Source of the DNA: Mobula hypostoma | Lineage: Eukaryota | Assembly (NCBI RefSeq): GCF_963921235.1 | Contig: NC_086106.1 | Coordinates: forward strand, 21,328,001 to 21,392,000 | Reading direction: 5' to 3' | DNA: 64,000 bases | Shown here: positions 1-64,000 of the stretch, one piece after another | Layout of the letters: each line of letters begins with the position of its first letter | Numbering within the stretch: position 1 is the stretch's first letter | The notes under the pieces: model-generated | The model's database searches: none | What the model was told of the DNA's origin: nothing | Seen by the model: only the letters and a program-made list of their open reading frames with translations | Position numbers and translations under genes: made by a program

Positions 1-202
1 ACAGAGTTGCGCTGCCTTTACTTGAATTGTACACTTCCAAAGAAGAGCTCATGGCTGGCCATCCAAACGCGTTATTTTTTTCTTTCAATCTTATAGCTTC
101 TATCTACGTAATCTCAAACAAGCTTGATATATTCAACAAAACTACCCTTGAACGCACTTCGATGAAACTGCATTTTTAAATTTCGTCAGTTCACTTATTT
201 AC

Positions 203-257
203 TGACTGTAACAGTGACCGTGGTCCCGGTTCCACCTCGATAGCTGGTGTAGTAATT
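203..257 (-). CDS. NAR-TCR J segment, cassette B1 (NYYTSYRGGTGTTVTVTV)
   Basis: G-T-G-T-T-V-T-V J motif; GTAAAT donor at 202-197; RSS with heptamer CACCGTG (258-264), 23-nt spacer and nonamer ACACAAATC (288-296). Confidence 0.85.
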
Positions 258-627
258 CACCGTGATCCGACACTCAGTCTCACTGGTACACAAATCATCC
301 TCAGCTCAGTCTTATCAGTAGCCGACATTGGACTGTGTACAACTATTGCAGACTTTTTCAAAAATGAACAACAGCATGCAGTGTTCCAGAAACCCCTGTG
401 AAACTACCTGTGAAAAAGACAACAATAAGATGACCGTTTCATACATTCCGAATGTCAGTTTCCTAAACTTCATCAAATGTGAAAGAAAAAATCCTGAAAG
501 GTGCAAAGTACAATGGAATTCACACGATCGCAGCGTTAAAATAATCCCACATATGATTCTATTTCCTGACTCCAGAATATATACTCATTCGGTGTTGAAA
601 GTTTTTGTTCGATTATTCTTCTTTGTG

Positions 628-641
628 CATATTCCCAAATC
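628..641 (-). other. NAR-TCR D segment, cassette B1 (GATTTGGGAATATG), 12-RSS on both sides
   Basis: On + strand: AGTTTTTGT (600-608), 12 nt, CTTTGTG (621-627), 14-nt core, CACAGTG (642-648), 12 nt, weak nonamer TTCAAATCT. Lies between J and V. Confidence 0.75.
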
Positions 642-1017
642 CACAGTGTTTCATGTCAGGTTCAAATCTCTGAATGGACTGAGCTGGAGGTAACAGCTTC
701 CCAACTACTATTCCTGCTTCCGTCCTGTTGGAGCAGGGTAACATCTGAAGTAACGGTTTGGGAAGGAGAAAACTCATTATCACTTGTTGTTCGCTATAAA
801 CAGAATTGTGAAAGGCAGTTTTGTATATGCAAATTCAGAAGAGAAGAGAAAGAGTATGAACAGCAAACTTCATGTCCCATTGCAAAATATACTGTACGGA
901 ACGCAGGGGAAATGCCTCGTTTAATTACGGACAGATTAACTCTGTTCCTTAAGCTGTTGATGGGATAAATGGCAGCGAGTATTTGAGCACAGCAGGAATC
1001 GCTTTCCAAGCTCTGTG

Positions 1018-1303
1018 CATATTCAGGTTTATATTCAAATTTACAGAAATAGGTGGCGCTGCCCTTAATTCCAAGATTAAAACATTTTAAGGATAATTAT
1101 GCTTTATTTTCCGTTTTAATAAATCTTCCTCCTGTGTAGATACGCTGCCCGTCCGTTCCTGGCTGCGACTGTTTGAAGAACTGTCCGTTTATAAATTAAT
1201 CGCTTGATGATTTTTTTACGGAACGTGCATTTGATGGTGAAAGACAAGCATTATATCTTCACCACCGCTGTCGGACTCTGGATGACTGATTGATCGAAGA
1301 AGA
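1018..1303 (-). pseudogene. NAR-TCR V exon, cassette B1 (pseudogene)
   Basis: Reads ..QSVIQSPTAVVKI*CLSFTIKC..GQFFKQ..TGGRF..SATYFCKFEYKPEY. TAA at 1251-1253, +1 frameshift in a 7-A run in CDR1, further TAA stops. RSS heptamer CACAGAG (1011-1017) with 23-nt spacer. Confidence 0.85.
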
Positions 1304-1449
1304 CTGGAAATTAAGAAATGCAGAAGGGAAGCGTCATCAGCTGTGAAATTCGCAGGACGACTAATACTATAACTTCAAGAAATACCTAATCTACCTGTTC
1401 AGTATTATAACTAACCCGCATACTGCAGAAATTTGCCTACGGTATTCAC

Positions 1450-1492
1450 GCCGAAAGCAGATGCAGAGAATGACATTCACGAGGATGTTCAT
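1450..1492 (-). CDS. Leader exon of NAR V B1 (MNILVNVILCICFR)
   Basis: 43-nt ATG-initiated hydrophobic exon, phase-1 GTGAAT donor, same position and length as the leader in the other cassettes. Confidence 0.75.
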
Positions 1493-1779
1493 CGTTTCGT
1501 CTCCGGGTGTAAGATGGTTTATATGACGGAGAGCTAGACTGCTGTGTTACGTTATTCCTCAGAACAGGACAGAGACACTTCTGACGCTTACTGTTCTAGA
1601 TTTATCCAATTGCTGCGCACATTCCGAATTACCTTCTTGCGAGAAAACGTATGGTTTATTGAACAATAGCTATGGTTCTGTTTCCACTCAAGCTTTTTGG
1701 AACTGATGAGAAAGGTCCTCCATGACAGTTTTAACGTCAATACAAGTAATTCATCATCTTTTTGGATAAATATGAAAAG

Positions 1780-2040
1780 ACCAGGCATCTGCGAAAAGGA
1801 AATAACAACATTGAAACGTGCCAGTGTGAAAACATATCTGATCAAGATAACTCAGTGTCACTAGGTTTATAAATATATCATCAGCCAGATCCGCATGTTT
1901 TCAGGGATGGAGTAAAGGTGATAGAGAACAGTGGGAAAGGTGTAGAACAAGTGAGTTTTATGGAACTGTGGAAGCTGGAGGCAATGTTAATGTAATTTAC
2001 GAGGTCAAAAAGGGTACATGTATTATGCCAGTAGTTACCA
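1780..2040 (-). mobile_element. Old Penelope-like RT remnant upstream of leader B1
   Basis: Homologous by eye to 7190-7510, which translates to a YMDD-containing RT fragment. Confidence 0.5.
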
Positions 2041-2139
2041 GATGTGGCTATTCTTTTTAACCCCTTCAGAGGCAACGGTTGAATAAACAGGTCACAGGGT
2101 ACAAGGTATTTAATTCGGATAAGAACAAAGAACAGATTT

Positions 2140-3430
2140 ACTAAGTTGATTTTCTGAGTCTGCTCCGCTATTCAATCATGGCTGATCCATTCTTTTCCCT
2201 CCTATACCCCATTTTCCGGCATTCTCCAGTAATCGGTGATGTTATGTCTAATCCAAAACCTATCAATCTCTCTCTGAAATGCACCCAGCGACCTGAAAAA
2301 GACGGCTACATGTTGAAATAACTTGCACATATCACCACCCACTGGCAAAGTAAATTCCTGCGCATCTGTTTGTTTGTTTTTTTTTTGAATGGCCGCCCCT
2401 CTATCCTAAGGCTGTCCACCAATGGAAACATCCTTTCCACATCTACTTTGACAAGGACTTTCAACATTCGGAAGTTTTGAATGAGATCCCCTGCATCCTT
2501 TTAAAACCCAGAGAGTACAGACCCTCAGCCATCAGAAAAATGATAAAGAAAATCCCAGTATGTTAACCGTTCCATTCCTGGAATCACCAATGTGAACCGA
2601 CTGTGGACCATCTTCAATAGCAGCACACATTTTCTAAAATGAGCAACCCAAAATAGTTCACAATACGCCAGATGAGAACTCACTAGTGCCTCATAAATTC
2701 TCAGCATCACATTCCTGCAATTCCATTCTGGCCCTCTGAAATGAATGCCAACATTACAGTTGCCTTTTTAACCACCGAATCAGCCTACAAGTTAACATTC
2801 AGCTGGTTCTGCATACAGACTCCTAAGTATTTCTGCATCTCAGAGTTTTGGATTTTTCCCCGTTTAGAAACTGCTCCATTTATTATTCCATTTGCCACTT
2901 TCCTGCAGATTTTCCTCATCAGTCTGAGTCCTTCTGCATCCGACCTGTTTCCGCAACACTTACTGCCTCTGCAATTATGTTTATATCTTCTGCAAACCTG
3001 ACCAAAAAGGTAACTATTTTATATTCAAAATCATGTATATACAAGATAAACAGAACTGGTCCCAAAACCTATCCATGCGGAAAACCGCCAGTCCTGGCAC
3101 GCAAACTGACAAAGATACATTATTACCATTCCCCGCCCCCTTCCAATCAACCAATGCTCTAACCTTCTTGTAATACAACAAGCACTTAACTTGGTAAGCA
3201 GGCTCGTGTTGGCACCTTTTCAACGGCCTTCTGAACAGTCCTCATATGCAACATCTACTGCACCCCCTTTATCTATCTTACTTGTAATCCCCTCAATGCA
3301 TTACAACAGGTTTGACAGGCAAGGTTTTCCCGTAAGGGAACCAGACTGACTTTGTAATATCTTCTCACGTGTCACAAATTGCTCCATCGCCTCAGACTGT
3401 TCAACTGACTCTAACATCTTCCCAATCACT
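2140..3430 (-). mobile_element. Degenerate CR1 LINE fragment (ORF2 3' part and 3' UTR)
   Basis: ORF-track 2525-2710 'IYEALVSSHLAYCELFW' resembles the CR1 RT C-terminal motif LY+ALVRPHLEYCVQFW. Paralogous copies at ~21340-22500 and ~47430-49600. Ends approximate. Confidence 0.7.
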
Positions 3431-3439
3431 AAATAGACC

Positions 3440-3720
3440 ATTAGGCTGGACTATTGTTGGACACTAGCACGTGTGGCATAAAATATTGAGTACAACATCA
3501 TCTGCAAAACGTTTAAATTCAGTAGAACTACTCAAAGTGTCAGCATTATTATGCAATTAAACCTGTTAAATTCAATAAATGAGATTTAATGTTAATCGAA
3601 ATTCTTACGGGATACAGCAAATCCGAAATTATTTCTGTGTTCAGCATGATATTGTCTGTCATAATCTCTTTTTTTTCAGGAAGCAAAAAGTTTGAAAAAT
3701 AAAATCTATATTTATTTATA
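3440..3720 (+). mobile_element. 3' remnant of the Chapaev3-like DNA transposon
   Basis: Aligns by eye to 24150-24420 (GGACTATTGTTGGACA..ATCTGCAAAAC..). Most of the element is deleted in this copy. Confidence 0.55.
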
Positions 3721-4110
3721 TATATAAATATATAGTCCAATGAGCTACTACCAGAATGTGTAAGTATGACTTCCGCTGTCTGAATGTGAATGAATGAGCC
3801 TGGAGTCATAACGTCCGGTCCGTTTTTGTGCTGGTCTCAATAAAGCCATTATCTGAAGCATATGTATAAAGTTCTTCTTGCTTGTCATCATGGGCCGCAT
3901 ATTCGCGATAATATATTTGTTGCGGTGGCGGCTGACAGGAGACTGTTTTGGAACTGAAAGTTCTTAGAAGTGTATTCATGTAATTAGCAGTGAGTTGCCC
4001 CGTTGGCTGATGTTGAGGACGGAACGTTAGAATTTAACATCTGCGTCATTTCGAATATGACAGATTAGTGCAGGATTTTCAGAATCTTCTCTGCGGTCTT
4101 TGTGCTCGTA

Positions 4111-4149
4111 CATTTTTGTACTACTCCTCTCATATTTTGAAACACTGTG
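4111..4149 (-). other. Second (tandem) 23-RSS downstream of supporting V A1
   Basis: CACAGTG (4149-4143), exactly 23 nt, ACAAAAATG (4119-4111). Confidence 0.7.
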
Positions 4150-4165
4150 TAATCCACAACATTGA

Positions 4166-4204
4166 GGTTTTTGTGCATCTCGCTTCCTCATGTCTATCAC
4201 TGTG
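4166..4204 (-). other. 23-RSS of supporting V A1
   Basis: Consensus CACAGTG (4204-4198), 23 nt, ACAAAAACC (4174-4166). Confidence 0.95.
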
Positions 4205-4510
4205 CCCTTCGGCGACTGATGGCACATTGGTACAAGGCCGAGTCTCTCACTTGCAGTTTCGAGATCTTTAACATGCTGATTTTATTTTCCCGATCGACAG
4301 AACCGAAGAATTGTCCTTCGGCAGCATTTTGCTGCTCCTGATCCCCAGCGGTATGCGTCTGGAGCGTAAATTCTGGAGGCTCTGCTTTTAGCTGCCGGTA
4401 CCAATGTATCGTGTATGGACAAAACCCGGAATATTCGCACTTTACTGTGACGACGTCATCAGGATAAGAATATTGTAGAGGAGGACTCTTGGCCACGAGG
4501 GATATAGGAT
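4205..4510 (-). CDS. Leaderless 'supporting' TCR-delta V exon of NAR-TCR cassette A1 (intact)
   Basis: Open 306-nt exon after a TTCAG acceptor: (D)PISLVAKSPP..VKC EYSGFCPYTIH WYRQ..DSALYQC AISRRR. Both canonical Cys and Trp present, extra CDR1 Cys, no leader exon recognised in the J-V intron, consensus 23-RSS. Confidence 0.9.
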
Positions 4511-5660
4511 CTGAAGGAATTTAAAAGAGGCATCACAATTACTATACTATCGTTACTGGTTTGGCCACGCATAGGAATAGGTGAAGGATCCATACCGACT
4601 GGTTTCGTTCACAATATGTCCAAAATGTTTTTCGTGCACTTGGGAATTATTCCAGCGACTTTCTGCGCAAGAGAAATATTTGCTATATGGCGCAGGAGGA
4701 GAATGGAAATTAATAGGACAAGTGGACTGACTGCATGGAAATGCTGGGGTATGTGAAACCATGGGAATTAATTTAAAAAAAATGTAGAACATTTGTGAAA
4801 TATTCTCAGAGAGCCAACATCCAACTATTTGGAGGATCTACCTATTCCATTGTGAACACTTCTACTTTTTTCTTTCTTTCATGTTTGTAACTGAAAGGCG
4901 ATTAGCAATTCTAACATATTGGGTGTGTTGCTTAGGTTTCCAGCATCAGCGGATTTCCGATTTTATTCGCTTTCGCTGTGTCAACTCATCCTCAATTTCT
5001 TTTTTACAGACCGGGCAGTTTCCATATGTTTTTTCTTTCTTTTTTTTCTTCTTTTTTTTTCTTCTTTTCCAATTCTGCTTGTTCTACTTTTGCTGCATAA
5101 AGTATATATGCTGTAAGCTTAAAATGTTCTCACACAGTCTGACAGATTTCGCTTGCATTTCAGTTTACATTTAGGCGTCAGACTCAGTTGTAACTTAGCG
5201 TCTCCCCTCACTAATTACATCGGCAGCATGTGCTTGATATAAAAAAAGAGAAAAAATCCTTAATCTCCCTATATGCAGCTTCTGAGGATCTATACTAAAA
5301 CGATCACTGACCGAAGGACACCCCTGAGAAGTTCCATCAACTTGATCGCCCTAGGTGCTGACCCAAGAGCAGTATTGCTCCGCTGCCCCTAAAACAGCTA
5401 AGACAAAATAAATACACGCTCTGTATATGGGAATGATCCGCTGCGTCTCATTTCGCACTGCCTAGTTACAGTTATGCCCTGTTTTTACTTCTATGTTACC
5501 GTTCCTAAGACGAAGGTATGACTGGCAATCTAAGCATATTATTTTGCATCAAACCCAACATAGCTTCTGTAACAGAAATATCAATCAAAGTTGAAATTTT
5601 CAGCTAAACTGCTCTAACATGCACATTCAAAAGGAAGCTTCATAAAGTTGAAAAACTTAC

Positions 5661-5718
5661 CGACTGTGACAGTGACTGTAGACCCGGTTCCATCTTCATA
5701 GTAAGTACCCCAGTAACA
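5661..5718 (-). CDS. NAR-TCR J segment, cassette A1 (CYWGTYYEDGTGSTVTVTV)
   Basis: GTAAG donor at 5660-5656. RSS: CACCGTG (5719-5725), 23 nt, ACAAGAATC (5749-5757). Phase-1 end joins the supporting V in frame (G|AT = Asp). Confidence 0.88.
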
Positions 5719-6086
5719 CACCGTGATCCGGCTCTTAATCTCACTGGTACAAGAATCATCCTCAACTCAGTCTATTCAGCAGCAATCAATGGAGGGCGTT
5801 GAAACATTCCAGACTTTTTAAACAAAAACAACTGCATTCAGTGTTTCACAAACACAGATGAAGCCGGCCATGAGAGTTAATCTCTAAAAAATGACCTCAT
5901 CTTAGTTTCCGTACGCCGGTTCTCTAACCTGCAGCAAATATCAAAAACTTCCCTGAAAGAGGCAAAAGACTATGGAATTCAGCTGATAACTGTGCGAATG
6001 TAATGTGACATATGATTCTATTCCCCTACTCCAGAATATATAATTTAAAGGGGGCAAAAGTTTTTGTTCGATTATCTTCCGTTGTG

Positions 6087-6100
6087 TGCATTCCAAAATC
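6087..6100 (-). other. NAR-TCR D segment, cassette A1 (GATTTTGGAATGCA), 12-RSS on both sides
   Basis: On + strand: AGTTTTTGT (6059-6067), 12 nt, CGTTGTG (6080-6086), core, CACACTG (6101-6107), 12-13 nt, weak nonamer. Core is open in all three frames (DFGM / ILEC / FWNA). Confidence 0.78.
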
Positions 6101-6477
6101 CACACTGTTTCATGTCAAGTTCAAATTGCAGGAAACTGTTGGGCAGGAGAAAACATCTTCCCAGCTGCTATTCCAGCTTTCATGCTGTTGGAGCAGGGTC
6201 CCATGTGAAGTAGGAGATTGGAAAGTGGAAGACACATTCTCACTTGCTGTTCACTGCACAGTTCCTGGGAAAGGTGGTTTTCCAATCAAATACAGAAGAA
6301 GAAAATAACTACCGTCTGAACAGACAACAGCCAGTCCCATTGCAAACTAGACTGTATGATACGTAGACGAAGAACCTTCAGAAATTACCAGCACATGAAC
6401 TTCGCTGCTTCAGATGTGGATGGGATAATTTCCATCTCCTGTTTGAGTACGGTGGTGATCCCTTTCCAAACACTGTG

Positions 6478-6768
6478 TGTTCCATTTATATTCAGCTTTA
6501 CAAAAATAGGTGGCACTGTCGTCAACTTCAAGATTCATAATTTTCAGTGTAAATATCATTTCGGCGTTATTTTGCGCAATTATAAATCTCGTTCCTGTGG
6601 AGATCCGTGTCCATCCCGTTTTTAGCGGTGTTTGTTTGAAGAACTGTCCGGTTACAAACTCATAATATCCCGTCGAACCAGTACGAAAAGTGCATGTGAT
6701 GGTCAGAGACTGGCATTCACTTTTCGTCACAGCTGTCGGGCTCTGGGTCACGGACTGGCTGAAGAGGT
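6478..6768 (-). CDS. NAR-TCR V exon, cassette A1 (the only intact IgNAR-like V in the window)
   Basis: Open 291-nt exon: LFS-QSVTQSPTAVTKSECQSLTITC TFRTGSTGYYEFVTGQ FFKQTPLKTGWTRISTGTRF..LKIMNLEVDDSATYFC KAEYKWN. The short FR2-to-RF span means no CDR2, as in IgNAR V. RSS: CACAGTG (6477-6471), 23 nt, CTCAAACAG. Confidence 0.9.
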
Positions 6769-6914
6769 CTGGAAATTAAGAATAAGGACAAGCGGAACAG
6801 CATTAGCTGTAACACGCAATAGAGAGCTAACACGATGACTTCAGGGATTCTGCGTACACTCGTTGAGTTTCGTATTTAACTCGAATATTACGTAAATTTG
6901 TGAACAGTACTCAC

Positions 6915-6957
6915 GGTCAAAGCAGAGGCAGAGTGTGACATACAAGAGAAATTTCAT
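6915..6957 (-). CDS. Leader exon of NAR V A1 (MKFLLYVTLCLCFD)
   Basis: 43 nt, GTGAGT donor. Splices in frame to give the signal peptide MKFLLYVTLCLCFDHLFS. Confidence 0.85.
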
Positions 6958-6982
6958 CGTCTCGTCTCTGGGTGTCAGCTGG

Positions 6983-6988
6983 ATTATA
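6983..6988 (-). promoter_or_regulatory. Possible TATA-like box of the NAR V promoter
   Basis: TATAAT about 26 nt upstream of the ATG. TATAAA sits at the same offset in B cassettes (e.g. 1518-1523). Positional inference only. Confidence 0.3.
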
Positions 6989-7189
6989 CAGCCGCTAGAG
7001 AGGCTGCTGTGGCAGGTTCTTTCTCAGAACTGTGCAGAGACACCTCAGCCGGTTTCTGTTCCAGATTGATTCAATTGCTTCACTGTTTCCGAATTATCTG
7101 ATGTGGGAAAAAGCGTGAGATTTGATACACAATATCTGTGGTTCCCTTTTCACGCAATTTCCTTGCAACTGATGAGAAAGGCAGGGGTA

Positions 7190-7510
7190 TTGCGAAAAGG
7201 AAATGGCATAATCTACAGATGCCATAATCACCAAGATAACTGTGAGTGTCACTGGGTTGATAAACGTATCAGCTGTCAGTTTCCAGAGGGCTCCAGTGAT
7301 TGAGACAAAGAGATAAAGAAAGGGGAGAATGGTTTCAGAATTAGAACAGGTGATTTGATGAGCACAGTGGAAGTAGGAAGCAAAGATGATGGCATTGAAG
7401 ACATCAGCAAGGGTACGTGAAGCAGCACCAGTACAGTCGTCCATGTAGCATGAAAAAAAAAATGAGGAACGTTGAAACGCTACAAGAGAGTTTTGGAACA
7501 TGGACTGTTC
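7190..7510 (-). mobile_element. Old Penelope-like RT remnant upstream of leader A1
   Basis: ORF 7094-7513 contains CYMDDCTGAAS..FASYFH..ILPFLYLFVSITG, typical of a PLE RT. Paralogues at ~27860-28180 and ~59260-59580. Confidence 0.65.
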
Positions 7511-8331
7511 CACCTCGGTAACGAAATTACCGCCATAGCGGCGGTGGGGTTGGGGACATGCGGATTCCCACGGCTACCCAGTGGCTGTGGAAAAAGTGGG
7601 AGGATCGAAAATTAAAAAAAAAATGCTCTGCGTGAGAACCAGCTAATCAATGTTGTATAGTTTTCTTTCTCTTTCTTTGCGAGATAACATCTATAATGCA
7701 CTCAGGTTATAGTCTGGCTAATTTCGCCGAATTTTATTCTCTGCACAGTCAGCAACATTACTTGCATTATCAACAAAGCCCGCATAATTGCAACATAATT
7801 CTGAATTGATACGACAAACTGCAGACTAATTTTCAAAGAATTGTGCAAATATTGTTCTCAATATTATCATTATAATTATTATCATTAAATTTTTTTCTCA
7901 GTTTAAACTATAAAAACGTAAGGGCCAGGTACAGCCAAACAAGTCTATTTGTCAACTGCTCGGAAATTTCGAACTATTCTTGTGGTGTTTCGCATTGTGG
8001 CTTTCTGAAGACCGACATGAATACTGCTTTACTTGCTCAGTTGTTCAATAGTATAATGTAGTGACTTTGCGATTATACCAGCTGTACGTATTACTATGGG
8101 TCATTGTTCATGTTTCAAAGTTTTTAAATTTCCTACTTTATTACAGCATATTAATAATGATTTTTTTTCTCAGTTATTGATTTGGATATTGTGTGTGTTT
8201 CGAATGGCTATATCTATAATTTAAGTTGCTCTTGCCTGATTATCCCATATCATTGTATGCAGACGATTATTATGGAATGTCTTCTGTCCAATCACTGATG
8301 CGTTAGAATATATATTTGTGGTATTCTAACT

Positions 8332-8385
8332 GATTATTATTATTATTATTATTATTATCATCATCATTATTATCATCATCATCAT
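8332..8385. repeat. (ATT)n/(ATC)n microsatellite
   Basis: Directly visible. Orthologous tracts at ~29040-29070 and ~60440-60530. Confidence 0.9.
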
Positions 8386-9649
8386 CGCATCACGTTACTT
8401 CACTCCAGCCATTTCCATCGCTCAGAAGGGATTCAAAATTCTCCTCTGATCGAACCGACTATGAGGAATAATATGTGTTTTCTCACCGGGCTACAACCGA
8501 CCAATCGAAGCTAGCTCCATAGACAAGCGGCGATAGACAACAGCGCAAGATTAATGGGTAAATGATTTACTTGAATTATGAGGACTTCAAACAGGGCAGT
8601 GAGACAAGGAGGAATGGGTTCAGGAAAAGTGGAAATAATTAGTGAGTTAAAAAAATCTGAAAGAGAGAATGTTTTACTATATCGTAAAGAAGTTTAGAAA
8701 TAAAGTTAAATTTGTTATTCTTTGTCCATCCGGCATTGCTGAACGCAGGCCAAACAGGGAACACTGTAGCTCAGAGCAGATACAGAGAGCACACTTAAAC
8801 AAAATTAGCGGACTTTTTTCCTTTTTAAGAGAACTGGTACTAGCACTGGGATTGCCTCTAAGAAAATTTCTTGTGTTGCTGTACCTGTTAGACGGGCAGG
8901 CACCATAAAACCCGAAAAGACTCAGCCAGCTGTCAAAGTAGCAGCGATTGCTGCAAGTGTTACTTTTGACAGATGTCCACGTGCAAACGAGGACACTCAA
9001 GCGGTTGATGAAAGGAAGACAGCTTAACATTGTTATTGGAACTGAACACATTCATAATGCACATATATTATCAAGTAGCTGAACTTGAGACAGTGAGAGA
9101 GATACGTAAACACAGACAATAGCAAACTGATCAACAGCTTATAAACAACATATTCCTTACTGTAAGTAAATTGCATAACGAATGGTAGATCAATGTGGAC
9201 TTATTATAACATTAGACTATCGCCAAAGAAACGTTTTTACAAAAAAACACATGAAATAATATGAGAGCTAGAATGAAACCGACCTAAAGACTGCAACAAT
9301 GCTATGCAATAAAGTAATGAGATGACACCACCCGAAGTGTTCACAGACATTCAAGTACTTCAGCATTTTTTCACAACCCAACGGTAATTCCAAAACACAA
9401 AGGTAGAGCTTTCACAGAATGCTATGACGAATCTGAGCTTACACGCAAATGTAATGCAGCTAAAGCAATTAATTCAAAAAGTGAATATATATATATATAT
9501 TTACAGATGAAAACCTGATCTTTCGACGAGATAAGTGAATAATATATATAAAAAAATAAAGCGAGTGGAATATAATAAGAACTGCAGGATGCAACCGAAA
9601 TTATGAATGAAAGTGGAAGAAAGATAAGTATGTAGTTGGGTATGTGGTA

Positions 9650-10270
9650 AAGAAGGAAAATGCAATGTTGGCAATGTTTCATTTGGAATACAAAACACGA
9701 CGAAAACACAGAGCATTAATAAGACACTAGTCATGCTGCACTAAGAGTATTGTCAGCTGTTTTGGGCCCCGTACTCAGTAAATATGTGCCGTTTTATGAG
9801 AGAGACTAGAGGAGGATCAGGAATAGACATATTAGGAAGGTTTATCATATTTGCACCTATACTCATTGGGATTTAGAACAATGCGGGGCAATCTCACTGA
9901 TATCTTCCAACTGTTGAAAGGGTAGATATCGATAGGATATTTCCGACGGTGGATCTACTCGGAACTGGATAGCACAGCCTCAAAATTTAGGGGCGAAAAT
10001 TTAGAACAAAGATAAGCAGTGACCACTGAGTGGCAACAAATTAAGAAGAGAAAAAAAAAAAAACTAATGCCACAGACTGCAGTGGAAACCAAGTCGGTGC
10101 CTAAATTTACCGCTGAAGTTCATCGTTTCTGATCGGTCAAGGAATCAAAGGATATCGCCAGAAGAAAGGTGCATGGAATTGAGTGGGATGCGAGATCAGC
10201 CATGGTGGGTTGGCGGAGCAGACACGATAGACTGATTGGTCTAATTCCACTCCTATGTTTTAGGTCTTAT
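9650..10270 (+). mobile_element. Degenerate CR1 3' fragment
   Basis: AAGACACTAGTC..GAGTATTG..TTTTGGGCCCC corresponds to the KTLV..LEYC..FWAP motif, followed by CR1-type 3' UTR. Copies at ~30350-30950 and ~61650-62250. Confidence 0.6.
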
Positions 10271-11329
10271 GGCGAATTGTTGGAGGGGCGGCACGTGGTG
10301 CAGGAAGGACCCTTGTCCCGTTTTATATCTCTGTAGATAACTAATTCAATAATAAGGACTGGTTGGGAAAATCGCAAGCTCCCATGACAGCCTGCAGTTC
10401 TAACAGTTTCCTTCTATCAATGCCGTTATTGGATAACAGTGATACTTCATGATTAACACTACTACCGCAAGCATCGTACCACAAGCAAGGAGTTAATTGT
10501 GTAGAGACGTTCGCTACCTTGTCAAGGAAATCGAACTAACTTGGAGAAGTTTGGAATACTTAAATTAATGATGCGGAAGAAAAGTATCCAAATTCATACT
10601 CAGCAAATGTCAGTTGAATAATACAGCAGTGAATTTCTGTGTTTTGATCCAGTCAATCCGAGACCTGTCGTCGGGTTCCGTTTCAGTGTGATGCAACTGC
10701 AGTACACTTCTCCTGGGCTGATTCAAAGCAAAATGTCTAACATCCGGTGAACAAACAAGAAAAGCTCTATTAGGTCTGGATAGATGAATGAGCTCTATGT
10801 TTTGTAAAATTCCCCAGTTTCTTTCGCACTTTAGGTGGGGTAGAAATGCTGATAAGGACGTAATTCCTAAAAAAGTACAACATAATTTCCACGTATCACT
10901 GCACAAATCTTGACCGTTTCATGTAATTAAGTTCGCCTTCAGTCCTGCCACTGGCTTTCGGAGCAGGTTGCATATGTGCTGCTGACAATTTGCAGCAATT
11001 GCAGAACTTCTTCTCGCTACGTTTGGTGTTTCCAAATCAACACGATTTGATTAAGGAGCTTACAGTAAATTAACTTAAATGAATTAATGACCATAATATG
11101 ATGCAAGTGTAGTATTCAATTAAAGGTATCGAGAAATATATCCCGATAGTTAATTTCATTGAATGTTGTCACGAAGTTTTGGATTTAAAAAAAAAAATCC
11201 TGGATCTGATTTTGTGGAGTGAGCTAGATTTGATGTAGAATCTTAAGGTAAGGAAAGCATTTTTTTAAGCAGACGTGACGATGTCATAATATTCACCCAC
11301 CAATTTGAGAGGTACAACTTGATATTGAT

Positions 11330-12340
11330 GCCTCGCTTTCAGTAAATCTAATTAGAAATGTATGAGAGAGGAGCGTGCCAAATTTGATCATAAGTAGATG
11401 ACGGTAGAGCAGCGATGTTTAACTATGAAAATTGTGGTCTCTGCTTTTCAAGATTTTCATAACAGAATAGATGGATTTTTGCCGAGGTTGCGTATGCTAC
11501 AAATATAGGTAAAGTATTGGGTACTGCTGAGGAAGCAGGGAGCAGGGAGCATTTACCGGTGGTAGGATAAGCTACGACAATGATCACATCAGTGGCTGAT
11601 GCAACAAGCAGTAGGAAGCGGTATAAAATGTCATTTGTTCGCAGGGAGAGAGTCGTTGAAAATATTCTAAATAAGGAGTGAATTCGAAAAACTCAGGTGT
11701 ATACAAATTTGACAGTCCTACTTCGTGAATCATTTACGGTCAAATATAAAAACTATGATGTAGCGTTGATTATTTATAAAATCTGAATCACACTACATTT
11801 GCAGTTTTGAAAAACAAGTTGTGTGCTCAAAGTCGAAAGGAAGAGTATCCTAGTTTATAAGGGAGGAAAGTAGATACTTATGAGAATAACCCCGGGGCAA
11901 GCAGATTATCGTAGGTGGAGAGTTTGATGTTTCTTCGGATTAGAGCAATGATATGAATCCCAATGTAACATAACCGGCAAAAATGTACTGAGTACAGTGG
12001 ACGTGCGGATGACAAATCCAGCAGCGGGAAAGTGGAGCCTCAGAGGTACTCAACCTCGGGAAAAAAAAAGACGGAAAAAAGAGGACATGGTTTAAATTAC
12101 AGTGTTTTTTTTTTGCCAGATTGTATATGTGTGGGATTCCTTGCCACAGTGCATTGGGGAGGACATGTCCAGTAAATTTCAGACAGAGGTAAATGTCTTC
12201 TCAAGTCGTAAGTGTGTCAGAATTTGGACGAAGTTGCCAGGAGAATGCAGTTGAGATTTTATAGTAAATACACTACGATCCAGTGGCAGAACCAATGTCG
12301 AGAGGTCAAATAGCCAGGATTTTCTCCGATGGTCTTACGG
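11330..12340 (+). mobile_element. Degenerate CR1 RT fragment
   Basis: Decayed FADDTKIG-like region and CR1 3' sequence. Copies at ~32110-33130, ~41050-42260 and ~63280-64000. Ends approximate. Confidence 0.55.
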
Positions 12341-13094
12341 CCAGTTCCCGTGCAATCCTTTAAAATACGCTTTAATATACCAAACTTTTCATTAGTTCAA
12401 TGGACAACCTCACACAGACGAGAAAAGGGCAATAGATAAAGTTGATAAATATTGAAGGCTGAGAGGATTAGCAAGTGAGTTCTGTTCAGGAGTTCTCTAT
12501 TTTTGGTGGTTGTTAATTTTCGAATTTATTACTTTATTGCGCTGAGTTCAATAGCTTTCGTGTTTTGGATAATACGGAGGTCATACTTGTTGGCACTGTC
12601 GCGTAACCGCCTACCTGCCGTTCTGTAGGGTTTTTCAGGTTACGTCCTTCACTATTTGTGGCAGTCTGTAGCAGGTCTGGTCCTGGGCAACACAGAAACT
12701 CAACATCGCGGCGTTAATCGCGAAGATTACGAGGCATGCTATCCACGGGAGAGTGCAAGAGTGGATTTAGAATTCTCCTGCACTCGGAAGGCATAGTGTG
12801 GTATTAGTTGGAAGTTACTATGCCCACATTTCAAGAATTATAGATGCTCCTTGAGTCACTGTTTCGAGACCCTCACTCTTTGTGACATTATAAATTAACG
12901 TGTGATTTTGTGTAACGATTTTAATGTGAAGGTAGATAAATTGCATAACGAATAGTGGCATTGTGTACCGAGTAGAAAGTTTTCACATGACGGTAAATTA
13001 CCGCAGATATCTGAAATAGTGTTGTTTTGTTTTTTTTTCACAGAGAATAGCGGTTGGCTGCAATTAATGCCGGAGATAGTAGAAACTTCATGAT

Positions 13095-14347
13095 AAACAC
13101 AAAATAATCTGCAGATGCTGCGATCAAAGCAACACTTTCAGTACGCTGGATGAACTCCGCAGATTGGGCAGCATCAGTCAGAAACGATGAGTCGACGTTC
13201 TGGGCCGAAACACTTCGTCAGGACTGAAGAATGAATGATGGTGAAGGATTTCAAGAATGCTTGTAGCTTCAGTTCAAGGACCAGAAATTTGAAAGGCAAA
13301 AGGTTGGGGGATAGGAAGCATTGACATCATAGCCCTGAAAACAATGGGTAGTAGAAGAAGGAGGAGGAACTTTGAGTGAGTTGGGGGAGGGGGTAGAGTG
13401 AAATAGGGGTAGAGGAAGGGAGGGGGAGGGAGGTACCGGACGCTGAAGAATTGTCTGTTCATACCAAGAGGCTGGAGACTACCTAGACGGTATATGAGGT
13501 TTTGCTCCTCCAACCGGAGTTTAGCCTCATCATAGCTGTAGATGAGGCCATGTATGCACATATCTGAATGGGAATGGGAAGCAGAGTTGAAATTGGTGGC
13601 TACCGGGAGATCCTGTCTGTTGTGGCGGACGGAATGGAGGTGCTCGAAGAAGCGGTCCCTCAATCTGCGTCGGGTTTCACCGATGTAGAAGAGGCCGCAC
13701 CGGGAGCACGAGATGCAGTAGATGACCCCAACAGACACACAAGTGATGTGCTGTGTCTCACCTGAAAGACTGTTTGGGGCCCTGCATGATTGCAGGAGAT
13801 TTGGTGTAGGGACGGGTGTAGCACTTACGCTTACAGGGATAAGTGACAGGTGGGAGATCAGTGGGGATGAACGTGTGGATAAGGGAGTCGTGGAGGGACA
13901 GATCCCTGCGGAAAGTGGAGACGGGTGGAGAGGGAAAGATGTGCTCAGTTGTGGGGTCCTGTTGAAGGTGGCGGAAGTTGCGGAGGATAATGTGCTGGAT
14001 CAGGAGGCTGGTGGGGTTGTAGGTAAGGACAAGGGGAACTCTGTCCCTGTTGTGTTTGCGGGACGATGGGTTGAGGACCGAAGTGCAAGAAATGGAGGAG
14101 ATCCGAGTCAGGACATCATTGATGACGGTAGAAGTGAAACCACGATCCTTAAAGAAACAGGACATTTGAGATCTCCTGGAACAGAAAGCCTCATCGTCGA
14201 AGCAGATGCGGCGGAGACGGAGGAACTGGGAATAGGGAATGGCATTTCTGCATGTGGGGGGGGGGTGGGAAGAGGTATACTTGAGGTAGTTATGAGAATC
14301 AGTGGGCTTGCAGAAGAAGAAAGAAAGAAAGAAAGAAAGAAAAGGAT
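13095..14347 (-). mobile_element. 5'-truncated Penelope-like element (RT C-terminus and GIY-YIG endonuclease)
   Basis: ORF 13274-13738 'VIYCISCSRCGLFYIGETRRRLRDRFFEH' is a GIY-YIG/PLE signature. Flanked by an 8-bp duplication TTCATGAT (13087-13094, 14348-14355). Empty site at 43546-43553. Confidence 0.85.
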
Positions 14348-14899
14348 TTCATGATGATATTAAAAAAGAAGATACTACTATGTAGACATATACTAGTATC
14401 TTTGAATGAGGGAATGTTTGGATAGATAGTCTACTGTTGTAAGTTAGTTGGCAGAATAAAGCCCGGCGAATGGTCCACAGTGTGTTGTTCTGTTTGATGT
14501 TCTCTGTTTTATGTTCCTTGAGATGGAGAACGGCAGATCGTCCGTCGTTTTGTTCTTTCTTAAATCCAAAAGTGTTATCATCATTTCATCATTTTGCTCA
14601 TGTTAAGTACATTTCATTTGTTATAACATTTTTCTTTTTCATGTTTTTGCAGGACTGGAGAAAACACTCTGTCAGCGTTTGTAAATGTGAGGTTGCTCAT
14701 TAGCTTCTGACAACCAGCAGAAAAATTAAAGGCACAGCCACTTATATCTTAACTCAAAGGAAGTTCAGCACCGAGCTTCCACAGGCGCACAAATTAATAC
14801 CCTGTCAATGTACTTGAGCAATAAACGAAACAGTCAAATTCGTTTTGAAAAATTATGAGTAGCATCTTAGTATAGAATTTTTTTCCATGTGGTTCATGT

Positions 14900-15174
14900 C
14901 AAATTACATACTTTAGAATGTGGAGAAGTATTCAGTTTCTGTAGTTACTAAGTCCGCTCTATTCCATATTAATAACATCTCACATCATTTCAAAACCGGA
15001 TTCCTATGTTCCCGCCATTATTTGCATAATGCTTTTCAGAAAAAAAAGGTACGAAATTGTCTTGAATTCAAAAAATCGATCTACACGAAAGATTCAAAAG
15101 AGACATTCCATGGATAGATGACCTTGTAGAGAATTAAAATGAGGAAAACGTTTTTTTTCACCAGGGATATAGGT
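14900..15174 (-). pseudogene. Heavily decayed supporting V of cassette B2
   Basis: Acceptor context TTCAG|ACCTATATCCCTGGTG matches the supporting-V start TTCAG|ATCCTATATCCCTCGTG. Adjacent 15.2-16.4 kb aligns to the A-type J-V intron. Exon body is frameshifted and barely recognisable, and its 3' end is uncertain. Confidence 0.55.
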
Positions 15175-16497
15175 CTGAAGAAATGTAAAAAGTGCATCAC
15201 AACTAATTCTCTATCGTTACTGTATCCGCCACGACTCGGAAAAGGTGAGGGTTTCACAAAGGCTGGTTTCGTTCACAACGTGTCCAAAATGCTGTTATTG
15301 TCCTTGGCAATTTTTCCAACGACATGCCGAGGTGGAGAAATAATTGGCACCTTTTTTCAGGTGGAGAAATTCAATTACTGCACGTAAATGCTGGATAATG
15401 TGAAAATTCACCGAAATAATAATTAAAATATGGAACATTTATGAACAATCTGCCAGCGCGGGAACCCTGAGAGAAGGAAGGTCTATCTATTCCATTGTGT
15501 AAAATATATTGCTGTATTTTTTTTGTGAGAAGGACGAATGAGAAAAAGGATTGAAAAACAATTTTATTTACAACGTCTGATGCACTTTCTACAGATTTGC
15601 TGCTCTTTAATTTAGCGAAATAAGATCCATGAGAGGGGAATAATTTGCCATGTTTGTGCTAAGAAACTGTGCGGTGAGGAGTACAGGCTTTTAAATTTAA
15701 TACACCCCGGTGTAAAACTTCATAACCAGTCCTTGTAACACACCCTAATGCTAAAGGAACTCAGCAGACCAGCCAGCATTGGCCGGAAATAGTAAACAAG
15801 CGATGTTCAGGCATAGATACATCATCACGATATTCATGTATATACTACCTGACTTGTGGAGAACATCTAGCATTTTCGCTCTGCTGCTTGGGTTTTCAGC
15901 ATCTGCAGATTTTCTCATGTTGCCCCATTCGCTGTGACGTGTCATTCTCCGTATTACTTATAGCTCAATCAGTTTTCATATGTGTTTTCTTCCCCCTGTT
16001 GATGTTTCTTCTACTACTCTTGCTACATATGGTACATATGCTATCGTGTTAAAATATTCTGACGGATGTCGCTTGAATTGCAGTTTATATGTGGGTGTCA
16101 GGCTCATTCGCAACTGGGCGTCTCCACCTGACTAATCACAACCAGAGGTTGTGCATGATAAATCGTGACTTTCTCAAGCTTTCGACATACAGTTTCCGTG
16201 TACCTGTAGAGACAGTTAGCACAGAACATTTCCAAGAAGTTCCGTCAAACTTGGTTATGCAATGTGATGACCCAAGATCAGCATTTCTTCTTCTGCCTCC
16301 ATAACCATCTGCTGGCATCACAAATGATCGCACTGCATAAGCGAATACACTCTTGCCTCTACTCTTGTAATGCATGGCTACAGAGCTGCGCTGCTTTTAC
16401 TTGAATTGTACCTTTCCAAAGAAGAGCTCATTGCTGGCAATCCAAACGCGTTTTTTTTTTTTTTTATTTATCCAATCTTATAGCTTCTATCTACGAA

Positions 16498-19305
16498 GCT
16501 GAATGTACAAGGGTATACGTGCTATCGAAGGGACAGAAATGTGGGCAGAGGGGATAGGGTGGCCCTGTTGGTGAGGAATGAGATTCAGTCCCTTGCAACG
16601 GGGGGCATAGAATCAGGAGAAGTAGAATCAGTGTGGATGGAACTGAGGAACAGTAAGGGCAAAAAGACTCTAATAGGTGTTATCTACATTCCCCCAAGCA
16701 GTAGCATGGATATTGGGTGCAAGTTGAATAGGGAGTTATCAATGGCATGTGGCAAAGGAAATGTCGCAGCAGTTATGGGGTTTGCAACATGCAGGTGAAC
16801 TGGGAAAACCAGGTTGGTACTCGACCCCGGGATAGGAAGTTTGTAGAGTGCTTACGGGATGCATTTTTGGAGAAGCTTGTACGAGAGCCACCAGGGATAA
16901 GGCTATTCTGGATTTAGTGTTGTACAATAAACAAGATTTGATAAGTAATCTTGAAGTAAAGGAGCCATTAGGAGGTAGTGACCATAATATGATAAGTTTT
17001 TTTTAATCTGCAAGTTGAGAGGAATACGGGCAGATCAGAAGTGTCAGTATTGCAGTTGAACAAAGGAGACTATGGAGCCATGAGTGAGGAGCTGGCCAAA
17101 GTTGACTGGTCGGATATCCTAGCAGAAAAGACAGTGGAACAGCAATGGTAGGTATTCTTGGGAATAATGCACAAGGTGCAAAATCAGTTCATCCCCCGGA
17201 GAAGGAAGGATTCAAAGGGGGGAAAGTGGCCACAGTGGTTGCAAAAGAAGTCAGAGATAGCGTAGCATTAAAAACGAAGTATAACAGAGCTAAGGCGAGC
17301 GGGAAGGCGGATGTTTGAGAATTTTTTTAAGGAGCAACAGAACTTAACTAAAAAGAGAATACGGGGAGAAAAAAAATGAGGTATGAATGCAAGCTAGCTA
17401 GGAATATAAAGGATGATAGCAGAAGTTTTTTTTAGGTATGTGAATAGAAGGAAGATAGTTAAGAACAATGTTGGGCCCTTGAAGAATGAATTGGGAAAAT
17501 TGTTATGGGAAGCACAGAAATTGCAGACGAATTTAATAAGTACTTTGGATCTATTTTCACTAGGGAACACACAAGAATCTCCCAGATGTATGGATGGGCC
17601 GAGGACATAGGGTAACAGAGGAACTGAAACAGATTGACATTAGGAAGGAAGCAGTGATGAGTAGACTGATGGGACTGAAGGCAACAAATCCTCAGGTCCA
17701 GATGGTCTGCATCCCAGTGTACTAAAGGAGGTGGCTTTGGAAATTCCGGATGCATTGGTGATCATTTTCCAATGTTCCTTAGGTTCAGGATCATTCCTGA
17801 GGACTGGCGAATGGTTAATGTTATCCCGCTTTTTTTAAGAAAGGAGGGAGGGAGAAAACAGAGAACTATCGCCCTGTTAGCCTAACATCAGTAGTGGGGA
17901 AGATGCTAGAGTCCATTATTAAAGATGAAATAACGCCATATCTTGATAGCAGTGACAGCATTGGGCCGAGCCAGCATGGATTTACCAGGGACAAAACATG
18001 CTTGACTATTCTATTGGAGTTTTTCGAGGATGTAACCAGGAAGATAGACGCGGGAGATCCAGTGCATGTGGTGTACCTTGACTTTTAGACGGCATTTGAG
18101 AAGGTACCACGTAGGATTTTGTGGGTAAAGTGAGACCTCAAGGCAATGGCGGGGGGGGGGGGATGTTGGTCTGGGGGGCTATTGACATGGATAAAAAACG
18201 GGTTGGTAGATAGAAAGCAAAGGGTAGCAGTGAATTAGTGTTTTTCGGAATGGTAGGTGGTGACTAGTGGTGTGCCACAGGCCTCGGTGTTGGCACCACA
18301 GCTGTTTACAATTTACGTCAATGATTTAGAGGAAGGCATTATGAATAACATCAGCAATTTTGCTGATGATACTAAGCTGGGTACAGTGTGACGTGATGAG
18401 GATGTTAGGAGAATTCAAGGTGATTTGGATAGGCGGGGTGAGACGGCAGAAACTTGGCAGGTAGCGTTTAATGTAAGTAAGTGTGAGGTTATTCACTTTG
18501 GGACAAAGAACAGGAAGACAGATTATTATCTGAACGCTGTGGAGTTAGGTAAGGGAGAAATACGAAGATATCTAGGAGTACTTGTTCATCATTTTCTGAA
18601 GATGAATGAACAAGTGCAGCAGGCAGTGAAGAAGGCTAATGGAATGTTGGCCTTTATTACAAAGAGAATTGAGCACAACAGCAAGGAAATCCTTTTGCAT
18701 TTGTACAGGGCCCTGGTGAGACTACACCTGGAGTATTGTGTGCAGTTTTGGTCTGCAGGGTTAAGGAAGGACATCCTGGCTGTAGAGGAGGTGCAGCGTA
18801 AGTCCACTACTTTAATTCCTGGGGTGTCCGGACTGTCTGACGCAGAGTGGTTAGAAAGACTGGGCTTGTATACGCTGGAATTAAGGAGATTGAGGGGGGA
18901 TCTGATTGAGACATATACGATTAGTAAGGGATTGGACAAGATAGAGGCAGGAAATATGTTCCAGATGCTGGGAGAGTCTAGTACCAGAGGGTATGATTTA
19001 AGAATAAGGGGTAGGTCATTTAGGACAGAGTTGAAGAGGAACTTCTTCTCCCAGAGAGTTGTGGTGGTGTGGAGCGCGCTGTCTCAGAAGGCAGTGGAGG
19101 CCAATTCTCTGGATGCTTTCAAGAATGAGCTAGATAAGTATCTTATGGCTAGGGTAATCAAGGCTTATGGGGACAAGTCAGGAACCGGGTATTGATAGTA
19201 GATGATCAGCCTGATCTCAGAATGGCGGCGCAGGCTCGAATGGCCGAATGGTCTACTTCTGCACCTATTGTCTATTGTCTATTGTCTATTGTCTATTGTC
19301 TATTG
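16498..19305 (+). mobile_element. 5'-truncated CR1 LINE (endonuclease and RT, frameshifted) inserted in the B2 J intron
   Basis: Endonuclease 'ESVWMELRNSKGKKTLIGVIY' and RT '[25 protein letters not shown]' motifs, (CTATTGT)n tail at 19264-19305. Empty sites seen near 105-115 and 45385-45395. Confidence 0.92.
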
Positions 19306-19398
19306 AAATCTCAATCAAAGTTGATATATTTAACAAAACTACACTTGAAAGCACTTCGAGGAAACGGCTTTATAAATTTCGCTAGTTCACACACGTGC

Positions 19399-19453
19399 TG
19401 ACAGTAACAGTGACCCTGGTTCCGGGTCCACCTCGATAGCCAGTGCAGTAACT
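19399..19453 (-). pseudogene. NAR-TCR J, cassette B2 (SYCTGYRGGPGTRVTVTV), defective
   Basis: RSS heptamer mutated to CGCAGTG (19454-19460), donor changed from GT to GC. Confidence 0.78.
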
Positions 19454-19825
19454 CGCAGTGATCCGACACTCAGTCTCACTGGTACATAAATCATCCTCAA
19501 CACAGTTTAACAGCAGCTGACATTGGACTGTGTACTACTATTGCAGACTTTTAAAAAAACAATAACGCCTTTCAATGTTCCAGAAACCCCTGTGAAGCTA
19601 CTTGTGAAAAAGACAACAATAAAGTGATCGCTTTATACATCCAGAATGTCGGTTCTCTAAACTTCAGCAAATGTGAAAGAAAAAAAAATCCTGAAGGGGT
19701 AAAGTACAATGGAATTGACCCGATCGCAGCGTGAAAGTAATCCGACTTATGATTCTATTTCCTGAATCCAGCAAATATACTTTTTTTCGGATCTGAAAAT
19801 TTTTGTTCGATGATCCTCCGTTGTG

Positions 19826-19839
19826 CATATTCGGAAATC
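19826..19839 (-). pseudogene. NAR-TCR D, cassette B2, with V-facing heptamer mutated
   Basis: AATTTTTGT, 12 nt, CGTTGTG, core, then TACAGTG (CAC lost) at 19840-19846. Confidence 0.7.
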
Positions 19840-20215
19840 TACAGTGTTTCAGGTCAGGTTCAAATCTCAGCATAGGACTGAGCTGGAGCTAACGGCTTCC
19901 CAACTACTATTCCTGCTTCCATCCTGTTGGAGCAGCATGACATCTGAAGTAAGAGTTGGGTAGAGGAAAAATCATTATGACTTGCTGTTCGCTAAAAACA
20001 GAAATGTGAGAGGCGGTTTTGTACAAGCAAATTCAGAAGACAAAAGAAAGAATATGAACAGTAAACTTCATGTCCCATTACAGAATATACTGTACGGAAC
20101 GCAGGAGAAATGCCTCGTTGAATTACGGACAGATTAACTCTATTCCTTTAGCTGTTGATGGGATAAATTGCAGCGAGTATTTGAGAACAAAGTGATTCGC
20201 TCTCCAAGCTCTGTG

Positions 20216-20509
20216 TACATTCATGTTTATATTCAACTTTACCGAAATATGTGGCGCTGCCCTTAACTCCAAGATTCAATTTTTTTAGGATAATCGTAAT
20301 GTATGCTTTATTATTCGTTGTAATAAATCTTCCTCCTGTGCAGATACGCTCCCAGTCCGTTCCTGGCTGCGTCTGCTTGAAGAACTGTCCGGTTATAAAT
20401 TATTCGCTTGATGATTTTATTTTACTCAATTTGCACGTGATGGTGAGAGACAAGCATTATATTTTCGCCACCGCTGTCAGGCTCTGGTTCACTGATTGGC
20501 CGAAGAGGA
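20216..20509 (-). pseudogene. NAR-TCR V exon, cassette B2 (pseudogene)
   Basis: TAA at 20457-20459 (FR1) and 20400-20402 (CDR1). Second canonical Cys changed to Gly (YFGK). Heptamer CACAGAG. Confidence 0.85.
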
Positions 20510-20656
20510 CTGGAAATTAAGAAAGTGCAGAACGGAAGCGTCATTAGATGTGAAAAACGCAAGACGACTAATACTATGACTTCATGAAAAACTTAATATA
20601 CCTGTTCAGTGTTATAGCTGCCTCGCATACTGCAGAGAATAGCGTACCGTACTCAC

Positions 20657-20699
20657 GCCGAAAGCAGATGCAGAGCGTGATATTCAAGAGGAAGTTCAC
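20657..20699 (-). pseudogene. Leader exon B2 with start codon mutated (ATG to GTG)
   Basis: 43-nt paralogue of the other leaders with a GTGAGT donor. Confidence 0.7.
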
Positions 20700-22723
20700 C
20701 GTTTCGTCTCCGCGTGCAAGATGGTTTATATGACGGAGAGCTAGACTACTGCGTTAGGTTATTCCTCAGAAAGAGGCAGAGACACCTCTGACTATTGTTG
20801 TTCTAGATTTATGCAAATGCTGCGCTCTTTACGAATTACCTTTTTGCCAGAAAGCGTCTAGTTTAATGAACAATAGCTATGGTTCAGTTCCCACTCAAGC
20901 TCTTTGAAACTGACGAGACAGGTCCTCCATGACAGTTTTGACGTCAATACCAGTAATTCTTCATCTTTTGGATAAATGCGAAAAGACCAGGCATCTGCTA
21001 AGAGAAAATGAAAAAAAAATCGTGCCAAGGCGAAAACATATCTCATCAAGGTAACTGAGAGTGTCGCTAGGTTAATAAATATATCATCAGCCATATCCAG
21101 ATGTTTTCAGGGATAGAGTCAAGGTGATAGAGAACGGTGGGAAAGGTGTTAGAACAAGTGAATTTTATGGAACTGTGGAAGATGCAGCAACGTTGATGAA
21201 ATTTACGAGGTCAGAAGGGTGCATGCATTATGCCAGTAGTTAACAGATGTGGTTTTTATTTTTAACTACTTCAGAGGCAACGGTTGAATAAACAGGTCAT
21301 AGAGTACAAGATATGTAATTGGGATAATACCATAAGAAAAGATTTACCGATTTGATTTACTGAGTCTGGTCGGCCAAGCAATCATGGCTGATCCATTCTT
21401 TTTCCTCCTAAACCCTATTTCCTAGCATTCTCCCGTAATCGGTGATGTTATGTGTAATCCAAAACCTATCAATCTCTCTCTTAAATACTCCCAGCGACTT
21501 GGACACGACAGCTACATGTTGCAATAATGTTCACAGATCACCATCCACTGGGAAAATATATTTCTGCGCATCTCTGTTTTTTTTAATGGGCGCCCCTCTA
21601 TCCTGAGGCTGTGCCCTCTTGTCCTAGCCTCGCCCACCAATGGAAACATCCTTTCCAAATCTACTTTGACAGGGACTTTCAACATTTCAATGATATCCCC
21701 TTCATCCTTTTAAATCACAGGGAGTACAGACCCACACCAATCAAGAAAAAAAAAAATCCCTGTATGTTAACCCTTTCATTCCTTCAATAACCTTTGCGAA
21801 CCTACTGTGGCCCATCTCCAATACCAGCACGTATTTTCTAAAATGAACAACCAGAAAAAGTTCACAATACGCAATATGAGACCTCACTAGTGCCTCATAA
21901 ATTTTCAGCATCACATTCCTGCAATTCCATTCTGACCTTCTGAAATGAATGCCTCTTTTGATGCCGCTGCTATATCCACTCTCATCTCTCTTTTATTTCT
22001 TACATAATTAATAAGGGTTTCCGATCGACTTGATAGAATCTGCTAGCTTGCTTTCATGTGCCTTATTTCCCCTTCGAATGATTATATTATTTGCTCTCTG
22101 CAGCTTTTTAAACACATTCCATTCCTCTATCTTTCCACTAGTTTTTGCATCTTCGTATGCTTATGTTTTATTTTTAGATTAGAGTTGACTTCACTTTCAG
22201 GCACACTCGTGCAATATTGCTATTCGGGTAATTCTCCATGCTTTGGAATACACATGTCATTCGTCATTTTACTCAGAAACGCACGCCATTAATGCTGTAC
22301 ATCCCTGCGAGCATCTTCTTCCAATTTACTTTGGCCAGCACCTCTTTCGTGCTACTGTACTTTCTGTTGCTCCTGTGAAATAGTGCTACGCGAAAATTAA
22401 TTTTCTCCCTATCAAATTTCAACTTGAATTCTATTACATTATGACCACTGGTTCTTCAGGGCTGTTTTTTTTTTATCTTCAGCTGCCTAATCGGCCCCTT
22501 TTCTTACGTAACAGCCAATCCTGTATAGCTAATCCCTTTGTAGCTTCAACGGCAAATTGCTCTAAAAGCCATCCCTTAGGCATTCAACAAGCTCATTCTC
22601 CGAATCGACCTGCATGTTAAAATCTCCCATGGCTACCATAACATTGCTCTTTTAGACGGGCCGTTTCTATTTCCAATTGTAGTCTGAGGTCCAACTCCCA
22701 GCTACCGTTGGATGACAGTATTT

Positions 22724-24430
22724 AACTGAGATCATAGGCATGCACGCAGTTGAGCTGCTATGCAAATGTTGTCTTCTGCATGCTGGGCATGCTTAGACAG
22801 TTTAGATGCTGGCAGACAGGCTATAAAACCTGCTCACATTTACAGATGCTATTTAGACCCATGTTGATGCACATGTTTTTCGGGCAATAGCATAGTGAGT
22901 ATACTTAATAATAGGATTTATTGTCTTCAGGAAGACTCAATACAGCAGAAATATCTTGTCAATGCCGCAACAGCTGCGATACATTCCGTTACATCTGTGG
23001 CGAGTATACGATTAAGGCTCAAAGACGCACCAAGAATCAACTTATTAAGAAAGCCTATGTGCTCTAATTGGAATGTAAAATTTGTGACCGACAAGCCCTA
23101 GGCTCCTGACATTTGTTGTGCAACATGTGTATTCAACCTGAGCGCTCGGCTCAGAGGTACTCGGAAGTCAATGCCAATTGCAGACACAATGATATGGCGA
23201 GAACAGAAGGATCACGTGAATGACTGTCACTTCTGTCTGACCAATGTATCTGGCTTTTCTAATTAAAGTAACAAATCTATTGAATACTATAATTTGCTTC
23301 AGCCATGAGACCAGTGTTATATGATGACAGTTTTCCAGAACCGAACACACCAGACACATGGATCCTAGGTGAGACAGATGAAGATGCCACAACTCAAGAA
23401 CCAGATGTGGAAAAAGACACTGATCCTGATGGTTAACCCTTTATGCCTCATTATCCTCATTGGGAACACTGCCAGAATTAAATCACCTGTTCTAGCACTT
23501 GGATTTGTCAAAAGCTAAAGCAGAAATACTTGGTTCAAGTCTGCAAGGATGGAGTTTACTGTCACCAGGTACAAACATTTCTGTCTTTCGAAACCGGTAG
23601 GAACATTGACAAAGTTCTTTAAACAAGTTGCCAACCTCTGTATCTGTATTGACATTGATTTACTCTGACAAAGATATGTCTGTCTCCTCTTCATATAAAA
23701 CACGGATTGGTGAAACATTTTGCGAAAAGAGTGGAAAAAGACGGTGAAGAATGGCGCTGTTTGATACAGATTTATAGAAGAATAATTCATGCCAAGATTA
23801 AAAAAAGGCATTTTTGTTGGTCCACAATTCAGACAGGTCATCAATGACAGGGAGTTCAAAGATCTGCTAGTAGGGCCGGAGAAAGTAGCATGGAAGGCAT
23901 TTAAGGATGCCATTGAGAAATTTCTTGGCAACTACAGAGCACCAAACTAGCTTGAGATCCTTGATAACATGCTGAAAGCATACTAAACCATGAAGTGCAT
24001 CATGTCATTGGAAATTCATTTTCTGCATTCACACTTGCACTTCTTCCCTGCTGATATGGTGCAGTCAGTGACGAACATGGTGAAAGATTTCATCAGGACT
24101 TTGGAACCATGCAAAAGCGGTATCAGGGCAACTGGAATCCATTAATACTGGCGGACTATTGTTGGACAATGTCACGAGTGGCACCAGATACTGTGTACAA
24201 GAAATCTGCAAAACATTTTAAGCTGAGTTGAATTAAAACAATGTGTCAGGATTATTATGCAATTACACCTGTGAAATTCAATAGAAGTATTTTAGTTTAT
24301 CCAAATTCTTATGTGATCCAGCAAATCTGAAATTATTTTTGTGCTCAGGATGACATTGTCTGTCATAATTTCTATTTTTATTTTTTGTTCTGGATGGTAA
24401 ACGTTTGAAAATAAAATAAGTTTTCCAGTG
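22724..24430 (+). mobile_element. Fossil Chapaev3-like (CMC superfamily) DNA transposon
   Basis: Fragmented transposase motifs (RKSMP..MIWR, FCLTNVSGF, EIHFLHSHL..GAVSDEHGERFHQ..KRYQGNWNP). Ends in CAGTG. Family named from motif recall and termini inferred. Confidence 0.65.
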
Positions 24431-24777
24431 ACCTATTACCGGAGCGTGTAATAATGAGTTCCGCTGTTTGTATGTGAATGAACGAGCCTGGAGTAATAAC
24501 AGCCGGTCTGTTTTTGTACTTGTCTCAGTAAAGCCGTCATTTGAGATATATATATCATGGGTCACATTTTCGCCACAATATGCTTGTTGCGGTGGCGACT
24601 GACGGGGGCTTATGTTGGAACAGAAAGATCTTAGAAGTGTCTTTATGTAATTAGCAGTGAGTTTCCCCTTTGGCTGATGTTAAGGACGGAAAGATGGGAT
24701 GTAACATCTGCGTCATTTCCAATAGTAGAGATTAGTGCAGGATTTTCAGCATCTTCTCTGCGGTCTTGCTGCTGGTA

Positions 24778-24816
24778 CATTTTTGTTCTGCTCCTGTCAT
24801 ATTTTGAAACACTGTG
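24778..24816 (-). other. Second (tandem) 23-RSS downstream of supporting V A2
   Basis: CACAGTG (24816-24810), 23 nt, ACAAAAATG (24786-24778). Confidence 0.7.
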
Positions 24817-24880
24817 TAATCCATAACATTGAGGTTTTTTTTTTTTTTGTGCATCTCGCTTCCTCTTGTCTATCACTGTG

Positions 24881-25186
24881 CCTCTCGGCGACTGCCGGCA
24901 CATTGGTACAAAGCCGAGTCGCTCACTTGCAGTTTCAAGATCTTTGACAGGCTGATTTTATTTTCCCGATCGACAGAACCAAAGAAGTGTCCTTCGGCAG
25001 CATTTATCTGATCCTGATCTTCAGAGCTATGCGTCTGTAACAGATATTCTGGAGGCTTTGCTTGGAGCTGCCGGTACCAGTGTATCGTGTATGGACAAAA
25101 CCCGAAATATTCGCAGTTTAATGTGACGACGTCATCAGAATAAGAAGATTGTAGAGGAGGATTCTTGGATACCATGGATATAGGAT
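24881..25186 (-). CDS. Supporting TCR-delta V exon, cassette A2 (intact)
   Basis: Open 306-nt exon (D)PISMVSKNPP..LNC EYFGFCPYTIH WYRQ..DSALYQC AGSRRE with CATCAG acceptor. CACAGTG plus 23 nt, with the nonamer A-run expanded. Confidence 0.88.
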
Positions 25187-26328
25187 CTGATGGAATTTAA
25201 AAGAGGCATCACAATTACTATACTATCGTTACTGGATTGGCCACTGAAAGGAATAAGTGAAGGTTTTGTACCAGCTGGTTTCGTTCACTATATGTCCATA
25301 ATGTTTTTTGTGCACTTGGGAATTATTCCAGCGACCTTCTGGGGTGGAGGAATATTTGCTAGATGGTGCAGGAAGAGAACGGAAATTAATAGGGGGAGAA
25401 GTGGAAAGACTGCATGGAATTGCTGGAATACGTGAAACCATGGGAATTAATAAATACAATTTAGAACATTTGTGAAATATTCTCAGAGAGCGAACACCCA
25501 GCGAGTTGGAGGATCTACCTGTTCTATTGTGAAAACTTCTGCTTTTTCTCTCTCTTTCATGTTTGTAACGTAAAGACGATTAGGAATTCTAACATTTTTG
25601 GTGTGTTGCTTAGATTTCCAGCATCAGCGGACTTCCGGTTGTATTCCCCTTCGCTGTTCCAAGTCATTCTCCTTTTTTTTTTACACACCAGGCAGTTTCC
25701 ATAATTTATTTGTGTTTCTGTTCTGATTCTGTTTGTTCTGCTTTTGCTGCATAATGTATATATGCTGTCATCTTAAAATGTTCTCACGCAGTCTGACAAA
25801 TTTCGCTTGCATTTCAATTTACACTTAGGCGTCAGACTCAAGTGTGACTTGGCGTCTCCCCTCACTATTTACATCGGCAGCTCGCGCTTGATAGACAAAT
25901 GAAAAAGAAAAAAAATCTTTCTTAACCTTTCAGCCTGCAGTTTCTGTGGACCAATACTAAACAATCTATCAGTGAAGGTAACCCCTGAGAAGTTCCGTCA
26001 AACTTGATAGTCCTAGGTGCTGATCCAAGATCAGCATTCCTTCTGCAGTCGCCAAAACAGCTGAGACAAAAGAAATACGCGCTCTGCATATGGGAATATG
26101 CCACTGCGTCTCCTTTCGCACTTCCTGGTTACAGGTATGCGCTGATTTCACTTTTATGTTACCTTTCCTAAGACGAGGGCATGGTTGGCATTCTAAACGT
26201 GTTATGCTGCATCAAGCCCAACATAGCTTCTATAACAGAAATATAAATCAAATTTGATTTTTTTTTTGTTGCTAAGATGCTCTAACATGCAGATTAAAAA
26301 AGAAGCTTTATAAAGTTGAAATACTTAC

Positions 26329-26386
26329 CGTCTGTGACGGTGACCGTAGACCCGGTTCTATCTTCGTAGTAAATTTCGTAGTAACA
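26329..26386 (-). CDS. NAR-TCR J, cassette A2 (CYYEIYYEDRTGSTVTVTD)
   Basis: GTAAG donor. RSS: CACGGTA, 23 nt, consensus ACAAAAACC (26417-26425). First Gly of G-X-G changed to Arg. Confidence 0.8.
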
Positions 26387-26752
26387 CACGGTAATCCGAC
26401 TCTCAATCTCGCTGGTACAAAAACCATCCTCAACTCAATCTATTCATCAGCTATCATCGGACAGTGTAGAAACTTTCCAGACTTTAAAAACAAGGACGAC
26501 GGCATCCAGTGTTCCACAAACACCATTGAAGCTACCCATGAGAAGAAATCTCTGTAAAATGACCTCATCATAGTTTGCGTATGTCAGTTCCGTAAACTGC
26601 AGCAAATGTCAAAAAATCCCTGAAAGGGCAAAGTACAATGGGATTCATCCGATCACTGCGCAAATGCAATGTGGCATATGATTTTATTCCCCTACTACAG
26701 AATATATGTTTTAACGGGGACAGACGTTTTTGTTCGATTATCTTCCATTGTG

Positions 26753-26767
26753 TGCATTCCACTCATC
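26753..26767 (-). other. NAR-TCR D, cassette A2 (GATGAGTGGAATGCA), 12-RSS on both sides
   Basis: CGTTTTTGT, 12 nt, CATTGTG, 15-nt core, CACACTG (26768-26774). Confidence 0.75.
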
Positions 26768-27148
26768 CACACTGTTTCATGTCCAGTTCAAATTGCAGGA
26801 GCCTGTAGAGCAGGAGAAAACATCCTCCCAGCTGCTATTCCAGTTTCCATGCTATTGGAGCAGTGTCCCATCTGAAGTAGGAGATTGGGAAGTGGGAGGT
26901 TCATTCTCACTCGCTGTTCACTGCACAGTTCCTGTGGATGGTGGTTTTCCAGGCAAATACAGTACAGAAGAGAAAATAACTAGGGTATGAACTGACAACT
27001 TCCAGTCCCGTTGCAAACTAGACTGTATGGAAAGCAGACGAAGAACCTTCTGAAATTATCAGCACATAAACTCCGCTGCTTCAAATGTTTATGGGATAAT
27101 TCCCATCTCCTGTTTGAGTACGGTAGTGATCCCTTTCCAAACACTGTG

Positions 27149-27439
27149 TATCCCATTTATAGTCAGCTTTTCAAAAGTAGGTGGCACTGTCGTCAACTTC
27201 AAGATTCATAATTTTCAGTGTAAATATCATTTCGGCGTTATTTTGCACAATTATAAATCTCATTCCTGTGGAGATCCGTGCACATCCCGTTTTTCGATAT
27301 GTTTGTTGAAGAAATGTCCGGTTACAAACCTTTTAGTATCCCGTCCAACCAGTACGGAAAGTACATGTGATTGTGAGAGACTGACATTCACTTTTCGTCA
27401 CCGCTGTCGGGCTCTGGGTCACGGTCTGGCTGAAGAAGA
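27149..27439 (-). pseudogene. NAR-TCR V exon, cassette A2 (pseudogene)
   Basis: Acceptor AG changed to AC (27440-27441), TAA in CDR1 (27333-27335), compensating +1/-1 indels, second Cys codon changed to TGA (27171-27173). RSS heptamer intact. Confidence 0.88.
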
Positions 27440-27585
27440 GTGGAGATTAAGAATAAGGAGAAGCGAAACAGCATTAGATGTGACACAAAATAGAGGACTA
27501 ACACGATGACTTCAAGGATTCTGCGTACACTCGTTCAGTTTCGTACTTAATTCGAATATTCCGTAAATTTCTGAACAGTACTCAC

Positions 27586-27628
27586 GGTCAAAGCAGAGGC
27601 ACAGTGTGACATACAGGAGAAATGTCAT
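27586..27628 (-). CDS. Leader exon A2 (MTFLLYVTLCLCFD)
   Basis: 43 nt, GTGAGT donor. Its V exon is defective. Confidence 0.8.
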
Positions 27629-30600
27629 CGTTTCATCTCCGGGTGTCAGATGGATTATACAGCCGCTAACGAGGCTGCTGTGATAGGTTCTTTCTCAGAA
27701 CTGGAAAGACACACCTCAGCCTGTTTCTGTTCTAGATTCATTCAATTGCTTCACTGTTTCCGAAATACATGTTGTGGAAGAAGGCGTCAGATTTGATTGA
27801 CAATAGATGTGGCTCCCCTTTCACGCAATTTCTTTGCAACTTATGAAATAGACAGGGGTACTGCGAAAAGGAAATGACATGATTTACAGATGCGACAGTG
27901 AAATGTAGTTTCGCCAAGATAATGTGAGTGTCTTTAGGTTAATAAACGTATCAGCGGTCAGTTTCCAGAGGTCTCCAGTGATAGAGACAACGAGATAAGG
28001 AAAGACGAGAAAGGTGTCAGAAAAGGAACTGGCGATTTGATGAGCACTGTGGAAGTAGGAAGCAAATATGATGGCATTGAAGACATCAGGAAGGGTACGT
28101 GAAGCAGCACCAGTACAGTCGTCTATGTAGCATGAACAAAAAAATGAGGAACGTTGAAACGCTACAAGAAAGTTTTGGAACATGGACTATTCCACGGAGG
28201 TAACGAAATTACCGCAATGGCGGCGTTATGGTTGGGGACATGAGGGTTTCCAAGGCTACGCAGTGGCTTTGGGAAAAGTGGGAGGGTCGAAAATAATAGT
28301 AATTAAAAAAAAAAATGCTCTGCGTGAGAACCAGTTAACAATGTTGTTTAATTTTCTTGATCTTTTTTTGCGAGATAACATGTACGATGCACTCATCTTA
28401 TAGTCTGGCTAATTTCGTCAATTTTTATTCTTCGCACAGTCAAAAACATTACTTGCATTAGCAGCAAAGCCCGCATAATTGCAGCATAATTCTGAACTGA
28501 TACTACGAATCGCAGACTAATTTTCAAAGAATTTTGCAAATGTTGCTCTCAATATTATAATTATAATCATTTTTGTTATTACATATATTTTTTTCTCAGC
28601 TCAAACTGTTAAAACGTAAGGGCGAGGTACAGCCAAACACGTCTATTTGTCAGCTGCTGGGAAATTTCGAACTATTCTTGTGGTGTTTCGTATTGTGGCT
28701 TTCTGAAGACCGACATGGATACTGCTTTACTTGCTCAGTTGTTCAATAGTATAATGTAGTGCCTTTGGGATTATACCAGCTGTACATATCACCATGGGTC
28801 AATGTATAATTGTTCATGTTTCAAAGTCTTTAAATTTACTACTTTAATACAGCATATTAGCACGGTTTTTTTTTCTCAGTTATTGATTTGGATATTATGT
28901 GTGTTTCGATTGGCTATATCTATAATTTAAGTTGCGTTTGCCGTTTATCCCGCATTATTGTATGCAGTCAATTATTATGCATTGTCCTCTATGCACTCAC
29001 TGATGCGTTCGAATATATATTTGTAGTATTCTGACTCTGATTACTTTTATTATTATTAATATTATTATCACATCACGTTGCTTCACTCCAGCCAATTCCA
29101 TCGCTCAGAAGGGGTTAACATTTCTCCTCTGAACGAACCGACTATGAGGAATAATTTGTGGTTTCTCACCGGGCTACAACCACCAATCGAAGCAAGCAAC
29201 ATAGACAAGTGGCGATAGACAGCAGCGCAAGATTAATGGGTAAATGATTTATTTAAATTATGAGGACTTCAAACAGTGCAGACAGACATGGAGCAATGGG
29301 TTCAGAAAAAGTGGAAAAAATATTGTGTTAAAACAACAATCTGAAAGAGAGAATGTTTAACTACATCGTAAGCAATTTAGAAATAAAGTTAAATTTGTCA
29401 CACTCTGTCCTTCCGGCATTGCCGAACGGAGGACACAGATGGAACACCTTTCCACAGAACAGATACAGAAAGGACACTTAAACAAATTAGCGGACTTTTT
29501 CCTTTTAAGTGAACTGGCACTAGCGCTGGGATTTCCTCTAAGAAAATCTCTTGTGTTGCTCTACCTGTTAAACGGGCACGCACCATAAAACCCGAAAAGT
29601 TGCAGCCAGAAGTGAAAGTAGCTCCTACTGCTGCAAGTGTTACTCTTGATAGAAGTCCACGTGGAAACGAGGACACTCAAGCGGTTGATGGAAGAAAGAC
29701 AGCTTAACATTGTTATTGGAGGTCAACACATTTATAATGCATATATATTATCAAATAGCTAAACTTGAGACAGAGAGAGGGATACGTAAACGCAGATAAC
29801 AGCAACTGATCAAGAGCTTATATACAGCATATTCCTTACTGTAAGTAAATTGCACAACAAATGGTAGATCAACGTGGACTTCTATAAAATTAGCCTAACT
29901 CCAAATAAATGTTTTTACAAAAACACATGAATTAATATGAGAGCAAGAATGAAACCGACCTAAAGACTGCAACAATGCTATCCAATAAAGTAGAGATGAC
30001 ATCACCCGTAGAGTTGACAGAAGTTCAAGTACTTCATCAATTTTTCACAACCTGACGGTGATTACAAAACACAAAGGTAGACCTTTCACAAAATGCTGAT
30101 GACGAATCTGAGCTTACAGGCAAATTTAATGCAGCTAAAGCAATTAATTCAAAAAGTGAATATATATTTTCTATATATTATATATATTTTTTCACTTTTT
30201 TCAGATGAAAACCTGATCTTTCGACGACATAAGTGAAGAACATTAAAAAAAGCGAGTGGAATATAATAAAAAATGCAGGAGAAAACCGAAATTATGAATG
30301 GAAAATAAGAAAAATGCAAGTATATAGTTGAGTATGCGGTAAAGAAGGAAATTGCAATGTCGGCAATGTTTCATTTGGAATACAAAACACGGCGAAAACT
30401 CTGAGCATTAATAAGACAGTAGTCAGACTGGACTTAGAGTATTGTCAGCTGTTTTGGGCCCCATACTCACTAAATATGTGTAATTATTTGAGATAGCCCA
30501 GAGGAGGATTAGTAATAAACATATGAGGAGGGTTTATCATATTTGCACCTGTACTCACTGGAATTTAGAAAAATGCGGGCGATCTCATTGAAACCTTCCA

Positions 30601-31996
30601 AATGTTGAAAGGGTAGATATCGAGAGGATATTTACGATGGTGGGCTATTTGGAGCTGGAGAGCACCGCCTCAAAATTGAGGGGCGAACATTTAGAACAAA
30701 GACAAGGAGTGATCACTCAGTGGCGACCAATTAGGAAGAAAAAAAAATACTCCAGACCGCAGTGGAAACCTCGTCCGTGCCTAAATTTACCGCTGAAGGT
30801 TATCCTTTCTGATCGGTCAGGAATCAAATAATATCGGCAGAAGAAAGGTGTATGGAGTTGAGTGGGATGTGAGATCAGCCATGGTGGCTTGGCGGAGCAG
30901 ACACGATGGACTGATTGGTCTAATTCCACTCCTATGTTTTAGGTTTTATGGCGAATTGTTGGATGGGCGGCACGTGGTGCAGGAAGGGCCTTTGTCGCGT
31001 ATTATATTTATGTGAATAACTAATTCAATAACAAGTATTGGTTGGGAAAATCGCAAGCTCCCATGGCAGCCTGCAGTTTTGACAGTTTCCTTCTATCAAT
31101 GCCGTTATTGCACAACAGTGATACTTCAAGATTAACACTACTACCGCAAGCATCGTGCCAGGAGCAAGGAGTTAATTGTTCGCACCTTGTCAAGGAAATC
31201 GAATTGACTTGGAGAAGTTTGGAATACTTAAATTAAGGAGGCGGAAGAGAAGTATCCAAACCCATACTGAAAAAATGTCAGTTGAGTAATACAGCAGTGA
31301 ATTTCTGTGTGTTCATCCAGTCCAACCGAGACCTGTCGTCGTGGTTCCTTTTCATTGTGATGCAACTGCAGTACACTTCTCCTGGGCTGATTCAAAGCAA
31401 AATGCCTCACATGTGGTGAACAAACAAGAAACGCTCTATAAGGTCTGGATACATGAATGAGCTCTAAGTTTTCTACAATTCCCCAATTTCTTTCGCACCT
31501 TAGGTTGGGTAGAAATGCTGACAAGGACGTAATTCCTAAAAAAAAAGTAAAAGATAATTTACACGTATCACTGCACAAATCTTAGATCGATTCATGTAAT
31601 TCAATTCGCCTTCAGACTTGCCGCTGGCTTTCGGAGCAGTTTGCATATGTGCTGCTGAGAATTTGCAACAATTGCAGAATTTCTTCTCTCTTGGTTTGGT
31701 GTTTCCAAATCAACACGATTTGATTAAGGATCTTCCGGTAAATTAACCTACATGAATTAATGACCATAATGCGATGGAAGTGTAGCAGTCAATTAAAAGT
31801 AACGAGAAATATATCCCGAACGTAAATTTCATTCAATGTTGTCACGACGTTTTGGAAATAAAAATCCTGGATCTGAGTTTGTGGAGTGAGCTGGATTTGA
31901 TGAATAATCTTAAGATAAGGAAACCATATTTTTTAAGCCGACGAGACGATGTCATGATATTCACCCACCAATTTGAGAGGGACAACCTGATATTGA

Positions 31997-32091
31997 AACC
32001 TCTTCCTATAGATGCTGCTTGGTCTGCTGCGTTCCTCTTCCTATAGATGCTGCTTGGCCTGCTGCGTTCACCAGCAACTTTGATGTATGTT
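31997..32091 (+). mobile_element. 95-bp insertion of a PLE/SINE-type 3' tail with an internal ~34-bp duplication
   Basis: 12-bp duplication ACCTGATATTGA (31985-31996, 32092-32103). Absent from paralogous sites near 11320, 41040 and 63270. Confidence 0.7.
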
Positions 32092-34428
32092 ACCTGATAT
32101 TGATGCCTAGTTTTCAGTAAATCTAATTACAAATGTATGAGAAAGGAGCGTGCCAAGTTTGATCATATGGAGATGACGGTAGAGCAGCGATACTTAACCA
32201 TGGAAATTGTGGTCTCTGCTTTCAAGTTTTTTCATAACAGCATAGATGGATTTTTGCCGAAGTTGCGTATAATATAAATATATGTGAAGTATTGGGTACT
32301 GCTGAGGAAGCAGGGAGCAGGGAGCATTCACCGGTGTTAGTATAAGGTACGACAATGCTCACATCAGTGCAGATGCAACAAGCAGTAGGTAACGGCATAA
32401 AATGTAATTTGAGCGCAGGAACAAAGTCGTTGAAAATATTCTAAATAAGGAGTGAATCCTCAGGGGTATACCAACTTGACAGTCCTACTTCCTGAATCCT
32501 TTACGGTGAACTTGAGTACTGAGACAGTACTAAAAATGGCAATGTCGGTTGTTAGGAACAAAATTAAAAAAAAACTGTGATGTAGCGTTATTTATTTATA
32601 AGAGGTAAATCGCACTAAATTTGGAGGTTGGAAAAAGTTGTGAGCTCAAAGTCCAAAGGAAGAGTGTGCTGGTTTCGAAGGGAGAAAAGTAGAAACTCAC
32701 GAGAATAACCTCGGGGCAGATATATTATCGTAGCTGGAGAGTTTGATGGTTCTTCGGATTAGAACATAACCAGCAACAATGTATTGAGTACAGTGGATGT
32801 GCTGATGATAGATCCAGCAGCGGGAAAGTGGAGGCTCAGATTTACTCAACCTCAGAAAAAAAGGACTGGCTTAGATTACAGTCGAAACTTTTTTTTTTTT
32901 TGCCAGATTATATATGTGTGGGATTTCTTGCCACAATGAGTTGGGGAAGACATGTACGGTAAATTTCAGGCTGAGGTAAATGTCTTCTCATGTCGTAAGT
33001 GTGTCAGAATTTAGACGGCGTTGTCAGGAGAATGCAGTTGAGATTTTATAGTTAATACAGTACGATCCAGTGGCAGAACCAATGTCTAGAGATCAAAAAG
33101 CCAAAATTTTCTCCCATGGTCTTACAGCCAGATACTGTGCATACCTCTGAAACACGCTTTAATGTACCACACTTTTCATTAGTTCGATGGACAGCCTCAC
33201 ACACAAGAGAAAGGTATAATAGATATAGTTGATAAATATTCAAGGCTGAGAGGATTAGCAAGTGCGTTTTGTTTAGAAATGCTGTACCTTTGGAGGTTGT
33301 TATTGTTCGAATTTATTACTTAATTGCGCTGAGTTTAATGGTTTTAATGTTTTGGATAATAGGGAGGTCATACTTGTTGGCACTGTCGCGTAACCGCCTA
33401 TGTCCCGTTCTGTAGGGTTTTTCAGCTTACGTCCTTCACTATTTGACGCAGTCTGTAGCAGGTTTGGTCCTCAGCAACACAGAAACTCAACATCGCGGCG
33501 TTAATCGCGAAGATCACGAGGCATGCGATCCACGGGAGATTGCAAGAGTGGATTTAGAATTCTCCTGCACTCGGAAGGCATTGTGTGGTATTAGTTGGTA
33601 GTTACTATGCTCACATTTCAAGAATTACAGATGCTCCTTGAGTCACAGTTTCGAGACTCTCACTCTTTGTGACATTAAAAAATTACAGTGTGTTTTTGCG
33701 TAATGATTTTAATGTGAAAGTAGATTAATTGCATAAAGAATAGTGGCGTTGTGTACCGAGTAGAAAGCTGTCACATGTTGCAACGTGACATAGAGAGGAT
33801 GTAGAGTTGGGTAGACAAATGAGAAATTACATTTCAAATGGGGAAATAAAAACTAGTGTGAAATAACCAACATTAGAAGTTCGTACGGGATTATGAGGAG
33901 GATTCGTTGAGGCGCAGTGTTACAGATGGATACTCGGCTTCCACGTCAGTATATTTCCCATTGCTGCCACGCAAGTGAATTTAATAAATGATATGGTGTA
34001 CTGGATATTGAACCGGATATTGATTTTAAAAGCTGCGAGTAGATACTCTGCATCTCACAAAGATCCGGTGAGACAACACTAAGAGAATTGCATTAATTTC
34101 TGAGTACCTTATGATAGAAAGGATGCCTAAAGTTTAGTGAGAGAGCTCAGAAGTATCACCATGAGGCCTCAAAGATTAGAGAACGCCTTAAGCGGAAAAT
34201 TTGAAAACGTCTAGAGATTTTAATTTTGGAACAACGCTAATTGACAGTCAACTTAATATAAACGCGTACGACTATGAAAGGCAAAGATTTTCCTCAGGGC
34301 GGTAATGCTTCCGCTTATGGTTACTAGACGGACATTTACCGCAGATAACAGAAATATTGTGTTTTTTTTTTCCACACAGAATATTGGTTGGCTGATATTC
34401 ATGCCGGAGGTGGCAGAAGCTTCATGAT

Positions 34429-35613
34429 AAGCACAAAATAATCTGCAAATGTTGCGATCAAAGCAACACTTTCAGTACGCTGGATGAACTCAGCAGGTTG
34501 TACAGCATCAGTCTGAAACGATGAGTTGACGTTCCGGGCCGAAACCCTTCATCAGGACTGAAGAATGAAAGATGGTGAAGGATTTCAAGAATGCTTGTAG
34601 CTTCAGTTGAAAGACCAGCAATTTGAAAGGAAAATGGGTGGGGGACAGGAAGCATTGACATCATAGCCCTGAAAACAATGGGTAGTAGAAGAAGGAGGAG
34701 GAACCATGAATGAGCTGGCAGAGCGGGTAGAGAGAAATAGGGATAGAGGAATGGAGGGGGAAGGAGTTACCGGACGCTGGAGAATTCTATGGTCATACCA
34801 AGAGGCAAGAGACTACCTAGACGGTATATGAGGTTTTGCTCCTCCAACCGGAGTTTAGCCTCATCGTGGCTGTAGAGGAGGCCGTGTATGGACATATCTG
34901 AATGGGAATGGGAAGCAGAGTTAAAGTTGGTGGCTATCGGGAGATCCTGTCTTTTGTGGCGGTGCCCGACGAAGCGGTACCCCAATCTGCGTCGGGTTTC
35001 ACCGATGTAGAAGAGGCAGCAACAGGAGCATGGGGTGCAGTAGATGACCACAACAGACACAGAAGTGAAGTGCTGTCTCACCTGAAAGGACTGCTTGGGG
35101 CCCTGAATGGTTGCAGGAGATTAGGAGTAGGAACGAGTGTAGCACTTACGTTTACAGGGATAAGTGCCCGGTGGGAGATCAGTGTTGATGGACGTGTGGA
35201 TAAGGGAGTCGCGGAGTGAGCGATCCCTTCGGAAAGCGGAGAGTGGTGGAGAGGGAAAGATGTGCTCAGTTGTGAGGTCCTGTTGAAGGTGGCGGAAGTT
35301 GCGGAGGATAATGTACTGGATCCGGGGCTGGTGGAGTGGTAGGTAGGGATAAGAAGAACTCTGTCCCTGTTGTGGTTGCGGGAGGATAGGGTGAGTGTCG
35401 AAGTGCTGGAAACGGAGGAAATGCGGATAAGGGCATCATTGATGACGGTAGAAGGGAAAACACGATCTTTAAAGAAAGAGGACACTTGAGATGTCCTGGA
35501 ACGGAAAGCCTCATCCTCGGAGCAGATGAGCCGGAGACCGAGGAAATGGGAATAGGGAATGGCATTTTTGCATGTGGCGGGGTGGAGGAGGGATAGTTGA
35601 GGTAGTTATGAGA
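34429..35613 (-). mobile_element. Penelope-like element, paralogue of 13095-14347 at the same site
   Basis: ORF 34767-35081 GIY-YIG 'VIYCTPCSCCCLFYIGETRRRLG'. Same left flank TTCATGAT. Runs into the assembly gap. Confidence 0.85.
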
Positions 35614-35793
35614 NNNNNNNNNNNNNNNNNNNNNNNNNNNNNNNNNNNNNNNNNNNNNNNNNNNNNNNNNNNNNNNNNNNNNNNNNNNNNNNNNNNNNNN
35701 NNNNNNNNNNNNNNNNNNNNNNNNNNNNNNNNNNNNNNNNNNNNNNNNNNNNNNNNNNNNNNNNNNNNNNNNNNNNNNNNNNNNNNNNNNNNN
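35614..35793. other. Assembly gap (180 N)
   Basis: Run of N at the position of the (GAAA)n tract seen at ~14310-14345 in the paralogue. Confidence 0.99.
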
Positions 35794-36394
35794 TACTACT
35801 ATGTAGACATATAATAGCGTCTTTGACTGAGGGAATGTTTGGATATATAGTCTAGTGTTGTAAATTAGATGGCAGAACAAAGTCCGGCATAGGGTCCACA
35901 GTGTGTTGCCCTGTTTGATATTCTCTATTTTATGTTCCCTGAGATGGAGAACGGCAGATAATCCGTCGTTCTGTTCTTTCTTAACTCCAAAACAGTTATC
36001 ATCATTTCACCATTTTGCTCATGTTAAGTACATTTTATTTGTTATAAGAATTGTCTTTTTAATGTTTTTTGCAGGACAGGGGAAAACACTCTGTCAGCTT
36101 TTGTAAATTTGAGGTTGTTCATTAGCGTCTGACAACCAACAGAAAAATAAAAGGCACGGCCACTTTATCGTGACACAAAGGAAGTTCAGCACCGAGCTTC
36201 CACAGGCGCACAAATAAATAGCCTGTCACTATACTTGAGAAACAAATGAAACAGTTAAATTCGTTTTGAAAATGTATGAGTATCATCTTAATATAGATTG
36301 TTTCCATGTGGGTCATGTCAAATTACATACTTTAGAATGTGTAGAAGCATTGAGTTTCTGTAGTTACTAAGTCAGCTCTATTCCATATTAATAA

Positions 36395-37547
36395 CATAGA
36401 AACATAGAAACATAGAAAATAGGTGCAGGAGTAGGTGATTCGGCTCTTCGAGCCTGCACCGCCATTTATTATGATCATGGCTGATCATCCAACTCAGAAC
36501 CCGGCCCCAGCCTTCCCTCCATACCCCCTGACCACCGTAGCCACAAGGGCCATATCTAACTCCCTCTTAAACATAGCCGATGAACTGGCCTCAACAGGTT
36601 GCTGTGGCAGAGAATTCCACAGATTCACCACTCTCTGTGTGAAGAAGTTTTTCCTAATCTCGGTCCTAAAAGGCTCCCCCTCTATCCTCAGACTGTGACC
36701 CCTCGTTCTGGACTTCCCCAAAATCGGGAACAATCTTCCTGCATCTAGCCTGTCCAATCCCTTTAGGATCTTATACGTTTCAATCAGATCCCCCCTCAAT
36801 CTTCTAAATTCCAACAAGTACAAGCCCAGTTCATCCAGTCTTTCTTCATATGAAAGTCTTGCCATCCCAGGAATCAATCTGGTGAACCTTCTTTGTACTC
36901 CCTCTATGGCAAAGATGTCTTTCCTCAGATTAGGGGACCAAAACTGCACACAATACACCAAATGTGGTCTCACCAAGGCCTTGTACAACTGCAGTAGTCC
37001 CTCCCTTTCCCCTGTACTCGAATCCTCTTGCTATAAATGCCAGCATACCATTCGCCTTTTTCACCGCCTGCTGTACCTGCATGCCCACTTTCAATGACTG
37101 GTGTATAATGACACCCAGGTATCGTTGCACCTCCCCTTTTCCTAATCGGCCACCATTCAGATAATAATCTGTTTTCCTATTTTTGCCACCAAAGTGGATA
37201 ACTTCACATTTATCCACATGAAATTGCATCTGCCATGAGTTTGCCCACTCACCCAACCTATCCAAGTCACCCTGCATCCTCTTAGCATCATCCTCACTGC
37301 TAACACTGCCACCCAGCTTCGTGTCATCCACAAACTTGGAGATGCTGCATTTAATTCCCTCATCCAAGTCATTAATATATATTGTAAACAACTGGGGTCC
37401 CAGCACTCAGCCTTGCGGTACCCCACTAGTCACCGCCTGTCATTCTGAAAAGGTCCCGTTTATTCCCACTCTTTGCTTCCTGTCTGATAACCAATTCTCT
37501 ATCCACATCAATACCTTATTCCCAATACCGTGTGCTTTAAGTTTGCA
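36395..37547 (-). mobile_element. 5'-truncated CR1 LINE at a deletion junction
   Basis: ORFs 36494-36988 and 36930-37406 are CR1 RT (KFVDDTKLGG; YKALVRPHLVYCVQFWSP). (CATAGAAA)n tail at ~36395-36420. Confidence 0.92.
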
Positions 37548-37760
37548 CAGCCAATCCTGTATAGCTGATTCTCCTGCAGGCTCAACGACAAATTGTTCTA
37601 AAAAGCCACCTCTTTGGCATTCAACAAACTAATTCTTCGAATCGACCTGAATGTTAAAATCGCGCATGGCTACTATAACATTACTCTTTTTGACGGTCCT
37701 TTTTCTATTTCTAACTGTAAATTGTGTTCATCTCCCAACTGCTTTGGAATGTCAGTATTT

Positions 37761-39454
37761 CACTGAGATCAGAGGCATACACTCAGTTGTGGTGCTGTGC
37801 AATTGTTGTCTTAGGCATGCGTGGGCATGCTTAGTCAGGTTAGATTCTGGCAGACAGGCTAGAAAAGCTGCTCACATTTAGAGATGCTGTTCAGACACAT
37901 GTTGATGCACATGTTCTTCAGGGAATAGCATAGTGAGTATACTTCATAATAGGACTTACGGTCTTCAGGAAGATTCAATAAAGCAGAAATATCTCGGCAA
38001 TGCCGCAACAGCTGCGATACATCCTGTTACATATGTGGCGAGTATACTTTAAGGCTCATAAACGCATCATGACTGCACTTATTAAGAACGCCTATATGCT
38101 CTAATTGGGATGTAAAATTTGTGACCGAGTCAAACCTTGGGCTCCTCAGATTTCTTGTGCAGTATGTGTAGTCAACCTGAGAGCTCGGCCCAGAGGTACT
38201 CGGAAGTCAATGCCAATTGCAGTCCCAATGATATGGCGAGACAGAAGTTTCACAACACTGACTGTTACTTCTGTCTGAGCAATGTATCTGGCTTCACTCG
38301 TAAAAATAACAAACCTATTGAATACCCCAATCTGCCTTGAGCCATGAGACCAGAGTCAAATGATGACAGTTTGGCAGTACCGATGCCACCAGTGACAGGA
38401 AGCCCAGGTGAGACAGATGAAGATGTCACAATGCAAGAAACAGATGTGGCAAACGACACTGATCCAGATGTTAAACCCTTTATGACTGATTATCCTCATT
38501 GGTAACACCGCCAGAATTAAATAACCTGGTCTTGCACTTAGATTTGTCAAAAGCTAAAGCAGAACTATTTGATTCAAGGTTGCAAGGATGGGATTTGCTA
38601 TCACCACGTACAAAGAATTCTATCTCTCGAAACCATCAAGAACATTGTGAAACTTCTTTACACTGTTTGAAAACATCTTTTTCTGCATTGACAGTGATTA
38701 CACAGACAAAGATATGTCTGCCTCCTCTTCATATAAAACACGGACCGATGAAAAATTTGTGAAAACAATGAACAAAGACTGTAATGCATTTCGCTATTTG
38801 AGACAGATGTTTTGATGAATAATTCAAGCCAAGATTAAGAAAGGCATTGTTGTTGGTCCAAAAATCAGACAGGTCATCAATGACAGGGATTTCGAGGATC
38901 TGCTCGTAGGACTGGACAAAGAAGCATGGAAGGCATTTAAGGATGTTGTTGAGAATTTTTTTGGCAACTGCAGAGCACCAAACTAGTTTGAGATCCTTGA
39001 CAACATGCTTAAAGCATACAAAACCATGAAGTACAGCATGTCATTGGAAATTAATATCCTGCATCGATACTTGGACTTCTTGCCTGCTGATCTTGGTGCC
39101 GTCAGTGACGAACATGGTGAAAGCTTTCACCAGGAGTTTGCAACCATGCAGAAATAGTATTAGGGCAACTGGAATCCATTAATGCTGGCGGGCTATTGTT
39201 GGACACCGACACGAGTGGCACCAGATGCTGACTACAAAATCATCTGCAAAACATCTCATGCTCAGCTGAACTAACACAATGCGACGGTATCATTATGCAG
39301 TTAAACCTGATAAATTCAATAAAAGTTTTAATAATTGTCCAAATTCTTACGTGATACAACAACTTTTGTGTTCAGCATGACCTTGTCAGTGATAATCTGT
39401 ATATATTTTTTTTCATGCAGGAAGCAAAACATTAGAAAGAAATGTTGTCCAGTG
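37761..39454 (+). mobile_element. Fossil Chapaev3-like DNA transposon (best preserved copy)
   Basis: CACTG...CAGTG ends. Fragments read CYICGEY..KPWAPQISCAVC..RKSMPIAVPMIWR..TDCYFCLSNVSGFTRKN..IEYPNLP..GAVSDEHGESFHQ. Confidence 0.7.
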
Positions 39455-39526
39455 ACTTATTGCTGTGTAATCCACAACATCGAGGTTTTTCTTTGTGCAT
39501 CACGCTTCTTCTTGTCTATCTCGGTG

Positions 39527-39740
39527 CTCTTCGCCAACTGATGGCACGTTGGTACAAAGCCGAGTCGCTCATTTGCAGTTTCGAGATCATTAACATGCAG
39601 ATTTTATTTTCCTGATCAGGAGAACCGAAGAGGTGTCCTTAGGCAGCATTTTCCTGATCCTGATCACCACAGGTATGCCTCGTGAGCAGAAATTTTGGAG
39701 GCTCTGCTTGGAGCTACCGGTAGCAGTCTATCGTGCATGG
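39527..39740 (-). pseudogene. 5'-truncated A-type supporting V (orphan pseudogene)
   Basis: Reads PCTIDCYR*LQAEPPK..NAA*GHLFGS..DSALYQRAISWRR: two stops, Trp and second Cys lost, heptamer CACCGAG, FR1 and all upstream NAR V-D-J missing. Confidence 0.85.
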
Positions 39741-40564
39741 CAGATTTTCTTAAGACTTGATGTATATTCTCGAATGTCTTCCCTTTATTGCGTCATCATC
39801 TATTTACGTTGCGTGCTGATATCCCAGATAAGATACTTGCATTTTTCGGATTCATCCATTTCTTTTATTGTATCCTGCTATATTGTATTATATTCTACTC
39901 GCTCTACTGCACCTTTGTTTAATATTTTGCACTTACCTAGTCCAACGTTGATGGCTATATATCTAGGAAATTATATACTACGTGAATTCATTGCTTTAAC
40001 TGTAATGAGAAGGAGAGTATAACTAGCGATTCGCTTATTGGAATTCCCTGCGCTCGCCTCACTTCTCTAACAAGGAGAAATTCCGCTATTTTTGTCGAAA
40101 TGTCCTTTCTGCATTAGCTCTGTGCGAAAGTTTTCTATATTTGACCATTGTTCAGCAATGCCCTGCGGTATAAAAATAATAAATTTACATTCATTTTAAA
40201 CTTCTCCACGAGGTATTTGAACAACCTCTCATATTTTTTTTTACAATTTGCCTCCTGCTCGCAATTTATTTCCTTCCATGTCAGAATCCCTTTCTCTCTG
40301 TCTTTCTGCAATGTTTGAAGCCGTCATAAATCATACACCCATTAATTTTGCCCTCTTATATATCGCTACCAATGAAACTTGATTCAATTCTTCGGTTGGT
40401 AGCCTGGTGATGGAGCAGTATCTATTCCGCATAAAAGGATATTTGACAAGAGATTCGGAAGGAGTTGTGAACCTATTGTCGGCGATTGAATTGGCTGGAG
40501 TGCAGTTGCAGTAAGGTAATGGGATAGATACAAATATTTTAGCATTTGCAATCGGACCTTCCAA

Positions 40565-40571
40565 TTATTGC

Positions 40572-40617
<46 letters not shown>

Positions 40618-40705
40618 GTTATTATTATTATTATTATTATCATTGTTATTATTATTAGTAGTAGTTGTTGTTGTTTTTGTTGATGTTGTGGTTGTTGCTG
40701 TTGTT
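40565..40705. repeat. Compound (ATT)n/(GTT)n microsatellite
   Basis: Directly visible. It explains the poly-Ile/Gln ORF 40539-40748. Confidence 0.92.
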
Positions 40706-43700
40706 CAAACACGGAAGTCTCGGGACTATATATAAATTTCTGATCCACCTTCAGAATCAGTACACCAGAAAGTGTATTGAAACAAATGATTTATTACAGA
40801 AAGGGCAATCCATTATAATAGTCCGGAAATAATAATAATAATAATAAAGGATAAACAAGCAAGAACAAATTGTTTAATACATATAGCCAATCCAAACACA
40901 CACAACCTTTTTAAACCATAAGCAAAAGCTCTACACATATGCTGAATGAAATGTGGAATTTGAAAGACTTTGCAACATGAACAAGGTGTAAATCGGTGTT
41001 GATATTATAATATTCACCCACCAATTTGAGAGGGACAACCTGATATTGATGCCTCGCTTTCAGTAAATCTAATGAAAAGTGTATGAGAGTGGAGCGTGCC
41101 AAGTTTGTTCAAAAGGACATGACGGTAGAGCAGCGATGTTTAAGCATGTAACAAGCAGCAGAAACAAAGGAGAATCAGTGGCCTTCACGATGCAGCTGCA
41201 CAGGGGAAGACCATCAAGATGTGGCTCACCTGTATTAAAATGTCCTAGCATTTGTAGAAGATAGTTAGCTTGCTAAAGGTAAATTTGGGGGTTATTCCTG
41301 TTGGCGGTGTGACTAGTGATGTTCAGCAAGGGTCGAAGTTGTGGTCTCTGTTTTCAAGTTATTTCATAACAGAATGGATGGATTTTTGCGGAGTTTGCGT
41401 ATGATACAAATATAGGAGAAGTATTGGGTACTGCTGAGGAAGCAGAGAGCACGGAGCATTCCCCGATGTTAGGATAAGCTAAGACAATGGGCACATAATT
41501 GGCAGATGCAACAAGAAGTAGGAAACTGTATAAAATGTAATTTGATCGCAGGAACAAAGTCGTTGAAAATATTCTAAATTAGGAGTGAATTCGAAAAACT
41601 CAGGTGTATACAAACTTGATAGTCCTACTTCGTGAATCCTTTACGGTCAATTTGAGAATTGTGTCCGTACCAAAAAAAAAGAGAGCAAAATATAAAAGCT
41701 GGGATATAGCGCTGTTTATTTATAAGAGGTAAATCACACTACATTTGCTGTTTTGGGAAGTTGCGTGCTCAAAGTCCAAAAGAATGGTTTGCTAGTTAAC
41801 AAGGGAGAAAAGTAGAGACTTATGCGAATTACCCCGGGGCAGATAGACTTATCGCAGGTGTAGAGTTTTATGTGTCTTCGGATTAGAACAACGATACGAT
41901 TCCCACTGTAACATAACCAGCAAAAATGTACTGAGTACAGTGGACGTGCGGAGGATAGATCTAGCAGCGGGAAACTGGATCCTCAGAGGTACTCAACCTC
42001 AAACAAAACGGACCTGTCTTAGATTACATTTTTTAGCCAGATTGTATTTGTGTGGGATTCCTTGCAGGGGATGGTCTGTTGGGGAGGACATGCACGGTAA
42101 ATTTCAAGCTGAGGTAAATACCTACTCAAGGCGTAAGTGCGTCAGAGTTTGGACCGAGTTGCCAGAAGAATGCAGCTGAATTGTTATAATATATTCAGTA
42201 CGATCCCGTGGCAGAACCAATATCCAGAAGTCTAAAAGCAAAATTTTCTCCAATGGTCTTACGGCCAGATCCTGTACATACATCCAAAACGCGCGTTAAT
42301 ATACCATACTTTTCATTAGTTCGATGGACAGCCTCACACACACGAGAAAAGGATAATAGATATAGTTAATAAATTTGGAGGGCTGAGAGGATTAGCAAGT
42401 GAGCTTTGTTTAGAAATTTTGAACTCTTCGAGGTTTTTAATGTTCGAATTTATTACTTAATTGCGCTGTTCAATGGTTTCAATGTATTGGATGATAGTCA
42501 GGTCATACTTGTTGGTACTGTCGCGTAACCGCCTATGTGATATTCTGTAGGATTTTTGAGCTTAAGTCATTCACTAGCTGACGCATTTGTGGCAGGTTTG
42601 GTCATCGGTAACACAGAAACTCAACCTCGCGGCGTTAATCGCGAAACTCACGAGGCATGCGATCCACGGGAGATTGCAAGAGTGGATTTAGAATTCTCCT
42701 GTACTCGGAAGGCATAGCGTGGTATTAGTTGGAAGTTAATATGCCCACCTTTCAAGAATTACAGACGTTCCTTGAGTAACTGTTTCGAGACCCTCACTGT
42801 CTGTGACATTAAAAATTACCGTGTGATTTTATGTAATGATTTTAATGTGAAAGTAGAGAAACGGCATAAAGAATAGTGGTGTTGTGCACCGAGTAGAATG
42901 ATGTCACATGTTGATCTGAAATATAGACGATGTAGAGTTGGGTAGACAAATGAGAAATTACATTTCAAATGTGAAAAAAAAAACTAGAGTGAATTAACCA
43001 ACATTAGAAGTTGGCACAGGTTTATGAGGAGGATTCTTAGAAGTGCAGTGGTGCAGATGGATACTCGACATCCACGTCAATATATTCCCCATTGCTGCCA
43101 CGCAAGGGAATTTACCAAATAATATGGTGTACTGAATATTGAACTGGATATTGATTTCAAGAGCTGCGGGTAGATACTATGCATCTCACAATGATCCGGT
43201 GAGACAATTTCTGAGTACCTTACTATAGAGAGGTTGTCTAAAGTTTATTGAGAGAACTCAGAAGAATTACCATGAAACCTCAAATATTAGAGAACACCTT
43301 AAACAGAAATTTAGAGGAAATCTGGAGATTTTCATTTTGTAACAACGCTAGTTGACAGTCAGCTTAATATAAATACGTACGACTGTGAAAGGCATAGATA
43401 TGATTTTCCTCAGGGCGGTAATGCCAAGCAGCAGAAACTTCCGTTTATTGTTACTGGACGGCAATTTACCGCAGATATCTGAAACAGTGTGTTATTTCAC
43501 AGAGAATAGCGGGAAACTGAAATTAATGCCAGAGATGGTAGAACCTTCATGATGATATAAAAAAAAACTACTATGTAGATATATAATAGTGTCTTTGAAT
43601 GAGGGAATGTTTGGATGGATAGTTTAGTATTGTAAATTAGCTGCCAGAGCATGGTCCGGCGTAGGGTCCGCAGTTTGTGGTCCTGGTTGATATTCTCTGT

Positions 43701-45486
43701 TATTTATGTTCCATGAGATTGCGAACGGTAGATCTTCCATCGTTTTCTTCTTCTTACTTGCAAAGGTGTTGTCATCATTTTATGATTTTGCTCATGTGAA
43801 GTACATTTCATTTGTTTTAAGAATTTTATTTTTTTTTTTTTGCAGGACTTGGGAAAACATTCCGTCAGTTTTTTTTTTGCAAATTTGCGGTTGATCATTA
43901 GCTTCTGACAACCAAAAGAAAAATAAGAGGCACGGCCGCTTATATCGTGGCTCAAAGCAAGTTCAGCACCGAGCTTCCACAGGCGCAAAATTAAATACCC
44001 GGTAAATATACTTGAGAAATAAATGAAACAGTTAAATTTGTTTTGATAATTTATGAGTATCATCTTATTATATAATTTTCCATGTGGTTCATGTCAAATT
44101 ACACAGTTAAATTGCGGATCCACCACGAATAGGAACATGTGAAGGTTTCACAAAGTTTGGTTTCGTTCACAATGTGTCCACAACGCTTTTATTGTCCTTG
44201 GCAATTTTTCCAACGACTTGCCGAAGTGGAGAAATAATTGGCAGCTGGTGCAGGTGGAGAAATAGAAGTACTGCATGTAAATGGAGGAAAATGTGAATAC
44301 AGAACTTGTAGAAACAATCCGCCAGCGCGGCCACCCTGAGAGATGGAAGGTCTACCTGTTCCCTTGTGTAAAATTCATGCTGTATTTTATTTTATTTTGA
44401 TGAGAGACGGAGGAATGGGAAAAGGATTGAGCAATAATTTTATTTAGAACGACTAATGCACTGTCTACAGATTTGTTGCTCTTTAATTTAACGAAATAAG
44501 ATCCATGAGAAGGGAGAGATTTTCCATGTTTGGGATGAGAAACTGTGCGGTGAGGAATACAGGCTGTTAAATTTAATACACCCCTACGCAAAACTTCATA
44601 ACCAGTCCGTGTAACACACCCTAATGCTGAAGGAACTTAGCAGACCAGACAGCATTTATGGAAAAGAGTAAACTGGCGACGTTTCAGGCATAGATACATC
44701 AATAGGATATTCATGTATGTACTCCCTGACATGTGGAGAGCATCTTGCATTTTCGCTCTGTTGCTTGGAATTTCAGCATCTGCGGATTTTCTTATGGCTC
44801 CCCATTCGCTGTGACAGGTCATCCTTCGTATTACTTATAGTTCAGTTAGTTTTCATATGTGTTTTTTCCCCCTGATATTGTTTGTTCTACTTTGGATACA
44901 TATGGTATATATGCTATCATCTTAAAGTGTTCTGATCGATGTTGCTTGCATTGCAGTTTATATGTGGGTGCCAGGCTCATTCGAAAATGGGCGTCTGCAC
45001 TGACTCATTGCATCTGGAGGCTGTGAATGATAAATAGTGACTTTCTTAAGCTTTCAACATACAATTTCCGTGGACCTGCAGAGTCACATAGCACAGAACA
45101 TATCTGAGATGTTCCGTCAAACTTGATTACGCAATGTGATGATCCAAGATCCGCATTTCTATGTCTGCTCCCATAACCATCTGCTAGCAGCACAAATAAT
45201 CGCTCTGCATATACGAATGAACTTTTGCCTCTATTCTTCTAATGCATGGTTACAGAACTGTGCTGCTTTTACTTTAATTGTACCTTTCCAACGAGGAGCT
45301 CATGGACAGTAAACTTCATGTCCCAATCCAAACGAGGTTTTTTTTTTTGTTTTGTTTTTGTTTTTTTTCCAGACTTATAGCTTCTGTCTACGAAATCTCA
45401 GTCAAACCTGATGTAGTCAACAAAAGTACACTTGAAAGCAGTTCGATGATACGGCGTTTTTAAATCTCGCCAGTTCACATATTTAC

Positions 45487-45541
45487 TGACTGTAACAGTG
45501 ACCGTGGTCCCGGTTGCACCTCGATAGCTAGTGTAGTAATT
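45487..45541 (-). pseudogene. NAR-TCR J, cassette B3 (NYYTSYRGATGTTVTVTV), RSS destroyed
   Basis: The CAC of the heptamer is deleted (AATT-CGTG versus AATT-CACCGTG in B1). Confidence 0.8.
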
Positions 45542-45911
45542 CGTGATCCGACTCTCAGTCTCACTGGTACATAAAATCATCCTCAACTCAGTCTAATCAG
45601 CAGCCGACATTGGACTGCGTACAACTATTGCAGACTTTTAAAACTTCAACAACAACATGCAGTGTTCCAGAAACCCCTGTGAAGCTACCTGTGAAAAAGA
45701 CAACTATAAGATGATGGCTTCATACATTCCGAACGTCGGTTCCCTAAACTTCAGCAAATCTGAATGAAAAAAAAATCCTGAAAGGGGCAAAGTACAATGG
45801 AATTCACCCGATCGCAGCGTGAAAATAATCGCACATATGATTCTATTTTCTGACTCCTGAATACATAGTTTTTCGGTGTTGAAAGTTGTTGTTCGATTAT
45901 CCTTCGTTGTG

Positions 45912-45925
45912 CGTATTACCAAATC
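45912..45925 (-). other. NAR-TCR D, cassette B3
   Basis: AGTTGTTGT, 12 nt, CGTTGTG, 14-nt core, CACAGTG (45926-45932). Confidence 0.72.
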
Positions 45926-46302
45926 CACAGTGTTTCATGTCAGGTTCAAATCTCAGAATAGGACTGAGCTGGAGGTAACAGCTTCCCAACTACTCTTCCT
46001 GCTTCCATCCTGTTGGAGCAGGGACACATCCGATGTAAGGGTTTGGGAAGGTGAAAACTCATTATCACTTGCTGTTCGCTATAAACAGAAATGTGAAAGG
46101 CGGTTTTGTACATGCAAATTCAGAAGAGAAGAGAAAGAGTATGAACAGTAAACTTCATGTCCCATTACAAAATATACTGTACGGAACTCAGGAGAAATGC
46201 CTCAATGAATTACGGACAGATTAACTCTATTCCTTAAGCTGTTGATGGGATAAATTGCAGCGAGTATTTGAGTACAGCAGCAATCGCTTTCCAAGTTCTG
46301 TG

Positions 46303-46593
46303 CATATTCATGATTATTTTCAACTTTACAGAAATAGCTGGCTCTGCCCTTAACTCCAAGATTCAAACTTTTAAGGGTAATTGTCATTTATGCTTCATTT
46401 TCCGTTTTAATAAATCTTCCTCCTGCGTAGATACGCTGCCCGTCCGTTCCTGGCTGCGTCTGTTTGAGGAACTGTCCGTTTATAAATTAATCGCTTGATG
46501 ATTTTTTACGAAACCTGCATGTGATGGTGAGAGACAAGCATTATATTTACACCACCGCTGTCGGGCTCTGGATCACTGATTGGCCGAAGAATA
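46303..46593 (-). pseudogene. NAR-TCR V exon, cassette B3 (pseudogene)
   Basis: Reads VV*I*CLSLTITC..SSSD*FINGQFLKQ..ENEA*MTITL..ASYFCKVENNHEY: four TAA stops. Heptamer CACAGAA. Confidence 0.85.
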
Positions 46594-46739
46594 CTGGAAA
46601 TTAAGAAATGCAGAAGGGAAGCGTCATTAGCTGTGAAATACGCAGGAGGACTAATAATATGACTTCATGAAGTTCCTAATCTACCTGTTCAGTATTATAT
46701 CTAACTCGCATACTGCCGCAAATTGCCTACGGTACTCAC

Positions 46740-46781
46740 GGCGAAAACAGATGCACAGCGTGACATTCAAGGGAAGTACAT
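46740..46781 (-). pseudogene. Leader exon B3, frameshifted
   Basis: 42 nt instead of 43. Reads ATG TAC TTC CCT TGA. Confidence 0.75.
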
Positions 46782-49700
46782 CGTTTCGTCTCCGGGTGTA
46801 AGATGGTTTATATGACGTAGAGCTAGACTGCTGTGTTACGTTATTCCTCAGAACAGTGCAGAGACACCTCTGCCGCTTTCTGTTCTAGATTTATGCAATT
46901 GCTGCGCTATTTCCGAATTACCTTTTTGCGAGAAAGCGTCTGGTTTAATGAACAATAGCTGTGGTTCTGTTCCCACTCAAGCTCTTTGAAACTGATGAAA
47001 AAGGTCCTTCATTACAGTTTTAACGTCAATATAAGTAATTCCTCAGCTTTGGGATAAATACGAAAAGACCAGGCATCTGCGAAAAGAAAATGAAAAAAAA
47101 AGGACACGTGCCAGGGTGATAACATATCTGAACAATTAACTGAGAGTATCACTGTGTTTATAAATATATCATCAGCCATATCCGGATGTTTTCAGGGATG
47201 GAGTCAAGGTGATAGAGAATGGTGGAAAGGTGCCAGAACAAGTGTGTTTTATGGAACTGTGGAAGTTGCAGGCAATGTTGATGAAATTTACGAGGGCAAA
47301 GGGGTACATGCATTATGCCAGTAGTTACCAGATGTGGCTGTTATTCTGAACCACTTCATAGGCAAAGGTTGATTAAACAGGTCATAGAGTACAAGGTATT
47401 AAATTCGGATAAGACCATAAGAATAGACTTATGGATTTGATTTACTGAGTCTGCTCCGCCATACAATAATGGCTGATCATTTTTTTTCACCTCCTAAACC
47501 CCATTTCCCGGCATTCTCCCGTAATCGTTGATGTTATGTCTAATCCAGAACCTATGAATCTCTCCCTTAAATACACACAACGACCTGGACACCACAGCTA
47601 CATGTTGCAGTAAGTTGCACATATCACCACCCACCGGCAAAATACATTTCTGCGCATCTCTGTTATTTTTGGAACGGGTGACCCTCTATCCTGAGGCTGT
47701 GCCCTCTTGTCCTAGTCTCGCCCACCAATGGAAACATCCTTTACACATACACTTTGCCAAGGACTTTCAACACTCGAAAGTTTCCAGTGAGATCCTCTTC
47801 ATCCTTTTAAATTCCAGAGAGTACAGACCCACAGCCACCAGAAACTAAAAGAAAAGAAAACCCAAGTATGTTAACCGTTCGGTTCCTGGAATCACCATTG
47901 TGAACCTACTGCGGACAATCTCCAATACCAGCACATATTTTCTAAAATGGGCAACCCAAAACAGTTCACAATACGCAATATGAGACCGTACGAGAGCCTC
48001 AAAAATTTTCAGCATCTCATTCCTGCGTTTGCATTCTGGCCGTCTGAAATGAATGCCGGCATTACAGTTGCCTTTCTCACCACCAAATCAACATACAAGT
48101 TAACATTCAGTAGGTTCTGCACATAGATTCCTAAGTACTTCTGCATCTCAGAGTTTTGGATTTTTCCCCGTTTAGAAAGTACTCCATTTCATATTCCATT
48201 TGCCACTTTCGTGTAGACTCTCCTCATCAGTCTGAGTCCTTGTACATCCGACTTGTTTCCGCAACACTTCCTGTCTCTGAAATTATGTTCATATCTTCTG
48301 AAAACCTCACCAAAAAGGTAACTATTTTATATTCAATATCATTTATATACAACATAAACATAACTGGACCCAACACCTACCTATGCGGACAACCACCAGT
48401 CACTGGCACGCAAACTGACAAAGATACATTATTCCCATTCACCGCCCCCTTCCAAACAACCAATGCTCTAACCTTCCTGTAATACAGCAAGCACTTAACT
48501 TGGTAAGCAGCCTCATGTTGGCACCTTGTCAACGGCCTTCTGCAACGTCCTCATATACAACACCCCCTGAACCCTCTTTTTCTATCTTACTTGTCATCCC
48601 CTCACTGAATTCCAACAGGTTTGACAGGCAGGATTTTCCCGTGAAGGAACCATACTGACTTTGAACTATCTTCTCCTCTGTCACAAATTACTCCATCAAC
48701 TCAGACTGACCAACTTACTCTAACATGTTCCCAATCACGGAGGTCAAGCTAACTTGTCTATATTTTTTTCCCCGCTTTTATTCTCTCTTAAAAAGTAGAT
48801 TGACTTTTGAAATTTCGCAGTTCCCTGGCAACATGCCAGAGTCCAATGATGTTTGAATGATCTTGCTAATGCCGTCGCAATCTCTAAAGCTACATCTTTC
48901 AGAATCCTAGTGTGACTAGCATACCTTTAGGTCTTTGAGATTTTTGAGCACTTTCCTTCAAGTTACAGTAACTGCACCTTGTTCTCAGCATCCAAACATA
49001 ACAACATCTCACACACATCTCGTGTCTTCAATAGTAAAGACTGATGCAAAATACTGCCATATTGTTATTCCTGTTGTTATTTACTTGCCACATTTGATGC
49101 GATTGCTATATGCACTCTCATTTCTCTTTCATTTCCTACATTATTAAAAAGCGTTTCCGATCCACTTTGATAGAATCCGCTAGCTTGCTTTCATGTGCCT
49201 TATTTCCCCTTCAGATGATTATTTTAGTTGCACTCTGCAGCTTTTTAAACACTTTCCATTCCTCTATCTTTCCACTATTTTTTTGTATCTTCGTATGCCT
49301 ACGTTTTATTTTTAGATTAGCTTTGACTTCACTTTCAGGCACGGTCGTGCAATATTGCCATTCGGGTAATTCGTATGTTTTGGAATACACACGTCGTTCC
49401 TCATTTTACCCGGAAACTCACCCCATTGTCGGTCTGATAAGGTCCGTGCAAGCAGCTTCTTCCAATTTACTTTGGCCAACACCTCGTCCGTACCACTCTA
49501 CTTTCTATTGCTCCTGTGAAATGGTGCTACGCGAACATTTATTTTCTCCCTATCAAATTTCAAGTTGAAGTTTATCACATTATGATCACTGGTTCCTCAG
49601 GATTCCTTTATGTTCAGCTGCCTAATCGGCCCGTTCCTTACATAACAGCCAATCCTGTATAGCAGATTCGTTTGTAGGCTCAACAACAAATTGCTCTAAA

Positions 49701-49864
49701 AAAAAAAAAAAATCTGTTAGGCATTCAACAAACTCATTCTCCGAATCGATCTGCATGTTAAAATCTCCCATGGCTACCATAACGATGCTCTTTTTGACGG
49801 GCCTTTTCCATTCCCAACTGTAATGGGTGACCCAACTCCCAGCTGCTCTTGGATGGTCAGTATT

Positions 49865-52800
49865 TAACGGAGATGAGACGCATGCACTCAGGTTAGGTGC
49901 TATGGAAATGTTGTGTTAGCCATGCCTGGGCATGTTTAGTCAGGTTAGATGCTGGCAGACAGGCTATAAAAGCTGCTAACATTTACAGATGCTGTTTCGA
50001 CACGTGTTGATGCACATGTTCTTCAGGCAATAGCATAGTGAGTATACTTAATAATAGGGTTTATTGTCTTCAGGAAAATTCAATGCAGCAGAAATACCTC
50101 ATCAATGCCGCAACAGCTGCGAACATTCTGTTACATATGTGATGAGTGGACGCTTAAAGCTCAAAGACACACCATGAACAAAGTTATTAGAAAACCCACA
50201 TGCTCCAAATCGGATGTAAAATTGGTGACCGAGACAAACCCTGGGCTCCTCACATTTGTTGTACATCATGTGTAGTCAACCTGAGAGCTCGGCTTAGAGG
50301 TAATCGGATGTGAATGCCAACTGCAGTCCCAATCTATTGAATACCCCAGGCTGCCTTCAGCCATGAGGCCAGTGTCACATGATGACAGTTTGCAAATTCT
50401 GAAGCCACCAGAGACATAGAGCCCAGGGGAGACAGATGAAGATGCCACAACGCAAGAACCAGATGTGGAAACGATACTGATCCAGATGTTGAACCCTTTA
50501 TGTCTGATTATACTCATTGGTAGCACATCCAGAATTAAATGACCTGGTCCGGCGCTTAGATTTGTCAAAAGATAAAGCAGAACTACTTGGTTCAAGATTG
50601 CATGTATGGGGTTTGCTAACACCAGGTTCAAAGATTTCTGTCTTTTGAAACCGTCAAGAACATTGACAGACTTCTTTACACAAGTTGATAACCACTGTTT
50701 CTGGATTGACGTTGATTACACTGACAAATATATGTCTGCCTCCTCTTCATATAAAACATTACCTGATGAAACATTTTGTGAAAGAAAATGAACAAAGACG
50801 GTGATGAATTTCGCTATTTGAAACAGATGTTTAGCAGAATAATTCATGCCAAGACTAAGAAAGGCATTTTTGTTGGTTCATAAAACAGACTGGTCAACAA
50901 TGTCAGGGAGTTCGAGGATCTGCTAGTAGGACCAGAGAAAGTAACATAGAACTCATATAAGGATATTGTTGAGAATTTTCTTGGCACCTACAGAGCACCA
51001 AACTAGATTGAGAGGCTTGACAGCATGCTTACAGCATACAAAAACATGAAGTGCAGCATGTCATTGGAAATTCATTTCCCGCATTCACACTTGGACTTCT
51101 TGCCTGCTGATTTTGGTGCACAGAAACATAGAAACATAGCAAATAGCTGCAGGAGTAGGGTATTCGGACCTTCGAGTCTGCAACGCCATTCAGTATGATC
51201 ATGGCTGATCATTCAACTCAGAAACTTCTACCTGCCTTCTCTCCATTCCCCCTGATCCCTTTAGTCACAACGGCCATATCTAACTCCCTCTTATATATAG
51301 CCAATGAACTGGTCTCAAGTGTTTCCTGTGGCAGAGAATTCCACAGAGTGTCCACTCTCTGTGTGAAGAAGCTTTCTTTCCTAATCTCAGTCCGAAAAAG
51401 CTTCCACTTTATCCTCAAACTCTGACCAATCGTTCTGGACTTCCCAAACATCGGGAACAATCTTCCTGCATCTAGCCTGTCCAATCCCTTTCGGATTGTA
51501 TACATTGCAATCAGATCCCCCCTTAATCTTCTAAATTCCAACGAGTATAATCCTAGCCGATCCATTCTTTCACTATATGAAAGTCCTGTCATTCCAGGAA
51601 TCAATCTGGTGAACCTTCTTTGTACACTCTCTATGGCAAGAATATCTCTCCTTGATTGGGGGATCAAACCTGCACACAATACTCCAGGTTTTGTCTCACC
51701 AAGGCCTTGTAGAACTGCAGTAGTACCTCTCTGATCCTGTACTCGAATCCTCTTGTTATGAATGCCAGCATACCATTCGCCTTTTTCTCCGTCTGCTGTA
51801 CCTGCATGCCCACTTTCAATGATTGGTGTATAATGACAACCAGGTCTCGTTGCACCTCCACTTTTCCTAATCGGCACCATTCAGATAATAATCTGTTTTC
51901 CTGTTTTTGCCACCAAAGGTGATACCCTCACATTTATCCACATTAAATTGCATCTGCCATGAATTTGCCCACTCACCTAACCTATCCAAGTCACCCTGCA
52001 TCCTCTCAGCATCCTTATCAGAGCTAACACTGCCGCCCAGCTTCGTGTTATCCGCATACTTTGAGATGCTGTATTTAATTCCCTCGTCTAATTCATTAAT
52101 ATATATTGTAAACAACTGGGGTCCCAGCGCTGAGCCTCGCGTTAACCCAGTAGTCACTGCCTGCCATTCTGAAAAGGTCCCGTTTATTCCCACTGTTTGC
52201 TTCCTGTCTTCCAGTCAATTTTCTATCCGCATCAATACGATACTGCCAATACCGTGTGCTTTAAGTTTGCACACTAAACTCCTGTGCGGGACCTTGTCAA
52301 AAGCCTTTTAAAAATCCAAATACACTACATCCACCGGTTCTCCTTTACCCACTCTACTAGATACATCACAAAAAATTCTATGAGATTCGTCAGACATGAT
52401 TTTCCGTTCACAAATCCGTACTAACTTTGTCCGTTGATTTCACCGCTTTCCAAATGTGCTGTTATCACTTTTTTGATAACTGACTCCAGCATTTTTCCCA
52501 CCATCGACGTTAGGCTAACCGGTCTGGAATTCCCCGGTTTTTCTCTCCCTCCTTTTTGAAAAAAGCGGGATTACATTAACCACCCTCCAATTCTCAGGAA
52601 CTAGTCCAGAATCTAAATATTTTTTGAAAAATTATCACTAATGTATCCACTATTTCTTGGGCTACTCCCTTAAGCACTCTGAGATGCAGACCATCTGGCC
52701 CTAGGGATTGATCTGCCTTTAATCCTTTCAATTTACCTAACACCACTTCCCTACTAAGAAGTATTCCCTCAGTTCCACCATCTCACTAGACTCTCTGTCC

Positions 52801-55800
52801 CCTACCTCTTCCCCGTAATCAATTCACCTGTTTCTGTCTGTAAGGGACCTACATTTGTCTTAACCAATCGTTTTCTTTCTTTTCACATACCTATAAAAGC
52901 TTTCACAGTCTTTTTTTTGTTTTGTTTGTTTTAATGTTCCGTGCCAGTTTTATCTCATAATCTCTTTTCTCTTTGCTAATTAAGCCCTTTGTCCTCCTCT
53001 GCTGGAGACTGAATTTCTCTCAGTCGTCAGGTTTGCCGCTTTTTCGGGCTAATCTGTATGTTTCTTCTTTGAAATTGATACTATCCCTAACATCCCTTGT
53101 CAGCCACGGATGGACCACCTTCGCTGGTTTATTCTTTTGCCAAACTGGAATGAACAATTGTTGTAGTTCATCCATGCAATCTTTAAATGTTTGCCATTGC
53201 ATATCCACCGTCAATCCTTTAAGTACCATTTGTCAGTCTATCTTAGCTAATTCACGTCTTATACCTTCAAAGTTAACCTCCTTTGAGTTCAGAACCTTTG
53301 TTTCTGAATTAACCATGTCAATCTCCATCATAAAGAAAAATTCCACCATATTATGGTCACTCTTACCCAAGGGGCCTCTCGCGATAAGATTGCTGATTAA
53401 CTCTTCCTCATTGCTCAATACCCCATCTAGAATGGCCAACACTTTAGTTGTTTCCTCGACATGTTGGTTCAAAAAACAACCGCATACATTGCAACAAATC
53501 CTCTTCCTCAGCAAACTTACCAATTTGGATCACCCAATCTATATGTAGATTGAAGTCACCCATTATAACTGCTGTTCCCTTAATGCACCCAGTTCTAATT
53601 TCCTGTTTAATGCTATTCCCAACTTCACTACTACTGTTAGGTGGCCTGCACAACAACATCCACCAGCGCTTTCTGCCCCTTAGTGTTATGCAGCTCTACC
53701 ACATCGATCCACATCCTCCCGGCTAATTACCTCCTTTCTATTGCGTTAATCTCCGCTCTAACCAGCAATGCTACCCCACCGCCTTTTCTTTCATTTCTAT
53801 CCCAACTGAATATTGAAAATACCTGAATGTTGAGCTCCCATCCTTGGTCACCCTGGAGCCATGTCTCTGTGACCCAACTATATCATATTCATTAATAACA
53901 CTCTGCACTTTTAATGCATCCACCTTATTACGAATACTCCTTGCATTGACACACAAAGCCTCCAGGCTTGCTTTTACAACACTCTTGGCCCTTATACAAT
54001 TATGTTAAAAAGTGGCCCTTTTTGATTTTTCCCCTGGATTTGCCGGCCTGCCACATGACTTTTTACCTTACTACTGTTTGCTTCTACCCTGATTTTACAC
54101 CCCTCTGTCTCTCTGCACATGTTTCCACCCCCCTGTTTTAAACTAACCTCCTCTATCCTCCACGCTGTAATTTGATTCCCACCCCGCAACCGTTCTAGTT
54201 TAAAGTCACCTCAGTAGCCTCCCCGCCAGGATATTGGTCCCCCTAGGATTGAAGTGTAACCCGCCCTTTTAGTACAGGTCACTGCTGCGCCAAAATAGGT
54301 CCCAGTTATCCAAAAACTGGAATCCCTACCCCATGCTTCAATCCCTCAGCCACGCATTTGTCCTCCACCTCAGTGCATTCCTACTCTCACTGTGCGTAGC
54401 ACAATAACGAATCGCGAGATTACTACCTTTCCAGTCCTTTTTCAAACTCCTTTCCTAACTCCCTATATTCTCCTTTCAGGACCCCTTCCCTGTTCGGACC
54501 TATGTCATTGGTACTTATATGTACCACGACCTCCGGCTGCTTACGCCCCCCCCCCCCACCCCCAAGGCCCCCTCATTGCAGGATATCTTGCACACGATCA
54601 GAAATATACCGGAACCTGGCACTAAGGAGGCAAACTACCATCCGGGTCTCTGGACTGCGTCCACAGAATCGCCTATCTGACGCCATGAAAATCGAGTCCC
54701 CTGTTACGACTGCCCTCCTCTTTCTTTCCCTACCCTTCTGAGTTACAGGGCCGGACTCTCTGCCGGAGGCACGGCCACTGTCGCTTCCCCCATGTAAGCT
54801 GCCCCAGCAACAGTACTCAAAAAGGAGTACCTACTGTCAAGGGGCACAGCCACCGGGGTACTCTCTATAACCTGACTCTTCTCCTTCCCCCTTCTAACCG
54901 TGACCCACTTGTCTGCCTCCCGTGGCTCCGGTGTGCTTACCTGCCTGTAACACCTCTCTATCAACTTCTCACTCCCTCTGACAAGGCAAAAGTCATCGAG
55001 CTGCAGCTCCAGTTCTCTAACGCGATCCCTTAGGAACTGCATCTCGGCGCACCTTGCGCAGATATCGACGTCCGGGAGACTTGTAGACTCCACGACCTCC
55101 CATATCCGGCACCGAGAACAACAAACTAACCTCACACTCATACTGCCCCTCTCCTCAAATAACAACAAAAGTTGAATACCAACCCTCTCCGCCTCGCCCG
55201 TTTCCACCTAAGCCCGTTGAGCCGAAGCCCTTAAGTCTTCCCTTTGCTGCCGGCTCACTCCGAAGCCTGCAGACTCCACAGCCCGCTGTGTAACGCTCTG
55301 TTCCTTTTAAATCTTCCAGGCGTCACTGCCTGACGTCACACGCTTGCGCAGTCCCGCCTGTCTGAACGCCGATGGAAAAAAAAGGAACAATTCAATAATG
55401 GTTTCTTCCGCACTCCCGCGCCAATTCTTAGATATCCTTCTCCGTATTAAACCCGAAGCAGGATTTCTGTCCTTTTAAATCTTTAACAATTCACTGTTTG
55501 ACGTCACACGCCTGCGCAGTCCCGCTTCTCTGAACGCCAATGGGAAAATGAAGCGAAAATTAAAAAAAAAACATGGCTTCTTCCGCACTCCCGTTCCGAT
55601 TCTCAGACTGCCTTCTCCAAATTAAACCCGAAGCAGGATTTATGTCCTTTTAAACCCTTTGAATGCAGTCAGTGATGAACAGGGTGAAAGGTTTCAATAG
55701 GACTTTGCAACCATAGAGAAGCGGTATCAGGGCAACTTCAATCAATTAATGTTGGCGGACTATTGTTGGGCACTGACAGGAGTGGCACCTGATACTGTGT

Positions 55801-56000
55801 ACAAAATCCTCTGCAAAATATTTTAAGCTCAGTTGAACTAACACAATGTGTCAGCATTATTTTGCAATTAAACCTGTAAAATTCAGTAAAAAAAAATAAT
55901 GTTTATCCAAATTCTTACGGATACAGCAAATCTGAATTTATTTTTTTTTTTGTGTTCAGAATGACATTCTCTGTCATAATCTATTTTTTTCAGGAAGCAA
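49865..56000 (+). mobile_element. Chapaev3-like fossil (49865-51120 and 55664-~56000) split by a CR1 insertion
   Basis: ..TTTTGGTGCA | CR1 | TGCAGTCAGTGATGAAC.. rejoins to the 'GAVSDEH' codons seen uninterrupted near 24058. Confidence 0.65.
51121..55663 (-). mobile_element. Apparently full-length CR1 LINE (~4.5 kb) with disrupted ORFs
   Basis: ORF1-like C2-x-C2 zinc finger and coiled coil (54743-55207), ORF2 endonuclease fragments (53.0-53.95 kb), RT fragments (51.2-52.3 kb), CATAGAAA tail at 51121-51140, candidate TSD TGCA (51117-51120, 55664-55667). Confidence 0.9.
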
Positions 56001-56215
56001 AACGTCTTCGCTACAATATATTTGTTGCGGTGGCGGCTGACGGGAGACTCTGTTGGAACTGAAAGTTCTTAGAAGTGTATTCATGTAATTAGCAGTGAGT
56101 TTCCCCGTTGGCCGATGTTGAGGACGGAACGTTAGGATTTAACATCTGCGTCATTTCGAATATGACAGGTTAGTGCAGGATTTTCAGCATCTTTTCTACG
56201 GTCTTTGTGCTCGTA

Positions 56216-56254
56216 CATTTTTGTACTGGTCCTCTCATATTTTGAAACACTGTT
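56216..56254 (-). other. Second tandem 23-RSS behind supporting V A3, heptamer mutated
   Basis: AACAGTG (first C lost), 23 nt, ACAAAAATG. Confidence 0.6.
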
Positions 56255-56310
56255 TAATCCAAAACATTGAGGTTTTTTGTGCATCTCGCTTCCTCATGTC
56301 TATCACTGTG

Positions 56311-56616
56311 CCCTTCGGCGACTGATGGCACATTGGTACAAAGCCGAGTCGCTCACTTGCAATTTCGAGATCTTTAAGATGCTGATTTTATTTTCCCGAT
56401 CGACAGAACCGAAGAAGTGTCCTTCGGCAGCATTTTGCTGATCCTGATCTCCAGATGTATGCGTCTGGAGCATAAATTCTGGAGGCTCTGCTTGGAGCTG
56501 CCGGTACCAATGTATCGTGTATGGACAAAACCCGAAATATTCGCAGCTTAATATGGCGACGTCATCAGAATAAGGAGATTGTAGAGAAGGACTCTTGGCC
56601 ACGAGGGATATAGGAT
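56311..56616 (-). CDS. Supporting TCR-delta V exon, cassette A3 (intact)
   Basis: Open 306-nt exon (D)PISLVAKSPSL..LSC EYFGFCPYTIH WYRQ..DSALYQC AISRRR with TTCAG acceptor. CACAGTG, 23 nt, ACAAAAAAC. Confidence 0.9.
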
Positions 56617-57727
56617 CTGAAGGAATTTAAAAGATGCATCATAATTTCTATCGCTGCTGGATTGGCCACGAATAGGAATAGGTGAAGGATTCATACCGGC
56701 TGGTTTCGTTCACAAAATGTCCAAAATGTTTTTCGTGCACTTGGGAATTATTCCAGCGACTTTCGGCGCTGGAGAAATATTTGCTAGATGCTGCAGGAGG
56801 AGAATGGAAATTAATAGGAGGAGAAGTGGAATGACTGCATGAAAATGCTGGAATATGTGAAGCCATGGGAATTAATAAATAAAATGTAGAACATTTGTGA
56901 AATATTTTCAGAGAGCGAACACCCAGCGAGTTGGAGGATCTACCTGTTTTATTGTGAAAACCTCTATTTTTTTTCTTTCTTCCATGTTTGTAACGGAAAG
57001 ACGATTAGGAAATCTAATATTTTCGGTGCGTTGCTCAGGTTTCCAGCATCACCGGATTTCCGGTTGTATTCCCTTTCGCTGTGCCAAGTCATCCTCCTGT
57101 TTTTTAACACGCCAGGCAGTTTCCATATTTTTTTCTTTTCATTTCTGCTTGTTGTGCTTTTGCTGCATAAAGTATATATCCTGTCATCTTAAAATATTCT
57201 CACGCAGTCTGACGGATTTCGCTTGCATTCCAGTTTACACTTAGGCGTCAGACTTAGATGTAACCTGGCGTCTACCCTCACTAATCACATTGGTAGCTTT
57301 TGCTTGATATATGAAGAAACAACAGCCTTAATTTTCCAGCGTGCAGTTTCTGAGGATCTATACTAAAGCAATCACTGAGCGAAGTACACCCCAGAGAAGT
57401 TCCGACAAACTTGATAGCCCTTCGTGCTGGCCCAAGATTAGTATTACTCAGCTGCCCCCAAAAGAGCTGACACAAAATAAATACACGCACTGCACGAGAA
57501 TGAAACCCTGCGTCTCCTTTCGCACGGCCTCGTTACAGATATGCGCTGTTTTTACTTTTATAATACATTTCCTAAGACGAAGGTATGGCTGGCAATCTAA
57601 GCGTATTATATTGCATCAAGCCCAACATAGTTTCTATAACGGAAATATCAATCAAAGTTGAAATTTTCAGCTAAACTGCTCTAACATGCACATTCAAAAA
57701 GACGCTTCATATTGTTGAAATACTCAC

Positions 57728-57785
57728 CGACTGCGACAGTGACTGTGGACCCGGTTCCATCTTCATAGTAAGTTCTCCAGTAACA
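57728..57785 (-). CDS. NAR-TCR J, cassette A3 (CYWRTYYEDGTGSTVTVAV)
   Basis: GTGAGT donor. RSS: CACCGTG (57786-57792), 23 nt, ACAAGAATC. Confidence 0.87.
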
Positions 57786-58153
57786 CACCGTGATCCGGCT
57801 CTTAATCTCTCTGGTACAAGAATCAACCTCAACTCAGTTTATTCATCAGCAATCATTGGACAGGGTTGAAACATTCCAGACTTTTAAAACAAGAGCAATT
57901 GCATTCAGTGTTTCACAAACACAATTGAAGCTATACATGAGAATTAACCTCTGTAAAATAACCTCATCATAGTTTCCGTATGTCCGTTCCCTAAACTGCA
58001 TCAAATATCAAAAACTTCCCTGAAAGAGGTAAAAGAAAATTGAATTCAGCTGATCACTATGCGAATGTAATGTGACATATGATTCTATTCCCCTACTACG
58101 GAATATATACCTTAAAGGGGCCAGACGTTTTTGTTCGATTATCTTCCGTTGTG

Positions 58154-58167
58154 TCCATTCCAATATC
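58154..58167 (-). other. NAR-TCR D, cassette A3 (GATATTGGAATGGA), 12-RSS on both sides
   Basis: CGTTTTTGT, 12 nt, CGTTGTG, core, CACACTG (58168-58174). Confidence 0.78.
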
Positions 58168-58543
58168 CACACTGTTTCATGTCAAGTCCAAATTGCAGGA
58201 GACTGTTGGGACGGAGAAAACATCTTCCCAACTGCTATTCCAGTTTCCACGATATTGGAGCAGGATCCTATCTGAAGTAGGAGATTGGGAAGGGGGAGAG
58301 TCATTCTCAGTTGCTGTTCAGTGCACAGTTCCTGGGAAAGGTGGTTTTCCATGCAAATACAGAAGAGAAACTAACTAGTGTATGAACGGACAACATCCAG
58401 TCCCATTGCAAACTAGAATGTACGGGACGCAGAAGAAGAACCTTCTGAAATTACCAGCATATGAACTCCGCTTCTTCAGATGTTGATGGGATAATTTCCA
58501 TCTGCTGTTTGAGTACGGTTGTGATCCCTTTCCAAACACTGTG

Positions 58544-58834
58544 TGTTCCATTCATATTCCGCTTTACAAAAATAGGTGGCACTGTCGCCAACTTCAAGAT
58601 TCATAATTTTCAGTGTAAATATCATTTCGGCGTCATTTTGCGCAATTATAAATCTCGTTCCTGTGGAGATCTGTTCCCTTCCCGTTTTTCGCGGTGTTTG
58701 TTTGCAGAAATGTCCAGTTATAAACTTATAGGTTCCCGTCCATCCAGTACGGAAAGTGCATGTGATGGTCAGTGACTAGCATTCAGTTTTCGTTACAGCT
58801 GTCGGGCTCTGGGTCACGGACTGGCTGAAGAAGA
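58544..58834 (-). pseudogene. NAR-TCR V exon, cassette A3, with a single nonsense codon
   Basis: 291-nt exon open except CAG to TAG at 58776-58778 (TKTEC*SLTITC). Acceptor, both canonical Cys and the 23-RSS are intact. Confidence 0.85.
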
Positions 58835-58979
58835 CTGGAAATGAATAATAAGGAGAAGCGAAACAGCATGAGATGTGAGACATACAAGAGGGCAACACCA
58901 TGACTTCAAGGATTCTGCATACTCTAGATCAGTTTCGTGTTTAACTCGAATATTACGTAAATTTGTGAACAGTACTCAC

Positions 58980-59022
58980 GGTCAAAGCAGAGGCACAGTG
59001 CGACATACAAGAGAAATTTCAT
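58980..59022 (-). CDS. Leader exon A3 (MKFLLYVALCLCFD)
   Basis: 43 nt, GTGAGT donor. Confidence 0.83.
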
Positions 59023-62000
59023 CCTTTCGTCTCCGAGTATAAGATGGATTATGCAGCCGCTAGCGAGGCTACTGTGGTAGTTTCTTTCTCAGAGCCGGGC
59101 AGAGACGCCTCAGCCGTTTTCTGTTCGAGATTTATTCAATTGCTTCACTGTTTCCGGATTATCTGTTGTGGGAAAAGCGTTAGATTTGATTAACAATAGC
59201 TGTGGTTCCCTTTTCACGCAATTTATTTGCAATTAATGAGAAAAAAAAACAGTGGTACTGCGAATAAGGAAGTGACATAATTTGCAGTTGCTACCGTGAA
59301 ATGAAGTTTCGCCCAGATAACTGTGAGTGTCACAATGTTGATAAACGTATCAGCAGACAGTTTCCAGATGTCTCCCAACATTAAGACAAAGAGATAAAGA
59401 AAGCCGAGAAAGGTGTCAGAAATGGAACAGGTGATTTGATGGGTACTGTGGAAGTCGGAAGCAAAGATGTTTGCATTGAAGACATCAGCAAGGGTACATG
59501 AAGCAGCACCAGTACAGTCGTCCATGTCGCATGAAGAAAAAAAAATGAAAGCTGAAACGCTGGAATACAGTTTTGGAACATGGACTGTTCTACGTAAGGA
59601 ACAAAATTATACCGTCTTTAGCGTTGGGTACATGTGTATTCCCACGGCTACGAATTAGCTTTGGAAAAAGTGGGAGTATCCAAAATAAAAAAAAGAAATG
59701 ATCTGAGTGTGAACCAGCTAACTATTTTTTTTGTTTCTTTGTTTTCTTACTCTATATTTGCGAGATAACATGTACGATGCCCTCAGGTTATAGTCTGTCT
59801 ATTTTCGCCGAATTTTATTTTCTGCACAGTCAACAATATTACTTGAATAACCAACAAACCCAGCATAATTGCAACATAACTCTGAACTGATACTACAAAC
59901 TGCAGACTAATTTTCAAAGAGTTGTGCAGATATTGTTCTCAATATTATCATTATATTTATTATCGTTATTACGTATGTGCTAATTCTCATGTCAAGCTGT
60001 TAAAACGTCAGGGCCAGGTACAGCCAAACACGTCTATATGTCAGTTCCTGCAAACTTTCGAACTATTCTTGTGGTGTTCCAAATTGTGACTTTCTGAAGA
60101 CCTACATGGATATTGCTCTACTTGCTTAGTTGTTCAATAGTATATTGTACTGCCTTTGGGATTATACCAGCTGTACATATTACCAGGAGTCAATGTACAG
60201 CTGTTCATGTTTCAAAATCTTTATATTTCTTCCTTTAATACAGCATATTACAGATTTTTTTTCTCAGTTATTGACTTGGATATTATGTATCTTTCGATCG
60301 GCTGTATCTATAATTTAAGTTTCTCTTGCCTGTTTCTCCCGTATTATTGTATGCAGACAATTATTATGCATTGTCTTCTGAGCAATCACTGATACCTTAG
60401 AATATATATTTCTGCTATGCCTACTGATCATTAGTACTATAATATTAATAATAATAATAATTATTATTATTATGACTATTATTATTATTATTATTGTTGT
60501 TGCTATTATTATTATTATTATTATTATTATCGTATCACGTTACTACAATCCAGCCAATTCCATCGCTCAGAAGCGGTTCACAATTCACATCTGAACGAAC
60601 CGACCATGAGGAATAATTTGTGGTGTGTCACCGGGCTACCAACCGACCAATCGAAGCAAGCTCCATGAGTGGCGATAGGCAACAGCGCAAGATTAAAGGG
60701 TAAATGATTTATTTAAATTAAGAGAAATTCAAACAGTGCAGACAGACATGGAGGAATGGGTTCAGAAAAAGTGGAGGTAATTAGTGAGTTAAAAAAAAAC
60801 AATCTGATAGAGAGAATGTTTAACTATATCGTAAAGAAATTGAGAAATAAGTAAAATGTTTTATTCTTTGTCCTTACGGCATTGCTGAACGGAGGACAAA
60901 TATGGAACACTTTAGCACAGAGCAGATACAGATGGGCACTTAAACAAAATTAGCGGACTTTTTCCTTTAAAGAGAACTGGCACTGGCGGTGGGATTTCCA
61001 CAAAGAGAATCTCTTGTGTTGCTCTACCTATTAGACGGGCAGGCACCGTAAAAGCAGAAAAAAGATTCAGCTAACATTCAAAGTAGCTGCGACCGCTGCA
61101 AGTGTTACTCTTGACAGAGGTCCACGTGCAAACGAGGACACTCAAGCGGTTGATGGAAGAAAGACAGCGTAACATTGTCAACGTGGAATTATTAAAAAGT
61201 TAGCCTATCTTCAAAGAATTGTTTGAACAAAAACGCATGAAATAATATGAGAGCTAAAATGAAACCAACCGAAAGACTACAACAATGCTATCCAATAAAG
61301 TAATGAGATGACACCACCCGAAGAATTCACAGAAGTACAATTACTTCCGCAATTTTTCACAACCTGACGGTAATTCAAAATACAAAGGTAGAGCTTTCAC
61401 AGAATGCTGATGACGAATCTGAGCTTACAAGCAAAATTAATACAGATAAAGCAATTAATTTAAATACTAGAAATATGTATTTTTTTACAGATGAAAACCT
61501 GATTTTTCGAAGAGATAAGTAAAGAATATTAAAAAAAAACATAAAGCGAGTGGACTATATTAAAAACTGCAGGATACTACCGAAATTATGATTAAAAAGG
61601 AAAAAGTCAAGTATGTAGTTGAGTATGTGGTAAAGAAGGAAAATGCGATGTTAGCAATGTTTCAATTGGAATAGAAAACACGGCGAAAACTCTGAGCATT
61701 ATTAAGACACTAGTCGGGCTGCACTTAGAGTATTGCCAGCTGTTTCGGGCCCCGTATCTCAGGAAATATGTGCCGTTATTTGAGAGAGCCCAGATGAGGT
61801 TCAAAAATAAGCATATGCGGAAGGTTTACCTTATTTGCCCCTCTACTCACTGGGATTTAGAACAAATGCGGGGTGATCTCATTGAAAAGTTCCAAATGTT
61901 GAAAGGGTAGATATCGAGAGGATATTTCTGATGGTTGGTCTATTCGGAACTGGTGAGCCCCGCCTCAAAATTGAGAGGCGAACATTTAGGACAAAGATAA

Positions 62001-64000
62001 GGAGTGATCACCGAGGGGCGACCAGTTAGGGGGAAAATAAACTAGTGCCACAGATTGCAGTGGAAACCAATTCCGTGCCTAAATTTACCGGTGAAGTTCA
62101 TCGTTTCTGATCGGTCAGGGAATCAAAGGATATGGCGAGAAGAAAGGTGTCTGGAGTTGAGTGGGATGCGAGATCAGCCATGGTGGGTTGGCGGAGTAGA
62201 CACCATGGACTGATTGGTCTAATTCCACTCCTATGTTTTAGGTCTTAGTGAATTGTTGTAGGGGCGGCACGCGGTGCAGGAAGGGCCTTTGTCGCGTTTT
62301 ATATCTATGTGAATAACTAATTCAATAACAAGGATTGTTTGGGAAAATCGCAAGCTCCCATGGCAGCCTGCAGTTTTGACAATTTCCTTCTATCAATGCC
62401 GTTATTCCAGAATAGTGTTCCGTTATGATTAGCACTCCTACCGCAAGCATCGTGTCACGATCACGGACATAATTGTGTAGAGACGTTCGTCATCCTGACA
62501 AGGAAATCGAATTAACTTGGAGATCTTTGGAATACTGACATTAATGATGCGGAAGAGAAATATCCAAACCCATACTGAGGAAAGGTCAGTTGAGTAACAC
62601 AGCATTGTACTTCTGGGTGTTCATCCTGTTGTCGTGGTTCCTTTTCAGTGCGATGCAATTGCAGTACAATTCTGCTGGGCTGATTCAAAGCAAAATGCCT
62701 CACATGCAGTGAACAAACAAGAAAAGTTCTATAAGGTCTGGATGCATGAATGAGCTCTACGTTTTGTGCAATTTCACAATTTCTTTCACACATTTGGTGG
62801 GAGGGTAATGCTGACAAGTACGTAATTCCTAAAAAGTAAAACAAAATTTCGACGTATCACTGTACAAATCTTGATCGATTCATGTAAATCAATTCGTCTT
62901 CACACTTGCCGCTGGTTTTTGGAGCAGTTTCCATATCTGCTGCTTAAAATTTCCAGCAATTGCAGAATTTATTCTCTCCAGGTTTGGTGTTTCTAAATCA
63001 ACAAGATTTGATTAAGGAGCTTCCGGTTAATTAACCTAAATGTATTAGTAGCCATAATACGATAGAAATGTAGCAGACAATTTACGGTATCGAGAAATAT
63101 ATTCCGAAAGTTAATTTCATTCAATGTTGTCATGAACTTCTGGGAAAAAAAAAATCCTGCATCTGGTTTTGTGTAGTGAGCTGATGAAGAATCTTAAGAT
63201 AAAGAACCATTTTTAGGCCGTTGTCACAGTATCATAATATTCTTCCACCAATTTGAGAGGGACAACCTGATATCGATGCCTTGCTTTCAGTAAATATCAT
63301 TACAAATCCATGAGACTGGAGCATGCCAAGTTTGTTCAAAAGGACACGACAGTAGAGCAGCAATGTTTAAGCATTTAACAAGCAGCAGAAACAAAGCAGA
63401 GTTAGTGGTCTTCACCAAGCAGCTGCACAGGGGCAGACCATCAAAATGTGGCCCACCTGTATTCCAGAAAATGTCCTAGCAATCGTAGAAGATTATTAGC
63501 TTTTGAAAGGCGAAGGTGGGGGTTATTCCAGTTGGCTGTGTGACTAGTGATATTTTGCAAGTGTCGTAGTTGTGGTCTCTGCTTTTCAAGTTTTTCATAA
63601 CGGAATACATTGGATTTTTGCCGAGGTTCTGTATGATACAAATATAGGTGAAGTATTGGGTACTGCTGAGTAAGCAGGGAGCATTCACCAGTGGTAGGAT
63701 AAGCTACGACAATGGGCACATAAGTGGCAGATGCACAAACAGTAGGAGTTAGTATAAAATGTAATTTGATCGTTGGAACAACGTCTTTGAAAATATTCTA
63801 AATTAGGAGTGAATTCGAAAATCTCAGGTGTATACAAACCTGATAGTCCTACTTCGTGAACCCTTCACGGTGAACTTGTGTATTGAGTGCGCACCGAAAT
63901 AGGCAATGTCGATTGTAAGGAACAAAATATAAAAGCTGGGATGTTGCGCTGTTTATTTATAATAGCCAAACCGCACTGCATTTGAAGTTTTGAAAAGCTG

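Follow-up and report, generated by a model that had tools for sequence, protein, structure and literature searches.

A repeated array of NAR-TCR-type cassettes, one of them intact, in the genome of Mobula hypostoma

Structure of the locus

The window, a stretch of 64,000 nucleotides of Mobula hypostoma DNA, contained six leader-V-D-J cassettes on the minus strand, located by tblastn and blastn searches of the parts of cassette A1 against the window and by alignments (Table 1). The original prediction had described six minus-strand blocks of this kind, and these analyses bore it out. Two types of cassette, three A-type (A1–A3) and three B-type (B1–B3), alternated along the array. The J segment of every A-type cassette was followed by a leaderless V exon carrying its own 23-RSS (n = 3), hereafter the supporting V. 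The intervening introns, predicted at about 1.15 kb, measured 1150 nt in A1, 1142 nt in A2, and 1111 nt in A3, that is, 1.11–1.15 kb in all three. Between the A copies, the RSSs were 97–100% identical and the introns and spacers 80–87% identical. An intact NAR-type V was found in A1 only; the other five of the six first-V genes were dead. All four intact V exons gave a Pfam V-set match. Long open reading frames outside the cassettes gave only a weak GIY-YIG match in Pfam, and a search of the whole window against Rfam returned nothing at the gathering threshold.

Table 1. Positions of the cassettes and related features in the window
Feature	Position	Strand	Remarks
Leader starts	59022 (A3); 46781 (B3); 27628 (A2); 20699 (B2); 6957 (A1); 1492 (B1)	-	B2 has GTG for ATG
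A3 leader-V-D-J	57728..59022	-	leader intact; V 58834-58544; D 58167-58154; J 57785-57728
A3 supporting V and 23-RSS	56272..56616	-	exon 56616-56311, ORF intact; RSS 56310-56272
B3 pseudo-cassette	45487..46781	-	V 46593-46303 with stops; D 45925-45912; J 45541-45487
Fourth supporting V, 3' fragment and RSS	39478..39740	-	stops; second conserved Cys lost
Assembly gap	35614..35793	no strand	intergenic; interrupts none of the exons or reading frames described here
A2 leader-V-D-J	26329..27628	-	leader intact; V 27439-27149 dead; D 26767-26753; J 26386-26329
A2 supporting V and 23-RSS	24842..25186	-	exon 25186-24881, ORF intact; RSS 24880-24842
B2 pseudo-cassette	19399..20699	-	V 20509-20216 with stops; D 19839-19826; J 19453-19399
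B2 remnant of J-to-supporting-V intron	15140..16497	-	lower bound approximate
A1 leader exon	6915..6957	-	ATG 6957-6955; donor GT 6914-6913; 43 nt, phase 1
A1 NAR-type V exon, intact	6478..6768	-	Cys in a-b loop (KSEC); FFKQ replaces WYRK; Pfam V-set
A1 V RSS	6440..6477	-	heptamer CACAGTG, 22-nt spacer, nonamer ACTCAAACA; 97% conserved among A copies
A1 D segment and RSSs	6059..6129	-	D 6100-6087, GATTTTGGAATGCA
A1 J 23-RSS	5719..5757	-	nonamer GATTCTTGT, heptamer CACGGTG
A1 J	5661..5718	-	58 nt, ends YYEDGTGSTVTVTV; phase-1 donor GT 5660-5659
A1 supporting V exon, intact	4205..4510	-	leaderless; starts at acceptor AG; CDR1 Cys (GFCPY)
A1 supporting-V 23-RSS	4166..4204	-	perfect CACAGTG / ACAAAAACC
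B1 pseudo-cassette	203..1492	-	leader intact; V 1303-1018, stops and deletion; D 641-628; J 257-203

The intact cassette A1

Cassette A1 spanned 6957–4166, including the RSS of the supporting V. Its leader, V, J, and supporting V joined in frame, as had been claimed; the sequence confirmed this, and the splices themselves appeared in RNA-like contigs. The RSS spacers along the NAR V-D-J segments followed the order 23 / 12-12 / 23 (V, 22/23; D, 12/13 and 12; J, 23), and the 5' RSS of the D, with the 12/13 spacer, had a weak nonamer. Within the window, A1 is the only cassette from which a full chain could be made from its own parts.

When compared with PDB sequences, the A1 NAR V found its best single-domain matches in shark VNARs (E = 2e-12 to 1e-8, 50 bits). 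The best VNAR alignment covered residues 4–96 with E = 2e-12, and antibody VL scored approximately 24 bits per domain. Matches of the supporting V in the same database did not separate TCR from antibody V domains. A search for protein homologues of the A1 NAR V gave none, in a collection and length range ill suited to such a query, and this blank carries no weight.

Public contigs from two studies covered the four exons of A1 and nothing else. Although the runs were taken as RNA by guess and their short assembled contigs can be chimeric between paralogues, this exon-only cover together with GT..AG joints is a strong argument that they are RNA. The contigs contained the leader splice 6915|6768 and matched the A1 NAR V exon with no differences. 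Their V-to-J junctions held 9–36 extra letters and were in frame in four of five cases; one of these junctions contained a D core, TTTGGAATGGA, whose nearest counterpart was the A3 copy of D. The original prediction had named splicing of this J to a constant region as an observation that would speak against it. The contigs showed instead a joint between J and the supporting V at 5661|4510 with GT..AG ends, present in contigs of two runs and as loose ends in a third, with one contig matching exactly on either side. All contigs extending to the start of the supporting V ran on into J.

The supporting V exon was likewise matched exactly. It was joined at its exact coding end, 4205, to a J encoding ...NTKETKLIF through two different in-frame junctions, and the window did not contain this J. 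RNA-like contigs thus captured both V(D)J events of A1. An attempt to assign variant letters in the contigs to the A2 or A3 supporting V failed, as these letters fell at sites where A1 alone differs.

Decayed cassettes

In A2, the NAR V exon had lost its acceptor (AG to AC) and carried two stops and compensating +1/-1 indels, and the J motif had Arg in place of Gly. The A3 NAR V was interrupted by a single TAG stop at the position of a Gln codon in A1 and was otherwise intact. Behind these broken exons, the D-J-supporting-V modules of both cassettes were intact, and the CDR1-Cys motif CEYSGFCPYTIHWYRQ was present in all three A-type supporting V copies.

The NAR V exons of B1–B3 each contained several stops, and one ancestral TAA was common to all three. 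The B3 leader had a 1-nt deletion that led to a frameshift and a stop, and its J heptamer was damaged; in B2, the start codon was gone and the J donor had changed from GT to GC. All three B-type cassettes were without a supporting V in the window, the downstream part of B1 lying outside it. Downstream of B2, the remnant of the J-to-supporting-V intron ended with the acceptor and approximately 19 nt of the supporting V exon, followed by unrelated DNA. The fourth supporting-V fragment at 39740–39478 is what is left of an A-type unit that lost its V-D-J by deletion; homology upstream of it lay at 43553–41003. The pair of A and B cassettes was duplicated after the B lineage was already dead, and decay is faster in the first-V genes than in the D-J-supporting-V modules that follow them. 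The five pseudogenes among six first-V genes, the B-type cassettes lacking a supporting V, and the fourth supporting-V fragment had all been missed in the earlier reading. That five of six first-V genes are pseudogenes, and that most of the array is not workable from its own parts, counts against the main reading given below.

Discussion

The NAR-TCR chain has at its N-terminus a V domain of the IgNAR type, which is short, has no conventional CDR2, and is related to VNAR. The chain ends in a TCR-delta constant region and is encoded in the TCR alpha/delta locus. We compared the locus with the defining features of NAR-TCR as given in PMC1845163, namely a NAR V with a leader, with a Cys in the a-b loop and without the Trp of WYRK, and a leaderless supporting V with a Cys in CDR1. 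All of these hallmarks were present, including the A1 leader with its phase-1 intron, ...TKSECQSLTITC..., and GQFFKQTP. The predicted NAR-TCR architecture held in every feature that could be tested: RSS spacing, paired non-canonical Cys residues, and a leaderless second V. From these results, we are highly confident that this stretch is germline DNA from a NAR-TCR locus of a cartilaginous fish, in which a unit of one A and one B cassette was duplicated several times. It adds one more member to a system whose design has been known since 2006; for the NAR-TCR of cartilaginous fishes, nurse shark among them, PMC1845163, PMC5931798, and PMC12227049 cite Criscitiello, Saltis & Flajnik 2006.

As in NAR-TCR, whose supporting V is a TCR-delta V, a V of IgNAR-like type with its leader, D, and J precedes a leaderless supporting V that has an RSS of its own, the two V(D)J events are independent of each other, and the cassettes are repeated along the locus. 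There was no difference in kind, but here most copies are pseudogenes, the B sub-lineage has lost its supporting V, and a second RSS-like site lies approximately 55 nt behind the first on each supporting V. The TCR-mu chain of marsupials and monotremes likewise has three domains, the N-terminal one being an unpaired, antibody-like V carried on a supporting V (PMC3457774). Unlike NAR-TCR, it uses V genes related to VH and a constant gene of its own, and the marsupial form has a germline-joined supporting V. The resemblance of TCR-mu to NAR-TCR is one of convergence.

In an intact cassette, RAG would join the NAR-type V (23-RSS), one D with a 12-RSS on each side, and the J (23-RSS), and the leaderless supporting V (23-RSS) would be joined separately to a TCR-delta-type D/J located far downstream, outside the window. 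In the transcript, the leader is spliced to the NAR V-D-J exon, and a splice across approximately 1.15 kb connects the NAR J donor with the rearranged supporting V exon, which is presumably spliced in turn to a constant region, probably C-delta. The product would be a three-domain chain topped by an unpaired antibody-like V; it may pair with TCR-gamma, and an interdomain disulfide may connect the Cys of the a-b loop with that of CDR1. The "delta" label draws on the family hallmarks and on the KLIF-type J; KLIF resembles delta J segments. No constant exon and no delta D or J was found within the window. A position of the delta D, J, and C beyond the window, toward lower coordinates, fits the lack in the window of the expressed J of the supporting V.

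It is possible, though somewhat short of evenly probable, that the cassettes other than A1 are a decayed relic, in which even the supporting V exons still intact in A2 and A3 serve no use and have simply not yet been disabled by mutation. The dN/dS ratio of the supporting V between A copies was approximately 1 (0.95–1.12), as such a relic would have it, and the first-V genes of both cassettes are broken. When the supporting V of A2 was searched for as exact words in the RNA-like runs, a fraction of just 0.13–0.25 was present, for which conserved stretches shared between paralogues could account. However, in a neutral simulation at the observed divergence, the 303-nt ORF stayed free of stops in a fraction of 0.19 for A2 and 0.37 for A3. 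At the rate of the adjacent intron, approximately 2.1–2.6 indels are expected per 306 nt, and neither supporting V exon had any. The conservation of the A2 and A3 RSSs also argues against a relic, as does the abandoned supporting-V fragment, which has gathered several stops.

The D-J-supporting-V modules of A2 and A3 might stay in use through inter-cassette joining, which we consider unlikely. Deletional joining would then bring an intact upstream NAR V, in the same orientation and with a 23-RSS, to the D (12-RSS) of a cassette lying downstream. The supporting V exons free of both stops and indels, which neutrality predicts, indirectly favor such joining together with the conserved RSSs, and the dN/dS of about 1 is a point against it. 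If inter-cassette joining were true, the array would be a small translocon rather than a set of closed cassettes.

The repetition of cassettes is very unlikely to be an assembly artefact, in which haplotypes were collapsed or expanded or sequences mis-joined at a gap. An assembly gap does lie within the span, between the supporting-V fragment, 3.7 kb further upstream, and the A2 leader, 7.9 kb further downstream. However, the paralogous copies were 83–87% identical over kilobases, far below allelic similarity, and carried mutations of their own, and the flanks of the gap were collinear with a paralogous unit (34327–35613 with 12989–14297, and 35794–36397 with 14373–14978), in which the counterparts of the flanks sit 75 nt apart. 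With the gap inside it, the interval from 39478 to 27628 yields a lower bound on the number of cassettes.

IgNAR genes are arranged as V-D-D-D-J followed by their own constant exons, and the product is secreted. The first V of the present cassettes is closest to VNAR domains, and the cassettes share with IgNAR clusters the V fold and sequence type, the V-D-J cluster logic, and the 23/12 RSS spacing. An IgNAR cluster or another Ig heavy-chain mini-cluster in place of a TCR is nevertheless extremely improbable: the V-D-J cluster layout is usual for cartilaginous-fish Ig genes (PMC1845163), but each cassette had a single D and no constant exon behind J, the contigs spliced the J donor to a second V exon, and the absent canonical Trp and the a-b loop Cys are the marks that set the NAR-TCR V apart.

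As a germline NAR-TCR segment, the array provides a clean annotated example, in which RNA contigs support the two rearrangements as well as the unusual splice from J to V. It leaves knowledge of the system itself unchanged and is useful for annotating the TCR-delta repertoires of cartilaginous fishes.

Organization of the array and of A1

In the 64,000-nt window, translated searches with both A1 V exons and nucleotide searches with five A1 parts detected the set of leader, NAR-type V, and D and J regions six times, and the leaderless second (supporting) V as three complete copies plus a 3′ fragment. All cassette parts found were on the minus strand, which confirmed the six leader-V-D-J blocks of the original prediction; the leaderless V with its own 23-RSS, expected about 1.15 kb behind the A-type blocks, was also found. 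In descending coordinates, the order was A3, B3, supporting-V fragment, assembly gap, A2, B2, A1, and B1.

Positions of the cassettes and of the parts of A1
Feature	Position	Strand	Details
A3 cassette	59022–56272	minus	
B3 cassette	46781–45487	minus	
Supporting-V fragment	39740–39478	minus	
A2 cassette	27628–24842	minus	
B2 cassette	20699–19399	minus	
A1 cassette	6957–4166	minus	
A1 leader	6957–6915	minus	43 nt; donor GTGAGT
A1 leader intron		minus	146 nt
A1 V exon	6768–6478	minus	3′ end ...DSATYFCKAEYKWN
A1 V RSS		minus	directly behind V exon; CACAGTG, 22-nt spacer, ACTCAAACA
A1 D	6100–6087	minus	5′ heptamer CAGTGTG, weak nonamer at 12–13 nt; 3′ CACAACG-12-ACAAAAACT
A1 J RSS		minus	directly before J; GATTCTTGT-23-CACGGTG
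A1 J	5718–5661	minus	codes for CYWGTYYEDGTGSTVTVTV plus one base, then GTAAGT
A1 J-to-second-V intron		minus	1150 nt; acceptor ttccttcag
A1 second V exon	4510–4205	minus	3′ end ...DSALYQCAISRRR
A1 second V RSS		minus	directly behind 4205; perfect CACAGTG-23-ACAAAAACC
B1 cassette	1492–203	minus	

In A1, the leftover G of J and the first two bases of the second V exon form a GAT codon across the splice, and the spacer order 23/12-12/23 conformed to the 12/23 rule. An additional heptamer-23-nonamer site (CACAGTG ... ACAAAAATG) was present on the minus strand at 4111–4149 (A1) and 24778–24816 (A2), 55–64 nt beyond the 23-RSS that belongs to the supporting V; the A3 counterpart, read by eye from the alignment, was weaker (approximately 56215–56255, degenerate heptamer). 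Because 4205 is where expressed junctions begin, the nearer RSS is the site used. Each of the three A-type J segments opens with TGT (5718–5716, 26386–26384, and 57785–57783), so that a full-length J would add an extra Cys to CDR3 of the NAR V; B-type J segments start with AAT or AGT. Approximately 90 nt upstream of every leader (6958–7050 and paralogous sites) was conserved between the A and B types, with a TATAA-like motif (GTATAATCC or ATATAAACC) roughly 35 nt upstream of the ATG, and is probably a promoter retained in the dead B copies.

The only N run in the window (180 N, 35614–35793) lay between the supporting-V fragment (3.7 kb away) and the A2 leader (7.9 kb away). Its flanks aligned to one paralogous unit with order and strand kept (34327–35613 with 12989–14297, and 35794–36397 with 14373–14978), where 75 nt separate the two equivalents. 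None of the cassette exons, RSSs, or reading frames spans the gap; the cassette count between the fragment and A2 is a minimum. A 154-aa ORF at 13274–13738 (minus), with a paralogue near 34600–35100 adjoining the gap, showed a weak GIY-YIG nuclease match at the Pfam cutoff (E = 1.3e-4), and may be a Penelope-like retroelement remnant within the duplicated unit.

Identity of the two V domains

All four intact V exons scored above the Pfam V-set threshold. In a sequence search of solved structures, the best single-domain match of the first V was a shark VNAR (E = 2e-12, 50 bits, end to end), with many more shark VNAR matches down to 1e-8, as against approximately 24 bits for individual antibody VL or VH domains. 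For the second V, matches to antibody V domains and to TCR V domains were similarly good, so that sequence alone does not set its type. The hallmarks of NAR-TCR are a leader, an a-b loop cysteine, and a lack of the canonical Trp in the NAR V, and the absence of a leader and a Cys in CDR1 in the associated V (PMC1845163). All of these were also found here: the NAR V had a leader, an a-b loop Cys (KSEC), and FFKQ without the canonical Trp, and the second V was leaderless with a CDR1 Cys (GFCPY) in all three copies.

Rearrangement and splicing in assembled contigs

Contigs assembled from four public runs, guessed to be RNA and representing two studies and two species labels, were aligned to 4100–7000. 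They covered the leader, first V exon, J, second V exon, and a 33-nt stretch (4915–4947); the introns and the V-D and D-J spacers of A1 had no contig cover in the four runs. The leader was joined to V as predicted (6915|6768). V ends (6478–6493) were joined to J (5706–5718) with 760–778 nt skipped and with inserts of 9–36 letters present in neither flank, one of which included TTTGGAATGGA, the D core; by our frame count, four of five V-J junctions were in frame. The predicted joint of J to the second V was seen as well (5661|4510), and its ends, read on the gene strand, were GT..AG. One 168-nt contig over this joint had no differences on either side, and its source is therefore A1 or an allele identical to it. 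Contigs reaching 4205, where coding sequence gives way to the heptamer, ran on into ...(D/H)NTKETKLIF through two different junctions (TCGAT... and AGGACCAT...), both in frame; the J-like NTKETKLIF sequence was not found in the window with three mismatches allowed. Wherever a contig reached the second V's 5′ end, it continued into J, so that nothing pointed to a separate leader.

Both V(D)J events and the J-to-V splice were therefore observed in contigs of runs guessed to be RNA, which may be chimeric between paralogues and stop short of the constant region. Together with the VNAR matches and the hallmarks, the two rearrangements supported the NAR-TCR reading. The 33 nt at 4915–4947, inside the J-to-supporting-V intron, were covered in all four runs by contigs extending into unrelated sequence, and most likely represent a short repeat or part of some other transcript, outside this gene.

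Decay and duplication of the cassettes

A3 carried a single TAG in V at the Gln codon of A1 and was otherwise intact. A tandem repeat (55302–55654; 175-nt unit, 2.1 copies, 80% identity) lay approximately 600 nt downstream of the supporting-V RSS in A3. A2 retained an intact leader, D, J (motif with Gly to Arg), and second V, and its first V had lost the acceptor (AG to AC) and carried two stops and compensating +1/−1 indels. A TAA stop at the identical V codon (ATA TAA TGC) was common to B1, B2, and B3, which had further stops too; the B lineage was therefore dead before the unit duplication. In addition, the B3 leader was frameshifted and the B3 J heptamer was damaged, and B2 had lost its start codon and J donor. 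No second V was found behind B1–B3 in the window; B2 kept the intron, acceptor, and approximately 19 nt of the exon, followed by unrelated DNA, and B3 only remnants of the intron. Of its second V, the supporting-V fragment keeps the 3′ 60% along with the RSS, and it contains stops; the surrounding homology shows it to be what is left of a fourth A-type unit after deletion of the V-D-J.

Self-comparison of the window revealed paralogous blocks, kilobases long, with 83–87% identity, whereas A-type and B-type cassettes shared only 69–72%, which indicates that the A+B pair was duplicated after the divergence of A from B. Haplotype or assembly duplicates were ruled out, because copies at 83–87% identity are too different.

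Between A copies, identity was 79–87% for introns and spacers, 88–91% for the first V, 88–93% for the second V, 97% for the V RSS, 92–94% for D with its RSSs, and 97–100% for the second V RSS. The dN/dS of the second V was approximately 1, and under simulated neutral change at the observed divergence, a stop-free second V remained in 0.19 (A2) and 0.37 (A3) of copies. The indel density of the adjacent intron predicted 2.1–2.6 events per 306 nt, and none was observed in the second V of A2 or A3; two stops and two indels accumulated in the first V of A2 during that time. From these comparisons there is modest support for continued usefulness of the D-J-second-V modules in A2 and A3. Joining of these modules to a first V that is intact and lies in an upstream cassette would explain their upkeep.

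Comparison with known systems

Descriptions of NAR-TCR date from 2006 for nurse shark and from 2007 for elephant shark (PMC1845163), and in cartilaginous fish it is regarded as a standard part of the TCR-delta locus (PMC5931798, PMC6795676). For three sharks and a stingray, chromosome-scale maps show where NARTCR V genes lie (PMC12227049). To this, the present analysis adds a pseudogene census in which one of six cassettes is working, an account of how the A/B unit evolved, and evidence from RNA contigs that both rearrangements occur.
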